From positions 1-52,640 of the IMG/VR virus record IMGVR_UViG_3300002854_000247: a DNA stretch of 52,640 bases; one strand, given 5' to 3'. The position numbers and the translations under genes are program-made. This stretch comes from a virus. Lineage: Duplodnaviria; Caudoviricetes. This document shows positions 1 to 52,640 of this stretch, piece by piece. Position 1 is the first letter of the stretch. Each line of letters opens with the position of its first letter. The notes beneath the pieces are model-generated. The model was not told where the DNA came from and did not search any database. It worked only from the letters and a program-made list of their open reading frames with translations.

Positions 1-225
1 ATGAAAATTCGGGGACCACGATCTGACGAACGCAACGAGGACCGGTTTTTGCTCTGTGAGCAGGAGCTCGAGGACGCGTTTCAGAAGCTGATCTGGCAAG
101 CTATTCAGGCAGGATGGGATGAAGGCGAGGCCTGTGTGGCCATCGCCTCCTTGGCGGACCATCACGTACTAGCCATGCAATGCAACGAGCGAACGGCTGC
201 CTCCATCCGCAAGATCAAGCTTTAG
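1..225 (+). CDS. Hypothetical protein (rhizobial small protein)
   Basis: 74-aa ORF directly upstream of SRAP gene. Confidence 0.6.
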   Translation: MKIRGPRSDERNEDRFLLCEQELEDAFQKLIWQAIQAGWDEGEACVAIASLADHHVLAMQCNERTAASIRKIKL

Positions 226-235
226 GCGAGGAACT

Positions 236-910
236 ATGTGCGGACGCTTCACGCAGATGCTGCCATGGCGCGAACTAGTCGCGCTCTACCGTCTTACGGA
301 AAACATGAAGACCCGGAATACCGAGGCGCGGTTCAATATCGCCCCGACGCAAACGGTGCCCTTCATCCGGCTCGATAAGGACGGCAACCAAGTCGTTGAC
401 GACGGTCGCTGGTGGCTGATCCCGCACTGGGCCAAGGAAGCGTCCAAGGCGGCGATGTTCAACGCGCGCATCGAAACAGTGGCGACAACTGCAGGATTTC
501 GCGACGCGTTCAAGGCGCGCCGCTGTCTTATCCCCGCCGACGGCTTTTATGAATGGACAAAGGCCGATGACGGCGGGAAAGACCCGTGGCTGATCCAGAT
601 GCCTGGCGGCGCGCCCTACGCCTTCGCTGGTCTGTGGGCGCACAACACCAGAATGGAAACACCGATCACGAGCTGCACGATCATCACGGGGCCGGCAGTC
701 GCTCCCATCAGCAAAATCCACGATAGAATGCCGATCATTCTGGACCCGGCCGTTTTCGATGCCTGGCTAAATCCCGCCACGCCAGTTGAAAACCTCATCG
801 GCATTTTGGCGCATCACCTTGACGCTCAGATGCAAATGCATCGGGTGAGCCGTGAAGTGAACAAGGCCACCTTCCAAGGCCGGCCAGAGCCGATCGTCAA
901 TTCGCTGTGA
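236..910 (+). CDS. SOS response-associated peptidase (SRAP/HMCES family, abasic-site protection)
   Basis: N-terminal MCGRF, FNAR.ET, RRCLIPADGFYEW, IHDRMP motifs; GAGG SD. Confidence 0.95.
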   Translation: MCGRFTQMLPWRELVALYRLTENMKTRNTEARFNIAPTQTVPFIRLDKDGNQVVDDGRWWLIPHWAKEASKAAMFNARIETVATTAGFRDAFKARRCLIPADGFYEWTKADDGGKDPWLIQMPGGAPYAFAGLWAHNTRMETPITSCTIITGPAVAPISKIHDRMPIILDPAVFDAWLNPATPVENLIGILAHHLDAQMQMHRVSREVNKATFQGRPEPIVNSL

Positions 911-984
911 TTTACGCCGTCTCAGCCCTTGCGGTTGTTTCCGCCCTTCTCGCCGTCTCCCGCCCGTCGATTTGGTCGCTTTTC

Positions 985-1013
985 GCAGCCGCCGCCCTGA
1001 ATGGTGCGGCTGC
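985..1013. terminator. Putative hairpin between convergent genes
   Basis: GCAGCCGC...GCGGCTGC stem. Confidence 0.4.
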
Positions 1014-1055
1014 TTGGTTGGCTCTTAGCGTCTTTATGGGGTGGTAGGCTGAGGG

Positions 1056-1304
1056 CTAGTCGTCCTTGGGCTGGTCTGCCTCTTCATAGCTCTTCTCAGC
1101 CGCAGCGACCATTGCCTCGCGCTCCTTTTGCGCGAGGTGCTCCCATGCCCAGATCACGGCCTTGACGTGCTTCGGCACGCCGCCGTCGAACTTCTCCCCG
1201 AGCTGACGCGAGACCGTGTTCTCCGCCTGCCCTGTCAGAACGGCAAGCAGCTTCTGGCTTAACCCAGCTTTCTTCGCTCTCAACTGCCACGGCTTTCCAT
1301 CCAT
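1056..1304 (-). CDS. Small XRE/HTH transcriptional regulator (start could be GTG at 1355)
   Basis: LRAKKAGLSQKLLAVLTGQAENTVSRQL HTH pattern; divergent from 1443 operon. Confidence 0.7.
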   Translation of the reverse strand: MDGKPWQLRAKKAGLSQKLLAVLTGQAENTVSRQLGEKFDGGVPKHVKAVIWAWEHLAQKEREAMVAAAEKSYEEADQPKDD

Positions 1305-1344
1305 GGGGAGGATGGGTAGCCGAGATTCGCGGGTCTCGCAATCG

Positions 1345-1419
1345 ATCAACGTCACGTAGATTTGCCTCTTGCGTTAATAATCAACATGTCGTAAATATTA
1401 ATCTACGCAACGTAGATTA
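1345..1419. promoter_or_regulatory. Three related palindromic operators ATC(T/A)AC(G/A)-N3-CGTA(G/A)AT in a divergent promoter region
   Basis: ATCAACGtcaCGTAGAT (1345), ATCAACAtgtCGTAAAT (1380), perfect TAATCTACGcaaCGTAGATTA (1399-1419). Confidence 0.7.
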
Positions 1420-1442
1420 TCAATCCTTGATTGGAGAGCAAG

Positions 1443-1652
1443 ATGAACGTGCAAAAGGTAGCCATGCTCCAGTTGAAAGCTGCTCAGGCGACGAACTTCG
1501 CGATGCTGTGTTCGGAGAAGCTGGACGTTTCTATGCCGTGGCAAGAGTACGAGTCATGGCTTGACGACGCCCGCGAATACCAGCGTCAGGCGAAATTCCT
1601 TTCGGCCTGCGCGCGTCAAGAGATGGGGGTGGAAAATGTTCACGGCCGATGA
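1443..1652 (+). CDS. Hypothetical phage protein
   Basis: GGAG SD, ATG at 1443, first gene of coupled operon. Confidence 0.65.
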   Translation: MNVQKVAMLQLKAAQATNFAMLCSEKLDVSMPWQEYESWLDDAREYQRQAKFLSACARQEMGVENVHGR

Positions 1653-1860
1653 CGCCCGTAAGGGTAATGAGGATGAGTTAGACGACCGGATCGCTTATGC
1701 GGTCCGGAACAACCGTCAAGGCAACGGCGCGTACATGCGCATCTACGATGACGACAGTTTTCGTCATCGCATAGCGAGCGAACTTGAACGACGTGGTTTC
1801 AAAAACGTCAACGCGCCGAGCTTCTGCATCAAAACCGATGTCTATTTCGAGTGGGATTGA
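1636..1860 (+). CDS. Hypothetical phage protein
   Basis: GGGGGTGG SD, MFTADDARK start overlapping previous gene. Confidence 0.65.
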   Translation: MFTADDARKGNEDELDDRIAYAVRNNRQGNGAYMRIYDDDSFRHRIASELERRGFKNVNAPSFCIKTDVYFEWD

Positions 1861-1864
1861 TTTC

Positions 1865-2140
1865 ATGACGTACGGTGTCTTCCGAACATCCCACAAGTTC
1901 TACCACTCGCGCCCTCCGGCTAACTGCGTCTCCGCAAGAGAGGCTTGGGACGTCCTCATTCAAGATGGGCCTATCGTCAGTATGCGGCTGCTCGACGGTC
2001 TATGGATGTGCGAGAGGCCGAATGGCGACCTTGATAATGTCGAGAATGTGTTCGAGCTGGATCGTCGCAAGACCAAAGAGCGCGCCAAGTACGCGGCGCA
2101 GGGCTCCACCATAGGCACAAAGGGGGGCGACCATGGCTAG
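1865..2140 (+). CDS. Hypothetical phage protein
   Basis: ATG 4 nt after previous stop. Confidence 0.5.
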   Translation: MTYGVFRTSHKFYHSRPPANCVSAREAWDVLIQDGPIVSMRLLDGLWMCERPNGDLDNVENVFELDRRKTKERAKYAAQGSTIGTKGGDHG

Positions 2141-3017
2141 GGCACTTCCCAAGGTTTCCGGTTACTCACCAGTCGAGCCTATAGTTTCTCGACAAGAATT
2201 GAACGTCTCTCGTCAACATCGCAATCTGCACTTTGCAATTTTCGATTTCCGTAGGAAGTCTCTTTACACGTTCGATGCGCTTAACTTCCTCGGAACGAAA
2301 TCTCTGCTCGCCTCGGAGATAATTTCTTACCGTCTCGTCGTCAGGTTCAATCGTGCCGCTGGTAAGCGACGCGATGTCTCTCAACCTATAGAGCTGAGCG
2401 AGAGTGGCTTTAGCTTGAGAGGAAAATGCGCCCCCGAAAAGATGGGCAGCGTCAGTCCATGCCGCGTCTTTAAAGCAATCTGCCGCGCGATCACTCAAAA
2501 GAGAGATGCCATTTGCAGTATCGCGGTAGGTCGATACGTCAGCGTAAAAAGTAGCTTCGCTCCGAATAACCAGGGGCTGTTCGAAATGAAGCGCTTCCTG
2601 CAAATCCTTCAAGGCCGGCATGATTGCGAAGAATGCACGGTCGATAATCAGACCATCGTTTCGCAGCTGGACGCGCATCAATTCATCGTGCCGTCGGTCG
2701 CTTTCTTCGTCCGCGCGTCGCATTTCTCCGACGGTAATGTAAGCCGCTATTATCGCGAGAATGCCCGTGAGAAGGCTTTGGTAGTCGTACACAATGCCCG
2801 CAACATAGCTCGTTGCCCGGCCATCTTTGCTGACCGCGCCCACCTTAGCGAGGTGCACGGTAAAAGTGACTGCGACGCTAATCGCAATGCCCCAAAAAAA
2901 CGCCCTCAAATTTTCTCTCATGTTCGCGCCCCGAGTGATTTCGGCCAAATTGCTACTTGCCGACAGATCGCGCAACAAGGCATCGCCGCCACCGGCGCGA
3001 ACGGGCTCCGAGGATGA
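2133..3017 (+). other. Sense 'bridge' ORF (294 aa) spanning antisense gene 2166-2921
   Basis: Starts with SD (GGGGGG) overlapping the stop of the 1865 gene; ends in an ATGA overlap with the next bridge ORF. Confidence 0.5.
2166..2921 (-). CDS. Accessory membrane protein (2 N-terminal TM helices + soluble domain)
   Basis: Two hydrophobic segments; sigma70-like TTGCGC...TAGCAAT upstream; lower GC. Confidence 0.75.
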   Translation of the reverse strand: MRENLRAFFWGIAISVAVTFTVHLAKVGAVSKDGRATSYVAGIVYDYQSLLTGILAIIAAYITVGEMRRADEESDRRHDELMRVQLRNDGLIIDRAFFAIMPALKDLQEALHFEQPLVIRSEATFYADVSTYRDTANGISLLSDRAADCFKDAAWTDAAHLFGGAFSSQAKATLAQLYRLRDIASLTSGTIEPDDETVRNYLRGEQRFRSEEVKRIERVKRLPTEIENCKVQIAMLTRDVQFLSRNYRLDW

Positions 3018-3817
3018 CAGCTAGTCTACTGATGAACAAAATCGTCCAGCGGGATGCTGGTCTCTATAACGGTTTTATGCCGGGCTCCGGGAAAACGCCC
3101 AAACACTCGTACTGCTATCATCCCCGGATAGCTTCCGGAAAGCGGGGTTTCTTCGTCACGATTCGTCCACCTGAACTCAAAATCCAGAACAAACGGTCGA
3201 TCCTGACGGTCAATCCAGCCAGAAACCTTTGGGATACCGCCCAGAGTGCCATCCTCGCTCAAAAGGTAAACCGAACCTACAACATTCTCTGGCTTCTCGA
3301 TTTCATACCTAACGACGAAACGAGGGCGGGGGTATTCGATCGAGCACGCCAGATCAATTCGGTCGATGAGGAAGGTTCGGCGGTTCCAGTTTACGATACG
3401 AAATCCGGGACCGCTGCCATTCCGCGCACGTCGCTGAGATTCGATCGTGGGAGGCTCGTCGCCGACTATGAAAGCTGTCTGCCTTCTCAACTCCCTCAGT
3501 TGAGCGACGATCGGCCAGAGCGCCGCAATGGCTGTGCCCCCGGCGAACCAACCGCTAGAGGCCCCAACCCAATCCCGAAAGCACATTTCGTCCGTTGGAA
3601 GGCACAACGGCTCGGTGCTCAAGAGATACACGCCCATCAAGAAGAAAGGCACCAGGAGGCCAATCAATATCCCCCACAGGACCCAATACCACTTCCGTTC
3701 TCGCCGGTCTTCCAAAGCGTCCACCTTTTCAGTTGGCTCAACTTAGGCCTTTGGGGCAATAAACAACAAGGGGAGAACGCCACCCTAAACGCAAGTGGAG
3801 CCAAGGAACAAACCTGA
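3014..3817 (+). other. Sense 'bridge' ORF (267 aa) spanning antisense gene 3026-3724
   Basis: GAGG-ATGA start coupled to stop at 3017; open across the whole antisense gene. Confidence 0.45.
3026..3724 (-). CDS. Accessory membrane protein (2 TM helices + soluble domain)
   Basis: WYWVLWGILIGLLVPFFLMG and GWFAGGTAIAALWPIV hydrophobic segments. Confidence 0.75.
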   Translation of the reverse strand: MDALEDRRERKWYWVLWGILIGLLVPFFLMGVYLLSTEPLCLPTDEMCFRDWVGASSGWFAGGTAIAALWPIVAQLRELRRQTAFIVGDEPPTIESQRRARNGSGPGFRIVNWNRRTFLIDRIDLACSIEYPRPRFVVRYEIEKPENVVGSVYLLSEDGTLGGIPKVSGWIDRQDRPFVLDFEFRWTNRDEETPLSGSYPGMIAVRVFGRFPGARHKTVIETSIPLDDFVHQ

Positions 3818-3857
3818 GCAGACCGCAATTATCTCGATGCGCTTGGCCAAACCTCTA

Positions 3858-3883
3858 ACCCCGCCCTGAGCGGGGTTCTTTTC
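3858..3883 (+). terminator. Rho-independent terminator-like hairpin
   Basis: AACCCCGC-cctga-GCGGGGTT followed by T-run. Confidence 0.55.
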
Positions 3884-3899
3884 TGCGTAGGAGGATGGA

Positions 3900-4157
3900 A
3901 TGGACGACAGTAGCTGGGAAGAGCCGATCACGTTCGAAACCAACAGGCTCGGGAAGTACTGGACCGTAACCAGCACTGCTGAAGCAGCAAGAGCGTTGAT
4001 GGAGAGATGGCCGGTCGATACCGGCGAGGCCTATGAGGCGGCCCTGAGAACGTGTCTGGCGGCTATGGAGGGAAGAGAGACGCCCGACGATGCGCGAGGG
4101 GCGTTCCTGAAGGCAGCCGAAGAGGCAGACGTGTTTATTCGGACGGGAGGTTATTGA
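3900..4157 (+). CDS. DUF982 family protein
   Basis: VTSTAEAARALMERWP...AR.AFLKAAEEA pattern; AGGAGG SD. Confidence 0.8.
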   Translation: MDDSSWEEPITFETNRLGKYWTVTSTAEAARALMERWPVDTGEAYEAALRTCLAAMEGRETPDDARGAFLKAAEEADVFIRTGGY

Positions 4158-4420
4158 TGAGCGGGTACCCGGATCTCAGCGAGGCATTTCGGACGGCGCC
4201 AGTGATTTACCTCGCCCCGACGGCGCCTCGCGATGGCACACCTATCGCCGCCCGAAACGACGAAGGTGAGATGGACATTATCCGCTGGAGAACCGTCCCA
4301 GACCTTGAGCCTGGCTATGAGCCTTATTGGGCCTCGTTCGCGACTGACGAGCTTTTTGAATTCCTGGACTGGATACCATCACCGCTGATCATTGATCAGA
4401 TATTGGTGATCTACGGGTAG
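4157..4420 (+). CDS. Hypothetical protein
   Basis: TGATG overlap, GGAGG SD, TAPRDGT motif common in phage proteins. Confidence 0.6.
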   Translation: MSGYPDLSEAFRTAPVIYLAPTAPRDGTPIAARNDEGEMDIIRWRTVPDLEPGYEPYWASFATDELFEFLDWIPSPLIIDQILVIYG

Positions 4421-4802
4421 ACTGCCGCAGTGTGCGCTCTATTCCACCCTGTTGCACAAAGCATCATACGCCTGCCGGCCGGCGCGGTAATCTACTTCGG
4501 GATGTCAATGGGATGGTGGTGAAGCAAAGGACGCGGCGAACAACTATGGTTGACCTCGACGAGGCAGCCCGGACGAAAACCTACTTCAGAAAGGCGTCAT
4601 GGACCGGGAAGAAGAGGGTAAATTATCGAGCTCTTGGCCGAGCTATAAAAGCCCTCGATGGCGTTGTCCAAGCGCAGTGGAAAGCGTAGCACCTATGCCG
4701 CGATCTGGCATCCATGAAAGCGTGGGACATTAACCCGCGCGCTACTTAAAATTGCTTAAGTTAAGACTTGAATGAAAACTGCTCATAGCCCATCTAGGAG
4801 GA

Positions 4803-4864
4803 TGGCTTGCATTTGCGAGCCAAAAACAGAGCGGCCCGGAAGGTGTTGGAGCACCGTCCGGGCC
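4803..4864 (+). promoter_or_regulatory. Structured leader (two hairpins) upstream of KilA-N gene
   Basis: TGGCTTGC-attt-GCGAGCCA and GGCCCGGA...TCCGGGCC stems. Confidence 0.45.
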
Positions 4865-4981
4865 TGAAGTACCAACCTTGCGGCAGGCTATGTGATCACA
4901 TGACATTCATCTAGGCATTAATTTTCTGGTGTCAAGAGTCTAGCGCCTCCGCATAACGACATAAAGAAAGGTTTATGTCTT

Positions 4982-5743
4982 ATGCAGCAGCATTTTGATC
5001 TTATTCCTCATCAGGAATCGGGGACCCTTATCTATCAGCGGCCTGCCGATGGGTACATAAACGCCACCTCACTGTGTCAGGCGTCTGGCAAGCGATGGAA
5101 CGATTATGTCGTACTGAGCGCAACAAAGTCATTTCTGGGCTCGTTATCTACCGAAACCGGAATTCCGGTTTCGGTACTTGTGCAGTCTTTTAAAGGCGGA
5201 GATGTGCGGTTCCAAGGAACCTGGGTCCACCCGCAGGTAGCCATTAATCTCGCCCAATGGCTTTCTGGTGCGTTTGCGGTAAAGGTTAGCAGGTGGGTCT
5301 TCGACTGGATGTCAGGGGCGGCCAGACCCCGAGCGCCGGAAATGCCCTATCATCTGCGCAGGTACGTCGCAAACCAAGCCAACGTTCCCATTGGCCATTT
5401 CTCGATTCTTTCTGAATTGAGCATTGCGCTCATCGCGCCGATGGAGAACCAAGGATATACTCTACCGGAACACTTGGTGCCGGACATTTCCCATGGCCTT
5501 ATGTTCTGCAAGTGGCTGCGGTCTAAGGGCGTGGATACAGACGCCCTTCCTAAATATGTGCACGCCTATGAAGACGGTAGGCGAGTGCAGGCTAAGGCAT
5601 ACCCAGAAGCCTTACTTGCTGACTGGAGACGACATTTCCGCGAGGAGTGGCTTCCAAACAAGGCTGTCGAGTATTTCCGAGGGCGGGACAACGCTGCGCT
5701 TCAATACCTTCCAAAACTTCTGCCGAAGCCGAAAGTTGCTTAA
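4982..5743 (+). CDS. KilA-N domain protein with BstA-like C-terminal domain
   Basis: DGYINATSLC...GTWVHPQVAINLAQWLS = KilA-N; C-terminal VP.GHFSIL.E...VPDISHG...AYP..LL. Confidence 0.85.
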   Translation: MQQHFDLIPHQESGTLIYQRPADGYINATSLCQASGKRWNDYVVLSATKSFLGSLSTETGIPVSVLVQSFKGGDVRFQGTWVHPQVAINLAQWLSGAFAVKVSRWVFDWMSGAARPRAPEMPYHLRRYVANQANVPIGHFSILSELSIALIAPMENQGYTLPEHLVPDISHGLMFCKWLRSKGVDTDALPKYVHAYEDGRRVQAKAYPEALLADWRRHFREEWLPNKAVEYFRGRDNAALQYLPKLLPKPKVA

Positions 5744-5851
5744 CTTGGCACCTTATCCAAGGTGGATTTCATCTGAACTGACCTTTCGCCGGGGAACCAG
5801 GAACTGCGCAACGCGCGAGAGGTCGATTTAAATCGTTAAAGGAATAGTTAC

Positions 5852-6427
5852 ATGATGAAAGGTCAACCCTTGTTTCACGATGGGGATCTCAGCCACTACC
5901 TTCGCGGCGAGACCCAAGAAATTGAAGCATATGTCCGCAAGAAGTTGGGCGAAGGCGACCTGGCTAAGTCTGACGAAGAAATCGTCGCTGACCTATTGCC
6001 AGGGGCGCGCGTCGGCGCCATCGAGGTCAACTTTGATGATCCGGTTCGCAACGTCGCTGAAGCTCAAGTTGAAGTGGCGGACCAATTTCGTGGCGGTCGC
6101 ATTAAGGTGGCAGGTATTCGAGTGACGAAAGCGTTCCCCTACAAGGGCCAGCAACTCCTTTTCAAGTTACAGCCAAATTCCTACACAGCAAGGCTTCCTT
6201 ACGCCGATGTGACGCGCACTCATGTAGTCTTGATCTATGAGGGACGCAGCGATGAGGAGGCGGTTAAACGCGAGATCGCTGAAATGGAAGGCATCCTGAA
6301 GTTTTATGTTGACGCATCCTATCGCCAGGTCGAAACGCACGACGCATCCATTCCCGCTCTCTTGATGGATGCGGTTAAGCGCAGGCGGGCCCACTTGGGC
6401 GAGGTTTCGAAAATCAAAGACTTCTAG
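5852..6427 (+). CDS. Hypothetical accessory protein
   Basis: AAGGA SD, 191-aa ORF followed by terminator. Confidence 0.75.
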   Translation: MMKGQPLFHDGDLSHYLRGETQEIEAYVRKKLGEGDLAKSDEEIVADLLPGARVGAIEVNFDDPVRNVAEAQVEVADQFRGGRIKVAGIRVTKAFPYKGQQLLFKLQPNSYTARLPYADVTRTHVVLIYEGRSDEEAVKREIAEMEGILKFYVDASYRQVETHDASIPALLMDAVKRRRAHLGEVSKIKDF

Positions 6428-6450
6428 CCAATTCGGTGCACTCTGAAACC

Positions 6451-6487
6451 AAAAAAAGCGCCGCCCGGCGCTTCCGGGCGGCGCTTC
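6451..6487. terminator. Bidirectional terminator ending the late operon
   Basis: AAGCGCCGCCCGG-cgctt-CCGGGCGGCGCTT with A-run (U-run on - strand). Confidence 0.85.
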
Positions 6488-6505
6488 CCTTTGGGTGTGA
6501 GGCAG

Positions 6506-6952
6506 CTACTTGCGTTCGATCCCGCTACGTTGCCCAGCCTCAATGCGTTGAAGGATCTCGCGCACCACCTTGATGTCGCCCGCCTGTTGGCTCACGAGAT
6601 TCTGAAGCTCACGAATGGCAGTGGCGGTCGACGTCGTCGATTGCTCGGTAACGGTGACGCGGTACGCAAGGTTTTCGATCTGGGAGACGGCCTTGCGCGT
6701 ATCGGCTTCCAAGCTGCGAAACCGCTCTTCAGAGCGCGCCTCCCCCGCTTTCACCTCGACAAGACGTTCCTTGTGAAGCTGCTCGTGACCGGTGCGCCAA
6801 GTTTGCAAATCCTCGATGTCGCGGCTCTTGTCGACCCAGATCGTCACGCCGCCGACGCACATGCCGACAAGAGTGATGAGCTGGATGACCGTGTTCAAAT
6901 TCCATTCCAGCGTTCTTGCACGGGTAATGCCCATGGTCTTCTCCTCGGTCAT
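6506..6952 (-). CDS. Lysis-cassette membrane protein (1 TM + coiled coil)
   Basis: Follows endolysin/holin; hydrophobic N-terminus, coiled-coil C-terminus. Confidence 0.75.
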   Translation of the reverse strand: MTEEKTMGITRARTLEWNLNTVIQLITLVGMCVGGVTIWVDKSRDIEDLQTWRTGHEQLHKERLVEVKAGEARSEERFRSLEADTRKAVSQIENLAYRVTVTEQSTTSTATAIRELQNLVSQQAGDIKVVREILQRIEAGQRSGIERK

Positions 6953-6970
6953 CCGCTCTTCCTGAGAAGT

Positions 6971-7150
6971 TCAGTTGGCGTTCTTCGGCGCCAGATACGT
7001 GAGCACGGCCGGCAGACCGACTGTGATGGCATAAAGCGCGAGATAGCCGTACCAGGGCGTGCCCTCCGGCATGAACGGCAGGCCGATAGTGCCGGTTGCA
7101 GCGCCGCCGGCAGCTGCGGCGATTGCTTTCGAAATCTTTTCCATGCTCAT
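6971..7150 (-). CDS. Putative holin (59 aa, 2 TM)
   Basis: AAGGA SD, MSMEKISK start, two hydrophobic segments, directly after endolysin. Confidence 0.65.
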   Translation of the reverse strand: MSMEKISKAIAAAAGGAATGTIGLPFMPEGTPWYGYLALYAITVGLPAVLTYLAPKNAN

Positions 7151-7164
7151 TTCCTTTTCAGGTT

Positions 7165-7905
7165 TCAGGCCGCAGCCTTGGTTTCGAAGATGGCCCGCAG
7201 GCGTGCGACCGTCGGCGCATCCAACTCGCCGGATTGATCGAGCCCGGAGGCGAGTTGGAAAGCTTTGACGGCGGCCATGGTCTTCTTGCCGGCGATGCCG
7301 TCGATCGGGCCGAGCACATAGCCGCCGCGTGTAAGGAGGCGTTGAAGGTAAGCAACGCGGGTATCCGGCCCTTCCAGCACCGGAGCGCTCGCCGGCTCCA
7401 GCGTGATCGGCTCCCAACTGCCCTTGATGTCCGCAACCGGCAGGCCGTGTTCCGCCGCCCAAGGAATGACATCGAAGCAGGGGCAGGCCTTCATGTGTTC
7501 GAAGGGCTCGATCACGCCATTGCCGTTCTGGTCCGGCGACAGGTCGCGGTGGCCGCACCACTTAATATCGGCGAAGTCCGCGGTAAGATCCTTCATGCGC
7601 TTGAACAGCGTGGCGAGTTGCGCATCACGGATCGTGTTGAAATCCGGCTTACCGGAGGCGTTGACGCCGCCGACCATCGAAATGCCATAGGAGATCGAGT
7701 TGAAGCCGGCGACATGCGCGCCGATCGCCATCTTCCCCCGCCCCATCTCGGGGGTGCCGTTCGGATTGATGATCTCGTTATAGCCGATGTCGGACCAGCC
7801 TTGAGCCTTGTGGATTGCCCGGATGCCGGCAGCGCCCTTATCCCAGCCCGGAGGCGTGGCAGTGACGTGCACGACCCCAAGCGTGGTGCGCTTGCGGTTT
7901 GCCAT
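7165..7905 (-). CDS. Endolysin: N-acetylmuramoyl-L-alanine amidase (T7 lysozyme-like) with C-terminal peptidoglycan-binding domain
   Basis: VVHVTAT, GWSDIGY, GAHVAGFN, GHRDL, KACPCFDV; IDGIAGKKTMAAVKAFQ PG-binding motif. Confidence 0.93.
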   Translation of the reverse strand: MANRKRTTLGVVHVTATPPGWDKGAAGIRAIHKAQGWSDIGYNEIINPNGTPEMGRGKMAIGAHVAGFNSISYGISMVGGVNASGKPDFNTIRDAQLATLFKRMKDLTADFADIKWCGHRDLSPDQNGNGVIEPFEHMKACPCFDVIPWAAEHGLPVADIKGSWEPITLEPASAPVLEGPDTRVAYLQRLLTRGGYVLGPIDGIAGKKTMAAVKAFQLASGLDQSGELDAPTVARLRAIFETKAAA

Positions 7906-7970
7906 GATCTATTTCCTTGATGAAGAAGGTTTTAGTTGCTGGTGATGCCGCTACGCGGCTGAGGTGGGCT

Positions 7971-7995
7971 GGAACCAACCGGCCTTGCTGGAGTT
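7971..7995 (+). promoter_or_regulatory. EcfG/RpoE2-type general-stress promoter
   Basis: GGAAC-N16-AGTT, 34 nt upstream of ATG 8029. Confidence 0.6.
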
Positions 7996-8028
7996 TTTGT
8001 GCTCGATAACCCAGCCAGCGAGGCGGCC

Positions 8029-8148
8029 ATGAATAACAAGTCACGGGACCAGATTGAGCGAGACAACACTTTGATTGCGGCCGGCGCGCTGATTGTCGCA
8101 GCAGCTATCGTAATTGGCTTTCCGCCTTGGCTGCTTTTCGGCGTCTAA
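8029..8148 (+). CDS. Unannotated 39-aa single-TM protein MNNKSRDQIERDNTLIAAGALIVAAAIVIGFPPWLLFGV
   Basis: GAGG SD, ATG...TAA read directly; antisense to late operon. Confidence 0.65.
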   Translation: MNNKSRDQIERDNTLIAAGALIVAAAIVIGFPPWLLFGV

Positions 8149-8285
8149 GGTCGCGTCAAACCTCCAACCCGACGAGCACTATCAAGTGCTCCAGCACCTG
8201 CAGGGTCGTGGTTATGGGGTGTGCTTCGTGAAAGAGGGGCCGAACCGACCGGCCTGTTGCGAGTATTTATGCCTCGGCCTCCCGA

Positions 8286-8723
8286 TCATTCGCCGGCCGG
8301 CAAGCTCCAATACTGATCGACCACGAAATCCGCGGGGATCGTCTCCATGTCCTTGAGGGCGCGGGCCGCGAAGATCAGGCACTGCTTGTGCGCCATAGCT
8401 GCCCGGCCGAGGGCGAACGTCGTCTGCGCATCCATCGGCACCAGCGTATTGTCGGCCGCGATCCACGCGAAATCCGTTTCGCCGCCGTGCCAGCGAAAGT
8501 CGCCCTCGACCGCGCCCCCGACCATGGCGGCAAAGGCCGCCGTCGATGCGCCGGCAATGTTTTCGCGATCCTCTGCCCGCGACTGGAACCGATGGCCGGC
8601 GAAATCGAACCCGGCGACAAGCCGACGATCCCGCTCGACAGTGATGGCCGCCCGCCGCTCTTCGCGCGCCGTTTCGGCCTTATCCTCGGCGGTGATAATC
8701 TTCGAGGGGTCAGGCGTCCACAT
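8286..8723 (-). CDS. Tail fibre assembly-type protein (DUF4376-like)
   Basis: ERDRRL..GF.FAGHRFQS...WIAADNTLVPMDA motif; GGAGGAG SD. Confidence 0.8.
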   Translation of the reverse strand: MWTPDPSKIITAEDKAETAREERRAAITVERDRRLVAGFDFAGHRFQSRAEDRENIAGASTAAFAAMVGGAVEGDFRWHGGETDFAWIAADNTLVPMDAQTTFALGRAAMAHKQCLIFAARALKDMETIPADFVVDQYWSLPAGE

Positions 8724-9039
8724 TGTCTGACTCCTCCACGGCCGGCGCATCAGACGGCAGCGCAAGCAGACCGTCCGGCGGATCGATGAGCGGTGCGGGA
8801 TGGGCGACGGAGTGGGACGGGTTGGCGCCATGCGGCAGGATCAGCGTCAAATGTATGGCCCCGCCGATCCTCTCGACCGGCCCGACGATCCATTCGCATG
8901 GCACGCAACCCTCTGGAATGGTCGCCCCGTCCGGCAGACTTGAGAAGTCGAACGCTTCCCCATTGCTGGTAAGAACATCGTCAACCCGGTTGACGATGAG
9001 CGTGTCGTCGCGGCGTTGCGGAGAAAAGGAAATCTGCAT
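8710..9039 (-). CDS. Tail fibre-associated protein
   Basis: MQISFSPQRRDD...NGEAFDFS.LPDGAT, typical downstream of fibres. Confidence 0.75.
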   Translation of the reverse strand: MQISFSPQRRDDTLIVNRVDDVLTSNGEAFDFSSLPDGATIPEGCVPCEWIVGPVERIGGAIHLTLILPHGANPSHSVAHPAPLIDPPDGLLALPSDAPAVEESDNVDA

Positions 9040-10121
9040 CAGAACCACCTACCGATAGCGATCAAAAAGCAGTTGGCTTCATGCGTATTGTGAGAGGACA
9101 ACAAGCGAAACTGGCAGGTACTGCCCGATACGCCGGGGTTTAGATTGCCAATCCAACCAACTCCGCTTCCAGCCATGCGCCGACTGAACCCGGCCCAGTT
9201 GGGTGCCGTGGCGAACGCCGCCGGAAAGTTCCAGGCGACGTTAGCGCCGTTGTCGAATATCTGACCCGCAATGTTTGTTGTCGGCCCGACGTAGATGGCG
9301 GGGCTGGTGCAAATCTGCGCGCCATCGGCAAACCGAGCATAATCCCCGTTGGCATTGCTGCCGCGCTCGATGAGCCCGCCGGTCGGCACCCCGGATGCCT
9401 GACCAACGGTGCCCACGGCATTGGCGCGGGTAATCACGCGCGAACCGTTCACATCAAGCCCATCCGCCGAACTCGCCAGCCATGGAGAGACGGCAAGATT
9501 TGCTGAGCCATTGATGGCGAAGGTTCCGGCAGCACCATAGCCCGCAAACACCGACCCGGTCGTCGTCTTGAACTCGGTCGATGAATTGGTCGGCGCCCCC
9601 GTTCGTTCAAACACCGCCGCGACGGCGGCGGCGCCGACCGAAGAGAGCATAGCGAACTGGGGTTGATCTGTCGTTCCGAGCCCCAGCGTCTTGCGCATTT
9701 CCGCTGCGGTCGGGTCATCGAGAAGGGAGCGCGCCGCCGCCGTGACGGCGGCGAGGTCGATGGTGCCAGACCCGGTGAAATAGGGCATCTTGTCGGGGGC
9801 GCCAACGAGCCCGGCGAACGCATCGAGGTTCCCGCCCGCCAGCTTGGTGAGGAGCTGCTTGAGACCCTGCTGAAATCCGATAGCGTCATCAACGATCCAG
9901 ACTTCATAATACGTGCCGGCAGCGGTCGCGCCGGGCCACGGCCGGGCGAAGGTGAGGTGCGTGTTGTCGGCAACAGCTTCCACGCGGCACGAAACACCCG
10001 CCACCCAGATGATATCGCCGGGCTTTACGTTGCCGCTCCAGAAGGTGCCGGCGCCGACAGCGGCCTTTGACCCGGCCGTGACGCTTATCGTGCCGACGTT
10101 GTAATAGGCGTCGAAGATCAT
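9039..10121 (-). CDS. Tail fibre protein
   Basis: N-terminal GTISVTAGS...G.GT.W anchor; C-terminal ERGSNANGDYARFADG.QIC domain. Confidence 0.85.
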   Translation of the reverse strand: MIFDAYYNVGTISVTAGSKAAVGAGTFWSGNVKPGDIIWVAGVSCRVEAVADNTHLTFARPWPGATAAGTYYEVWIVDDAIGFQQGLKQLLTKLAGGNLDAFAGLVGAPDKMPYFTGSGTIDLAAVTAAARSLLDDPTAAEMRKTLGLGTTDQPQFAMLSSVGAAAVAAVFERTGAPTNSSTEFKTTTGSVFAGYGAAGTFAINGSANLAVSPWLASSADGLDVNGSRVITRANAVGTVGQASGVPTGGLIERGSNANGDYARFADGAQICTSPAIYVGPTTNIAGQIFDNGANVAWNFPAAFATAPNWAGFSRRMAGSGVGWIGNLNPGVSGSTCQFRLLSSHNTHEANCFLIAIGRWF

Positions 10122-10411
10122 TCCGCGCCTCCAGCCGATTGCAATGCGTCAAGCCGGCGCTGAAGATCCCGCACCCGGGCAACCGCCTCTTCCTTCACGG
10201 ACAGCAGCTCCTCCTCCTGCGACGCGACCAGCGCCCGCATGCGTTCCGCCGTTTCCTCCTGGATGGTTTTCAGAAGCTCGTCCTTCGCGGCGATATCCGC
10301 CTGAAGATCCGCAATGGCCTGCCCCTGAATGAGGATGCGCCCGCGCAACCAGGCCTCCAGGGCCTGCGCTTGCGCAACATGGACTTGTGCGGAGATCGAA
10401 ATCTCTTCCAT
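10118..10411 (-). CDS. Small coiled-coil tail-region protein
   Basis: AGGAG SD; ATGA coupling to fibre gene. Confidence 0.75.
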   Translation of the reverse strand: MEEISISAQVHVAQAQALEAWLRGRILIQGQAIADLQADIAAKDELLKTIQEETAERMRALVASQEEELLSVKEEAVARVRDLQRRLDALQSAGGAE

Positions 10412-10420
10412 TGAAAACTC

Positions 10421-11923
10421 CTATGAGGTGGGGATGCCGAGAAGGTGCCAGCGGATGCCCACATACGGCGTCGGATCGTAGACGTACTGCATGACTTCCA
10501 GGCTGTTGTAATAGCGGTCGATGGGCTTGCCCCGGTTGGTGTAGAAGGTCGCCCCGGTGTCGTTGTAGATGCAGTGGGCGCTGTCTCCGGCGTTCTGGTT
10601 CTGCCCCGACACGATTTGGGGAAGGAGACGGCTGACGCGCGGCGCGCGCACTGCTGCGGTATAGCTGTACTGGCTGCCTTCCGAGCCGCCGCCGTGGACC
10701 GTCGTGAACTTCAGAAGGGGGAAAAAGCCGGTTGCGTCGTAGGCGATGGAGCTTGCTGCTCCGTCTCCGGTGGATGTCAGGTTGATATAGCCCGATGCCA
10801 GGATCTGGATGACCGGACGGCGGCTGTCGACAACGATGTCGCTGAAGCGCGGAGGTTCGGCAGAACCGGGGCGGAGCAACTGGACAACGTTTTCGCCGTC
10901 CGCCGTAAACTGGCGCAGTACCTTGTTGGAGCCGGAAGACGGGCCGGTCGTTTCGGCCGCAAATATTATGAAGCGGGCGCGGACGGCGGTTCCGCCGTTA
11001 TAGAAGACGATGCTTGAACCGCTGAAGGCGTATTCGATGCTCTGATTGCCCTCGTTACGGGGCGTGCCCGGATAGGCGATACTTGAACCCGTGTAAAACT
11101 GCACCTCCGCGACGGTGTTGGCCGGTAGCGTGATGCCCGTATCAAACGTCGTTGTCCCGTTGGGAACGGCGATGTCGGACGCCGCAATAACGTTCAACGG
11201 CAGACCGTTCGCGTCGAAGGCGAGTTGGGCGGGTGTTGCCGACGTAACGTCGTATCCCGGCTTGACGACGCGGCATTGCGTTGCCGTGATCTCCACGGTC
11301 TTCTTTCCAGCCGGCGAAGGCGACGATGTCGGGCCGTCGAGCGCGTTGTTATTCCCCGGCAGATTCCAGACGACAATAAAGGCGTCGGTATCATCGGACA
11401 CATCGATGCGGCATCCGGAGGCAAGCGTGAAACGACCGATTGTCGGCCAAACGATGTCGTCGTCGTAGTTCTGGAACCACGTGCCGACGTCCTTGTAGTA
11501 GAAGGATATGTACCCGCCCATGACGCCGAACGAGTTCGAATAGCCCCGGCGTCGCTCGACGTAACTCCCCTGCTTGAACCGTCCATTCGACGCCCTGTAC
11601 TTCACGTCAATCATAGGCATTGTGTATCGAACGGCGGGGAACCGGCTTAACCGAAAATGGTACCGATTGACGCCGGTACCTTCCGCACACCGAATTCTCG
11701 TTGCCGTCGCGGCCGAGCTGCCGGTGGGCTGGAGCGTGTACGAGGTCCCGGTGACGAAGGCCGCCAGTTCTACGTTTGGCTGGGCAACAATGTCCGGCCA
11801 CTTCGAATTAAAGAAAAACCGCTCGCGCAACACGTCGCTGGTGGTTTTGGGATCATAGTTTCCCTTCGTGATCTTGATGCAGCCGACGCCACTGCTGTCG
11901 AGGCCAATAAGGGTCCGCGTCAT
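10421..11923 (-). CDS. Tail tip-associated / putative receptor-binding protein
   Basis: Coupled to J-like gene; beta-rich 500 aa. Confidence 0.7.
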   Translation of the reverse strand: MTRTLIGLDSSGVGCIKITKGNYDPKTTSDVLRERFFFNSKWPDIVAQPNVELAAFVTGTSYTLQPTGSSAATATRIRCAEGTGVNRYHFRLSRFPAVRYTMPMIDVKYRASNGRFKQGSYVERRRGYSNSFGVMGGYISFYYKDVGTWFQNYDDDIVWPTIGRFTLASGCRIDVSDDTDAFIVVWNLPGNNNALDGPTSSPSPAGKKTVEITATQCRVVKPGYDVTSATPAQLAFDANGLPLNVIAASDIAVPNGTTTFDTGITLPANTVAEVQFYTGSSIAYPGTPRNEGNQSIEYAFSGSSIVFYNGGTAVRARFIIFAAETTGPSSGSNKVLRQFTADGENVVQLLRPGSAEPPRFSDIVVDSRRPVIQILASGYINLTSTGDGAASSIAYDATGFFPLLKFTTVHGGGSEGSQYSYTAAVRAPRVSRLLPQIVSGQNQNAGDSAHCIYNDTGATFYTNRGKPIDRYYNSLEVMQYVYDPTPYVGIRWHLLGIPTS

Positions 11924-14835
11924 GACCAGACCTCGAACGTGCCGGCATCGAGGTCGATCTTCATCTTGCCGTTCCCACCTTCGAGCGTGCCGGCAGTGAT
12001 CGCACCGATATGGGCAATGTTCATGCGCACGATGCCGCCCGATACGATGAAGGGATTGACCACCGACGAGCCGTTGACCACCGCGAACTTGGCGGCCTGG
12101 ATGATGCAGCGGCTCGTGCCGTCACTCAGCGCGTCGAGAAACAAGGCGGCGGTGGCCGTCGTGCCACCGTTTGTTGCGGAGACCGAAAGACCGATGCGCG
12201 CAGTTGCCCCGGCCGGCGTCGCTTCCGTCGAAACGCGAAACTTGCCGGAAGCCGAAAACTTGCCGACCGTCGAATCGAGCGCCGTCAGGGCGTCCGAGTT
12301 GGCAGTGATCTTGCCTTCGGCCGTCGTGACGCGGGTGGTCAGGGCGCCGAGAGCCGTGGAGCTTGCTTTCCCGTTAACGACGACGCCGAGATCCGTGAGA
12401 TCCTGCGAGACGCTATCGATCCTGCCTTCGGCCGTGGTGACACGCGTCGTAAGGGCACTGAGCGCCGTGGTGCTGGCCTTGCCGTTGACGACGACGCCGA
12501 GGTTTGTCAGGTCCTGCGATACCGCACTGATGTTCCCCTCGGTCGTGGTGACGCGGGTCGTAAGCGCATTGAGCGCGCTCGTGCTGGCCTTGCCGTCCAC
12601 GACCGCCGAGAGCGCCGTAACACTTTGCGCGACGGCACTGATGTTTCCCTCTGCCGTCGCGACCCGCGTCGTCAGAACGTTCAACGCCTTGGAGGTGGCA
12701 AGCACGCCTCCGGTGGGATTGTTGACCGTTGCCTCCAGCGCCGTGATGCTTTGCGCAAGGGCCGATCCGGGACCGGTCGCCGCCAGCAGCTCGGCCGTGG
12801 CCTTTGCGGATACGCCTTGCGCCGTCGAGGTTACTTCCTGCCGGACCCGCTGGATATCGGTATAGTTCGTCACATCGACATCGATATCCAGCAGCACGTT
12901 CTTGCGAAGCTGAAGAATGAGGTCACGCGTACCGGAGCCCAGCCATTCATGGAACTGGTTAAGGCTCTGTTGTATTTCCTCGATCATACCCGGCAGATAG
13001 ACCGGTATCGTAGTGGCGGCTGTCGTTTTCCACGGCGTCCATGTTTTCAGCCGATCTGGTCGTGTAACGATAGTGGCACGCGCTGAGTAAGAAGAACCCG
13101 GAACGATATTCGTTCCCGTCTCGTCCTCCCCGCTTTCCGGGTCATCGCACCGCCATTTCTGGATTGTCTTGCCAGTCGGGTCAGTGCCATCGAAATACTC
13201 GAAGCGTACCGAAATGATCGACGGATCCTCCGGCGGCGTCCAGGTGAACCGCAGCGTCGGGTATTCCGTACCGTCTGCGCCGGTCAGCGATCCGACCTGG
13301 ACGCCGAAATTCTGGACGGTAGAGAGCAGCGACGGGTTGAGCGGGACCGTCGGCGGGATAACGATCGGGCCGGGCTCGATGTCTTCGTCATCGTAGATAT
13401 CCGCGCCGGTCTCCGAGAGCTTCAGCGTCACACAGAACCGCTCGTCGAGCGACCATTGCGAGATCATCCACGTCTTGCCGCGCCAGGTGACCCATTCGCC
13501 TTCCAGCACCTTCATGCCGACGCGACGGCTGACCGGTAGCGTCGCCGTGCCACCCTTGCGGTTCTGGCGGTAGCGGATGCTCAACAGGTACTGCGCGATG
13601 TCAGCGTCGGTGACCTGCAGGAAGTCGTTGCTGACCTGACGGATGCGACCGTCCTCGGCGACATCGAGGTTGACGTAGATCGGCTTCAGGCTTTCGGGGT
13701 TCCACATCGCTTCGATCGACGTGAACTGGCCCGACATGTGGTTATACCGGTCGAAGGCGGACTTTCGGTACTGCACCTCTTTTGCGCGATCGGATGGAAT
13801 ATCGTCTTCATTGATTTCCATCACCGGGATCTGCGGCGCACCTGCAATGATGCCCGACAAGCCACGCCGGTTCAGGCCGTAGCCAGCCATGGCATCATCG
13901 AACTCGCGCAGGATTTCCGTGTGGTCATCTTCGCCGCCGACGATGAGCGAACACTGATAGGTCCGCTTGTCGTCAGTGCGCAGCGTGTCGCAGACGTTCA
14001 TCGCCACAAAATAGGTGGCAAGGTCGATTTGCCCGATGCTCTTGCCTTCACCGATCAGGGTGCGGCCCGAGATCTGCGCGCGCAGACCGAGTTGATAATT
14101 GAAGCGGTGAACCGCCGGGTTGAGCGTGTGCACCCAGGTCGCGGGATCATCAAGGCGCTGCGGCCCCGATCCTCCCGCGATGGAGGAATCCTTGCGCGGG
14201 TCATATTCACGAAGGCCGCGAAGAACGAATTCAATATCCGGCTTGCCCTTGTCGAACTTGTCGCCGTTGTAAAGCCGCTCGACAATGACATAGGCGATGC
14301 CTGCATTGACGCTCGTGCTCTTCCACGTCTGCCCGAGGTCCGCGGTATCGTCGACAAGCTTCTGATCGACGGGTTGACCAGGGCGGCCGTCGTAGAAGCG
14401 GATCGAGAACAGGTGGTCGCCACCGGCAAGAAAGCCCTCGACGCCATAGTGCGCTACCTCGTTGCCGATGATTTCCCGTTCGACCAGCGTGAACTTCTGA
14501 CCGTAGAAATAGACGTATGGCTCCAGCCCGTCGCACCAGCCATTCGCGAGAAGGAAGACCTCGGCATTGAATTTGTTGCCCTTGCCCCACTTGCCGTAGA
14601 ACGTCCGCTGGCCCTTCGTCTTGGCCGTCCCGAAAATCGTGCTGACCGGGATATCGCCGCCGAACTGAGTTTCTCCCTGGACAGCGGAATAGGCGCGCTT
14701 CTTCGGCCGATTGAGGTATGACAGGCCGATCCTGGCGGCGAACGCAAGGCCCCCGGCAATGACGGACGCCGCCAGCGTGGAGCCAGCAAAAAGCGCGCCG
14801 GAAATGGCCGTGGCGAGGAAGCTGAAAAACGCCAT
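11920..14835 (-). CDS. Central tail fibre / host-specificity (J-like) protein
   Basis: YDPRKD, phage-tail domain, FN3-like region, coiled-coil repeats, C-terminal PF.V.GG.V.MN.A.I motif. Confidence 0.9.
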   Translation of the reverse strand: MAFFSFLATAISGALFAGSTLAASVIAGGLAFAARIGLSYLNRPKKRAYSAVQGETQFGGDIPVSTIFGTAKTKGQRTFYGKWGKGNKFNAEVFLLANGWCDGLEPYVYFYGQKFTLVEREIIGNEVAHYGVEGFLAGGDHLFSIRFYDGRPGQPVDQKLVDDTADLGQTWKSTSVNAGIAYVIVERLYNGDKFDKGKPDIEFVLRGLREYDPRKDSSIAGGSGPQRLDDPATWVHTLNPAVHRFNYQLGLRAQISGRTLIGEGKSIGQIDLATYFVAMNVCDTLRTDDKRTYQCSLIVGGEDDHTEILREFDDAMAGYGLNRRGLSGIIAGAPQIPVMEINEDDIPSDRAKEVQYRKSAFDRYNHMSGQFTSIEAMWNPESLKPIYVNLDVAEDGRIRQVSNDFLQVTDADIAQYLLSIRYRQNRKGGTATLPVSRRVGMKVLEGEWVTWRGKTWMISQWSLDERFCVTLKLSETGADIYDDEDIEPGPIVIPPTVPLNPSLLSTVQNFGVQVGSLTGADGTEYPTLRFTWTPPEDPSIISVRFEYFDGTDPTGKTIQKWRCDDPESGEDETGTNIVPGSSYSARATIVTRPDRLKTWTPWKTTAATTIPVYLPGMIEEIQQSLNQFHEWLGSGTRDLILQLRKNVLLDIDVDVTNYTDIQRVRQEVTSTAQGVSAKATAELLAATGPGSALAQSITALEATVNNPTGGVLATSKALNVLTTRVATAEGNISAVAQSVTALSAVVDGKASTSALNALTTRVTTTEGNISAVSQDLTNLGVVVNGKASTTALSALTTRVTTAEGRIDSVSQDLTDLGVVVNGKASSTALGALTTRVTTAEGKITANSDALTALDSTVGKFSASGKFRVSTEATPAGATARIGLSVSATNGGTTATAALFLDALSDGTSRCIIQAAKFAVVNGSSVVNPFIVSGGIVRMNIAHIGAITAGTLEGGNGKMKIDLDAGTFEVWS
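12285..12692 (-). repeat. ~3.7 tandem 111-bp (37-aa) repeats ALxALTTRVTTAEGxIxxxSxxLTxLxxxVxGKAS
   Basis: GCCTTCGGCCGT at 12313 and 12424 (111 apart); repeat visible in the protein. Confidence 0.85.
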
Positions 14836-14841
14836 GCAGGG

Positions 14842-15255
14842 TTACCCGATGTGAAAGGCTGCGACGACGGTGTCGAGCGGGTAATCCCGCGCGCCGTCAG
14901 GGGTCTTGGTGCGGAAACGCGTGCCCAGGCACACGCCGACATGTTCGGCGCCGTCGGCGAGCCGCAGAATGACGAGATCGCCGAAGCGCGCTTCCGCACC
15001 GCCTCGCGGCGGCCGGTCCAGTTCAGCGGCGAAGAAGGAGACGAGGGAAGCGTGCCCACGGCGACGAAGCGCTCGCTGCGCACCCGCAAGGGTCTTGTAG
15101 CTGCCGGCATATTTCCGGGCGCCCTGAGTACCCTCTAGCGCGTCGACCAGCGCCAGCCCCATGAAGAAGCAATCGGACTGCGCCGGGTTGCCATAGGCAT
15201 ACGGCTTCGCCAGCTCCGCGGTCAGCGTAGCCTCGACTTTTCGGAAACGGTTCAT
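14842..15255 (-). CDS. NlpC/P60-like tail tip protein (DUF6950-like)
   Basis: PYAYG..SDC...GDL...HVGVC motifs; position. Confidence 0.8.
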   Translation of the reverse strand: MNRFRKVEATLTAELAKPYAYGNPAQSDCFFMGLALVDALEGTQGARKYAGSYKTLAGAQRALRRRGHASLVSFFAAELDRPPRGGAEARFGDLVILRLADGAEHVGVCLGTRFRTKTPDGARDYPLDTVVAAFHIG

Positions 15256-15262
15256 GGAAGGA

Positions 15263-15853
15263 TTACCTTCTCACCTGGCCCCATTCCTCGGGGATCGTGG
15301 CGTTGGTGGCGACGTATTCGAGGCCGGTATCGTCCGGGTCGTTATCGAATTTCTGCTCGGCAAGGCTTCGCTTCACACCGGTGGAGCCCCGCGCCGAGCG
15401 GCCGGGTGGCTGGAGGTCGATCGACAGGGTAAGCGATCGTTCGGCGCCAGTGACAGCGCCTTCATTGAAACGCACCTGATCAATCTCGTAGATCGAGGAC
15501 GCAAGGATGCCGACGACCTCATTCGTCTCCGGCACGCCGGCCAGATGAGCGACGATCACGGGCGCGTTCTGGTAGTTGTAGCTCTCGATTTGCGAAACGG
15601 CGTCTTCAGGGTTTTCGACCGGGATATTCGAGAATACGATCGTGCGGGTGGTGACGGCCACGCCTACGGCGCTCGTCATGCTCCCCATTTCGAGGAACCG
15701 GTTCGGCAGATAGACGAGGCCATTGTGCGTGTAGGGACGACCGCCACGGTGATAGCCGACCGACTTGCCGGGTAGGTCGAAGCGGATCAGGTCGAGGCGG
15801 ACCAGCCGGCCGGCGTCAATAAGGGCTTCGACGTCAGGATCGAGCGCGCTCAT
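15263..15853 (-). CDS. Tail hub protein (DUF2163-like)
   Basis: Position after distal tail; C-terminal Q...P.DTGLEYV...WG. Confidence 0.75.
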   Translation of the reverse strand: MSALDPDVEALIDAGRLVRLDLIRFDLPGKSVGYHRGGRPYTHNGLVYLPNRFLEMGSMTSAVGVAVTTRTIVFSNIPVENPEDAVSQIESYNYQNAPVIVAHLAGVPETNEVVGILASSIYEIDQVRFNEGAVTGAERSLTLSIDLQPPGRSARGSTGVKRSLAEQKFDNDPDDTGLEYVATNATIPEEWGQVRR

Positions 15854-16503
15854 GAGAAGAACACCTCGGTAGCGGTGAAGGAAGCCTCACGGTTCCCGAG
15901 CGATTTCGGCGCCGAGACGCTACCAGGGTCGATCATCATGACGGCGGACGGCTTTTCGAGGTGCACCGTCGCCGAAGCCGTAAAGTTCTGGGTGTCCAGC
16001 GGGAACATGATATTGACCGTGGCGATGCCGCCCGAGGTGGCTGTCGCATTTTCTACGATAAGATGGAGCGACCGCACCAGAAGGCTTAGTCGGAACTCGA
16101 TGTAGTCGCCGGCCAAGAACTTGAACGCCGCTGGCAGACCCGCGATGCGGATGTTTCGAGAATTGATGATCTGATCAATCACCGCCTGCCCCGTGAACGC
16201 TCCCCCCGCCGCTTTGGTGCCGGAGAGCGGCGAGCCGGTGTTCATTGCGATCGGGCGGGGGCGCCATGGGTCATAGGCGAGGAACGTCCCGCCGCGGGCA
16301 TCGGCCTTCATCGCGAACGCGTCGAAAAGGCCGGAATGCACCGGTAGGAGCGAGCCCGTCGAATACGACGCCACCCAGTAAGGCGTCATGCTCGCCACCA
16401 TTTCCGTGCGGCGGCCTTCCATCATGCTCACGTCAGCCGGGCTGATTGGGCGAAGACTGACCTGCGCCCATGGAATGGTAGGAAGGAGGATCGGGTTAGC
16501 CAT
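15850..16503 (-). CDS. Distal tail protein
   Basis: Immediately after tape measure; F.AYDP.RPRP, GDYIEF motifs. Confidence 0.75.
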   Translation of the reverse strand: MANPILLPTIPWAQVSLRPISPADVSMMEGRRTEMVASMTPYWVASYSTGSLLPVHSGLFDAFAMKADARGGTFLAYDPWRPRPIAMNTGSPLSGTKAAGGAFTGQAVIDQIINSRNIRIAGLPAAFKFLAGDYIEFRLSLLVRSLHLIVENATATSGGIATVNIMFPLDTQNFTASATVHLEKPSAVMMIDPGSVSAPKSLGNREASFTATEVFFS

Positions 16504-18325
16504 AGGCATTGTCACCGTTCACATAAGCTTCTTGGCGGTTCTTGTTGTTTTGCTTCACGATTTCGACGGTGTTCCTTGATGTGTTCTGCATGATGCGGGA
16601 CTCGACATCGGAAGACATCCTCACCTCGATCACCGTCCGCCCCTCACCCGCTGCGCTCGGTGAACCGGAAGCCTTCGTGTGGTCGATGATAGTCTCGTCG
16701 GGGTGCAGGAGGGCCATGAAACCGCCCTTCCCGTCCATGCCGCCGGAACGCGAGCGCTTGCCAGTGTAGCCGCCGCCATCGAAGGATGTGACGCGCATGC
16801 CGGCCCAAGGATCAGCAGACGCTCCGCCACCGCCGCCAAATAGACTGAAGAGGCCGCTCAGGAAACCGCCGCCGGCCGAGCCGCTGTTCAGGTTCACCAT
16901 GGCGTCAACAAGGTCGTCTTCGATTTTGTCGATGACCTTATCCAGTACGCCCATAGCGACATCGCCGAACTCCTCCCATGTGATCTTTCCGTCGTCGAGC
17001 GCGTTGCGGAGATCGCCGAAGATGCCGTGCAGGACATCCTTCTGGAACTCCATCGCCTCGGAGGCCTGTCGGGTTTCCTCCTCCACGCGGGCCATGGTTT
17101 CGGCTAGAGTCGTCAGTTGCTCGCGCTGCGGGCCGGTGAGGTCGATGCCTCGCTGTTGCGCGTCATTGAGCAGGTCCGTTTGGTACATCAGCCGATTCGC
17201 GGCTTCCTCGGTCAAGCCGAGAGCATCGTGTTCTGCTTGCAGGCTCGCGATGCGCCGCTCCGCAGACTTCACGATATCGTCGTACATGTCCGCTTCGGAT
17301 TTTCCGCCTCGGCGACCACTTCCGCCTTTTCGACCTCTCCTGCCGAATTCACCGGGGAGGCCGTCAAGCTCGATGAGCGGGCGGCGATCTGGTGTTGGGA
17401 TTTCCACGCTTGGATCAGGAAGGTTCGGGTTCTCGTAAGCCAACGGCGCGTTGAGCCCACGGATGCTGGAGAGCGTTTGCGCAACGCTCATCTGCTTGAC
17501 CAGCGTTTCCACATTGCCTGCCGCTGCGAGAGCCGCATTGCCAAAGCTGTAGAGCGAGCTAGTAAAGGCATCAATCGCGGGTATGCCAGACGAATTTGCG
17601 GCCTCTGCCAAGGCTGTCTGGAGATTCCGCAGCTCAACCGTGGGGTCGCTGTTATTTTCTATCGCTTCTTGGAGCGCCTGGAATGCTCTTTCAAGCTCAC
17701 CAATGTTTTCCTGCTCCTCGCCGGCCAACCTCAATTTCGAGGTGAGGTCATCGAACCCGACGATCAGATCAGGGAGCGCTTCTCGTGCTGACCGAAATTG
17801 TTCATCGGCGAACACCTGTTGAGCAGCGGCGTCCTCAGCGGCGGTTTTAGCGCGATCCAAGGTATCAATATAGGCCTGAAGAGCGGGCGCGGCTTCGCCC
17901 CACCGATCGGCTACCTGGCGGATCAGCTCCTCTTGCTCTTTCAATATCTGGTTTGCACCATCTCCATCGTTGAAGGATGCAAAATATGCAAGGACTGCGC
18001 CAGCGGCGGCGCCGGCCGCGATACCAATTGGTCCGAAACCGAGTGCTAGGTCTGGTAACTGAATTGCCAGCGCTTGCAACCAATTGCCCGTTACCGAGGC
18101 TTGTTGCGCCACTTGGCTCAGCTGCATAGCCATCATGCGCGAATTCTGTGTCGCATAGGCGCTCTGCTTCCCGACCTGTTCCGCAGCCTTGCCCACGTCC
18201 CCGAGAGATTTTGCCGTCCTGCGTTCGGTCTTTTCCGCGGCCGTTGCAAGCCTATCCAATGCCTGCTCTCCGGTCACTAGACCACGGCTATCGGCCGCGA
18301 GTACAAGCGTAGCGAAATCGGTCAT
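16496..18325 (-). CDS. Tape measure protein (~609 aa; start MTDFATL)
   Basis: Ala/Gln-rich helical; QLSQVAQQ...ALAIQLPDL; C-terminal FDGGGYTG...GGF.ALLHPDE. Confidence 0.9.
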   Translation of the reverse strand: MTDFATLVLAADSRGLVTGEQALDRLATAAEKTERRTAKSLGDVGKAAEQVGKQSAYATQNSRMMAMQLSQVAQQASVTGNWLQALAIQLPDLALGFGPIGIAAGAAAGAVLAYFASFNDGDGANQILKEQEELIRQVADRWGEAAPALQAYIDTLDRAKTAAEDAAAQQVFADEQFRSAREALPDLIVGFDDLTSKLRLAGEEQENIGELERAFQALQEAIENNSDPTVELRNLQTALAEAANSSGIPAIDAFTSSLYSFGNAALAAAGNVETLVKQMSVAQTLSSIRGLNAPLAYENPNLPDPSVEIPTPDRRPLIELDGLPGEFGRRGRKGGSGRRGGKSEADMYDDIVKSAERRIASLQAEHDALGLTEEAANRLMYQTDLLNDAQQRGIDLTGPQREQLTTLAETMARVEEETRQASEAMEFQKDVLHGIFGDLRNALDDGKITWEEFGDVAMGVLDKVIDKIEDDLVDAMVNLNSGSAGGGFLSGLFSLFGGGGGASADPWAGMRVTSFDGGGYTGKRSRSGGMDGKGGFMALLHPDETIIDHTKASGSPSAAGEGRTVIEVRMSSDVESRIMQNTSRNTVEIVKQNNKNRQEAYVNGDNAYG

Positions 18326-18382
18326 AGCTTTACCTTTGGTGGAATCGCGCAGTATCGTCGCGGCAACTAGGAGGATTACGGC

Positions 18383-18700
18383 ATGGATGGATGGCTCAAG
18401 GGACTGATCGCGATCGCGTGCGTGGTCGTTATCGCCGGCGGTGGATATTTTGCTTACTCGGAGTACCGGAGATCCCAGGAACAAGAAGCAGCCAAGTCGG
18501 CCGCTGATCGTCGAGCCCTTATAGTTGCCTGCAAGCAAATGATAAGGGACCTCTCAAAGAACGAAACGAAAGACTACAAAGGCGGTTACATCGCCACTTG
18601 CATCAACGACGGCTACGTGACCGAACAGGAATTCAAGGACGCTGGCGCTGGTGGCTACCTCGACCCGGTTCGAAGCCTGATCAAACCCGCAGCCCAGTAG
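18383..18700 (+). CDS. Antisense moron: membrane-anchored exported protein with Cys pair
   Basis: AGGAGG SD; N-terminal TM; two C-terminal Cys. Confidence 0.8.
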   Translation: MDGWLKGLIAIACVVVIAGGGYFAYSEYRRSQEQEAAKSAADRRALIVACKQMIRDLSKNETKDYKGGYIATCINDGYVTEQEFKDAGAGGYLDPVRSLIKPAAQ

Positions 18701-18703
18701 AAA

Positions 18704-18723
18704 AGGCGCTCCGAAGAGCGCCT
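18704..18723. terminator. Bidirectional terminator between convergent morons
   Basis: AGGCGCTC-cgaa-GAGCGCCT with A-run on the left. Confidence 0.7.
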
Positions 18724-18750
18724 ATCCGCGACCATCTATTTTTGTCCAAA

Positions 18751-19866
18751 TCAGCGTGCCTTCGGCAGTTCGTCGACTGGCTCAGCGCCTCCGGCGGTTA
18801 ACAGCTTGATATCCTCGTCAGCAAATGAGCTCACTTGAACGTCGAGCTTCATCTCCATTTCACGTCTTGCTTCGAGCTGTTTGTTCATTTCGTCAGCGGC
18901 GGCTCCGTCATCAGCGTTTAGGAGCGCCCTCTGTTGATCACGAGGGTCCAAGCCAAACCGCATTCCCGTGCTTAAGTCAGGCAGCAAGGCATTCGAGACG
19001 GTCTTCAGTTCGTTCTCAAGTTCGTTCAGTCTGGGCTTGTCGCGGTCCTTACCGAGCTTGCGTACGACTTCCTTGACAGCTTCTTCAAGGGCGACCTCTA
19101 TTGTCTTGTTCAAATCCCTAGCGATTTCCTCATGTCGCCCACCGCTGGCTTTACGAAGATCCCGCACCAGCTTGAGTATATTCAAGTGCTTCTCGGCGAC
19201 GACAAGCAGACGCTCGTAGCAGAGCAGTGCACCAACTATTACAGCCCAATCCAATGATATTGCAACGACAAGGTCCGACGTGGAAGCCCAGAGAAGCTTA
19301 TGCTCCGTTCTTGAACCGCTTACGAGCTCCTCAATTACGGATAGCACGTCGTCTACATGCTCAATTTTACTGGGGAGAGCATTGAGGGAGCGCGCATATA
19401 CGAGATCTGGGATTCTGACCTCAAGCGCCGCCAGGCCATCTGGCGCAGCATATGCTTTCACGCCGAAAGACTCGGAAGCTTCGACTAAGTTCAACATTTT
19501 CTGGTAGAATTGCTGAGCCTCCGCCAGATGCATGTTGAGTTCGGCAGAGGACATGCCCGCCTCTTTTCGCCTGTTGCCAAAACCGACAATTATCATTCTT
19601 GCAATAGCATCAGGCAGCGACTGCGAGTATCCGCTGTGGCTCAAATATCGCCTTAACTCGATCGGGTAGCTTTTCAATATTGTGGTTTCGAGCATGCGTT
19701 CGGCCAACGCGTGTAGTTGACTGGCCTCACCGCGGTATTGGCTATCACTAAGATTCGGTCGGTTCGCCGCGATGCCCACGGCTCGCTGTAGAGTCGGGAT
19801 GACTTCCAGACGGTCATAGTCGGCGATCATGTCCTCCGCGATTGAAAGCAATTGTCCTGCGAGCAT
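18751..19866 (-). CDS. Accessory hypothetical protein (371 aa, helical)
   Basis: GAGGAGG SD before MLAGQLL; codon usage differs from tail genes. Confidence 0.8.
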   Translation of the reverse strand: MLAGQLLSIAEDMIADYDRLEVIPTLQRAVGIAANRPNLSDSQYRGEASQLHALAERMLETTILKSYPIELRRYLSHSGYSQSLPDAIARMIIVGFGNRRKEAGMSSAELNMHLAEAQQFYQKMLNLVEASESFGVKAYAAPDGLAALEVRIPDLVYARSLNALPSKIEHVDDVLSVIEELVSGSRTEHKLLWASTSDLVVAISLDWAVIVGALLCYERLLVVAEKHLNILKLVRDLRKASGGRHEEIARDLNKTIEVALEEAVKEVVRKLGKDRDKPRLNELENELKTVSNALLPDLSTGMRFGLDPRDQQRALLNADDGAAADEMNKQLEARREMEMKLDVQVSSFADEDIKLLTAGGAEPVDELPKAR

Positions 19867-20029
19867 GCTGTTCCTCCTCGTAACTCTTGAGCCATAAGAT
19901 GCACGCTTTGGTCGAAAGGTCGAGGCGGCAAGACGCTGAAACGTATAGCTTGAATAACTCATAGCAAGCTTCTCCAACGCTATCTGACACTATAAAAGAA
20001 CGAAGAGCTCTTTCGGGAGCCCCGGTTGC

Positions 20030-20401
20030 CTACGTCTCGGCTTCGCGCTCAATCGGCGGGATGCAGAACGGGTCTTTGCCCGAGTTGAACTCCCGAAGAT
20101 ACCCACTGCACATCCGGCGGATTAGGCGGTATTCCCACGGTTCCAGCGCCAGACCGCAAGCCGTGGCGAATGCCGCCAGCTCGTGCCAATCGGGGATCGT
20201 CAGGCCCATACCGGTGTTCCGGATCGGCCCAAGCTGCTGGAGCGCTTCGAGCAGATAATCGCCGCCGACGAGCTCGACCAGCGGAAGCGGCCGCCCGGCG
20301 TCTATAAAGTGTTGCGCGCGCGTCTTGCTCTCGTTCTTGACGGTTGATGCCAGCCAGCCCAGTTGCTCTGCGGCAAGGACTAGCTGGCGCTCCCTTCCCC
20401 C
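20030..20401 (-). CDS. Tail assembly chaperone C-terminal (T) part, expressed by -1 frameshift
   Basis: Frame RERQLVLAAEQLGW...PDWHELAAF..CGLALEPWE reached at G_GGG_GAA (20395-20401). Confidence 0.8.
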   Translation of the reverse strand, partial: GGRERQLVLAAEQLGWLASTVKNESKTRAQHFIDAGRPLPLVELVGGDYLLEALQQLGPIRNTGMGLTIPDWHELAAFATACGLALEPWEYRLIRRMCSGYLREFNSGKDPFCIPPIEREAET

Positions 20402-20826
20402 AGGATCGCCGCCCGATCGGTTGCGAAGGTCCTGACCTGTTCGGCAAAGGAAAGCTGCGCCCGGTTGCCGTTGACGATCTGCAGGTTGAGGAACCATTCG
20501 ACGTCGGCCGGCGCCGTCGCAGCCTTGCTTCCGCGGTTCACGTTCTCGAAGCCGACGATCAGCGCGGCGATCTCCTTCACGATCTGGTCGTGGACGTTGG
20601 AGATGGTGACGGGCTCTCCGGCGGGGCGCTCCTGCTTCATGCGGGCGCGCTGGCTTTCGAGGATTGCGCTCTGGCCCGTTTCGCCCTCGATGCCGAGAAC
20701 GAGCACACGACATGGCTTCGTCTGCTTCTCGTCGTCGTAGAGCAGCTTGCCCGTGCCCGGATGCTTGAGATGGAGCGCCCGGGGTGTCTCGGATGCCTTG
20801 CGGCTGTCGAATTGTGCGAAATCCAT
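20380..20826 (-). CDS. Tail assembly chaperone (G)
   Basis: Between tail tube and TMP; LHLKHPGTG motif; slippery site at end. Confidence 0.85.
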   Translation of the reverse strand: MDFAQFDSRKASETPRALHLKHPGTGKLLYDDEKQTKPCRVLVLGIEGETGQSAILESQRARMKQERPAGEPVTISNVHDQIVKEIAALIVGFENVNRGSKAATAPADVEWFLNLQIVNGNRAQLSFAEQVRTFATDRAAILGEGSAS

Positions 20827-20834
20827 GGATCACC

Positions 20835-21299
20835 TCAAGGGGCGTCAACGACGACGCTATCGTAGTTGGCGCGAATGCTGAACGTGAAGCCGGCGTAGCT
20901 CGTGGTGGAACGCTCATTGCGCTGCCAGTCGTACGCGATGCCAGTGATGTACTCGACGCTACCGGATGCTGTCGGCTCCACGATCTTGAATGAATAGAGC
21001 TTGTGTTCACCCTCCTGTGCCGCCGACTTGATAGCTGCCTGTCCGGTGTCACCTTTGATCTCACGAAGCGCGATTGCTGTTACTGAACCAGTCTTCGCGC
21101 CCTTTGCGGCCATCACCCAGCCGGACTCCAGATCCGGGACGTCGATAATAGCGTTGGTGCCACCGACAGGACCGATCGACACGACACCGCCAATCTTAGT
21201 CGGCGAGGTCGTGAAAAGTGTCTCGTAGGCGGCCTTCGTGAACGCGGTCGGCGCGCCCGCCTTCATATAAATTTTGTGGCCAATGTCGGAAGTGGACAT
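20835..21299 (-). CDS. Major tail tube protein
   Basis: IGGV.SIGPVG...KG...GS...DTGQA pattern; position. Confidence 0.8.
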   Translation of the reverse strand: MSTSDIGHKIYMKAGAPTAFTKAAYETLFTTSPTKIGGVVSIGPVGGTNAIIDVPDLESGWVMAAKGAKTGSVTAIALREIKGDTGQAAIKSAAQEGEHKLYSFKIVEPTASGSVEYITGIAYDWQRNERSTTSYAGFTFSIRANYDSVVVDAP

Positions 21300-21316
21300 G
21301 CCTTTATCCTTTCAGG

Positions 21317-21715
21317 TTAGGATGCTTCGTAGTCGATGAAGACGGGCGTTCGCCAATCAGCGTCCTGGGGATAGCCCTCACGGATGTCGGCGGGCTTCAT
21401 GATGACGATCTCGCCGCCGATAACAGGGATGCGGCGCCCCATCGGGAATAGCGCAGCAATCTGATCCGCCTTCTGATTTGCGGACTTGGTGGAGCCGCCG
21501 ACGGCGACGACAACGCTGACGATCATCTGGCCGCGCGAAATGGTCTGCTCACCGGCGAGGGTGTCATCCCGCCGGCCGACACGGACGAACTGCACGGCGA
21601 TGTACGGCTTCTGGCCGTTGAAGTTGATGTTCGGGTAGGCAATGGGCCAAGACAGCCCTGCCCCATCGATCGTGGCCTTGAGAGCCACTTCGATGTCAGC
21701 TTCCAGAATGGCCAT
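21317..21715 (-). CDS. Tail terminator-like protein (DUF4128-like)
   Basis: IAYPN..F, ADQIAALFP.G motifs; position. Confidence 0.8.
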   Translation of the reverse strand: MAILEADIEVALKATIDGAGLSWPIAYPNINFNGQKPYIAVQFVRVGRRDDTLAGEQTISRGQMIVSVVVAVGGSTKSANQKADQIAALFPMGRRIPVIGGEIVIMKPADIREGYPQDADWRTPVFIDYEAS

Positions 21716-22134
21716 CACTTAACCCTTGCTGCCCACGCGGCGACGAACTGCGGCCATTGCGCCGCGGCGGCGCCGACGAAGTGATTGCCGGGCTGCTCAT
21801 AGGATCGGCCTAGGCTGTCCGTTCCGAAGAAGCCGAGTTCCATGCGGCGAGCGTACGGCACGGTCCACGCGAACTGCGCGATATCGCCGATTTCCAACTG
21901 GCTCAGGGTGACGATGTACCCATCGGGCGACGGCGCGCCGAAAGTGCCGTTCAGCCCTGAGGCCAGACTGTTCCGCAGGTTGCCTGTATCGACCGGCATC
22001 CGGCCGCCGCGCGCCTTCGGCCGTTGCGCCGTCTCAAGCACGTCTTGAACCGCCTCGGCGAAGACGTCGCGCATCTGCTCCTTCGTCTTGTCGCGGAATG
22101 CCGCGACCGACGCCGTGAATGACTTCTGGGCCAT
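21715..22134 (-). CDS. HK97 gp10-like tail completion protein
   Basis: MPVDTGNLRNS, PYARRMELG motifs. Confidence 0.85.
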   Translation of the reverse strand: MAQKSFTASVAAFRDKTKEQMRDVFAEAVQDVLETAQRPKARGGRMPVDTGNLRNSLASGLNGTFGAPSPDGYIVTLSQLEIGDIAQFAWTVPYARRMELGFFGTDSLGRSYEQPGNHFVGAAAAQWPQFVAAWAARVK

Positions 22135-22137
22135 GGC

Positions 22138-23177
22138 CTACCGAATGTAGCGGATACGGATGTGCTCGAAGCACCGGCACTGGATCAGCTCCTCCGCCGG
22201 CGCGCCGAGGCTGGCATCACCGGGGAACATCATGCGCGCGCCGCTGACAGGCGACACGAACGGGACCGACAATCCGGTCACCGTCTCACCATGGAGTGCA
22301 AGGTGAGAAAGCCTCGTCCGGTCATCACCGGTCGCGTCCCACCTGCGCTCGATCTGGTCTTCCGACACCCTGCCCGTCTCCAGCATCTGCACGAAGCCCT
22401 CGTGCCGGCCGGCGCGCATCGCTGTAATGGTCTGGTCACGCGCAATCGTCTTGGCACGAAGCTGCAGATTCCTGTCTCGCAATTGCCGCATGATCTTGCC
22501 GAGATCGTCTGCATTGACCGGTCTGCCGTTCTCGATGGCCTTGCGCACAGCGTTGTCAAAACGACGATCTCGCGTCTTGAGACTTAGATAATCCCGCATC
22601 TTCGCCGGGTCGCCAGAGAGAAGCTTCGCCTCGGTGTTCAGCATTAACTCGACCTGACGCGAGTTCAGGCCGATAATGCCGCCATCCCTTTTGCCGGTGA
22701 CGCGGCTCTTGACCCCGATGAGGCTGCGCGCGATCTGGTCTGGCGTCTTGTTCTGCTCAAGGCCGGCGACTATTTGCTGACGGGCGACGAGGCGCATATC
22801 CTCGACGATGCCGGTCGGCCCCGTGATCAGTCCTGCGGCGTGCTCTCGTCCCCAGGCTTCGGCGCGAAAGTGGCGTCCATCAAAGCCGAAAACCGCCGCT
22901 CCACCAGAAAAGGGTCGGGTATCCGCGGAAGCGAGGCCAACGCCAACACTCCTCCCCGGTAGTAGGCTTCCATGATCGCCCTATCGAGCGGCTGGAAGAA
23001 CACCGGGTCAAGTCTCAGCGCAAGGATCGCGGCTTCGACATTGCCGGCCTGAAGATGGGAGACGATCGTGCTCAACTGGGCCTGAGACGTGATCCTGTCG
23101 ATTGCCTCGGTGAAGGCTTTCCGGATTTCGGGCTCAAGCTCGTCGAGGAGCGCCTGAACATCAGAAGGTAGGGCCAC
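22138..23177 (-). CDS. Head morphogenesis protein (SPP1 gp7 / Mu F-like), split by a -1 frameshift at 22908-22914; joined product ~346 aa
   Basis: C-terminal RAKTIARDQT...W.ATGDDRTR.SH..LHG...PGD...IQCRC; N- and C-frames join at C_CCT_TTT. Confidence 0.85.
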
Positions 23178-23185
23178 GGGCTGTC

Positions 23186-23542
23186 CTATGCTGCGATGAT
23201 GACTTCATAGAACACCGTGAGGCCTGCTGGCGAGAGCGGCCGCACAATCTTCATCGCATGTTTTTGGCCGGCGATGGTGAGTTCGTCGGCCGTGGTGAGG
23301 TTTTCAGGCAGGCCGGCAACCGAGATGTATGCCATCTTGTCGTCAGCCTGGATCAGGGTGCCATCCACCTTGGAGAGGTCGATGTTCATCACGACCAGCT
23401 TGCACGTGTAATCCGTCGGCGTGAGCACCGGGTCATAGTCTGGCCCAGACTTCACCATGCGCGTCACGGCGCCCTGCTGGCCGAACTTGGCGATGAGACG
23501 TTCTGCCGTTGCCTGAAGGCGGGCGTAGAGCGGGTTTGCCAT
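23186..23542 (-). CDS. Head-closure/head-tail joining protein
   Basis: MANPLYARLQATAERLIAKFGQ...DGTLIQADD; position. Confidence 0.8.
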   Translation of the reverse strand: MANPLYARLQATAERLIAKFGQQGAVTRMVKSGPDYDPVLTPTDYTCKLVVMNIDLSKVDGTLIQADDKMAYISVAGLPENLTTADELTIAGQKHAMKIVRPLSPAGLTVFYEVIIAA

Positions 23543-24039
23543 CAGCAGCGGCCGCCAACCGACCAGATACCGAAACACTGAAGGCTGTCGTCGCGCAGGA
23601 ACGGCGCCAACATGCCATCAACGATGGAAATGAGAGGGGTGATGGAGGAAGCCGTGCCGTCGCTCTGGGCGTTGGCATACTGCACTTCGATCTGGCCGAC
23701 CCTTTCGCGGGTGACGGCACTTGTCGCGGAACCGACGACCGACAAGCTGCCCGGTTGGTTCGCCTCCTGCAAGGCGGCTTGATACGACGCATGGATGACA
23801 GCGACAGGCACGACATTGCTCGGGATGAGCTTGCCGTTGACGATCGCGCCTTCGCGCGGCCACTGGCGTTCTTGCGTGGCATCCACGACCGAACCGAGGA
23901 AGCGGGAGCCGTACACCGCATCGATGTACTGGCTCCCACGATTACGCAGGACGGCCGGCGACGGCGCGCCGACGGGCAGCGTGTAGCCGTTGTCCGTCAG
24001 CCAGGTATTGAACTCGCTGTCGCCGCCATAGCCCGCCAT
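23542..24039 (-). CDS. Head-tail adaptor (DnaT-like family)
   Basis: Q.RQWPR, ERVGQIEVQY, VDGMLAPFL motifs. Confidence 0.8.
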   Translation of the reverse strand: MAGYGGDSEFNTWLTDNGYTLPVGAPSPAVLRNRGSQYIDAVYGSRFLGSVVDATQERQWPREGAIVNGKLIPSNVVPVAVIHASYQAALQEANQPGSLSVVGSATSAVTRERVGQIEVQYANAQSDGTASSITPLISIVDGMLAPFLRDDSLQCFGIWSVGGRC

Positions 24040-24042
24040 GCG

Positions 24043-24387
24043 TCAGGCCTCGACCTTGTGCAGGTCTGCGAAGGCGGCCCGGTCGTCTTCGGACAGGGCG
24101 TCGAAGCCTTCGAGGTCGGACTGGCGCAGCTTCTTGGTCACCGGTTCGCCGTCCTTGGTGATGACGAACCAGCCGGGGGACGTTTCCGAGACGGCATAGG
24201 CCGACGCGGGGTTGGTGACCGGCGTCTTTCCTTCGGTCGAGCCGCCGGAAATGATGTCATAGCGACCCGCCCAGCCAACCGGCTCGTTTTCGAGGTCGAG
24301 CTCTTCGCCGACGGCCATTTCCGTGCCGCCCTTGCCATAGATGCCGGTGGTGGTAAGGCCAGCCGGCGCTTTCAAACGAATCTTCAT
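24043..24387 (-). CDS. Hypothetical head-region protein
   Basis: GGAG SD, MKIRLKAP start after capsid gene. Confidence 0.75.
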   Translation of the reverse strand: MKIRLKAPAGLTTTGIYGKGGTEMAVGEELDLENEPVGWAGRYDIISGGSTEGKTPVTNPASAYAVSETSPGWFVITKDGEPVTKKLRQSDLEGFDALSEDDRAAFADLHKVEA

Positions 24388-24438
24388 GTGATCGTTCTCC
24401 GTTGAGGTTAGCGCCCCGCCCAAAGGCGAGGCACGTCA

Positions 24439-25482
24439 TCAGCTGCTGGTCGAGTAGAAGACGCCGGACTTGCCGTTGTAGTCGGCCCGGATTTCGAGAC
24501 CCATCGCGCCCATCTTGAGGAACTGATAGTTCGCCGTGGGATAGAGGCGCGGCATCGCGGTCGTGTTGACGGCCATGCCAATCAGCGGTCGGATGAACTC
24601 CGACGACGGGACAAAACCGAAGAACTCGTTGCCCGAGAGCTTGAACGTCACTTCGATCTTGCCGATACGCCGATTGGTCAGCAGGTACTGCAGCAGAGTG
24701 CCACCCTTGAAGCCGGACGAACCGGAGTAGGAGCGGTCGAGGTTTCGGCCGATCTCGGGCGAGATATAGATATTGACCTTGCCCGTGATCAACTGAGCAT
24801 CGAGCATGGCGCCGAGCGTCTGGGTGAAAAAGTTATCGATTGCGTCCGACGTGGTCGACGTGGACGTGAGGTCGATGTTCGCACCGGAGGCGCCGATGTT
24901 GATGGTCTTCGCCAGCGGGTTGCTGCGAATGCCCGTGCCGCTGTAGCCCTGGAAGACGATCGAAGTGTCGCCATTCAGGACATAGTCTGCCTGGTCCTTG
25001 CGGATCTTGGCGTTTGCGGCTTCTTCGTCGTCTGCGATGGCGTCGAAGTTCTCGGACTGGAGCGTATTCCATTCGCGCCATTCACGACCATAGCCGTCCT
25101 GGAAGATTGGGACGGGCGTGCCGCGGAACGAATAGACGACCTTATCCATCGGAACCGGAACCTGCCCCGACATGGAGCGGATGACCGGGTTCGAGGAATC
25201 GGACGCGACGCGCGTCATGCTGACGAGCTTGCCGATGTTGATCGGGCGAGCCAGCGCCATCAGGTCGCGCATGTAAACTTCGCCTTCGTCGTCGCGCATG
25301 ACGCGGCGGGTGATGCTGTCGACGTCCATCCACGCATCGCGCGGCAGGACGGCGGCGGCATTCGAAAGCGCCGCCATGTGCTCTTCCACCTGGTGGAAGT
25401 GTTCGCGGTTGACGGAAACGTCGGCCCACCATGCCGCATGCGGGCGGGAGTTGGCGATGAGCTGTTCAGAAAAGTAGCGCAT
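24439..25482 (-). CDS. Major capsid protein
   Basis: 347 aa after scaffold/decoration genes; PVPIFQDGYGREWREW; strong codon bias. Confidence 0.9.
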   Translation of the reverse strand: MRYFSEQLIANSRPHAAWWADVSVNREHFHQVEEHMAALSNAAAVLPRDAWMDVDSITRRVMRDDEGEVYMRDLMALARPINIGKLVSMTRVASDSSNPVIRSMSGQVPVPMDKVVYSFRGTPVPIFQDGYGREWREWNTLQSENFDAIADDEEAANAKIRKDQADYVLNGDTSIVFQGYSGTGIRSNPLAKTINIGASGANIDLTSTSTTSDAIDNFFTQTLGAMLDAQLITGKVNIYISPEIGRNLDRSYSGSSGFKGGTLLQYLLTNRRIGKIEVTFKLSGNEFFGFVPSSEFIRPLIGMAVNTTAMPRLYPTANYQFLKMGAMGLEIRADYNGKSGVFYSTSS

Positions 25483-25493
25483 CCGGGTTCTCC

Positions 25494-25943
25494 TTATGCC
25501 GCTGCAAGCTGGTTGCGGGCCACGCGGGCGCGGACAAGCTGGTCCGCGCCGGACGTGTTGTTGTAGGCCTCTTCGGCGATCATGATCACCCGCTGCCCCG
25601 TGGTAGCGAGGACGAACTTGCCGGCGGCAGAGGTGGTGAGCTGCGAGCCCCGAGCGACGTTTGTGCCGGTCGGAACGCGGACATTGAAGAACTGCTCATC
25701 GAGCATTTCCATGCCGACGATGCGGTCGTTTGCCAGCCAGGCGTCATCGACGCCCTTCATCGCAAGGTAGTTGTCCTGGGCGATGAAGACCTTGGTGAGA
25801 GCGTTGGCGCCGGCCTGAGCGAAGTTCGAACCGGATTCGACCAGCGCCGTGCCGGGCAGGATTGCAGCCGCGCAGATGCGCTCCTGAACCTGCGGCAGGG
25901 GCTCGGAAACCGGGCCGGCGTAGATCTTGTTATAGCGGGCCAT
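25494..25943 (-). CDS. Capsid decoration/stabilising protein
   Basis: AAAILPGT; position between scaffold and capsid. Confidence 0.75.
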   Translation of the reverse strand: MARYNKIYAGPVSEPLPQVQERICAAAILPGTALVESGSNFAQAGANALTKVFIAQDNYLAMKGVDDAWLANDRIVGMEMLDEQFFNVRVPTGTNVARGSQLTTSAAGKFVLATTGQRVIMIAEEAYNNTSGADQLVRARVARNQLAAA

Positions 25944-25947
25944 CGGC

Positions 25948-27069
25948 TTACTCCCCCTTCGGCGGCGTGAAGGCCGGCTTTTCGGAGCCGGTGCCCTTGA
26001 ATGCGGAGTTGAGCGGGGCGGCCTTGCCCGGCTCGGCGTTCTTCGCCAGGGCGCGCAGCGTGTTCAGCGGCGTGGCCTTGGCGGTGTCCTCGTCGAGGAT
26101 GTTCGCCTTGATGACCTTGGCTTCCAGTTCGGCCTTTTCGGCGTCGTCCTTGGCCTTCTGGTTGGCGACCATCTCGGCCTGCTGATCCAGAACGGGCTTG
26201 AGCGCGGTGGTGACGGCGTTGGCGATGGTGTCGCCGATGCCCTTCATGCCTTCCGAGAGGGTCTTGACCTCATCGGAAAGCGACTTGAACTGCTCGTCAG
26301 AGACAGGCATGTCGTGTTCCTTTCGATTGGTTGAGGGGTCCCGCTCGGATATGCCGAAGGCATCCAAAATCGCGGCTTTCCATTTATCGAGGAGGCCCGC
26401 CCGCTGGCGCTTCTCCAGTGCACGAGCGAGGGAATCCATCGCCCAGTCGATGTCACGCTCGGCCTCTTGGACGGCAGAGTTGATGACCTCGATCTCTTCG
26501 ACCTCGCCAGAGGTCTTGTTCACGAGCATGCCCACGCCCTGCTCCGGCGTGGCCGCTCCGCTTTCGTTCAGGAGGATCGCGTCATGATCCCAATGGATGT
26601 TGCGCGCGATGTGCTTGTGGTCGGTGGCGCCGTTGACGGCTTCCAGCGTGCAGAGAAGGCCGGTTGACGTGTGAATCGGCGTCCCGGCGTTGACGGCTTC
26701 CAGCACAGCCTTGCCGCCTTCGGTTCGATTGGCGACCTCGACGTCAATCACCTTGTCGATGAGGACGCGGCCCCTTTCGCGCCGCACGTTCTCATTCCAT
26801 GCGCCGACGTATCCGAGGTTCAGGCCCTCTGGATCGGAAGCCGAGACGAATTTGCCGTTGATGGTTGGGTGTCCGAGAGGGGCCGGCGTGCGCTCCAGCC
26901 CTTTGAAGCTCTTGGCGATCTCGTCGGCCGGGTACTTGATCCCGTTCATGACGATATCGTCCGGCAGCGTGGCGCTCGGGACGATCACGACATCGCGGCC
27001 ATTGCGCTTTTCCTTGCGCGCAGCCTTCACGTTCGCCAGTGTCCTGACGTTCACACGCACCTGGGGCAT
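25948..27069 (-). CDS. Head maturation protease/scaffold (DUF2213-like)
   Basis: PAPLGHP, HTSTGL, DHDAILLNE.GAATP motifs plus scaffold-like C-terminus. Confidence 0.8.
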   Translation of the reverse strand: MPQVRVNVRTLANVKAARKEKRNGRDVVIVPSATLPDDIVMNGIKYPADEIAKSFKGLERTPAPLGHPTINGKFVSASDPEGLNLGYVGAWNENVRRERGRVLIDKVIDVEVANRTEGGKAVLEAVNAGTPIHTSTGLLCTLEAVNGATDHKHIARNIHWDHDAILLNESGAATPEQGVGMLVNKTSGEVEEIEVINSAVQEAERDIDWAMDSLARALEKRQRAGLLDKWKAAILDAFGISERDPSTNRKEHDMPVSDEQFKSLSDEVKTLSEGMKGIGDTIANAVTTALKPVLDQQAEMVANQKAKDDAEKAELEAKVIKANILDEDTAKATPLNTLRALAKNAEPGKAAPLNSAFKGTGSEKPAFTPPKGE

Positions 27070-27075
27070 GGGTGA

Positions 27076-28461
27076 CTATTCCTTCTTTGGCTCGGGCTTC
27101 TTGCCCAGCGCGGCCGCGTTCTCGTCGTCGGTGACGTCGTCGCGGAACTTGTCTTCATCCGTCAGCGGCTCGTACCCGGCCGCGCTGCGAATTTCCTCAG
27201 GGGTGAAGCCCCACTCGCCACTGTCCTTAAGCTTGGTGTTGACGTCGGCCATCTTGTTGGCACGGTCGATCTTTTCACCGATCGAGGCTTCCGTCAGGTC
27301 GGCCCAGTCGAGATACCAATCGCGCTCGGGCAGGATGCCGACCCGGACCAGCCGCTTCACCAGCGACATGATGTTCGGCACGGTCTGGTTTGCCCGGCGC
27401 GACATGTTCGTTTGCGCCCACTCGCTCGCGTCTTCCTGGCTGGCGCGCTCGCCGGTCTGCATGCCGACGAGGATCTTCACCGGCATGCTGATCGACGAGG
27501 CGAATTCCTGAAGCGCGATGCCATGGAAATGCTCGGGAGACGGCAGAGTGACGTTTAGCGCCTTCGCCTGCATACCCATGACCATAAGCAGTTGGTCGAA
27601 CCCGGCCTGCCAATCCGCGACTTGGTCGTTCATCTTGTCGGCAAGTTCATCGGGCTTGATGCCCATCTGCTTTGCCATTTCGGCTGGCTTGGCGTCCTTG
27701 TCGATTTCCAATACCGGAGCCGACTTGGCGTTTTTCCAGAAGCCCTCGCCGCCGGCGCCGCGAACCTTTTCAAGGTCGATCAGAGCGTTGTACCCAGGCT
27801 CAAGTGCCGAGCTGCCATCAACCGTACCATCCTTCGACCACACGATGACACGATCCGGATGGATGATAATATTGCGCGGCTGCTTGACATTCTGGTCGAC
27901 TGCAGCCTCGTTAAACTGAAACATTTTCGGCTGACCGTAAGCCTCTGAACGTTCATCTGTTTCGTATTCCGAGACGGTTAGCTGACCTTCCCATGCCGGG
28001 ATGACTTCGACGAGGCCGAGTAGCCCGCCGCGCACCGTGTCGACGGGCTGATTGAACTGCTTCCCATCGGCAAAGCGAAGAATGACGCCAGCATAGGCAC
28101 CGACCATCGAACGGCGGTCGGCTTCGGCGAGGCGCGCCCAGAACCGAAGATCGTCGAAGCGCTGGCGGATTTCCTTCTCCAACGAGGTTTCGTCGTCCTG
28201 CCCGCCCTGCGAGCCGTCGCGTTCCTTCTCCAGCAGGAAGGGGTTCTCCTGCCAGGTCTTGAGGATCGTCTTGTCCACGCCGGCCGCCGCAACGCCATTG
28301 CGACAGTACATGCGGTAAAGTTCGGTGAACGATAGACGCTCTGGATAGCCGAAGTCCTTGTAGTGGTCGTGCTTCGTGTTGCCGCTCGGGAAATAGCCGG
28401 GGAACATGCCGCCGAGCGTTCGCCGCGCGATATGGTTCACTAAGCTGACCACGTTTGTCAT
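27076..28461 (-). CDS. Portal protein (DUF1073-like)
   Basis: ATGA overlap with terL; IHPDRV, P.KILVG.QTGERAS motifs. Confidence 0.88.
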   Translation of the reverse strand: MTNVVSLVNHIARRTLGGMFPGYFPSGNTKHDHYKDFGYPERLSFTELYRMYCRNGVAAAGVDKTILKTWQENPFLLEKERDGSQGGQDDETSLEKEIRQRFDDLRFWARLAEADRRSMVGAYAGVILRFADGKQFNQPVDTVRGGLLGLVEVIPAWEGQLTVSEYETDERSEAYGQPKMFQFNEAAVDQNVKQPRNIIIHPDRVIVWSKDGTVDGSSALEPGYNALIDLEKVRGAGGEGFWKNAKSAPVLEIDKDAKPAEMAKQMGIKPDELADKMNDQVADWQAGFDQLLMVMGMQAKALNVTLPSPEHFHGIALQEFASSISMPVKILVGMQTGERASQEDASEWAQTNMSRRANQTVPNIMSLVKRLVRVGILPERDWYLDWADLTEASIGEKIDRANKMADVNTKLKDSGEWGFTPEEIRSAAGYEPLTDEDKFRDDVTDDENAAALGKKPEPKKE

Positions 28462-29909
28462 CGATGCCTCTTGGTCAGGAACATGGCGACCGATGGCCCG
28501 GCCGAGATATTGACGTTGTCGGCGGCGATCACCGCGTCGGCGAGGTTGTGCGACTTCACGCCGAGGTCTTTCTTGAGCTTGGCCTTCGGCACCACGCGCT
28601 TCTTGCCCTCGCTCTCGACCCACCACGGGACGCAAAGCTCAGTGAAGAGGGCGTCCAGCTTCGCGGGCCCCATCTGCGACGAGAACGACAGCACGTCCTC
28701 AGGCTTGATCGAATGGCCTCGCGTCACAGCGTTGAACGTGAGCATCGCGCGGCGCGCCGTGTTGGCCCATGCCTGCGCCTTGAGGTTCAGGTACTCGTTC
28801 TTGTTGAGCGGGCTGTTGTCGTTGAGCGGGTCACTCGGCTTGTCGCCGTCCATGACACCGCCGCCGGCATGAAATGCGAAGTGCTCGACGCTCGCCTTGT
28901 TCGCCTCATTCTGCTCGTCGATGTAGCCGCCAACGAACGCGCCCACGCCGATCGTGTCATACGATACCGTGGCGCCAGCGTGCTTCGCCTTGGCCCATAC
29001 CTTCTTGGCGTTCTGAACAAGCTCATCCTTGCCTGATGACCAGTCTTCCGCGTCGGTGAAGACGCCTTCGATCTTGTCGGCCGTTGCGCTCTTGTCCTCG
29101 CCGTCGTCGGCCGGGTCGAAGCCGATGATGTTCCGGCCGGTCAGTTCGATTTTGAGAACGGTGTGAGCGTCAACGCAGGCGTCCAGCCAGCGGCGCTTGA
29201 AGATGGAAAGCTCGCTGTCACCAAGCGGCACGCCGCCATAGACGTGCTCGAAAAGCTCCGGGTTGCTGTCCCGCATCGCGGCGATGTCGCGCAATGCCTT
29301 CTGAGACAGAAACGGGTTATCCGTCCAATCGATCTTGTGCACCACCGTATGTGGCGGCGTGTTGACGACGAAGTTCTTCCAGACGTAGTCGGTGACCAGC
29401 TTCGGATTGAACAGCAGGATCGCGAGGCTGTCTTCCTTGCGGATCGTCGGCCCGATAACCGTCCATTGCTCCTCGGTGAGCTTTTCAGCCTCTTCCACCC
29501 AGAGAATATCGACGTCGGACGTGCCCTTGATGTCCTCAAGGTTTCGCTCGATGCCGTAGAAGATGAACTCCGCGCCGGTTCTCCGGTGGATGATCGTCGT
29601 CTTCTGGACGTCGTATGCCGCTTCAAGCCCCAGATGAGCAATGGCCCATTTCAGTTCGGTATAGACCGAATCCTGAATGCGGTTCTGGAAGCGCCGGATG
29701 CAAAGGACGCGCATCCTGACGCTGACGTGATCAACGAGGCGAACCAATTGGCAGGCCGTGTCTCGTGTCTTCGAGCTCGACCGCCCGCCGTGAAGAACCG
29801 CAATGTCGGCCTTGCCTAGGAATACCTCTTCCCAGAAATCATGCAGCGCCGGGTTTGTCAGATGGGTGGTGGCGTCTAGCTCTTTTCGCTGCGCAGCACT
29901 TCCCGCCAT
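28458..29909 (-). CDS. terL: Terminase large subunit (PBSX-like)
   Basis: Walker A GGRSSSKT, WVEEAE Walker B, GFDPAD nuclease, S.NLADA. Confidence 0.95.
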   Translation of the reverse strand: MAGSAAQRKELDATTHLTNPALHDFWEEVFLGKADIAVLHGGRSSSKTRDTACQLVRLVDHVSVRMRVLCIRRFQNRIQDSVYTELKWAIAHLGLEAAYDVQKTTIIHRRTGAEFIFYGIERNLEDIKGTSDVDILWVEEAEKLTEEQWTVIGPTIRKEDSLAILLFNPKLVTDYVWKNFVVNTPPHTVVHKIDWTDNPFLSQKALRDIAAMRDSNPELFEHVYGGVPLGDSELSIFKRRWLDACVDAHTVLKIELTGRNIIGFDPADDGEDKSATADKIEGVFTDAEDWSSGKDELVQNAKKVWAKAKHAGATVSYDTIGVGAFVGGYIDEQNEANKASVEHFAFHAGGGVMDGDKPSDPLNDNSPLNKNEYLNLKAQAWANTARRAMLTFNAVTRGHSIKPEDVLSFSSQMGPAKLDALFTELCVPWWVESEGKKRVVPKAKLKKDLGVKSHNLADAVIAADNVNISAGPSVAMFLTKRHR

Positions 29910-30487
29910 GTTCTTGTCTCGGTCTGTATCGGGGCGCCGTCGGGTCCGGAGTGCTCATGGCGCTCGACGAACATGCCAAGGTGCTTGCCGATATCGACCA
30001 GCGCGCCCTTCTTGTCGTGAAGCTTGATCTTGATCCCGCCAGTCGAATTCTGGCTTATCTCAGCGATAGCGCCGGCCGTGTCGTCGTCGATCTCGTCGCT
30101 CGATATGAGCTGCACGTTGTTCGTCACGACGTTCTTGATCACGAGGACATCGCCACCTTCCGGGTTATCCTCTTCCGTGACCAGCGTGCCCTGCCACTTG
30201 ATGGCCTTGCGAATGTCAGCGAAGCCGATCTTGGCCAACTCAGCCAGGACGCGCTCTTTTGTGATGGCGAGCTTGTCGATAGCCTTTTCGGTGGCCTTCC
30301 GCTCTACCGTCTGCTCCCATTCCAAAAGCTCGGCCACGCGCTGTCTGATGTTGTCTTTCTGCTGTAAACGGGATGCATTTCCCCGGTCTGGCTTGAAGCC
30401 AGCGGCAGCATATGCGTCATCCGCTGTCTTGCCTTTCGCCAACTCCTGCGCGAACTTCTCATGCCGGGCATTTTTCAGGACTGGCAT
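29876..30487 (-). CDS. terS: Terminase small subunit
   Basis: MPVLKNARHEKFAQ, VLAELAKIGFAD, KLHDKKGAL..IGKHLGMF. Confidence 0.92.
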   Translation of the reverse strand: MPVLKNARHEKFAQELAKGKTADDAYAAAGFKPDRGNASRLQQKDNIRQRVAELLEWEQTVERKATEKAIDKLAITKERVLAELAKIGFADIRKAIKWQGTLVTEEDNPEGGDVLVIKNVVTNNVQLISSDEIDDDTAGAIAEISQNSTGGIKIKLHDKKGALVDIGKHLGMFVERHEHSGPDGAPIQTETRTWREVLRSEKS

Positions 30488-30507
30488 AGGCTAACCTTGG
30501 GGGCGAC

Positions 30508-30906
30508 ATGGATACTGAACGGTTCAAGACGTTTGAGGCAGCCGCAATCGAAGGAGCGGCCCAAGGTCTAAAAGCACTTTTGCTTTTGAATGGCGGCGCC
30601 TGCGTTGCCCTGCTTGCATTCGTCGGGAGCACAGCTACCAGCGGGAGCCTCCGGCCCGAGTTTGTCCCATTGATCTCTGCGGCGACAAGCTCGCTGATCT
30701 GGTTTGCCGCTGGATCGGGCATATCGGTGTTGGCGTGCCTATTCGCTTACTGGACAAATCAGACTTACGCCAATCACATCATCGCCCCAGCGAAAACGTC
30801 CTGGTCGTCAGGGACTCGGTTGAACGCCGCAGCGTCGACGCTTTCCGTGTTCTCCCTTGCCTCCTTTGGCAAGGGTGTGTTGGACATCGCGCTGTCGATG
30901 CCGTGA
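30508..30906 (+). CDS. Antisense moron: 3-TM membrane protein
   Basis: LKALLLLNGGACVALLAF and two further hydrophobic segments. Confidence 0.75.
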   Translation: MDTERFKTFEAAAIEGAAQGLKALLLLNGGACVALLAFVGSTATSGSLRPEFVPLISAATSSLIWFAAGSGISVLACLFAYWTNQTYANHIIAPAKTSWSSGTRLNAAASTLSVFSLASFGKGVLDIALSMP

Positions 30907-31014
30907 AGCCCCTGTCTCTACCCTCCACCGAGGATACAGAGAGAAGCATCGGATCGACTTTGCCGGGCTAACCGGCCATTGTGGGTGCCCTTGAACCAGA
31001 GGGGGTGTTGCGTC

Positions 31015-31095
31015 ATGGCCCGGCGTATCGCGTGGCTATTTGTGATTGGAGTGTTTGCCTACGCTTGCTTCTGGATGGCGTGGCACTGGTATTGA
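31015..31095 (+). CDS. Unannotated 26-aa hydrophobic peptide MARRIAWLFVIGVFAYACFWMAWHWY
   Basis: GAGGGGG SD, ATG...TGA, followed by hairpin AGCCGG...CCGGCT. Confidence 0.5.
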   Translation: MARRIAWLFVIGVFAYACFWMAWHWY

Positions 31096-31140
31096 GAAGC
31101 CGGACCTAAGCCCGGCTCTCATTTCGGGTATGCGGGAGCG

Positions 31141-31368
31141 TTAGCCCGCTCGACCGTCGGAGAGACTGAGGCCGTGGGTGGCGTAGCTCTCGCGATATTC
31201 GGGCTTGAGTTCGGCGATCTTGCGATAGGCGGTGACGCCGGCCGCGCGCAGCGAGTGCCAGGTGGTCTCGATGCCGTAGCGGAACGCCTCGCGGGCGAGA
31301 TCGATCAGCACGATGGCGATGGCAGCGATCGCGTCATAGATGCGGTAGAAGAAGCCGTGGTAGCGCAT
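31141..31368 (-). CDS. Hypothetical protein
   Basis: AAGGA SD, MRYHGFF start. Confidence 0.6.
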   Translation of the reverse strand: MRYHGFFYRIYDAIAAIAIVLIDLAREAFRYGIETTWHSLRAAGVTAYRKIAELKPEYRESYATHGLSLSDGRAG

Positions 31369-31397
31369 GCTGGTTCCTTTCTGCTGGGGTGGAGAGG

Positions 31398-31592
31398 TTA
31401 GGCGAGCAAGGCCCAGATGAGCCAAGAGATGAGGGACGGGATGGCCGCGATGATCAGCAGGAAGCCGTTCCACAGCTCGGGGAAACTGTAGTCGCCCCCT
31501 CCGCTGGTGAATTTCGACACGGCATAGCAATAGGAAAGGGCCGTAACGGCGAGCGGCAGCAGCCACCAGCCGAATTCGATGGTGAAGCTCAT
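31398..31592 (-). CDS. Small 2-TM membrane protein
   Basis: AGGAG SD, MSFTIEFGWW. Confidence 0.65.
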   Translation of the reverse strand: MSFTIEFGWWLLPLAVTALSYCYAVSKFTSGGGDYSFPELWNGFLLIIAAIPSLISWLIWALLA

Positions 31593-31700
31593 CGCTCTCT
31601 CCTGGAATGAGAAACCCGCCACTGGGTGACAGACCGGCGACGGGCTCTCTGGCGCTTCACCCGCATAGGTGAACTGGCGAATAGGCTCGAGGAGCACAAT

Positions 31701-31725
31701 AAAAAAGGGCGGCCAAAGCCACCCC
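31701..31725 (-). terminator. tR'-like terminator at start of late transcript
   Basis: GGGTGGC-tttg-GCCGCCC followed by T-run on - strand. Confidence 0.75.
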
Positions 31726-31788
31726 GAATGCGCAAATCACCAATGTAGAATATCTATAGCCGGTTCGTTACAACGGGGCAAGTGCCCG

Positions 31789-32352
31789 TCAAGCGCTCCG
31801 CCGCTTAGTTCCACGGTTTTCGTAGCCCCACTGGCGGGCCATTTCGTCGAGGCCATCCTTTAGATAATCTGTAAGGGTGGTGCGCTCGCGATGGGTCTTA
31901 GCAAGCTCGGGGATGGCAAACCCCTCGCCCGCGATCTTGCCCATGATATCGTAGGCGCGGACGCCGAGAATTTCGCGGATGCGCTTGAGTTCCATCGCGG
32001 CGCGGATCTGCCTCTCGGATAGAGGCTCGCTGGAGCCGCCACCGTCCACCGGCTCCTTGCTGTAGTCGAACGCCCCTGCTCCGGCACCACCCATGGATTC
32101 CCACAGCGCCCGGAACCGGTCAGCCGCCGCGACCTGAGCCTCGTTGATGTGCTTGCGAGCTGCGAGAGTTGCGATGGCGCTTTCTCGGATGTTGACGTGT
32201 GCACTGATGACGACCGGGTTCCAGGTCTCACCATTGTGGGCGCGACTGAACAGCGGGTTCGGCACTTTCTGGATACGAACTTCGGACTTCAGGTTGCCGA
32301 CGCCTGCGACCGTCTGTTTCTTCGGCTTTTTCGCCTTTGCTGCCATAGTCAT
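31789..32352 (-). CDS. Putative late regulator/antiterminator (Q position)
   Basis: Last middle gene; QVAAADRFRALWE...DYS.EPVDGG...L.DGLD family pattern. Confidence 0.65.
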   Translation of the reverse strand: MTMAAKAKKPKKQTVAGVGNLKSEVRIQKVPNPLFSRAHNGETWNPVVISAHVNIRESAIATLAARKHINEAQVAAADRFRALWESMGGAGAGAFDYSKEPVDGGGSSEPLSERQIRAAMELKRIREILGVRAYDIMGKIAGEGFAIPELAKTHRERTTLTDYLKDGLDEMARQWGYENRGTKRRSA

Positions 32353-32371
32353 GTTCCTCGTGTTGCCGCCG

Positions 32372-32599
32372 TTAGGTGCGCAGCGCCTTTAGCGCCGCCA
32401 GTTCCTTTTCAAGTTCCTCGATCCGGCATTCGACCTGCGGTTCCGCCGTCTTGAAGCAGTCGCCGTCAAAATGGCAGAAGCCGTCTTCCGCGCAGTGGCC
32501 GCCCGCGTGCTGGCACTTCATCATTGCCTTCGCGAACCGCTCGTGATGCAGTTCGAGGTCTGCGACGGGGCGAAGCCATTCCTCGCGGGCCCATGCCAT
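32372..32599 (-). CDS. Small Cys-rich hypothetical protein
   Basis: GGAGG SD; C..AGGHC..DGFC...GDC. Confidence 0.6.
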   Translation of the reverse strand: MAWAREEWLRPVADLELHHERFAKAMMKCQHAGGHCAEDGFCHFDGDCFKTAEPQVECRIEELEKELAALKALRT

Positions 32600-32601
32600 C
32601 C

Positions 32602-33177
32602 TCACCCCTCCTTGCCCTTGAGGATCGAAACCCGCGCGGGGCCCTTCTTCTTGCCGTGAATGGCGTTGAGGATCGTGGTGTGATCGCGATGGAAGATTTT
32701 GCCGACAGCCGGGAACGACAGATCCGGCCGCTGCTCGCAGACTGCCTTGATGCAGGCGTGGCGCGGGACGATCAACCCGCGCGACCGGCGCGGCGATAGA
32801 ACGTCTTCCCACGTGACGCCGGGGAAATCGCGCAGCACCTCCATCACGATGCGAGTGACGGATTTCTTCTCCTGGAACTGGATGCCATCGCCGCCGGCAA
32901 TCTTGTCCTCGATGTCGGCGAGATACTTCGCTTGGGACATGAACGCGGCGCGCAAGTCAGCCAGGTCGAGTTCGAGGCCGCTGACCTTGGCGACCAGCCG
33001 ACCGTTATCGTCCTCCGCCTTGTGAAGATCGGCCTGAAGTTCCGCAATGCGCCCGTTTGCCTGCTCGATTTCCCGCGGCTTCGCCGTGACGCCCATGAGC
33101 CGCTTTCGGATTTCGGCGGCCTGCGCCTGCTGCTCGGCGGCACTGGTAAAAACCTTGGCTGAAACTTGGATGTTCAT
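32602..33177 (-). CDS. Coiled-coil protein with DnaA C-terminal-like HTH
   Basis: VLSPRRSR...PRH...LSFPAVGKIFHRDHTTILNA. Confidence 0.85.
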   Translation of the reverse strand: MNIQVSAKVFTSAAEQQAQAAEIRKRLMGVTAKPREIEQANGRIAELQADLHKAEDDNGRLVAKVSGLELDLADLRAAFMSQAKYLADIEDKIAGGDGIQFQEKKSVTRIVMEVLRDFPGVTWEDVLSPRRSRGLIVPRHACIKAVCEQRPDLSFPAVGKIFHRDHTTILNAIHGKKKGPARVSILKGKEG

Positions 33178-33935
33178 CGCTGGAAACTCCTTTCGGAACG
33201 CCGCCTCTCGGCGGCAAGGTACTCTTCGCGGGTCTGGATTTTTGCCCCGGTCTTGGGAGGTTTATCCGGCGGCTTGGCCTGGACGCGGGTCCACATCCGT
33301 TGGCGGAGATACTTGGCGGCGGAGCAGATCACCGTCCGGCCGCCGCCCTTGGCCTGCTCGACGTAGGCGCTGGATAGGCGCTTAGCGGCGGCCCGCTCCT
33401 CGTCGGAAAACTGCTGCCACGTCTTGAACGCATCGTCGTGGTCATCGCTCGCTTGGGACGGCCATGAAGAAATCCAAGAATCGAAATCAGCGCGATCGCG
33501 CTCTTTCTTTTCGATTGATTCCGAACGAAGTGAGGAAAGGTCAGTGGTTGTCGGTAACGCGCCCGTATCGCTGCTTTTGCTTTGCACATGCATAGCATTT
33601 GCATCTGAGGTGTCTTTTTTCGCCTTCGAATAGCGAGCCTCTGCTGCCGAGCGGCGCTTCTCGATAATCTCGTCGGCTTTCGAAAGCTCGGCGTCGATCC
33701 GCTTGTGAGACCAATCCGGACCGAAGAGCATCGCGAGGATATCCCGGCTCTCCTCCCACTGCTCGACGGTGAGCTTGGCTATGCGCGCGATAACTCGTTC
33801 GTTCGCCGGCAGGCTTCCGTTCTGCCAATAGTGCATGATCATGAGCAGGTAGGCGCCGTGCTCGGTTGCCGTCAGGTGGCCGGTGTCAGCGAGATAGTCG
33901 GCGATATGGAGCGGCATCCAGGCGCGGTTGCTCAT
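33174..33935 (-). CDS. Replication initiator, DUF1376/YdaU family
   Basis: WMPLHIADYLADT.HL...EHGAYLL...YW, HKRID.EL. Confidence 0.88.
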   Translation of the reverse strand: MSNRAWMPLHIADYLADTGHLTATEHGAYLLMIMHYWQNGSLPANERVIARIAKLTVEQWEESRDILAMLFGPDWSHKRIDAELSKADEIIEKRRSAAEARYSKAKKDTSDANAMHVQSKSSDTGALPTTTDLSSLRSESIEKKERDRADFDSWISSWPSQASDDHDDAFKTWQQFSDEERAAAKRLSSAYVEQAKGGGRTVICSAAKYLRQRMWTRVQAKPPDKPPKTGAKIQTREEYLAAERRRSERSFQR

Positions 33936-34231
33936 GGCTTCTCACCCCGCGCTACCGATTGTGAGAAGGCCACCGCATCATCGACGCTATGGAGCGTGAA
34001 GACAGGCGAGCCCCGCCAGTCGTCTGCGAATGACTGCTGGTTTGCGTTCAGGCCCTTGCCGTATCCCTTGGTGCCGGTCTTCACCTCGACGAGATAATTC
34101 CGGCCGCGGAACCCGCAGAGCAGGTCGACCGGCTTGTCGAGCCGGTAGATACTGAATCCAAAGCCTTCGAGGAAATCGACGATCGACTTTTCGGATGCGT
34201 CGCGCTGCGCGCCATAGCGGGGCATGCTCAT
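33932..34231 (-). CDS. PD-(D/E)xK / VRR-NUC-like nuclease
   Basis: PVDLL...LVEVK...Q..F. Confidence 0.75.
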   Translation of the reverse strand: MSMPRYGAQRDASEKSIVDFLEGFGFSIYRLDKPVDLLCGFRGRNYLVEVKTGTKGYGKGLNANQQSFADDWRGSPVFTLHSVDDAVAFSQSVARGEKP

Positions 34232-34458
34232 CCGCGCGCCTCCCGCCGAAGCTCGGCGTTGATGGCCTTGTTGCGCTCTCGCCAACGGCGATTGGCTTCA
34301 CGTTGCCGTTCACGGCGCTCCTCATCGGGCAAAACACCGTGATCTACATCGGCTCGAGCCGCCATGAGGTTATAGGCTTCGCTCTCGTCGATGCCGCATG
34401 CCTCGGCTATCGCTGCACTGTTTCGGCCGAATAGTTCGTAGGCTTCGCAGAAGGTCAT
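34228..34458 (-). CDS. Small HTH-like hypothetical protein
   Basis: ATGA-coupled; SAAIAEACGIDESEAYN. Confidence 0.7.
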   Translation of the reverse strand: MTFCEAYELFGRNSAAIAEACGIDESEAYNLMAARADVDHGVLPDEERRERQREANRRWRERNKAINAELRREARG

Positions 34459-34471
34459 GCCGCCACCTCGC

Positions 34472-34497
34472 GGAACATTCCCCGGCCTGCACCGGTT
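34472..34497 (+). promoter_or_regulatory. EcfG/RpoE2-type promoter
   Basis: GGAAC-N17-GGTT upstream of ATG 34521. Confidence 0.65.
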
Positions 34498-34520
34498 GCA
34501 CGTGCGTAGAGGAGAGCGAT

Positions 34521-34703
34521 ATGGCCAATGACCCAAACGATCCGAAGAAGCCCTTGGAAGTTCCTCCGGAAGAGACTCCAGACGATCTGCCGGACATTCC
34601 GGCACGCCCGATTGAGGAACCGGGACCGGACGTTGTTCCGGAAGAAGCACCGGATGTCACGCCCATACCGGGAGAGGAAATTCCGTCGAAGATGATCCGC
34701 TGA
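34521..34703 (+). CDS. 60-aa acidic Pro-rich disordered protein (antisense moron)
   Basis: GAGGAG SD; MANDPNDPKKPLEVPPEETPDD... Confidence 0.7.
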   Translation: MANDPNDPKKPLEVPPEETPDDLPDIPARPIEEPGPDVVPEEAPDVTPIPGEEIPSKMIR

Positions 34704-34708
34704 GGCTT

Positions 34709-37210
34709 TCATGCCGCCTCGACTTCCCGTTCGAATATGTCGAACATCGTCGGCGTCGAAACCTCGCGCTCCATAGCCTGCAGGTACTTGATGCCATCAA
34801 GGAAGTATCCAGGGTTCAACTCGGATGCGCGACCGCGGCGGCCAAGCTTCAGCGCCCGGTACGGTACGGTGAACAACCCGCCGAACGGATCGAAAACCAG
34901 CTCCCCCTCATTGGAGAATCGCTTGATGAGGCGGTCGACAATGTCGAATTGGAGGGGGCAAATGTGGTTTTCCAGCCCCTTCTTCGTCTGCTCGCCGTTC
35001 AGCGTCCGCATGCGGTTCACGTCGTGCCAGGTGAATGCGTCGTGGGCGCCTGGCGCCAAGCTCATGAAGGTCGACGGTAGTGCGCCGCGGACTTCGAGCG
35101 CTTCACCGATGCGGATGTGCGTCTCGTAGTCATAGACGTTCTGCATCGTCCATTCGGTGAAGGCCTTCGCCAGAAGATCCGGGCCAAGGCTGGCAAGCTC
35201 TTCAGGCGTCGGAAGCCGGTCGCCTGACGAGCGCCAGAAGGCATGGGCGTCAACCTGCCACCGGGCACGGGTGTAATCGTCTTTCGACTTGGAAACGCGC
35301 TCGTCGGCGTAGGCCTTGGAGGTGTCGGACGGCAGCTTGCGGAAGAGCAGAGTGTATTCGGGCGAGCCCACGCCCATCTTCGTGCCGTCCTTGCAGTTTT
35401 CGGACCAGCCGAGGCGATAGGTCTGGTTATTCTCGCGCACCACGTCCGTGTTGACGGTGATCATGCCCATGTAGGCAAACCCGTGCTGCATGGTGTGGAA
35501 GAGCGTGCGGGCGTGGAACGGGTTGACCGTCGGCATCCCCATGCCGGTGACGTTCCCGAATAGGATGCGGTCCTTGGTGTGGCAGGCGTAGACCCGGCCG
35601 GGCTTGAGGATCCTCAGCAGTTCGGGCGTCAGAAAGTCCATCTGTTGGAAGAAATGATCGTCGCCGTCGGTGTGGCCGAAGTCGTTATAGCTCGGGGTGT
35701 ACTCGTAGTGGTTCGAGAAGGGGATCGAGGTCACGATCAGGTCGACCGAGATATCGGCCATGGACCGAGCCTCTTCGACGCAATCGTTGTTCGCCACCTG
35801 CCATCCCTCGCCGCGCGCTTCGATCCGCTCGACGCCGATGGAGCGGGTCAGGACCTCAGCAGCCGAAAGCTTATCAAGGCCATGCTCGCGGATGATTTCG
35901 CTCATTTTCTCGACCATGCGATTATGTGCCTCCCATTTGGCTTGGAGGGTGCGCAGGACCTCGCGCTCGCTCTCCGCGTAGATGATGTGGATTTCGACCT
36001 CTTCGACCTGCAGGAATCGGTAGATGCGGTGCAGAGCCTGGATAAAGTCGTTGAATTTGAAGCCGATGCCGAGGAACACAGCCTTGTGGCAATGGCGTTG
36101 GAAGTTGCAGCCGGAGCCGGCGATGACAGGTTTCGCGGCGAGGTACTGAAACTTACCCTCGCTGAAATCGACGATCGCCTCTTCGCGCTTCTCGAGATCC
36201 TGGGTCCCGTAGATCGACACGGCTGATGGCACGGCGCGCTCGATCGCGCGGCGCTCGTCTTCAAGATCGTGCCAGATGATGAAATGATCTTCCGGAGCGC
36301 CGGCAAGGATCTCGGTCATCTTGGCAATACGGGCATCGAGCGTGTCGCGCTTCTCACGCGATGCCGAGACAACGCCAACAGCGGTATCGCGGAAGAGTGC
36401 AGCCTGGCCATCGCGATCAACGCCGCCGTCCGCGATGTTCGACTGAACCTCGTGGTAGATGACCTTGAACGGCGGCAGGTCGTATCCTTCAGCGGAGTGG
36501 CCCAGGTCAGCCGGCGACTGCAAAAAGATCGCCCACGAATTCAGCCATAGCCAGAATTCACGCTCCTTGTGCGGGTAGAGCGTCAGATTGTTGGCCTGGG
36601 TACTGTCGCGCTGGAAGAACCGCGTCAGGGCCTGCCCGGTGTCCATGATGCCAAGGAAGCCGGCGTAGTGGATCAGTTCCTTGTAGCGGTTCGGGCTTGG
36701 CGTGGCCGTCGCGACAAAGCGATAGCGAACCTGATCGAACAGCGAGAGAAACGTCTGATAGGTCTTCGAGCCATAGGAGCGAAGCACGGACGCCTCGTCC
36801 AGGCTCACGGCCGTGAACTGGTTCGGATCGATCTTACCGTCGCGGACGGTCTCATAGTTCGTCATGTAGATGCCGGTCTCGCCAGCTTCTTCGATGCGAC
36901 GAATGAACTTGATATCGACGCCGAGCATCTTGCCGTCGCGGCGAAACTCCTGACGGACGCCGAGCGGCAGGACGATCAAGCCACGGCCAGCGACAGCGGC
37001 GCAGACGAGGCGCAGGACCTCGATCTGGATAACTGACTTGCCCAGGCCAAACGCCGCGAAGATTGCCCGCTTGCCGCCGCGGGCGGCCCACACGACGATA
37101 TCGCGCTGATGGGGCTTGAGGATCGGGTTCACGTCGCCGTGGGAGATCGGCAGGCCTGAGACCGGAGCAAGACGGATTTTGCCTTTGAGAAAGTCGCCGT
37201 AATCCATCAC
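34709..37210 (-). CDS. SNF2-like helicase domain fused to N4/N6 DNA methyltransferase
   Basis: FGLGKS, LDEAS, TATPSPN; C-terminal TSIPF and DPFGG motifs. Confidence 0.88.
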   Translation of the reverse strand: MMDYGDFLKGKIRLAPVSGLPISHGDVNPILKPHQRDIVVWAARGGKRAIFAAFGLGKSVIQIEVLRLVCAAVAGRGLIVLPLGVRQEFRRDGKMLGVDIKFIRRIEEAGETGIYMTNYETVRDGKIDPNQFTAVSLDEASVLRSYGSKTYQTFLSLFDQVRYRFVATATPSPNRYKELIHYAGFLGIMDTGQALTRFFQRDSTQANNLTLYPHKEREFWLWLNSWAIFLQSPADLGHSAEGYDLPPFKVIYHEVQSNIADGGVDRDGQAALFRDTAVGVVSASREKRDTLDARIAKMTEILAGAPEDHFIIWHDLEDERRAIERAVPSAVSIYGTQDLEKREEAIVDFSEGKFQYLAAKPVIAGSGCNFQRHCHKAVFLGIGFKFNDFIQALHRIYRFLQVEEVEIHIIYAESEREVLRTLQAKWEAHNRMVEKMSEIIREHGLDKLSAAEVLTRSIGVERIEARGEGWQVANNDCVEEARSMADISVDLIVTSIPFSNHYEYTPSYNDFGHTDGDDHFFQQMDFLTPELLRILKPGRVYACHTKDRILFGNVTGMGMPTVNPFHARTLFHTMQHGFAYMGMITVNTDVVRENNQTYRLGWSENCKDGTKMGVGSPEYTLLFRKLPSDTSKAYADERVSKSKDDYTRARWQVDAHAFWRSSGDRLPTPEELASLGPDLLAKAFTEWTMQNVYDYETHIRIGEALEVRGALPSTFMSLAPGAHDAFTWHDVNRMRTLNGEQTKKGLENHICPLQFDIVDRLIKRFSNEGELVFDPFGGLFTVPYRALKLGRRGRASELNPGYFLDGIKYLQAMEREVSTPTMFDIFEREVEAA

Positions 37211-37231
37211 TCGCCCTCCCCGATCTCAGCC

Positions 37232-37609
37232 TTAAGCTCCGGAGCGAGCCAGAATGCGAGCCGCTTCGATGAGCGCATGAGCCAGCGTGCGAGGGCTACC
37301 CGCTTGCATTGCCACCAAGAGCGCAGTGGCGTGCTCGATTTCGCGGTCGAGTTCTCGTGCTTCTTCTCGTCCATAATGGACTCCCGTCTTCTTCTCGATG
37401 TCGTGGAGTTCTTCAGCGCTGATGGAGACGCGGGGATCCGCGTACCAAACGTCCTTGGTCCGAGAGATCGACCAGCCCAACTTGCGGGCGGCTGCGGTGA
37501 TCCGCGCCTTCACGCTTCCATGCGACGGAGGCGCGATGCGGTCTCTCAGGGCATTTTGGCAGAATTCGACCGTACTCATTTTCGGAATTTTCCTATTCGA
37601 TTTCGGCAT
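37232..37609 (-). CDS. Phage regulatory protein (CII-like position)
   Basis: GGAG SD; KARITAAARKLGWS..RTKDVWY HTH-like. Confidence 0.65.
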   Translation of the reverse strand: MPKSNRKIPKMSTVEFCQNALRDRIAPPSHGSVKARITAAARKLGWSISRTKDVWYADPRVSISAEELHDIEKKTGVHYGREEARELDREIEHATALLVAMQAGSPRTLAHALIEAARILARSGA

Positions 37610-37910
37610 TCTCCGACGCTCCATATGCAATCTTCGGGGTGTTGAAGCCGAAGGAGTTGCGAATGAAGCGACCTTCCAAATTCGACGGAGAGGGCAAATC
37701 GCTTGCCGGCGATCTCTCGCCCTCTCCGTCTGCTGGCCCGCCTGGGTCGAGCCGTCTAATTCCATTCCCGGTGGCCGCCGCAGCCAAAGGCCGGGATACT
37801 GAGGGCGCCGGGGTTTCCTCGGCTTCGGCGTCCTCACTTTTCATTCCACTCGGGATGGCCGCGCACGCAGTCGTGATGAAGCTGCAAGGCGGATTTCCGA
37901 GAATTCGAGT

Positions 37911-37994
37911 GGAGCGCGCGACTGAGGGGGACTTCGCCGCGCGCTCCGACGATCGGTCAGCTGCTTGGGAGGAGGAGGATCAGCGCTGACCGAT
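37911..37994 (-). ncRNA. Cuckoo/alpha-r14-like tandem hairpins with C-rich loops
   Basis: Hairpin 37952-37994 with CCUCCUCCUCCC loop; hairpin 37911-37947 with UCCCCCUC loop. Confidence 0.6.
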
Positions 37995-38005
37995 TCCGCG
38001 TGGCG

Positions 38006-38128
38006 TCACTGATCGCGCCACCAGTCGTTTTCGAGGAAGTCATCATCCTCGCCGCCGAGCGCGACAGTGAGAGCGACAAGCCCGCAGAGAATGACAAAGC
38101 CGACGATGCTCCAGACAATCCAAGTCAT
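38006..38128 (-). CDS. Unannotated 40-aa single-TM protein MTWIVWSIVGFVILCGLVALTVALGGEDDDFLENDWWRDQ
   Basis: ATGA-coupled to 38125 gene; read directly. Confidence 0.6.
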   Translation of the reverse strand: MTWIVWSIVGFVILCGLVALTVALGGEDDDFLENDWWRDQ

Positions 38129-38310
38129 GCTGCTTCCCTTTTTTGACGGGGGTGGATGGAACGGACGGGCTCACGGTCGACCAGCAGCTCAACGGCGCGG
38201 TCGAACTGTTCGCTTGGGATGGGGATGTCGTTCAGGAGTTCGACTGCGAAGACTTTCGCCCTGCTTTCATGGAGGTCTTGGTGCTTTTCTATGAGAGCTT
38301 GGGAGGTCAT
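38125..38310 (-). CDS. Hypothetical protein
   Basis: ATGA-coupled at both ends. Confidence 0.65.
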   Translation of the reverse strand: MTSQALIEKHQDLHESRAKVFAVELLNDIPIPSEQFDRAVELLVDREPVRSIHPRQKREAA

Positions 38311-38633
38311 GCCGGCACCTCGTCGAACATCGGCCGTGCAGGCTGGCCCGCGCCGAAAATGTCGAACGCAGCAGCCATTTCGTAATCAGGCTTGCCGGAC
38401 TGGCGGGCCTTCACCATGCCGCCGATTGAGCCAGCACGGCGCGCGGCGGCGATGGTGTTCCGGGATTTGAAGCGTCGGCCATGGTAGGCGCCGAAGGACA
38501 AAACCTCTTCCCGCTCGGCGCCGAGGTTCATGGCGATGTGGCGGGCAGACATTAAGCATTCGATGCCGCCGTCGATCTGGGCGAGCTTCTGTTCAGTTGA
38601 GGCGCGAGACCACCATGAAATTTTACTGGTCAT
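38307..38633 (-). CDS. Hypothetical protein
   Basis: ATGA-coupled; MTSKISWW start. Confidence 0.65.
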   Translation of the reverse strand: MTSKISWWSRASTEQKLAQIDGGIECLMSARHIAMNLGAEREEVLSFGAYHGRRFKSRNTIAAARRAGSIGGMVKARQSGKPDYEMAAAFDIFGAGQPARPMFDEVPA

Positions 38634-39847
38634 TGCGCAGCCTCCAGAGCTTCGGCCAGCCCGAAAGCAGCCATGATGTCGCCTGCACGGTGCGGGAATT
38701 CCTTCGCCAGTTGGGCGGCGATCTTCCGTTCCTGCGCAGGGGTGAAGTTGCGGGAGGCGCGCTGCCACTCGATCAAGTCGAGGAGCAGGTCAGAGCCGCT
38801 GTATTCCTGGACGGGGTAGCTAATGCCCAAATCGCGGGCGATGTTGTATCTGGCCCAGCCGTCAACGATTACGTCGCCTTGGCGGACAATGGGGGTATGC
38901 ATACCTTTAAAGGCAATGTCGGTGCCAAGGGCGTCATAGGCCGCATTCGACAATTCGGGGAAGCAGTGAGCGAAGCCCGGCCGCTTCATCGGCATCGGCG
39001 GGACGTCTTCCATAAAGACGCCGGGGCCAATGGGGAGAGTGCTGGCGGCACCCTCCCCGTTCTCATCACGGTTTGCGCGCAACGCGCCGCCATTTACATG
39101 ATCGCCTCCTGCGTTGGCGGCGGCGGCGTGATCAGCGCGGTCGTCGCTGGTTGGTGCCGTCGCTTCGCCTTGAGTGGCGACGGTGGCTTTCTCGGAATGG
39201 GTTGCCGTCTCTCCGGCTGTCACGGCCGTAGCTTCCGTCCTCGCCATGCGCACCGTACCGTCTTCGCCGTTGGGCCGGTTGGCCGCGGCACGCGCGGGTT
39301 CCGGATTGCCAATAAGGTGAGACCCAGGGTGTTGCATCTCGTCTGCCGTTTCCGGCGAATGGGTTGCAGCGCTTTCTTCGGCCACACGCGCTGCCAGCTT
39401 GGAGGAGACGGAGGGGGAGCCGTCCGAAGCTTCAAGTTCTTCCGCCTCTTCGCGTTCGATCATGATGTTGATGGCAGTCAGAAGCGCCGCCTTGCCTGCT
39501 TCGCTTTGTATGCCGTCAACGACCTGCTTGATCAGGCGCGGGTTGGCGTCGAATTGTTCAATGTTTTCTCGTGCGTATGCGCGGGATGCGCGCGGGGCTT
39601 CCAGTGCGGCGAGATAGGTATCGACCAGAGCCTCGTGCTCGGCGTCGGCCGGATCGGCCTCGTCCATCTTCACCTTGAGGCGGAACGCGGCGCGCATGGC
39701 CTTCGTGTCGTGGCCGAATGCCTTTTGCTCGGCAAACAGTTCCTTGAGGTCGTCGCCGATGCGGGCCTTTTCCTCTTCCAGGTTCTTCCAGCGCTGGAAA
39801 GCGGAGCGGACCTGATCGTCTGCGATGGCGTGGGGCTCGGTGCTCAT
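38630..39847 (-). CDS. GapR/DUF2312-like N-terminal domain + disordered linker + ParB-like C-terminal domain
   Basis: LEEEKARIGDDLKELFAE.KA.G.DTKAMR; DI..KG...PIV...VIVDG..RY. Confidence 0.8.
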   Translation of the reverse strand: MSTEPHAIADDQVRSAFQRWKNLEEEKARIGDDLKELFAEQKAFGHDTKAMRAAFRLKVKMDEADPADAEHEALVDTYLAALEAPRASRAYARENIEQFDANPRLIKQVVDGIQSEAGKAALLTAINIMIEREEAEELEASDGSPSVSSKLAARVAEESAATHSPETADEMQHPGSHLIGNPEPARAAANRPNGEDGTVRMARTEATAVTAGETATHSEKATVATQGEATAPTSDDRADHAAAANAGGDHVNGGALRANRDENGEGAASTLPIGPGVFMEDVPPMPMKRPGFAHCFPELSNAAYDALGTDIAFKGMHTPIVRQGDVIVDGWARYNIARDLGISYPVQEYSGSDLLLDLIEWQRASRNFTPAQERKIAAQLAKEFPHRAGDIMAAFGLAEALEAAQ

Positions 39848-40065
39848 GCGGCGGCTCCCGGCTGCGCGACAAGCCCAGCGAGATCGGGGCGAAGCTCATG
39901 AGGGGGAATGCCGGTGGCCTCGGAAACGGCCTGCAGGTTTTCAGCCGGGATCCGGCGCTTGCCGGTCTCGTATCGAGACCATTGCACCCCGCTCACGCCG
40001 ACAAGATCACCGGCTTCTTCGATGCTGAGTTTACGCGCCTTGCGCCATGTCCTGATCTTTTCCAT
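39844..40065 (-). CDS. Cro-like XRE regulator
   Basis: IRTWRKARKLS...WSRYETGKR.IP...LRPDL; divergent from repressor. Confidence 0.85.
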   Translation of the reverse strand: MEKIRTWRKARKLSIEEAGDLVGVSGVQWSRYETGKRRIPAENLQAVSEATGIPPHELRPDLAGLVAQPGAAA

Positions 40066-40071
40066 GAGCCG

Positions 40072-40166
40072 AAATTACCATATTGGCAATTTCAGTCAAC
40101 GAGGAAAATTACCATTTTGGCTATTCTTTGCCAAATGCCTGAAAAGTAGATTGCCAACATGGCAAA
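40072..40166. promoter_or_regulatory. OR-like operators and PR-like promoter
   Basis: AAATTACCAtatTGGCAATTT (40072), AAATTACCAtttTGGCTATT (40106), TTGCCAacaTGGCAA (40151, over cI ATG); TTGACT-N16-TAATTT on - strand. Confidence 0.8.
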
Positions 40167-40506
40167 CACGAAGACGGCATCGGAGCCAAAAGGCATCTTC
40201 ATCAGAGAGTTGATGGAGGCCCGCGGGCTCAAGAACAAAGACGTAGCCGAAGCAATCGGCACGAGCGACGTTAACGTGTCGCGGCTTCTCAGTGGGCAGC
40301 GCGGTTTAGATCTCGACTGGTTGCATGCATTCGCACGAGCGCTTGATGTTCCGATCTGGGAACTGTTTCAGCCGCCTGGGCGAAACCGTAAAGTCTCCGG
40401 CGAAGCGGAGGTGAAAGCCCTCCTCAAGCGGATAGAGGGCCTTCCTGACGAGGCTGTCAGCCACGTGTGGCGGTTGATTGACGGTTACGTTTCAGACGCC
40501 GAGTGA
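40159..40506 (+). CDS. CI-like XRE repressor without S24 peptidase domain
   Basis: IRELMEARGLKNKDVAEAIG...VSRLLSG...FARALDV; only 115 aa. Confidence 0.85.
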   Translation: MANTKTASEPKGIFIRELMEARGLKNKDVAEAIGTSDVNVSRLLSGQRGLDLDWLHAFARALDVPIWELFQPPGRNRKVSGEAEVKALLKRIEGLPDEAVSHVWRLIDGYVSDAE

Positions 40507-40714
40507 TATGGACGAACGGCTCCTCATGGTCGATTTGCACTCGCCATTCTCCGCCATGTAGAATGGCCATGGCGATCGAGATTTCAGCCGCCTTCCGTTT
40601 AATGACCGTTTGCATCTCCTGTTCAGTCCCGACACCAGGGCCATAGAGGAGTTCAGCGACGATCTCTTCTGCTTTGGTGTCGTATTTGCGCCTGATCTGG
40701 TGGATGATCGCCAT
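40457..40714 (-). CDS. Hypothetical protein, second gene of LexA-box operon
   Basis: GAGGA SD; overlaps cI 3' end by 50 nt. Confidence 0.65.
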   Translation of the reverse strand: MAIIHQIRRKYDTKAEEIVAELLYGPGVGTEQEMQTVIKRKAAEISIAMAILHGGEWRVQIDHEEPFVHITRRLKRNRQSTATRG

Positions 40715-40731
40715 GGTAACGTGCTGTCCTC

Positions 40732-40980
40732 CTAGATCGGCTGCATGTTGCTGACTTCCTCGGGCTTCTCGGCACCATGGAAATAAATCAGCTTCGGCTC
40801 TCCGAAGTCGCCACTCTCCGGGTCGCCCTCCATGACCGTGGCGAAAACCATCGGCTTGGTCTGCGCCAGGCGCTCCGCCATTCGGCGCGCGTGCATCACA
40901 CTATTTGCCTGGACAGCGATGTCGGCCTTCATGCCGCGTTTGGCCGGCGAGAAGGATTGAACCACGAAAAACTCTGCCAT
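40732..40980 (-). CDS. Hypothetical protein (82 aa), first gene of LexA-box operon
   Basis: AAGGAG SD 7 nt before MAEFFVVQSF; GDPESGDFGEP motif. Confidence 0.75.
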   Translation of the reverse strand: MAEFFVVQSFSPAKRGMKADIAVQANSVMHARRMAERLAQTKPMVFATVMEGDPESGDFGEPKLIYFHGAEKPEEVSNMQPI

Positions 40981-41031
40981 GCTCATGCTCCTTGGGCTTG
41001 TGAACTGGCCCGTAGCATGCCTCGAAAACGA

Positions 41032-41046
41032 GAACGCAACAAGAAC
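41032..41046. promoter_or_regulatory. Alphaproteobacterial LexA (SOS) box
   Basis: GAAC-gcaacaa-GAAC (GTTC-N7-GTTC on - strand), ~50 nt upstream of 40980. Confidence 0.75.
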
Positions 41047-41221
41047 AAACTTAGGAAAATAGTCACATCCACTGAGAGCAGGCACGCTGAACAGCCACGC
41101 GCGTCGGTAGCCACTTTGAATTGCACGACGCAATCGCCATTTCGGATACACCGGATGTCCCACCTCAACTCTAGCTCTACGAAGCGAATCGTGTTCACCT
41201 ACAGTTGTTGTGGAGGGGACG

Positions 41222-42487
41222 ATGACAGCTGAAGTTTGCATTATGAACAGACTCGCCGCAGTTCTGGCTGCGGACTCGGCGACGACCGTGACACGCTGGG
41301 TCGATGGGGAAGAAGAAAAGAGGTATTTCAAGGGAGCGAACAAAGTTTTCCAGCTTTCCGATAAACATCCCGTTGGATTGATGATTTTTGACTCGGCAGC
41401 CATCCTAAATGTACCTTGGGAAATAATAATAAAAACCTTTAGAAGTAACTTAGGCGACAAATCATTCAATACAGTTGAGGAATACGCGCGCGAACTGTTT
41501 GCATTCTTGAATGACAGCTCATTTTTCTTTCCGGAAGAGGTTCAAACAGAACAAGTGCTCGGCCCCGCCAAAGCGATTGCAATTGGCATGATATCGGAGG
41601 CGATAGACGGGCTAGATGCCGCCGAACATGCCGACGCTATTGAAGCAGCGTTTTCCGCCCGTCGCGATGAGCTAGCATCCGTCGATGTGTCGTCTTGCCT
41701 GGGCGTCGAGCATATGGAGAAAACAATTCAGGACTTGCGTGAGAGAATGGAGATCTTCATTACTGAATTCTCTTCAGCGATGAAGTGGCAACTTCCCGGT
41801 GATGTGAAATCGATTGCAGAAACTTGCCTGGCGGACGTCGTGAAGAATCCTGATATTCATCTCGGCACGACAGGATTGGTTTTTGCAGGCTTTGGAGACC
41901 ACGAGATTTTCCCAGCTATGGTTGAATATCTATCTTGCGGTGTCGTTGGCGGAAAGCACATCTATCGTCGTGAATCTGGGATGGCAATTGACCATGAAAC
42001 GCCGGCATGGCTGAGCGCGTTTGCGCAAACATCTATGACGGACACGTTTTCGATGGGTCTAAGCCAAGACGTCTACGAAAGCATGGCCGTTGCCATATCC
42101 GAAAACCTACATGGCTTCGCAAGCCAGATAAGCGAGGCTGCTGGTGGCGACATATCGGTAATTGACGACCTGGAAGGCCTGGTGCAAGCTACGCGAAGCA
42201 AAATCGGCAAGTCGGTGCTTGACAATGCGCGAAAAGAACACTCATTCCCCCTTCGCAGGGTGATTGGCGTTTTGCCAGTAGATGAAATGGCGGAATTGGC
42301 AGAAACATTAATCACTCTTCAATCGTTGAAAGAGAAGGTGACAAAACCCTCAGAAACCGTCGGCGGACCGGTGGATGTGGCTGTGATCACCAAACACGAG
42401 GGTCTGGTTTGGATTAAAAGGAAGCACTTCTTTAATCTGGACATAAATTCGAGATACAGCTTGCGCCAAGCAGCGCTGCATTCGTAG
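41222..42487 (+). CDS. Proteasome-beta/HslV-like Ntn hydrolase with large insertion (421 aa)
   Basis: GGAGGGG SD; after Met removal Thr1, ADS at 16-18, NKVF Lys; C-terminal TVGGPVDVAVITK. Confidence 0.75.
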   Translation: MTAEVCIMNRLAAVLAADSATTVTRWVDGEEEKRYFKGANKVFQLSDKHPVGLMIFDSAAILNVPWEIIIKTFRSNLGDKSFNTVEEYARELFAFLNDSSFFFPEEVQTEQVLGPAKAIAIGMISEAIDGLDAAEHADAIEAAFSARRDELASVDVSSCLGVEHMEKTIQDLRERMEIFITEFSSAMKWQLPGDVKSIAETCLADVVKNPDIHLGTTGLVFAGFGDHEIFPAMVEYLSCGVVGGKHIYRRESGMAIDHETPAWLSAFAQTSMTDTFSMGLSQDVYESMAVAISENLHGFASQISEAAGGDISVIDDLEGLVQATRSKIGKSVLDNARKEHSFPLRRVIGVLPVDEMAELAETLITLQSLKEKVTKPSETVGGPVDVAVITKHEGLVWIKRKHFFNLDINSRYSLRQAALHS

Positions 42488-42502
42488 CCCTAGGAGATAC
42501 AT

Positions 42503-42700
42503 ATGGCAGACAAGACCAACACGCTAAGGAAGGCGATGGAACAGCGGCCCGAAGGTAAGAAACCATCCTTTGAGTCGCAGCCGAACCAAGCTGCTAGCGC
42601 CGCCCTAAAGAAGGAAAGTCGCGCGCAGTACCGCGGCTACGTGGACTCAATCAATCGTTCCAGCGACAGAGAGATCGAGCATGCGCTTAGTCGGTTCTAA
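42503..42700 (+). CDS. 65-aa partner protein
   Basis: AGGAG SD, 15 nt after Ntn gene; terminator follows. Confidence 0.7.
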   Translation: MADKTNTLRKAMEQRPEGKKPSFESQPNQAASAALKKESRAQYRGYVDSINRSSDREIEHALSRF

Positions 42701-42728
42701 CTGTTCTTAGGACTCTGCCAACGACACC

Positions 42729-42756
42729 AAGCCCGCCCTCACCGGCGGGCTTTTTC
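42729..42756. terminator. Rho-independent terminator
   Basis: AAGCCCGCC-ctcacc-GGCGGGCTT-TTT. Confidence 0.85.
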
Positions 42757-42763
42757 GTGTGGT

Positions 42764-43246
42764 TCAGCACCAAGGCTCGCGGCGTCCACTCCATGTTCTC
42801 GCCAAGCCTTCCGAAACCAGCTGATCACCAATCGAATGACCGTCGCGAATTAGGACCCGAAGCTTTCGGCCGTACTTGTCCTTGTCTCGGCCCTCCCAAG
42901 CCTGCAGTTCGAACGGCTGGTTGGTCAATAGCTCTCGCAGCCTTGCTGTAGCTTTCCGTCCAAGGGCAAGTTCGCTTTCGCACTTAGGCTCGCCAACCTC
43001 CGGCGTGTCTATGTCTGCAATGCGGATCTTCTCCCCATCGAGCCAAATCGTGTCACCGTCCACAATGCAGGTATGACGCTCCGTGCCGGTGCAGATCGGG
43101 AAGTTCCGGACGATCCCAGCCGGCTCCGGTGAAGCGATCGCATTACCGCTGGCCTCAAGGTGATCCCAAACCACCACGCCACCGAACACCGCCGCGCTGG
43201 CGCAAACGACCACTGCTACAAAGCGGACGCTCGACATCTCACTCAT
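42764..43246 (-). CDS. Thermonuclease (SNase-like) with N-terminal signal/TM
   Basis: VDGDTI, IRIADIDTPE, DKYGR.L, LVSEGLAR. Confidence 0.9.
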   Translation of the reverse strand: MSEMSSVRFVAVVVCASAAVFGGVVVWDHLEASGNAIASPEPAGIVRNFPICTGTERHTCIVDGDTIWLDGEKIRIADIDTPEVGEPKCESELALGRKATARLRELLTNQPFELQAWEGRDKDKYGRKLRVLIRDGHSIGDQLVSEGLARTWSGRREPWC

Positions 43247-43415
43247 TTATTGCCTCGCATGGGTGGAGCACCGCGAGACGATACAATTCTGAGCTTACTT
43301 GTTTCTGAACATGTCTCCGAGGCGGTCATCGCTGGAGCTACCGTCGACGCGCTTCGTTCCTTCGAGCAAGGTTTTATGGCTGTGCGATTCTCGCTGCAAT
43401 AGGCTCGGTCGCACA

Positions 43416-43470
43416 AAATTACCAAATCGGCAATTTCCTTCTTGACGGAGACTTACCATTTCGGTAATTT
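43416..43470 (+). promoter_or_regulatory. OL-like operators and PL-like promoter
   Basis: AAATTACCAaatCGGCAATTT (43416), TTACCAtttCGGTAA (43453); TTGACG-N17-TAATTT. Confidence 0.85.
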
Positions 43471-43516
43471 CCTCTCATCACCTCCCGACCACCGGGAAAG
43501 ACGAGGAGCGACCGAA

Positions 43517-43792
43517 ATGACCGCAGCAGTCTCCAGCAGCAAGAACCTCTACCCATATTACACGACGTCGGAACTCGCTCGCGCCGCCACCGCGCCGCGC
43601 CTGTCCACCGCCGAGCGCATTCGCATGCTCGACGAGATCAACCGCCGCGATGCCGCCGAGGCAGGCGGCGTTCTGTCCGCGCTGAAGGCAGCCGAGGAAT
43701 TCATGTCCGGCTTCCAAGGCGACGAGATGCAAGACGGCATCGACGCGAAGCTCGCTCTGATCCGCGCCGCCATAGCCAAGCAGTCCAACTGA
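43517..43792 (+). CDS. Early hypothetical protein
   Basis: GAGGAG SD; ends LIRAAIAK. Confidence 0.7.
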   Translation: MTAAVSSSKNLYPYYTTSELARAATAPRLSTAERIRMLDEINRRDAAEAGGVLSALKAAEEFMSGFQGDEMQDGIDAKLALIRAAIAKQSN

Positions 43793-43856
43793 TCCCCTTC
43801 GGCATCCGCCTCTCCCATGCGGCGGATATCGAATGAGATCACCTGAGGAAGCCACC

Positions 43857-44105
43857 ATGCAGACCGAAGCAGACCGCATTGCCACGGCGATCCAGCGCAT
43901 TCGCGACGGCGCCATGCTCCGCCCGGCGTCGAAGCGCGCCGCCTATGTCGCTGAGAACATCCGCCGCCAGCAGGAGTACGCGCAGCGCTTCGTCATGGCC
44001 CGGAAGCAGCCGGCCGGCTGGTCGGTCGCCTTCCACGAAGAATTCCTTCACGGCCTCGTCGCCCTTGAAGCGGAGTTCCGCGATGCCGGGAGGGTCGCAG
44101 CATGA
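43857..44105 (+). CDS. Early hypothetical protein
   Basis: GAGGA SD; ATGA coupling. Confidence 0.7.
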   Translation: MQTEADRIATAIQRIRDGAMLRPASKRAAYVAENIRRQQEYAQRFVMARKQPAGWSVAFHEEFLHGLVALEAEFRDAGRVAA

Positions 44106-44323
44106 ACGCCCGTCGCGTCGAGCTCCACGAACTGTATCGCGAGATTGAATCCCTTGGCGGCGCGACCAACTGCGCCGAAGATCGCGGCTACAACAAAGCC
44201 GTATGCGATGTTCTCCAGACGCTTCGCGCCGCAGGGTTCGGCGACGGCTGCTTTGTCGCCCAAGGGCGTCCGGACCCGCGCGACCGTCCTCACAATCACG
44301 GTCCGCACGGATGGATGGCATGA
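44102..44323 (+). CDS. Early hypothetical protein
   Basis: ATGA coupling at both ends. Confidence 0.65.
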   Translation: MNARRVELHELYREIESLGGATNCAEDRGYNKAVCDVLQTLRAAGFGDGCFVAQGRPDPRDRPHNHGPHGWMA

Positions 44324-44565
44324 CTCGCTGCGACCTCAACCCCGCTGGCGAATGCAGCTGCATCGCCTCCAACGTCCCCTGCAAGGTTCAGGCCCCGCTT
44401 GATCTCGGCGTCTTCACCGGGACGAACCACCCCGGCCCGCTGGACGGATACCCGACCAACGCACGCGACATTTCGTTTGCCTTCATCGGCCTCGTCTCGC
44501 TGACCGCAATCATCCTTCTCATCATCTTCCGGTTTGCCGCTCTCGTTGGCCCGGTCAACGCCTAG
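44320..44565 (+). CDS. Early protein, Cys-rich N-terminus and C-terminal TM
   Basis: ATGA coupling. Confidence 0.6.
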   Translation: MTRCDLNPAGECSCIASNVPCKVQAPLDLGVFTGTNHPGPLDGYPTNARDISFAFIGLVSLTAIILLIIFRFAALVGPVNA

Positions 44566-44574
44566 GAGCGCGGA

Positions 44575-44784
44575 ATGGAAACCTACGACTCCCTCCTCTC
44601 CAAATCCAAGGTAGCCGACGCCGACGCCGCCATGTGGGATCGCATGGCTCGCGAAGCGGAAGACAGCGTCAAGCGCTACCGCCAGTACGCCAAGAACCGC
44701 CAGCGTGATGCGAACGAATACCGCGAACTGGCCGACCGGGCGCTTTCCGACATCAACGCTTCTCTCAAGGGGATTGCAGCATGA
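44575..44784 (+). CDS. Early coiled-coil hypothetical protein
   Basis: AGGAG SD. Confidence 0.65.
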   Translation: METYDSLLSKSKVADADAAMWDRMAREAEDSVKRYRQYAKNRQRDANEYRELADRALSDINASLKGIAA

Positions 44785-45743
44785 ACGCCTTCGAACGCTT
44801 CAATATCCGCAGCCTGTCGCCAACTATGATCGCGCAGTGGGACGCCGCGCCCGCCACCCTCATTCTTCGCCGGCTCTATGGTGTGAAGGGCAAGGCCAAC
44901 GCCAAGATGTGGCGCGGCGATGCAGTCGAGGCCGGTCTGAACTTCTGGCTTCACAATCGTACCCGTGAAGATGCCATGGCAAACGCCAAGGCTCTCGCCG
45001 TCGATACCTTCTGGCAGCGCGCCGAGGGTGAGACTTCGGAGGAGATCGAAGACGTCCTGAAGGGCGTACCCGGCATGGTCGAGCAGGCCATCATTGCGAT
45101 CAGCACCATGCCTTCGAACGTCATGGGAACGCAGTTCGGCGTCGAGGCCTTCCTTGACGACGTCGATGTTCCCGTCTTCGGCAAGATCGACTTTCTCTTT
45201 GAAGACAAATCCATCGTCGAGCTAAAGACGACGACCCGCTGCCCGTCCAAGATCGAAAGCGTCTCGATCTCGCACCGCTGGCAGGCGGCGCTGTACGCCA
45301 AAGCCCGCGGCGTTCCGGTCTCTCTCACCTACGTCACGGATAAGAAGTGGATTTCGTTCGAGATCCAGCCCGACGACGTCTCGCTCGTTACGATGCGACG
45401 CGCGGCTCTCAGCCTCCAGAAGGCGCTCGCCAGCACTGAAGACGGCGAAGCGCTGCTTCGCTCGCTGTCGCTGAACGTCGAGAGCTTCTACTGGGACGAC
45501 GAGGTCATGCAGGCCTACGAGGACGCCCTTGAGGGCAAACTTAAGCTTCTCGTTGGCCCCGGCACCGAGAGCCTTGCCGCGCAGGGATACGTCACTTTCG
45601 GGAAGCACTCCGGCAAGCACATTTCCGAACTGCCCCAGACCTATCTCGACTGGCTCATGAAGCCGAAGCTTTCCGATGGCGGCTTCTATGACGTCCCGAA
45701 GGAACTGCAGATAGCAATCGCCGACATGCGGGAGGCTGCGTGA
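44781..45743 (+). CDS. PD-(D/E)xK exonuclease with C-terminal TFGKH (DUF3820-like) domain
   Basis: GKIDF...IVELKT...Q.ALY; VTFGKHSGKHISELPQTYLDW. Confidence 0.82.
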   Translation: MNAFERFNIRSLSPTMIAQWDAAPATLILRRLYGVKGKANAKMWRGDAVEAGLNFWLHNRTREDAMANAKALAVDTFWQRAEGETSEEIEDVLKGVPGMVEQAIIAISTMPSNVMGTQFGVEAFLDDVDVPVFGKIDFLFEDKSIVELKTTTRCPSKIESVSISHRWQAALYAKARGVPVSLTYVTDKKWISFEIQPDDVSLVTMRRAALSLQKALASTEDGEALLRSLSLNVESFYWDDEVMQAYEDALEGKLKLLVGPGTESLAAQGYVTFGKHSGKHISELPQTYLDWLMKPKLSDGGFYDVPKELQIAIADMREAA

Positions 45744-46492
45744 TGGCCGACAACCTCGATATCTGGAACCGCTTCGCTGACATCGACCCGAAGTTCACGA
45801 AGCCGATCACCGGGCGCGATTACGGCGGCACGTCACCGAATCCGCAGTATGTCATCATGTGCCTGACAGAAATGTTTGGCCCGTGCGGTAAGGGTTTCGG
45901 CTGGTCGGTCCTCGCCGAGGAGTTCAAGGAGATGGGCGGGACCTATCTCCACTGGTGCCGTATCCGCTTCTGGTGGAAAGACGAGGATGGCGAGCACAGC
46001 GTTGAAGAATACGGCCAAACCAAAGCCGCCTACGTCACCAGCAAGGGCACGATGCGCGTTGACGAAGACGCGCCGAAGAAGAGCCTGACCGATGCCGTCA
46101 TCAAGGGCTCATCACATATCGGCGTCGCCGCGAACATCTTCCTCGGCCGCTGGGACGATCAAAAGTACGTCGCCGAGGTCAACAAGGAATTCCGCGAGGA
46201 AGAGCAGAAGAAGGACGCTCCAAAGCCGATAACCGCAGCCGAGCAAAAGCGCCAGCTTGAGGAGATCGACAAGGATTTGCTCGACGCTCACACGACCGGC
46301 GACGTCAAGCGGCTCTTCGATATCTGGTTCAGCCTCGCCGAGCGCGACGGCTGGTCGAAAGACTATTGGGACGCTGCGCGCCGGAAGTTCGCGGCCAAGA
46401 AAAAGGAAATCGAGGACGCTGACAGCTTCCCCGGCGACACCGGAATTCGCAACGGCGCCGGTCGTGAACTTCATACGATGGAGGGCGCGTGA
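45743..46492 (+). CDS. Rad52/Sak-like single-strand annealing protein
   Basis: LTEMFGP.G.G.GW, DEDAPKKSLTDA..K....G...IFLG; follows exonuclease. Confidence 0.75.
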   Translation: MADNLDIWNRFADIDPKFTKPITGRDYGGTSPNPQYVIMCLTEMFGPCGKGFGWSVLAEEFKEMGGTYLHWCRIRFWWKDEDGEHSVEEYGQTKAAYVTSKGTMRVDEDAPKKSLTDAVIKGSSHIGVAANIFLGRWDDQKYVAEVNKEFREEEQKKDAPKPITAAEQKRQLEEIDKDLLDAHTTGDVKRLFDIWFSLAERDGWSKDYWDAARRKFAAKKKEIEDADSFPGDTGIRNGAGRELHTMEGA

Positions 46493-46992
46493 TGGCGACG
46501 GTGAACCGGATCGTCGAGACCGAGGCCGATCGGCGCGCCCTGCTACGGTTTCTGGAGGGGCGCCCAATCCCCCTCACTGTCACGATGACGGATGGCAAGC
46601 ACAAAACTGACAAGCAAAACCGGCTCCAGCGCCAATGGGTGATGGAAATCGCATCGCAACTCGGAGACCGCACGCCGGAGCAAGTGCGTGGGGAATGCAA
46701 ACTCCGGTTCGGAGTGCCAATCCTGCGCGAGGAGAACGAAGCCTTCCGGCTCGTCTATGACCGCTTGATCAAGCCGCACACCTACGAAGAAAAGCTGGAC
46801 TTCATGATGGAGCCCTTTGACTTCGGCGTGACGCGCATCATGACGACGCGCCAGAAGACGGAATATCTCAACCGTCTCCACGAGCATTATTCCGCCCAGG
46901 GCATTGTGCTCTCCAATCCAGAAGACCTGAAATTTCGCGGGTTGGCTCTCGGCCGCGCCTCACAGGCTGCGAACGATAGGAGAGTGGCATAA
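46492..46992 (+). CDS. NinB-like recombination protein
   Basis: T.KQNRL...W..EIA.Q, TR.MT..Q..EYL. Confidence 0.7.
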   Translation: MATVNRIVETEADRRALLRFLEGRPIPLTVTMTDGKHKTDKQNRLQRQWVMEIASQLGDRTPEQVRGECKLRFGVPILREENEAFRLVYDRLIKPHTYEEKLDFMMEPFDFGVTRIMTTRQKTEYLNRLHEHYSAQGIVLSNPEDLKFRGLALGRASQAANDRRVA

Positions 46993-47822
46993 TGGCCGAG
47001 AACTCTGCGATTTCATGGACGCGGCACACTTGGAACCCTTGGATGGGCTGCACCAAACTCACACCGGCCTGCGACGGCTGTTATGCCGAAGCTCTGATGG
47101 ATAAGCGATATGGGAAGGTGCAGTGGGGCAATCACCCGCGCATCCGAACCGGCAAACACACGTGGAATGACCCGTTCCGCTGGCAGCGGCAGGCCGAGAA
47201 GGACGGCGATCGGCCATTCGTGTTCTGCGCAAGCCTCGCAGATATCTTCGACAATCAGGTCGATCCGCAGTGGCGCGCCGACGCCTTCGATGTCATGCGG
47301 CAGACGCCGAACCTCGTTTATCTGCTCCTGACCAAGCGGCCACAGAACATCGTCAAGATGGCGGATGCTGCGGGGGGCCTGCCGGCGAACGCAGCTCTTG
47401 GCGCAACGTGCGAAGACCAGCCCCGTGCTGACAAGAACCTGCCGGCGTTGCAGGTCGCAAAGATCGAGCTAGGTCCGCTCTTCACTTTCGGGTCATTCGA
47501 ACCGCTGATCAGTGACATCATCGTCCCCAAGGGCCTGATGCCCGACTGGGTGATCACCGGTGGCGAGACGGATCAGGGTGGGCATAAGGCGCGCCCGACG
47601 CACCCGGACTGGTTCCGCAGCTTGCGTGACCAGGCTGCGGCCGCTGGCGTCGCGTTCCATCACAAGCAGAACGGCGAGTGGGTCTCGGTATCTGAGGTCG
47701 CCGGCCCCGGCGCGCACTTCAAGTTCGACGACGGCGCCACCGTCCGCCGCATCGGCAAAAAGCTCTCCGGGCGTACGATCGACGGTGTGACGCATGATGG
47801 TTTTCCGGAGGTCGCAGCATGA
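46992..47822 (+). CDS. Phage Gp37/Gp68 (DUF5131) family protein
   Basis: TWNPW.GCTK..PAC..CYA, LLTKRP, SFEPL, WVITGGE. Confidence 0.9.
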   Translation: MAENSAISWTRHTWNPWMGCTKLTPACDGCYAEALMDKRYGKVQWGNHPRIRTGKHTWNDPFRWQRQAEKDGDRPFVFCASLADIFDNQVDPQWRADAFDVMRQTPNLVYLLLTKRPQNIVKMADAAGGLPANAALGATCEDQPRADKNLPALQVAKIELGPLFTFGSFEPLISDIIVPKGLMPDWVITGGETDQGGHKARPTHPDWFRSLRDQAAAAGVAFHHKQNGEWVSVSEVAGPGAHFKFDDGATVRRIGKKLSGRTIDGVTHDGFPEVAA

Positions 47823-48016
47823 CCAGCACCATCCGCGTCAAAGGCTACGAGCGCCGCAAGCCCGAGAAGACACCAGACCCGTTCGCTGACAAGATCCGCG
47901 AGCGTCTGGAGCAGATGCGCCGCCATCAGGCCAAGGCACCGCAGCGCCAGTCCATGCCCTCAATCAAGGATGGCCTGAGAATCCTCGTCAAGCTCATGCA
48001 GAAGGGGGGCCGGTGA
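47819..48016 (+). CDS. Hypothetical protein
   Basis: ATGA-coupled. Confidence 0.65.
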   Translation: MTSTIRVKGYERRKPEKTPDPFADKIRERLEQMRRHQAKAPQRQSMPSIKDGLRILVKLMQKGGR

Positions 48017-48034
48017 TGGCGTCGCTCTTGATCG

Positions 48035-48295
48035 TTACAGCTCGCCGGGCGTCACCTTCGGCGGAACGCGGCCGGTGTGGTGCACGGGATTATCGTTGCT
48101 CGCGCTCTCGGTCAGCTTCTCACCGCGCTCGGACTGGCCTGACCGCGCCGGCGGCGCGTCGGCATCTTCCGTACCGCTCTCATCAGCCTGATCAGGCAGC
48201 GGCTGAGGGTCCATATCCATTTCTTGCGGTTCCGGCTTCCACGTTGGGGACGGCATCGGCTGGTTGTTCAGGTCTTCGTTTTTGGGATCGCTCAT
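48035..48295 (-). CDS. 86-aa acidic Pro-rich disordered protein (antisense moron)
   Basis: AGGAG SD; EcfG-type promoter upstream. Confidence 0.7.
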   Translation of the reverse strand: MSDPKNEDLNNQPMPSPTWKPEPQEMDMDPQPLPDQADESGTEDADAPPARSGQSERGEKLTESASNDNPVHHTGRVPPKVTPGEL

Positions 48296-48324
48296 CGTCA
48301 TGCTCCTGTTGGGTACAGACGATC

Positions 48325-48349
48325 AACCCGGCGTATGAGCCAAGGTTCC
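48325..48349 (-). promoter_or_regulatory. EcfG/RpoE2-type promoter
   Basis: GGAAC-N16-GGTT on - strand. Confidence 0.65.
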
Positions 48350-48394
48350 TTTCCAGCGCGCCTATCACGGCCTTCACGGGTATGGAGGGGTGAC

Positions 48395-48799
48395 ATGGCG
48401 AACCGTCGTGAATTCACCAAGAAGACCCAGCGCGAGGCCATGGCCCGGTCTGGTAAGCGATGCGAAGCGGGCGGCGCGATGTACGGCCTAGAGCCCGGCC
48501 ACCGCTGCAATGCCGATCTCTCCTATGGCGTCCAGTTCGATCACATCGTTCTCGACGCCAACTCCAAGGACAACAGCCTGGAGAATTGCGCAGCGGTCTG
48601 CATCAAGTGCCACAGCTGGAAGACGGCCAACCACGACATTCCCATGGCCGCGAAGACCGTTCGCCAGCAGGACATGGCGCTTGGTATCAAGAAGCTCGGA
48701 AAGCGGAAAATCCCGCGCGCGGCATCCCCCAAATCCGACAAGCCCCGCAAGCCCGTCGTCTACCGGCCGTGCACTTTCTATCGTGAGGACTTAACATGA
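48395..48799 (+). CDS. HNH endonuclease
   Basis: RCE...C...FDH...NSLENC..VC..CH..KT. Confidence 0.88.
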   Translation: MANRREFTKKTQREAMARSGKRCEAGGAMYGLEPGHRCNADLSYGVQFDHIVLDANSKDNSLENCAAVCIKCHSWKTANHDIPMAAKTVRQQDMALGIKKLGKRKIPRAASPKSDKPRKPVVYRPCTFYREDLT

Positions 48800-48810
48800 G
48801 CGGTTTAGCA

Positions 48811-48945
48811 TCAAGCACGCGAGTTGGTCGCGAGATACCTCGCGATAATCAACTGTTCCACCTTCGACGTGGCGCGATGAAACGCGACGGCGGCCACGAC
48901 AGCTTTTTTGATGAACCAGCCGGTGACACGATCACGAATTTTCAT
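48811..48945 (-). CDS. Unannotated 44-aa protein MKIRDRVTGWFIKKAVVAAVAFHRATSKVEQLIIARYLATNSRA
   Basis: GGAGGG SD; EcfG-type promoter upstream. Confidence 0.6.
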   Translation of the reverse strand: MKIRDRVTGWFIKKAVVAAVAFHRATSKVEQLIIARYLATNSRA

Positions 48946-48986
48946 CTGGCACCCTCCATCACGTCTTACGAGCAATCTGGAAAAGG

Positions 48987-49011
48987 AATGCCGTCAGGTG
49001 ATTTTGGTTCC
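48987..49011 (-). promoter_or_regulatory. EcfG/RpoE2-type promoter
   Basis: GGAAC-N16-CATT on - strand. Confidence 0.55.
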
Positions 49012-49031
49012 CGCTCAACCTCAGGTGACGC

Positions 49032-49328
49032 ATGACCAGCAAGAAGATTGAAGACGGCGGGCCGGCGTTCCCGGTGGAAGTCCAAACCATGCCGGATGGA
49101 TCGCTTCGACCGGTCCAGACGGGGCACATGACGGGCTGGTCGGGCGGACTCACTACTAGAGACTATTTCGCAATCCATGCCGATGTCCCGTGGAATGCCG
49201 TGATCGATACACTGGCCATCCGTGGAGAGAGCAGCCGGACAGTTCAGCGCATGGCGGAGTACCTAGCCGAAGTTCGGTACATAATGGCCGACGCCATGAT
49301 CGCCGCCCGGAAGGCAGGTGAAGCATGA
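49032..49328 (+). CDS. Phage hypothetical protein (GGPAFP...G.T.RDYFA...ADAMIAAR family)
   Basis: Characteristic motifs. Confidence 0.8.
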   Translation: MTSKKIEDGGPAFPVEVQTMPDGSLRPVQTGHMTGWSGGLTTRDYFAIHADVPWNAVIDTLAIRGESSRTVQRMAEYLAEVRYIMADAMIAARKAGEA

Positions 49329-49654
49329 CCGAGAACATCAAGCACACGCCGGGTCCGTGGACCGTCGATGGTCCTGCACATAACCAGATCGTTTGGAGCT
49401 CCCCTGATAACCGGGTTTGCTTTCTTGCGCACAGCAACGGTGAGAACCCGTCCCGCGATTTCGCGAACGGTCGCTTGATCGCCGCCGCTCCTAATCTGTT
49501 TCAGGCGCTTGATGACCTGCTCGAAGCCTATTCCAAGCCAGACGAGCGTCTATGCTGCGACGGCCGGGACTGCGGCTGCATGGGCTCTACGGTTCATCAG
49601 CAAGCCGAGCATTATGCCCGCGCTGCCATCGCTAAGGCGGGAGGCCGCTCATGA
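49325..49654 (+). CDS. Phage hypothetical protein (HTPGPW...LIAAAP family)
   Basis: Characteristic motifs. Confidence 0.8.
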   Translation: MTENIKHTPGPWTVDGPAHNQIVWSSPDNRVCFLAHSNGENPSRDFANGRLIAAAPNLFQALDDLLEAYSKPDERLCCDGRDCGCMGSTVHQQAEHYARAAIAKAGGRS

Positions 49655-49778
49655 CCACCCCCTCCTCCCCCGTAGACAGCATTGCGAAGGCGATGGAAGG
49701 CGTTGACGAAGCGCGGCTTGCCATCCATGGGGGAGGCAATGGGAATGGAGCCGCCACAGGTACGAAGGGGTGCGCCGA

Positions 49779-50720
49779 ATGACGGTCCAAATCCTCAACG
49801 GCGATTGCCGCCAGATCCTTCGATCGCTTCCTGACCAGAGCGTGCATTGCTGCGTGACATCGCCACCGTACTTCGGTCTCCGAAACTATGACGTTGACGG
49901 GCAGATCGGCCTTGAGCCGACGCCGGCGGCGTTCGTGGCGGAACTGGTCTATGTCTTCCGCGAGGTTCGCCGGGTGCTGCGCGATGATGGCACGCTCTGG
50001 CTGAACCTGGGCGATAGCTACGCAACGGATAGCAAGTGGGGCGGCTCGACGGGGGGCAAGGCTGCGAAGGGGCTGCACGGCTCCGGGGGTGGCGGACGGA
50101 ACCGTACAAACGTCGGTCTGCCGGATAAGAACCTGATCGGCATACCGTGGCGCGTCGCGCTGGCGCTTCAGGACGATGGCTGGATACTTCGGCAGGATGT
50201 GATTTGGAATAAGCCGAACCCGATGCCTGAGAGCGTCAAGGACCGCTGCACCAAGGCGCACGAGTACCTTTTCATGCTGTCCAAGCGTGGGGCTTACTAC
50301 TTCGATGCCGAAGCCATCAAAGAACCTGTGGCCGAGGCGACCGTCTCGCGTCTCGCTCAATCGACCTTGGCCAGTCAGACGGGAAGCGCTCGCGTGCCCG
50401 GAAAGACGAACGGCAACATGAAGGCTGTAGGCAATGGCGAGAAGCGCAATAAGCGCTCCGTCTGGACCGTGACCACGAAGCCGTTCAAGGATGCGCACTT
50501 CGCCACGTTCCCGCCTGACCTTATCGAGCCCTGCATTCTCGCGGGCAGTCCGGCCGGAGCGACTATCCTCGACCCGTTTGGCGGAGCCGGCACCACCGGC
50601 ATGGTCGCCAATCGCCTCAACCGCAACGCGATCCTGATCGAGCTCAATCCAGACTATGCCGACATGGCAGAGAACAGGATTGCAGCCGACAGCACGCTTT
50701 TCACCGGGAGCGCGGCATGA
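49779..50720 (+). CDS. Orphan N4-cytosine/N6-adenine DNA methyltransferase
   Basis: TSPPY, HFATFP, LDPFGGAGTT. Confidence 0.93.
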   Translation: MTVQILNGDCRQILRSLPDQSVHCCVTSPPYFGLRNYDVDGQIGLEPTPAAFVAELVYVFREVRRVLRDDGTLWLNLGDSYATDSKWGGSTGGKAAKGLHGSGGGGRNRTNVGLPDKNLIGIPWRVALALQDDGWILRQDVIWNKPNPMPESVKDRCTKAHEYLFMLSKRGAYYFDAEAIKEPVAEATVSRLAQSTLASQTGSARVPGKTNGNMKAVGNGEKRNKRSVWTVTTKPFKDAHFATFPPDLIEPCILAGSPAGATILDPFGGAGTTGMVANRLNRNAILIELNPDYADMAENRIAADSTLFTGSAA

Positions 50721-50795
50721 ACGAGAAAACATCCTCCTCAGATGCAGATGGTACCATCCGTGCCGGCCGCGACGCTCTGGAGAAGGAGCGCGGCG

Positions 50796-51107
50796 ATGGG
50801 TGAGATATCAACCGACCTTCTGACGCCTGACCAAGCGGCCCAGCTCCTCACCATTTCAACAAAAACCTTGCGCGAGCACGTCAGGGCGGGCGAGATTGCC
50901 TTCATCCCGACCGGCCGGGGCGAGAAGCGAGTTCGGATGAGCTTTGATCGCAAGGACATCCTGGACTTCATCGAAAGCCGCAGGAAACGAGCATGTCCGT
51001 CTACAAGCACGCAAAAAGCCCCTTCTACCAAATTGAGTTCCAACTCAACGGTCATACTTTTCGAGGATCTTCAAAGACCCGGAACAAGAAGGAAGCTGAA
51101 GCCCTAG
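50796..51107 (+). CDS. Excisionase-like HTH protein
   Basis: LLTPDQAAQLL.IS.KTL; overlaps integrase start. Confidence 0.8.
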   Translation: MGEISTDLLTPDQAAQLLTISTKTLREHVRAGEIAFIPTGRGEKRVRMSFDRKDILDFIESRRKRACPSTSTQKAPSTKLSSNSTVILFEDLQRPGTRRKLKP

Positions 51108-52123
51108 AGCGAGCGTGGCGTATAAAGGCTATGGCTGAAATTGAGGAGCGGCGTCGGTCCACCACCGGCCCGCTCACCCTTTCCATGGCAGCCGGTCGGT
51201 ATATGACGGAGGTCATGGTGGGAAAGGCGTCTGAGGGCGATACATACCGCTCGCTAGAGCGGCTTATCAAGTCGATCGGTGGCGCCACACGCATGGACCA
51301 GATCACGGATGCCCATGTGGCGAGCTTCATTGCCAAGCGACGAACCGATAACCGATACGGGAAAAAGAAAAAGCAGGACGACAGTGCTATGGGCACCGTG
51401 TCGAACGCTTCTATCAACCGCGAGACGGCGGTATTAAAGCGACTCTTCATGCGGGCGCGCAGGACTTGGAAGCTCACACTGCCTAACGAACCAGATTGGC
51501 GCGGCCACATGCTGCCGGAGGAAGCCGAGCGCGTCCGCGAGATACATGAGGACGAGGCTGACATCCTCTATAGCGGCTTGCGAGATGATTATCTGCCGTG
51601 GCTTGAATTCGCCCACATGAGCGGCCTGCGGCTCAACGAGACCCTTTTGCGTTGGACATCAGTAAACTGGAAAACTGGCCAGATCCGCACGAAGGGTAAG
51701 GGCAACAAATGGGTCGTGACCCAGATCACCCCATCTATTCGTGCCGTTCTTGAGCCACTGATAGGGCATGATCCCGAATTCGTATTCACATACGTCGCGA
51801 AGCGCGCGTCCAAGCCCGGCAACAAGATCCGCGGCCAGCGGTATCCGTTGACCTACTCCGGCATCCAGAGCCATTGGAGGCGTTTCAAGGATAAGAGTGG
51901 AATCAGCGACCTGCGTATCCATGACATACGTCATGACGCCGCTTCGAAGATCGTCCGAGAGACCGGCAACCTTAAGGTCGGCCAGAAGCTGCTAAACCAC
52001 AGTTCGATTTCAGTGACCGCGAAGTACGCTCACGTCCTCGATACAGAGGTTGCCGATGCGATGGAGCGAGTAGCCAAAACACGGGGGAATCGGAAAGGCG
52101 GCATGAAGGGAAATGGCCAGTGA
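50993..52123 (+). CDS. int: Tyrosine recombinase (phage integrase)
   Basis: SGLRLNE, RIHDIRH, LLNH, T.KYAH catalytic motifs. Confidence 0.95.
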   Translation: MSVYKHAKSPFYQIEFQLNGHTFRGSSKTRNKKEAEALERAWRIKAMAEIEERRRSTTGPLTLSMAAGRYMTEVMVGKASEGDTYRSLERLIKSIGGATRMDQITDAHVASFIAKRRTDNRYGKKKKQDDSAMGTVSNASINRETAVLKRLFMRARRTWKLTLPNEPDWRGHMLPEEAERVREIHEDEADILYSGLRDDYLPWLEFAHMSGLRLNETLLRWTSVNWKTGQIRTKGKGNKWVVTQITPSIRAVLEPLIGHDPEFVFTYVAKRASKPGNKIRGQRYPLTYSGIQSHWRRFKDKSGISDLRIHDIRHDAASKIVRETGNLKVGQKLLNHSSISVTAKYAHVLDTEVADAMERVAKTRGNRKGGMKGNGQ

Positions 52124-52248
52124 TGCCCCGGGAATTTTCCGGGACTTGGCATGCCGCTTTCGGGATTTCGTCTCCGTTTCGTTCCCTTATCGGACAACCA
52201 ATGGAGATTGTGAAGTTGAAAATACTTAAATGAAAACAGATAATTAAA

Positions 52249-52325
52249 TGGCGACCCCTGCAGGGCTCGAACCTGCGACATTCTGCTTAGAAGGCAGATG
52301 CTCTATCCAGCTGAGCTAAGGGGCC
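52249..52325 (-). tRNA. tRNA-Arg(TCT), integration site
   Basis: GGCCCCTTAGCTCAGCTGGATAGAGC...CTTCTAA...GTTCGAGC...GCCA cloverleaf, 77 nt. Confidence 0.95.
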
Positions 52326-52334
52326 GGATGGACC

Positions 52335-52640
52335 TCAGTGGGTCCAGGGCTGCATGCGGTTGAAACGGAAATTGTCGGGATAGGCACACCGCTTGCGGGT
52401 CGCGTCCTTGGGCTCGATCAGGCGGAATTCGATGCCGTTGCGCTCGGCATAGGCGATCGCCTCTTCGCTGGTCTCGAAGGACAGCTTGACCTGCTGGTAC
52501 ATGTCGCCCGAGCTCGTATAGCCCATGATCGGATCGATCGTCCGCGGCTTTTCGGCATCGAACTCCAGAACCCAGAGGTTGGACTTGGCCTTGCCGGACT
52601 GCATGGCGGTCTTGGCGGGACGATAGATCTTCGCGGTCAT
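52335..52640 (-). CDS. ETC complex I subunit (NDUFS4-like) host protein
   Basis: IYRPAKTAMQSG...DPIMGYTSS.DM..QV.L.F. Confidence 0.92.
   Translation of the reverse strand: MTAKIYRPAKTAMQSGKAKSNLWVLEFDAEKPRTIDPIMGYTSSGDMYQQVKLSFETSEEAIAYAERNGIEFRLIEPKDATRKRCAYPDNFRFNRMQPWTH

Follow-up and report, generated by a model that had tools for sequence, protein, structure and literature searches.

Morons, the accessory inserts of temperate phages, carry their own promoter and terminator and are usually co-directional or insulated. Codon bias alone explains the shadow ORFs that lie opposite real genes, and in ambigrammatic narnaviruses the reverse frame stays open by avoiding the codons TTA, CTA and TCA. 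The narnavirus reverse ORF covers the RdRp gene; the available parts of two reports state that its translation is needed for persistence (PMC8316113) and that it does not encode a functional protein (PMC8155312). Shadow ORFs are described, in the available text, as extended antisense frames of GC-rich genomes, codon-aligned with the real genes that they face (PMC3454372). According to the available part of a review (PMC12548453), operon RNA that is left untranslated attracts Rho, and a frame is helped into translation when the one ahead of it is translated; in that part the words 'antisense' and 'opposite' do not occur, and its cases do not include coupling through a product-less frame across a reversed gene. 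We found no paper on frames of this kind in the literature searched.

Here, we have analysed a window of 52,640 nt, the whole stretch of DNA from position 1 to 52,640 of the IMG/VR record IMGVR_UViG_3300002854_000247 (Duplodnaviria; Caudoviricetes), a dsDNA provirus of 60% GC whose genes include those for an integrase, a helicase and an HNH protein. In this window, genes read against the operon direction are crossed by open sense frames, which we call bridges (Table 1). The original prediction listed five such pairs, and all ten ORFs were found at their coordinates; five pairs are thus present, but calling them independent overstated the case, since the first two, which are lower in GC, make up one tandem block. 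Comparison with relatives shows that selection keeps the bridge frames open and end-coupled in the two 2-TM families (pairs 1 and 2), probably so that ribosomes can cross the inserts.

Table 1. Coordinates of the nested pairs, their neighbours and associated signals in the window.
Feature	Coordinates	Strand	Remarks
Upstream sense ORF of pair 1	1865..2140	+	91 aa; own gene model, no family
Terminator-like hairpin 3' of gene A, within ORF 1865-2140	2081..2100	-	7 pairs, 5 G-C; consensus match only
Bridge ORF 1	2133..3017	+	294 codons, no stops; opposite gene A and codon-aligned with it
Backward gene A	2166..2921	-	251 aa; two N-terminal TM helices
Bridge ORF 2	3014..3817	+	267 codons; ATGA junction with bridge 1, 3' end uncoupled
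Backward gene B	3026..3724	-	232-aa membrane protein; motif RRQTAFIVGDEPP...FRIVNWNRR
Terminator-like hairpin, then T run	3857..3877	+	8 pairs, 6 G-C; graded strong
Downstream sense ORF of pair 3	34228..34458	-	76 aa; homologous start in L025
Bridge ORF 3	34455..34712	-	85 codons; ATGA at both ends
Backward gene p3	34521..34703	+	60 aa; Pro/Glu/Asp-rich; GAGGAG ribosome-binding site
Helicase / DNA methyltransferase gene, upstream sense gene of pair 3	34709..37207	-	phrog_16 at 3e-135; phrog_67
Upstream sense ORF of pair 4	47819..48016	+	65 aa
Bridge ORF 4	48013..48393	+	126 codons; not codon-aligned with p4
Backward gene p4	48035..48295	-	86-aa acidic protein; AGGAG ribosome-binding site; GC3 0.75
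GGAAC-N17-GTT motif upstream of p4	48325..48349	-	possible stress-sigma promoter
HNH endonuclease gene, downstream of pair 4, upstream of pair 5	48395..48799	+	phrog_333 and others
Bridge ORF 5	48796..49035	+	79 codons; ATGA at both ends
Candidate backward gene p5	48811..48945	-	44 aa; GGAGGG ribosome-binding site; IMG pipeline call
Downstream sense gene of pair 5	49032..49328	+	phrog_2201 at 1.4e-16

Each bridge had been said to start at the stop codon of the gene upstream. This was found, as a 4-nt overlap, in pairs 3, 4 and 5, and the ATG of bridge 1 at 2133 overlaps the TAG stop of its upstream ORF by 8 nt (ATGGCTAG); it does not hold for pair 2, whose start sits on the stop of bridge 1, which is not a real gene, and is an inner ATG of the TTG-initiated ORF 2957-3817. 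The claim that four bridges also end at the next ORF start, by ATGA or a 1-nt gap, is correct for pairs 1, 3, 4 and 5. Bridge 1 closes with an ATGA that it shares with the start codon at 3014, and bridge 3 is joined by ATGA to the helicase-methylase stop on one side and to ORF 34228-34458 on the other. Bridge 4 starts as GTGA, or TGATG, at the stop of ORF 47819-48016 and has its own stop (48391-48393) 1 nt ahead of the HNH ATG at 48395, while bridge 5 shares ATGA with the HNH gene and with the gene at 49032-49328. Bridges thus have the geometry of translational coupling (same-strand stop and start that overlap or lie no more than a few nt apart) and resemble coupled operons in their ATGA and TGATG stop/start overlaps, as far as such operons are covered in the available part of the review (PMC12548453). 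Bridge 2 is different at its 3' end, where the stop lies 40 nt ahead of the hairpin at 3857-3877 and 82 nt ahead of the next ORF (3900). As it ends before a strong plus-strand terminator, no coupled downstream gene obviously needs it, and it does not fit the coupling explanation. The IMG pipeline annotates both bridge 1 and bridge 2 as genes. Bridge and backward gene are codon-aligned in pairs 1, 2, 3 and 5 and not in pair 4, as had been predicted.

The comparative data indicate that the backward genes are true coding frames in four of the five pairs, p5 being a candidate, and that two of the real ones encode predicted 2-TM membrane proteins and the other two small acidic ones. Gene A, with the conserved motif YDYQ(S/T)L..G...AA..TV.EM, has 315 relatives at E<=1e-3, and gene B has homologues (P0019, P0020 and loci L004-L006 and L069) that belong to a shared motif family. 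Between the window and L025, p3 differs at codon positions 1/2/3 by 9/4/38, with an amino-acid identity of 0.78 against 0.33 in the opposite frame, and its cluster includes a protein labelled hypothetical in Shinella sp. p4 is present in 16 IMG/VR loci; relative to L008 it differs at positions 1/2/3 by 18/15/44, with an identity of 0.65 against 0.41 in the opposite frame. For p5 and for bridge 5 no relatives were found, and bridge 5 could itself be a small sense gene. Searches of Pfam and PHROGs gave zero matches for any bridge peptide or any backward protein, and the PHROG search gave none for the ORF upstream of pair 1.

Stop-free aligned opposite frames are present in 33 of the 83 called genes, including a 405-codon gene at 38630-39847. 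We used a recoding null for the chance that the frame stays open across the backward gene, under phage-wide usage and under low-GC3 usage, respectively. It gave 0.077 and 0.002 for pair 1, 0.105 and 0.008 for pair 2, and 0.035 and 0.042 for pair 4 (0.28 when permuting the gene's own codons), versus 0.83 and 0.63 for pair 3 and 0.78 and 0.56 for pair 5. Among cassettes that were both recoded and shuffled, pair 3 was open by chance in 53% and pair 5 in 23%. On the window's own data, the pattern thus exceeds chance only in part; taken alone, the openness of pairs 3 and 5 is within chance and accounted for by codon usage. None of the 39 Leu+Ser codons of gene A or the 33 of gene B is TTA, CTA or TCA, and the CTN and TCN codons of the two genes end in A in 0 of 43 cases versus 34 of 189 in other four-fold boxes. 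At least one further backward gene, 1056-1355, lacks a bridge and contains two such codons, and a second candidate of this kind (18383-18700) has one. Taken alone, the in-window evidence for selection is moderate; with relatives included, the pattern lies far beyond chance.

The evidence from relatives is decisive on selection. In the A family, sampled from 33 IMG/VR prophage loci with 110 flanking genes as control, 27 of 33 genes have no TTA, CTA or TCA, versus 36 of the 110 control genes (p 6.9e-7), and the other six have one each (positions 4, 4, 7, 9, 24 and 37 under the longest-ORF model). The three codons make up 6 of 1351 Leu+Ser codons versus 168 of 3361 in the flanking genes (Fisher p 2.5e-18), counts that are not fully independent as the family genes are related. 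By codon, CTA occurs in 0 of 682, TCA in 4 of 232 and TTA in 2 of 247, and A ends 20.1% of codons in other four-fold boxes. When 38 A-family sequences were clustered at 50% identity, 25 of 31 clusters were zero throughout. Un-nested homologues with chromosomal neighbours (L004, L006 and L031) contain 5, 3 and 18 such codons, while nested homologues (L029, L032, L033, L005 and L069) contain none, which indicates that the depletion depends on the nested context.

The ends of the frames are also preserved. Across 36 unique loci, the bridge overlaps the downstream start in 29 (25 overlaps are of 4 nt, 2 of 1 nt and 2 of other lengths); of the remainder, the bridge stop is within 20 nt of the start in 3 and none was found in 4. 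The expectation that inserts in relatives keep an open, end-coupled frame is thus supported, with some exceptions, in the A family. At L038, L045, L047 and L056, single stop-free ORFs of ~500-625 codons run over apparently two backward genes, and a cultured Sinorhizobium phage, Aussie, has a reversed pair of 2-TM paralogues with 0 of the three codons, over which two sense ORFs form a relay spanning from a GTGA at the gene 15 stop to an ATGA at the GemA start.

The bridge peptides, by contrast with the backward proteins, are not conserved, as the original prediction had suggested in calling them non-family. BLOSUM62 scores were higher in the 2-TM frame for 702 of 702 differing A-family gene pairs, in a protein alignment that was built on this frame and is biased to it at deep divergence, with the 10 close pairs unaffected. 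The 2-TM frame was favoured over the bridge frame by blastp in 11 of 11 comparisons, and A-family substitutions follow the order position 3 > 1 > 2 in every identity class. Because divergence at four-fold sites of the 2-TM gene equals that of flanking genes (0.192 vs 0.200 and 0.188; 0.316 vs 0.344), the bridge peptide is unconstrained, its first codon positions changing at the neutral rate of flanking-gene sites. Bridge 4 is read in one register in the window and in another in L007 and L008, and this switch likewise suggests an unconstrained peptide. An antisense overlapping protein-coding pair was rejected as a class, purifying selection on both frames not being found. The bridges are similar to narnavirus ambigrams in the features tested, namely a codon-aligned opposite-strand frame over a whole gene (PMC8316113 and PMC8155312, in their available parts), a reverse product without purifying selection, and TTA/CTA/TCA avoidance. 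They are different in that narnaviruses are RNA viruses of eukaryotes with a reverse frame over the whole genome segment, whereas bridges are found in dsDNA prophages, where the constraint falls on the inserted backward gene while the operon strand carries the open frame, phased start-to-stop with the adjoining genes. Membership of the narnaviruses was rejected, the window being a dsDNA provirus and not an RNA segment encoding RdRp; the likeness is an analogy only.

For cassettes 3 and 4, the data are consistent with selection on the frames. Bridge 3 is preserved in L023, L024 and L025-L027 across four different flanking contexts, and both non-coding indels in its cassette (3 nt and 9 nt) keep the frame; bridge 4 persists across three flanking contexts. 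Homologues of the HNH gene in Rhizobium phages RHph_Y25 and RHph_TM3_3_3 overlap their own upstream gene by 4 nt, and this direct joining indicates that cassette 4 is a true insert. In this, cassette 4 resembles a moron, as do pairs 1 and 2 in their lower GC. Unlike classical morons, the inserts fill the space from a stop to the next start, which leaves none for a terminator, and their codons are recast to suit the opposite strand; no terminator was found inside cassettes 3 to 5. Cassette alignments show promoter-like conserved blocks upstream of p3 and of p4, including the GTTCC and CAACC blocks of the p4 motif. The count of GGAAC-N17-GTT in the window is uninformative by itself, because 3 matches were seen versus 2.84 expected.

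It is conceivable that chance and history suffice, the bridges being shadow ORFs of the usual kind for 60% GC and their ends relics of insertion, since insertion into a 4-nt stop/start overlap would duplicate the junction and leave the ATG orphaned at one end and the TGA at the other. The abundance of open aligned frames among the called genes and the null results for pairs 3 and 5 fit this explanation, as do the 10-bp direct repeat GGCGGCATGA around cassette 3, the GTGA(C)ATGGCG at both ends of cassette 4, and homology between contexts that stops exactly at the cassette junctions. The bridges also look like shadow ORFs (PMC3454372, in its available part) in that four of five lie in the exact register, have non-protein-like peptides and mislead gene callers. 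However, the A family has 6 TTA/CTA/TCA codons versus ~137 expected, a depletion that exceeds the bias of the same genes and their neighbours and needs nesting, as un-nested homologues do have such codons; the frame-keeping indels of cassette 3 and the very long ORFs at L038, L045, L047 and L056 also oppose chance. The depletion argues against chance for pairs 1 and 2, and we consider this explanation unlikely. The original interpretation is accordingly supported in part: selection stands for the 2-TM families of these pairs, pairs 3 and 5 alone do not bear it out, and ribosome transit, relief from Rho polarity and expression of the backward genes in lysogens are proposals.

A different possibility is that selection keeps the frame open for some purpose unrelated to polarity or coupling; for example, ribosomes may shield the sense RNA from RNase acting on sense/antisense duplexes, or bridge translation may silence the backward gene in lytic growth. 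Codon depletion and end phasing would be equally expected, the narnavirus reverse ORF offers a precedent for translation needed without a functional protein, and the Rho version is weakened by the terminator past bridge 2 and by the composition of the sense RNA across the inserts, whose C/G of 0.96-1.25 is not notably C-rich and so does not point to strong loading of Rho. Mere ribosome coverage, though, needs no exact ATGA hand-over, which is a prediction of coupling and is seen in 25 of 36 loci, and we think this reason improbable. Still less plausible is that both strands code for functional proteins or, in pair 5 only, that the sense ORF is the sole real gene. The IMG gene calls for bridges 1 and 2 would agree with two proteins, as would the weak similarity that distant homologues retain in the bridge frame (E between 1e-9 and 0.1), and bridge 5, with its GAGGA ribosome-binding site, takes its place in the ATGA chain just as a small phage gene would. 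The bridge peptides nevertheless have no families, their identity is always below that of the backward protein, their first positions change at a neutral pace, the bridge of pair 4 changes register across phages, and the leftover similarity is expected from shared second positions.

We therefore favour, as the probable explanation, that backward accessory genes are crossed by selected, stop-free, end-phased and product-less frames, likely for ribosome transit and coupling; the passage of ribosomes over the bridges, and what bridge translation protects against, we infer from sequence. Accessory genes for two 2-TM proteins and two or perhaps three tiny proteins run against the operon direction. 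In the codon-aligned register, the frame stays open because the backward gene avoids TTA, CTA and TCA, and it is phased to begin at or near the upstream stop and to end on the downstream start, typically as ATGA. Ribosomes on the operon mRNA could finish one gene at its stop, reinitiate on the bridge, cross the insert and pass on to the next gene. With such continuous translation of the bridge, the transcript would never be bare to Rho or RNases, and translational coupling would outlive the insertion.

Five backward ORFs are each crossed by a stop-free sense ORF (a bridge), and all ten ORFs lie at the coordinates of the original prediction, their junctions having been read directly. As had been claimed, four of the five bridges are in the codon-aligned register, bridge 4 being the exception. 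The claimed coupling at the ends stands, bridges 1, 3, 4 and 5 being joined at both ends and bridge 2 lacking a partner at its 3′ end. The window, 52,640 bp long with ~60% GC, is an entire provirus from IMG/VR, its closest relatives with a name being temperate phages of Rhizobium; a megablast search of positions 1-8000 against phages gave no match, and a search of sequencing runs listed no RNA set containing the virus. Accessory genes abound in the left arm, and the long minus-strand block includes a helicase-methylase gene.

Features of the window, with the backward genes, the bridges that cross them and the state of the bridge ends
Feature	Position	Strand	Remarks
Backward gene, left arm	1056-1355	-	no open sense frame across; gaps to neighbours 145 and 88 nt; sigma-70-like site upstream
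Bridge 1	2133-3017	+	starts 8 nt inside end of ORF 1865-2140; ends as ATGA into bridge 2
Gene A	2166-2921	-
Bridge 2	3014-3817	+	ends without partner, 40 nt before strong plus-strand terminator-like hairpin
Gene B	3026-3724	-
BstA-like abortive-infection protein	4982-5743		left arm; phrog_6287 at 4.4e-55
Candidate backward gene	18383-18700		one stop in aligned frame
Bridge 3	34455-34712	-	ATGA at both ends
p3	34521-34703	+
Direct repeat of cassette 3	34700-34712, 34455-34470
GGAAC...GTT-like blocks	34465-34495, 48325-48349, ~48985-49010		upstream of three small backward genes
Shadow ORF	38597-39901	+	434 codons
Gene opposite shadow ORF	38630-39847	-	405 codons, co-directional
Early operon	~43.5-50.7 kb	+
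Bridge 4	48013-48393	+	starts GTGA (or TGATG); stop 1 nt before ATG of HNH gene
p4	48035-48295	-
Bridge 5	48796-49035	+	ATGA at both ends
p5	48811-48945	-
Integrase	50993-52123

Substitution patterns and homology led to rejection of the reading in which the bridges code and the backward ORFs are their shadows. Gene A has 315 relatives at E<=1e-3, all ~220-310 aa, drawn from a library of 1.84 billion representatives, and gene B belongs to a small family with the invariant core RRQTAFIVGDE...FRIVNWNRR. Among 38 genes of the A family (relatives of gene A, which are 2-TM proteins), the frame of the backward gene (the 2-TM frame) outscores the opposite frame in 702 of 702 differing pairs, where the weight is carried by 10 close pairs because the sequences had been aligned in the 2-TM frame. 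Substitutions in the family rank 3 > 1 > 2 by codon position, and in the small acidic genes changes at positions 1/2/3 are 9/4/38 (p3) and 18/15/44 (p4). A good ribosome-binding site precedes the 44-aa candidate p5; scans of viral contigs with single proteins found relatives neither of p5 and bridge 5 nor of genes A and B. Profile A2, run against genomes at class level, hit only 2 of 401, and neither the backward proteins nor the bridges matched a family in Pfam, PHROGs or PADLOC. The IMG pipeline annotated bridges 1 and 2 (window 2133-3817) as proteins and omitted the real genes A and B, whose 2-TM products belong to fast-changing accessory families of prophages; loci of this kind may be misannotated systematically.

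TTA, CTA and TCA in an aligned backward gene are stops in the bridge frame. An IMG/VR scan with an A-family profile yielded 33 loci, selected solely by similarity in the 2-TM frame. The expectation that homologous inserts would seldom carry bridge-frame stops was borne out: 27 of the 33 A-family genes have none of these codons and the remaining six have exactly one each (codons 4, 4, 7, 9, 24 and 37 in the longest-ORF model), five of which precede an alternative start. In total, 6 of 1351 Leu and Ser codons of the family are TTA, CTA or TCA, against 168 of 3361 in the 110 genes flanking them at these loci (Fisher p 2.5e-18), from which ~137 would be expected; flanking genes without any such codon number 36 of 110 (p 6.9e-7 at the gene level). 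The flanking genes have the higher GC3 (0.76 against 0.59), yet are richer in these codons. Taken singly, the A-family counts are CTA 0/682, TCA 4/232 and TTA 2/247, beside 20.1% A-ending codons in the other four-fold boxes, ATA at 94/527 and GTA at 61/540. Most of these codon choices are independent, since the family forms 31 clusters at 50% identity. Avoidance of the three codons for translation efficiency was rejected, as the same genes use ATA, GTA and AGA freely. The small cassettes have too few Leu and Ser codons for such counts.

Inside the window alone, the excess over chance is only moderate. A stop-free aligned opposite frame is found in 33 of the 83 called genes, and TTA, CTA and TCA together make up 0.86% of codons in window genes. 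A recoding control with phage-wide codon usage left the bridge open across the backward gene in 7.7% of trials for gene A, 10.5% for gene B, 83% for p3, 3.5% for p4 and 78% for p5. When the usage of the low-GC3 genes of the window was applied, openness dropped to 0.2% (A) and 0.8% (B); in these two genes none of 43 CTN and TCN codons ends in A, against 34 of 189 other four-fold codons. The shadow ORF opposite a gene without TTA, CTA or TCA shows the length that chance shadows reach in this genome. Chance and relics of the junctions are a possible origin of the bridges of pairs 3 and 5, which taken singly are within chance. For pairs 1 and 2 the same explanation was rejected by the family-level codon counts, openness in the A family going beyond gene and genome codon usage.

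The depletion of TTA, CTA and TCA depends on the nested context. Three homologues that bear such codons are not nested in an opposing operon: L004 (five codons) neighbours a LacI regulator and FolD, L006 (three) an HTH protein and a resolvase, and L031 (18) a sulfotransferase and a glycosyltransferase. Rhizobial genomes also have nested homologues, and these lack such codons (L029, L032 and L033 for gene A, L005 and L069 for gene B) except for L030, which has one, at codon 258 of 261; all of these nested homologues are crossed by sense ORFs joined to the neighbours. The cultured Sinorhizobium phage Aussie (OR786373) has, by its annotation, a pair of hypothetical genes in reverse orientation between gene 15 and GemA. 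These are A-family 2-TM paralogues with no TTA, CTA or TCA among 35 and 40 Leu and Ser codons, and two sense ORFs, 294 and 275 codons long, lead from GTGA at the stop of gene 15 to ATGA at the start of GemA, the same layout as window pairs 1 and 2.

With neighbours detected by a GC3 heuristic, 25 of 36 unique nested loci show a 4-nt overlap between the bridge stop and the downstream start; two loci have a 1-nt overlap, two another overlap and three a start within 20 nt, while no downstream gene was found in four, among them L030, whose row was computed in the wrong frame. On the upstream side, 13 of the 36 have a bridge-frame start codon that shares bases with the preceding stop, and in a further 14 it follows that stop by at most 21 nt. 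Downstream genes in the phased loci are of at least seven different kinds, and four loci have one stop-free frame, 1.5-1.9 kb long, that runs apparently over two backward genes. Many A-family loci are Mu-like early operons, with the backward gene between what we take, from neighbour sequences and the Aussie annotation, to be a DUF3164-like gene and GemA. This backward position is a fixed place of the family in many Mu-like prophages (L036-L068, L070).

Cassette 4, which carries p4, is an insert, as the HNH gene directly overlaps its upstream gene in RHph_Y25 and RHph_TM3_3_3. Its relatives occupy 16 IMG/VR loci (L007-L022) and, with the window, three flanking contexts, in all of which an HNH-type nuclease gene directly follows the acidic 86-aa p4 cassette, the nucleases themselves differing. 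An open, end-joined sense frame is present in all relatives. Its register is the aligned one in L007 and the L008 group and another in the window, where TCA closes the aligned one; this switch argues that the frame persists and not the peptide. Cassette 3, with p3, is found in four contexts whose flanks are unrelated, running from ATGA to ATGA in every one, and a fifth locus (L028) is open without the left ATGA. The 10-bp direct repeat GGCGGCATGA, which is the stop/start junction, bounds cassette 3 in the window, L023 and L024, and homology with other phages stops exactly there; the non-coding parts carry two indels, of 3 and 9 nt. The GGAAC...GTT-like blocks are conserved in the cassette alignments and suggest a stress-sigma promoter; matches to GGAAC-N16,17-GTT in the window are at chance (3 against 2.84 expected).

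Four-fold sites of the 2-TM genes are the first positions of bridge codons, and they change at the pace of such sites in the flanking genes. Divergence at these sites is 0.192 in the 2-TM gene against 0.200 and 0.188 in flanking genes, and 0.316 against 0.344; further comparisons by the same test gave 0.124 against 0.165 and 0.152, and 0.385 against 0.45-0.53. The bridge product is not constrained. The 2-TM proteins evolve fast, with 86% identity where flanking genes keep 98-99%, and the A family, which has no Pfam, PHROGs or PADLOC family, is a candidate exclusion or defence gene.

The original prediction, that such inserts may be selected to keep ribosomes moving, preserve coupling and avoid Rho polarity, is borne out in part. 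The A-family codons and the phasing show that selection keeps the operon-strand frame uninterrupted and in phase with its neighbours, the product being unconstrained; ribosome transit and escape from Rho are what we infer from it. Duplication of the junction at insertion was probably the source of the orphan ATG and TGA, after which selection would maintain phase and openness. Ribosomes would then translate the bridge frame across the backward gene, which would keep coupling to the next gene and protect the transcript against Rho or nucleases. Coupling is favoured by how often the hand-over is an exact ATGA, and a pure Rho story calls for caution because a terminator follows bridge 2 and the C/G ratio is ordinary, the C/G content over the inserts giving no Rho-site signal.

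The pattern combines known kinds, namely ambigram-like frames and translational coupling. Ambigrammatic narnaviruses (PMC8316113, PMC8155312) are the closest analogue of the bridge frames. Full-text searches found no description of such frames in DNA phages, and a 2025 review of translational coupling returned no hit for the terms 'antisense' or 'opposite' (PMC12548453).

A general rule would be that any backward gene in a coupled temperate-phage operon is recoded to an ambigram, phased to its neighbours and crossed on a product-less relay ORF, a generalization to which we give slightly less than an even chance. Were it true, early transcription in phages could stay processive only under uninterrupted translation, and many phage 'hypothetical proteins' would be relay frames that conceal genuine backward genes for membrane or defence proteins. 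If the bridge explanation itself holds, a DNA-phage reading frame is selected for its translatability and not for its encoded content, which would provide a natural system for studying how transcription and translation are coupled and how Rho polarity acts in phage operons, and would suggest a way to place reverse cassettes in operons without polarity.

Follow-up and report, generated by a model that had tools for sequence, protein, structure and literature searches.

The window analysed here, the whole 52,640 nt of the Caudoviricetes record IMGVR_UViG_3300002854_000247, contains a two-gene cassette on the plus strand. Its first gene (41222..42487) encodes a 421-aa proteasome-beta-like Ntn hydrolase (PHROG 5990) with Thr2, Asp18 and Lys41, and its second (42503..42700) encodes a basic, hydrophilic partner of 65 aa, the small ORF for which the first-pass annotation had reported a Shine-Dalgarno sequence, found here as GGAGA at 42493-42497. 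Downstream, an intrinsic-terminator-like hairpin and T run (42729..42757, plus strand; 9 bp, seven of them G-C pairs) closes the unit, the GC-rich hairpin itself spanning 42729-42752 with the T run after it. The 70-nt fold of this terminator comes to −27.8 kcal/mol (z −3.58), in agreement with the terminator annotated after the small ORF, and Rfam, searched over 39500-43800, gave nothing beyond a Trp_leader match below threshold on the same hairpin (21.8 bits vs 41). The lower GC content noted earlier was also recovered, with values of 0.46-0.52 over 41200-42599 vs 0.57-0.66 in the flanks. Ahead of the cassette lies an intergenic region (40984..41221, plus strand) with a ribosome-binding site, GGAGGGG, at 41212-41218, and this region presumably holds a promoter of the cassette’s own; a sigma-70 consensus scan of 39800-43600 gave no site, and no clear operator-like repeat was seen upstream of the cassette.

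Genomically, the cassette sits between a cI-like HTH gene (40159-40506, plus strand; 115 aa, with the HTH match at residues 12-71 and no peptidase-family match), which is accompanied by a divergent cro-like gene (39844-40065, minus strand), and a plus-strand recombination operon that reaches to the integrase. In phage lambda, the two genes of RexAB form an exclusion unit next to the prophage repressor, and the first-pass annotation had placed the present pair at the equivalent position. With respect to the flanking cI-like gene and recombination operon this placement stands, but two small ORFs on the minus strand (40457-40714 and 40732-40983) intervene between the cI-like gene and the cassette. 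Since these ORFs precede the cassette and an SNase-like gene (42764-43246, minus strand) follows it, the pair is best read as its own transcription unit that, unlike rexAB, is not co-transcribed with the cI-like gene.

The enzyme gene had been called in the ORF listing as a GTG-initiated ORF (41210-42487), and the ATG at 41222, which opens MTAEV..., stands behind the GGAGGGG motif. In an alignment of 137 diverse relatives, every sequence that holds the N-terminal column has Thr there (123/123), with exactly one residue ahead of it in 121 of the 123, whereas the other 14 relatives were called from the internal Met8 and hence lack the column. A Met-Thr start is common to the relatives, which, together with the ribosome-binding site ahead of the ATG, bears out the MTAEV start proposed earlier, and these sequences predict that the catalytic Thr would be exposed by loss of the initiator Met alone, without a propeptide. 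Asp18, Ser19 and Lys41 (of ‘NKVF’) are invariant in all 137 relatives, as expected from the earlier reading of Thr1, Asp17-Ser18 (the numbering of Asp18-Ser19 once the Met is removed) and a downstream NKVF lysine. Asp18 falls on proteasome Asp17 in the HMMER register, and Lys41 is, in our own reading of the register by hand, the equivalent of Lys33, an assignment that needs an 8-residue hairpin insertion. The C-terminal strand that had been singled out, ‘GGPVDVAVITK’ (381-391), pairs with ‘SGGMIDVAVITRKDG’ of the Thermoplasma proteasome beta subunit. When the oxyanion-hole Gly47 and the support residues Ser129, Asp166 and Ser169 of the 20S enzyme were compared in a hand-assigned register, Glu378 was kept in 115/137 relatives; the position aligned to Gly47 (57) was Gly in 65, Asp in 28 and Asn in 24 of the 137, with Asp in the present protein vs Gly47 of 20S; the Ser129 equivalent (position 269) appeared to be Gln (89/137); and the Ser169 equivalent (position 381) was Gly in 117, including the present protein, and Ser in 18. 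We infer that the 421-aa protein is active as a hydrolase.

Structurally, the AlphaFold2 model of the enzyme (pLDDT 91.3, pTM 0.88) has proteasome-beta topology, with secondary-structure elements (DSSP) in the order S1-S4, H1, H2, four helices, S5-S8, H3, a long helix, H4, S9, S10 and H5, and it displays the four-layer alpha-beta-beta-alpha core that defines proteasome-like Ntn hydrolases. Among the matches listed by Foldseek against the PDB, all were 20S subunits or Anbu, the best having an E-value of 1.1e-4 and TM-scores of 0.52-0.56 by target length. With VIA-align, the model superposed on active beta5 subunits with Z 16.7 and an rmsd of 3.2-3.5 Å over 184-185 residues, model residue 2 fell on chain residue 1 (Thr1) of mature beta subunits, and 985 of 1000 aligned chains reached a Z of at least 8. 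The structure-based check of the Ntn fold that had been suggested with the original annotation therefore came out positive, with proteasome-beta topology and matches to 20S beta5 and Anbu at Z 16-16.7. At the profile level, the top PDB matches of the full family profile had E 0.02, and the N-terminal and C-terminal sub-profiles, searched separately, had proteasome beta subunits as their best PDB profile matches (E 1.5 and 0.04, respectively). Single-sequence and library searches were less informative: the enzyme sequence gave 0 matches in the PDB, neither enzyme nor partner matched Pfam (at E<=10) or NCBIfam, PF00227 (Proteasome) found nothing across the whole record at E<=10, and the sole PHROGs match was phrog_5990, annotated ‘unknown function’. 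When hhalign compared the family profile as a whole, and its N-terminal, middle, C-terminal and core blocks, with HslV and Anbu profiles, the best probability was 1.2%, and the Anbu profile run against the family profile gave nothing; these nulls do not count against the fold, because the template profiles (five sequences for HslV and two for Anbu) are too shallow. The 421-aa protein is almost certainly a proteasome-like Ntn enzyme.

A structural or catalytically dead protein, such as a component of a capsid module, is hardly credible at this locus. The thought arises from Porphyromonas phage022a_WW2931, in which the gene lies in the head-neck module between portal and neck genes and no capsid gene is annotated there; the fold, however, is proteasome-like and not capsid-like, the nucleophile triad is invariant, the head genes of the present prophage are located elsewhere in the record, and other copies of the gene are far from structural genes. 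Identity with the capsid protein itself, as the Porphyromonas phage context might suggest, was ruled out by the fold and these other contexts.

The protein is about twice the usual size, and this had been attributed to one inserted helical region. Helical insertions are indeed present, but the model has two of them, along with a beta-hairpin at 20-37 that also adds to the size. The first (105-213) comprises helices 105-128, 133-152, 162-187 and 195-213 and follows H2 (85-98), and the second is a long helix (317-350) between H3 (271-306) and H4 (353-374). As modelled, these insertions would fall where 20S proteasomes have their pore loop and their ring-to-ring contact, and a classical double ring is therefore unlikely. 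Compared with 20S beta subunits (beta5 and archaeal beta), the enzyme shares the fold (Z 16-16.7 over about 184 residues), the equivalents of Thr1, Asp17 and Lys33, and the strand motif ‘GG-x-[IV]-D-V-A-[VI]-I-T’, but it has neither a propeptide nor an alpha subunit, carries about 220 extra residues in the two helical insertions and the hairpin, is not matched by PF00227 and, in the hand-assigned register, does not keep the Ser129 and Ser169 equivalents. Anbu is likewise bacterial, has a Met-Thr start without a propeptide (L050, L051) and superposes with Z 16.1 over 192 residues; at ~240 aa it is without the insertions of the present enzyme, and its published conserved operon is different. HslV, also of bacterial origin and with a proteasome-like fold and a Thr1 exposed by Met removal, is compact (ORFs of 182-203 aa; L045-L049) and works as a double hexamer with the AAA+ unfoldase HslU (PMC8665760), whereas no AAA+ gene is linked to the present enzyme, whose insertions sit where the rings would touch (PMC8665760).

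A small hydrophilic ORF follows the enzyme gene in nearly every locus examined, at a gap of −29 to +31 nt; among viral loci it was present in 72 of 74, and the remaining two stop at the locus edge. An HMM built from 20 partners recovered 25 frames at E<1e-7 among 10,478, all directly downstream of the enzyme gene and five of them outside the training set, so the neighbourhood analysis that had been proposed for the small ORF showed it to be conserved. Across loci the partner measures 41-75 aa, is hydrophilic (GRAVY median −0.90) and, here and in most copies, basic; its C-terminal helix (about residues 32-62) is conserved, with Tyr43 invariant (20/20) and Asn51 present in at least 90%. It is fast-evolving, and a dN/dS of 0.06-0.22 in close pairs indicates purifying selection. 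Searches with the partner gave 0 matches in the PDB, and its profile retrieved 22 proteins from a 5.8-billion-protein set, all ‘hypothetical’. We are confident that the two genes form an obligate unit. An apparent enzyme-partner fusion in L125 was rejected, the partner there being a separate overlapping 55-aa ORF, and a search for longer fused enzyme forms of 780-2225 aa found none, which is weak evidence given that 738-779 aa lay outside the search.

Complex prediction for the two products gave an ipSAE of 0.72 (0.67, 0.74 and 0.72 in the individual runs) vs 0.00 for the best of three controls, the ipSAE mark being one that 58/80 solved complexes and 2/110 mismatched pairs reach; the runs have at least 63% of their contacts in common, and the partner has a pLDDT of 61. 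Confident partner contacts in the model fall on H3 and the second insertion, away from Thr2, with a predicted interface at enzyme residues 282-293 and 329-346 and at Tyr43 and Asn51 of the partner, such that the partner’s C-terminal helix is predicted to pack on the most variable surface of the enzyme, where interface residues exceed the average variability (entropy 3.33 vs 2.48 bits). On the strength of this modelling we consider a physical complex of enzyme and partner probable. Docking on the most variable enzyme surface would in turn imply cognate, co-diversifying pairs, and because the contacts are not at Thr2, inhibition is not directly indicated. The original proposal of a two-gene system thus gained on both counts, in that the unit is conserved and the model favours binding of its products.

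Pup is used with the actinobacterial proteasome, and a loosely Pup-like arrangement is conceivable here, with the enzyme a connectase-like transpeptidase or ligase and the small protein its substrate or tag, which would be processed or attached to a target. The partner is Pup-sized, strongly hydrophilic and adjoins a proteasome homologue. Connectase itself sets the precedent, since it is a proteasome homologue, monomeric and bearing a helical insertion, and works as a specific ligase, and insertions such as those modelled here speak against ring formation (PMC8665760); the present enzyme would resemble it as a probably non-ring homologue in which a helical insertion could govern specificity to one protein partner. 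Connectase, though, is without H1/H2 and has its insertion between S3 and S4 (PMC8665760), whereas the present enzyme keeps H1/H2 and carries its insertions at the H1/H2 and H3/H4 sites, not at the connectase-defining S3/S4 site. In addition, the partner has no conserved residue at its C-terminal end and no Gly-Gly-type end, and no ligase-type co-factor gene is conserved nearby, all of which make a ligase very improbable.

Evolutionarily, the enzyme family comprises 5,523 clusters at 50% identity and occurs in 241 stretches of IMG/VR. Its genome loci are alpha-, beta- and gammaproteobacterial, plus one from Rokuibacteriota, its phage carriers include Streptococcus, Porphyromonas, Providencia and Stenotrophomonas phages, and plasmid carriage is rare (10/72,556 records). 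Bacterial proteasome homologues include the housekeeping HslV and 20S, and as orphans Anbu, BPH and the 22 classes of Fuchs et al. (PMC8665760). The present family is probably one of the latter, PMI-4 (‘Proteasome homolog with Multiple Insertions 4’; Fuchs, Alva and Lupas 2021, PMC8665760; representative sequence HDY66466.1), a match made by description. In the survey’s account of it, PMI-4 combines a propeptide-free, proteasome-like core with two insertions, a long one after H1/H2 and another between H3 and H4, and it is abundant across many bacterial phyla and is the only PMI class marked as phage-borne (PMC8665760), a broad bacterial distribution including phages that the present family shares. 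The first-pass annotation could not assign the pair to a named system; this holds for defence systems, but the protein family has very probably been catalogued as PMI-4 (PMC8665760). In the survey, the new proteasome-homologue classes were found only below significance, no function or partner is given for the insertion-bearing PMI classes, gene context is described as uninformative, and no genomic context or co-occurring gene is reported for PMI-4 (PMC8665760). Our literature search did not find PMI-4 outside this original survey, nor, judged by title and abstract, relevant work tying proteasome-like or Ntn proteins to phage defence or prophage superinfection; one further paper that combines the survey’s title phrase with ‘phage’ has ESCRT systems as its subject. 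What we describe is a real proteasome-like Ntn hydrolase with a previously unnoted cognate partner, the additions being the conserved small diverging ORF, its predicted docking on a variable surface and the accessory slots in phages and satellites, and with them an orphan family becomes a directly testable two-component system.

In other genomes, the cassette is found at accessory sites of temperate phages, satellites and chromosomal islands. These include the interval between Q/Dam and holin (Q and holin in a Providencia phage), the prophage end following the lysin, the right-hand end of satellites and, in some phages, the opposite strand between lysis and tail genes. Next to viral copies, repressors and endolysins are the most frequent neighbours, the repressor families phrog_4 and phrog_8 being found in 6 and 5 of 150 viral neighbour ORFs, respectively. 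On chromosomes, many copies have ordinary metabolic genes as neighbours, and no third gene is conserved around them. Because of the low GC, the end terminator, the variable sites and the lack of a conserved third gene, we regard the cassette as a self-contained two-gene accessory (‘moron’) unit. Its position inside late operons in some phages would fit a role during lytic growth.

These contexts bear on two further explanations. The cassette could serve the phage and not the host, with the protease active in infection or induction and the small protein acting as adaptor or timer; the protease would degrade immune or regulatory proteins of the host, as counter-defence or takeover, or else cleave the HTH-only repressor, functioning as ImmA-type anti-repressor proteases do. 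The cI-like repressor of only 115 aa, which has an HTH match and no peptidase-family match, the standing of repressor families as commonest viral neighbours and the copies in late or lysis regions agree with this. The cassette is, however, equally often beside endolysins, at satellite ends far from the repressor, or at chromosomal sites by housekeeping genes with no phage genes in the five nearest ORFs, and no repressor family is consistently linked to it. Its own terminator and, in some cases, its orientation on the strand opposite to flanking late genes moreover suggest expression independent of the lytic programme, and we think a phage-serving function unlikely. A non-conflict, housekeeping-like role (e.g., clearing damaged or unfolded proteins under stress), with passive carriage by mobile elements, would suit the many chromosomal copies beside metabolic genes, and ATP-independent clearance has been proposed for such proteasome homologues (PMC8665760). 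The patchy distribution, low GC, mobile-element positions, three decayed copies and hypervariable cognate interface instead bear the signature of accessory or conflict genes and not of core proteostasis, making such a role quite improbable.

An anti-phage or toxin-antitoxin system, as first proposed, is plausible but drew no support from any of the tests made here. PADLOC-DB 2.0.0 at E<=10 returned 0 families for enzyme or partner. Among 138 neighbour ORFs from 29 genome loci, a small sample with no background control, eight PADLOC families were matched by one ORF each, three at E<=1e-8 (MzaA, 2.4e-76; mad2, 3.5e-20; RT_UG29, 4.6e-9), and among 150 ORFs from 39 viral loci, likewise with no background control, the matches were mainly to HTH and methyltransferase models. 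Known defence genes were thus few in these small, uncontrolled neighbourhoods, and the enrichment in defence islands that had been put forward as a check did not appear in them. Type II toxin-antitoxin modules consist of two small co-transcribed genes whose products bind each other; the present pair is operon-like and its products are predicted to bind, but the ‘toxin’ here would be 421 aa and the partner lies downstream, without a DNA-binding domain; classical addiction modules differ further in that the present family is rare on plasmids. Craspase-Csx30, CalpL-CalpT and gasdermins with their proteases each pair a protease with a dedicated small substrate or regulator. To these, and to RexAB, the likeness is one of functional analogy only, their folds and chemistries being unrelated, and the sensor of immune protease modules (CRISPR effector, cyclic-nucleotide or other) has no counterpart here.

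The sequence features, their conservation and the pairing of the two genes are observed, and the fold and the binding of the partner are predicted by modelling. Beyond these, we tentatively posit that the cassette encodes a Thr-protease whose activity or choice of target would depend on its cognate small partner, whether as an inhibitor, an adaptor or a first substrate, and that the pair may be expressed in the lysogen under a promoter of its own and serve the carrier element in conflicts, either by keeping out or aborting other phages or by working as an addiction-like module. We offer this explanation as a whole with reserve because its weakest link is the biological role: regulation of the enzyme by the partner would be a further step from their pairing, and a conflict role (defence or addiction) is possible yet falls somewhat short of an even chance. 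Its most specific form, a phage-borne immunity or addiction module in which a non-ring, proteasome-derived Thr-protease would be silenced or aimed by a hypervariable small protein until infection or loss of the element frees it for a host or phage target, is on the doubtful side. Were that form true, it would mark the first use of the proteasome fold in a conflict system, and one of the largest orphan families of proteasome homologues would gain a function; a conflict role of any kind would bring the proteasome fold into the warfare between phages and hosts, and even without one the pair would represent a new regulator class for Ntn proteases. The one hint that either product is toxic and neutralised by the other comes from three loci (L030, L033 and L037), at which a decayed enzyme gene is found with an intact partner, and the six-fold difference in gene size could by chance explain why it was the enzyme, and not the partner, that decayed.

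The record, 52,640 bases long, is a complete provirus that encodes its head, tail and replication functions on the minus strand. The enzyme and partner genes lie within a low-GC segment (GC 0.46–0.52 versus 0.57–0.66 in the flanks) bounded by a cI-like HTH gene on the left (115 aa, 40159–40506, +) and by a plus-strand recombination operon that reaches to the integrase. Both genes of this cassette are on the plus strand, closely spaced and preceded by GGAG-type ribosome-binding sites, with the 421-aa enzyme encoded at 41222–42487 and the 65-aa partner at 42503–42700, and a strong hairpin with a T run (a terminator) ends the two-gene unit. What the first-pass annotation had observed of the two ORFs, GC content, terminator and position was borne out in every particular. 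Its assignment to a rexAB-equivalent position held for the region, which is rexAB-like; two small minus-strand ORFs keep cI and the cassette apart and a staphylococcal nuclease (SNase)-like gene converges on it from downstream, and the cassette is thus its own transcription unit. The first intervening ORF (85 aa, 40457–40714, −; phrog_32610, unknown function) is antisense to the cI-like gene and overlaps its 3′ end by 50 nt, and the second (83 aa, 40732–40983, −) had no family match. The convergent gene (42764–43246, −) encodes a 160-aa protein with a hydrophobic N-terminus (PF00565; phrog_452 endonuclease), ends at the same terminator region as the cassette, and looks like a second accessory gene of the immunity region.

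Structurally, the AlphaFold2 (AF2) model of the enzyme (mean pLDDT 91.3, pTM 0.88, every segment at 50 or above) has the element order of a proteasome beta subunit plus three additions: a beta-hairpin (residues 20–37), a four-helix addition after H2 (residues 105–213), and a long helix between H3 and H4 (residues 317–350). A Foldseek search of the PDB with this model returned 15 chains at E ≤ 0.001, all of them, among the matches listed, 20S subunits or Anbu. VIA-align gave Z 16.7 against catalytically active beta5 subunits (rmsd 3.2–3.5 Å over 184–185 of ~200 target residues), 16.3 against archaeal beta and 16.1 against Anbu, with model residue 2 aligned to the first residue of mature chains. 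With model, Foldseek and VIA-align all in agreement, the proteasome-beta-like Ntn fold claimed from the sequence is well supported and, for a prediction, as good as established.

At the sequence level, the curated family libraries searched gave a single match, to PHROG 5990 (“unknown function”; full length, E 2.4e-80); the Pfam model PF00227 did not match the enzyme, nor did hhalign match its profile to HslV and Anbu profiles, both of which were shallow. The family is very large: a word-indexed search gave at least 2,336 matches, and in a search of 50%-identity representatives 5,523 clusters matched at E ≤ 1e-3, while 2,776 did so at E ≤ 1e-30. We aligned 137 near-full-length representatives, 28–56% identical to the query, after excluding 14 shorter, fragmentary ones. 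The predicted Thr1 and Asp17-Ser18/lysine layout recurs throughout: Asp18, Ser19 and Lys41 are invariant across all 137, and all 123 relatives whose sequence covers the N-terminus carry Thr2, which in 121 of them immediately follows the initiator Met; the remaining 14 have their start called at an internal Met8. Because this nucleophile triad is invariant, the enzyme is a putative active hydrolase. Profile searches of PDB sequences gave marginal E-values in a specific register: a C-terminal sub-profile (etvGGpvdvavitkseG) aligned on Thermoplasma beta SASGGMIDVAVITRKDG (E 0.04), and the sole match of an N-terminal sub-profile was a proteasome beta subunit (E 1.5), placing Asp18 on Asp17 and Thr2 on Thr1. 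Beta subunits were also the best four matches of the 137-sequence profile (E 0.021–0.024) and 17 of its 51 matches at E ≤ 10, most of the others being helix-bundle proteins (apolipoprotein E, for example) aligned to the insertion. In the ESM Atlas, the nearest named cluster (score 0.89, 183 shared features) has PF00227 in 75% of members. Alongside the cassette, two host genomes have genes for HslV and for an Anbu-like homologue that begins “MTYCVG”, giving up to three proteasome-fold proteins per cell.

The enzyme family is probably PMI-4 (“Proteasome homolog with Multiple Insertions 4”), catalogued without a function among 22 new proteasome homologues (Fuchs, Alva and Lupas 2021, PMC8665760), an assignment that rests on the class description rather than on the representative's sequence. 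According to that description, PMI-4 shares with our enzyme a long insertion after H1/H2, a second between H3 and H4, and the lack of a propeptide, and both were detected through sub-significant matches combined with active-site conservation. It is the largest of six PMI classes (501 nr90 sequences), occurs in the main bacterial phyla, and is the sole class marked for phages (PMC8665760). The authors of the survey state that they saw no genomic context or co-occurrence hinting at function, and the papers listed by a literature search included neither later work on PMI-4 nor a proteasome-like protein tied to phage defence.

Across 32 genome loci, the small ORF begins within ~30 nt of the enzyme stop in nearly all, and inspection revealed it in the two seeming exceptions, L005 and L027. 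An HMM built from 20 alphaproteobacterial partners and run on 10,478 stop-to-stop frames recognized 25 at E < 1e-7, five of them outside the training set; the next best frame scored E 0.14. All 25 frames lie directly downstream of an enzyme gene. The IMG/VR set comprised 74 loci in which the enzyme gene is complete, many of them near-duplicates (42 groups at 85% identity), after exclusion of four N-terminally cut loci. Scripted detection found a downstream ORF in 71 of the 74, L125 additionally has an overlapping one, and the last two stop at the locus edge. Annotated phage and plasmid records carry a 41–58-aa ORF at this position, and in the L073 subfamily a 360-aa membrane protein takes its place; in L073 itself (4001–6365 of the locus; also L074) the gene for this protein, which has N-terminal hydrophobic segments, overlaps the end of a 445-aa enzyme's gene. 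The partners form several mutually unrecognizable sequence families, and 74 distinct ones have a median of 64 aa, are all hydrophilic (GRAVY median −0.90, none positive), and are mostly basic (pI above 8 in 49). Close pairs have dN/dS of 0.06–0.22, with dS near saturation, and partner dN is mostly about 1.3–2.8 times enzyme dN (0.9–1.2 times in three pairs). Taken together, the conserved location, HMM specificity and selection establish the small ORF as a real, fast-evolving gene inseparable from the enzyme gene. Three chromosomal copies pair a decayed enzyme gene, frameshifted in L030 (6001–7465) and L037 (6001–7483) and truncated after ~170 codons in L033 (6001–6673), with an intact partner that the HMM recognizes.

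Complex prediction supports, without showing, binding of the partner to the enzyme, with a median ipSAE of 0.72 (0.67, 0.74, 0.72) versus 0.00 for the best of three controls; 58 of 80 solved complexes score as high, as do two of 110 mismatched pairs. The runs have at least 63% of contacts in common (partner pLDDT 61), and a search of solved complexes found none similar to this pair, making it unlikely that the predictor merely reproduced a known structure. With the conserved downstream ORF, this predicted docking leaves the dedicated small partner claimed from the sequence well supported. In the confidently predicted interface, partner residues 32–62, a conserved helix with Tyr43 and Asn51, would contact enzyme residues 254, 259–265, 274–293 and 329–346, which lie on the exposed H3 face, on the long inserted helix and in the loop that precedes strand S8, with partner residues 1–31 left without placement. 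Since the two rings of 20S particles touch through H3 and H4 (PMC8665760), the partner would cover that face of an enzyme whose insertions, per the same survey, are of a kind expected to hinder ring and double-ring assembly. The enzyme positions involved are above average in variability (mean entropy 3.33 versus 2.48 bits for the whole protein), which would fit co-diversifying cognate pairs.

Genomically, the cassette lies between Q/Dam and holin in a Providencia phage, and between lysis and tail genes on the opposite strand in a Stenotrophomonas phage. In a Porphyromonas phage it is part of the head-neck module, in Streptococcus Javan85 it follows the lysin at the end of the prophage, and Streptococcus satellites carry it at their right end, in one case next to RelBE. 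In the Javan421 satellite (L131, 5001–8362), the cassette occupies the accessory region together with a RelB/RelE pair and a HAD-type hydrolase, and in Javan468 and Javan421 a ~98-aa “putative transcription regulator” is directly upstream of the enzyme gene. Repressors and endolysins are the commonest neighbor families (150 ORFs, 39 non-redundant viral loci), and 14 of 51 copies on viral contigs ≥25 kb are no more than 3 kb from an end (~15% expected). Around 29 genome loci, many of the 138 neighbor ORFs are housekeeping genes, and recurrence is limited to three integrases, two transposases and two ImpB-type polymerases; known defense proteins were few in either set. The family is seldom seen on plasmids (10 of 72,556 records). 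As a whole, these observations fit an accessory module that is mobile and self-sufficient. The cassette's placement agrees with sites where temperate phages and satellites carry exclusion, toxin-antitoxin or conversion genes, an analogy that serves as a prior and not as evidence. A putative anti-phage or toxin-antitoxin system, as first proposed, is a reasonable, if tentative, hypothesis with somewhat less than even odds, and the location of some copies in late operons keeps alive a role that benefits the phage. This analysis adds to the catalogued family an obligate partner, a hypervariable surface on which that partner is predicted to dock, and an accessory-gene ecology.

Elsewhere in the prophage, the replication and early region encodes an 833-aa protein (34709–37210, −) with an SNF2-like helicase region and an N6/N4 DNA methylase domain (phrog_16, E 3e-135; PF01555). 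The gene directly downstream of the cro-like one encodes a 405-aa early protein (38630–39847, −) whose N-terminal part matches a GapR-like DNA-binding domain (PF10073, E 4.4e-16). The record's right end, where a tyrosine integrase gene (phrog_1; 50993–52123, +) adjoins a tRNA-Arg(TCT) gene (52249–52325, −), is the likely attachment site.
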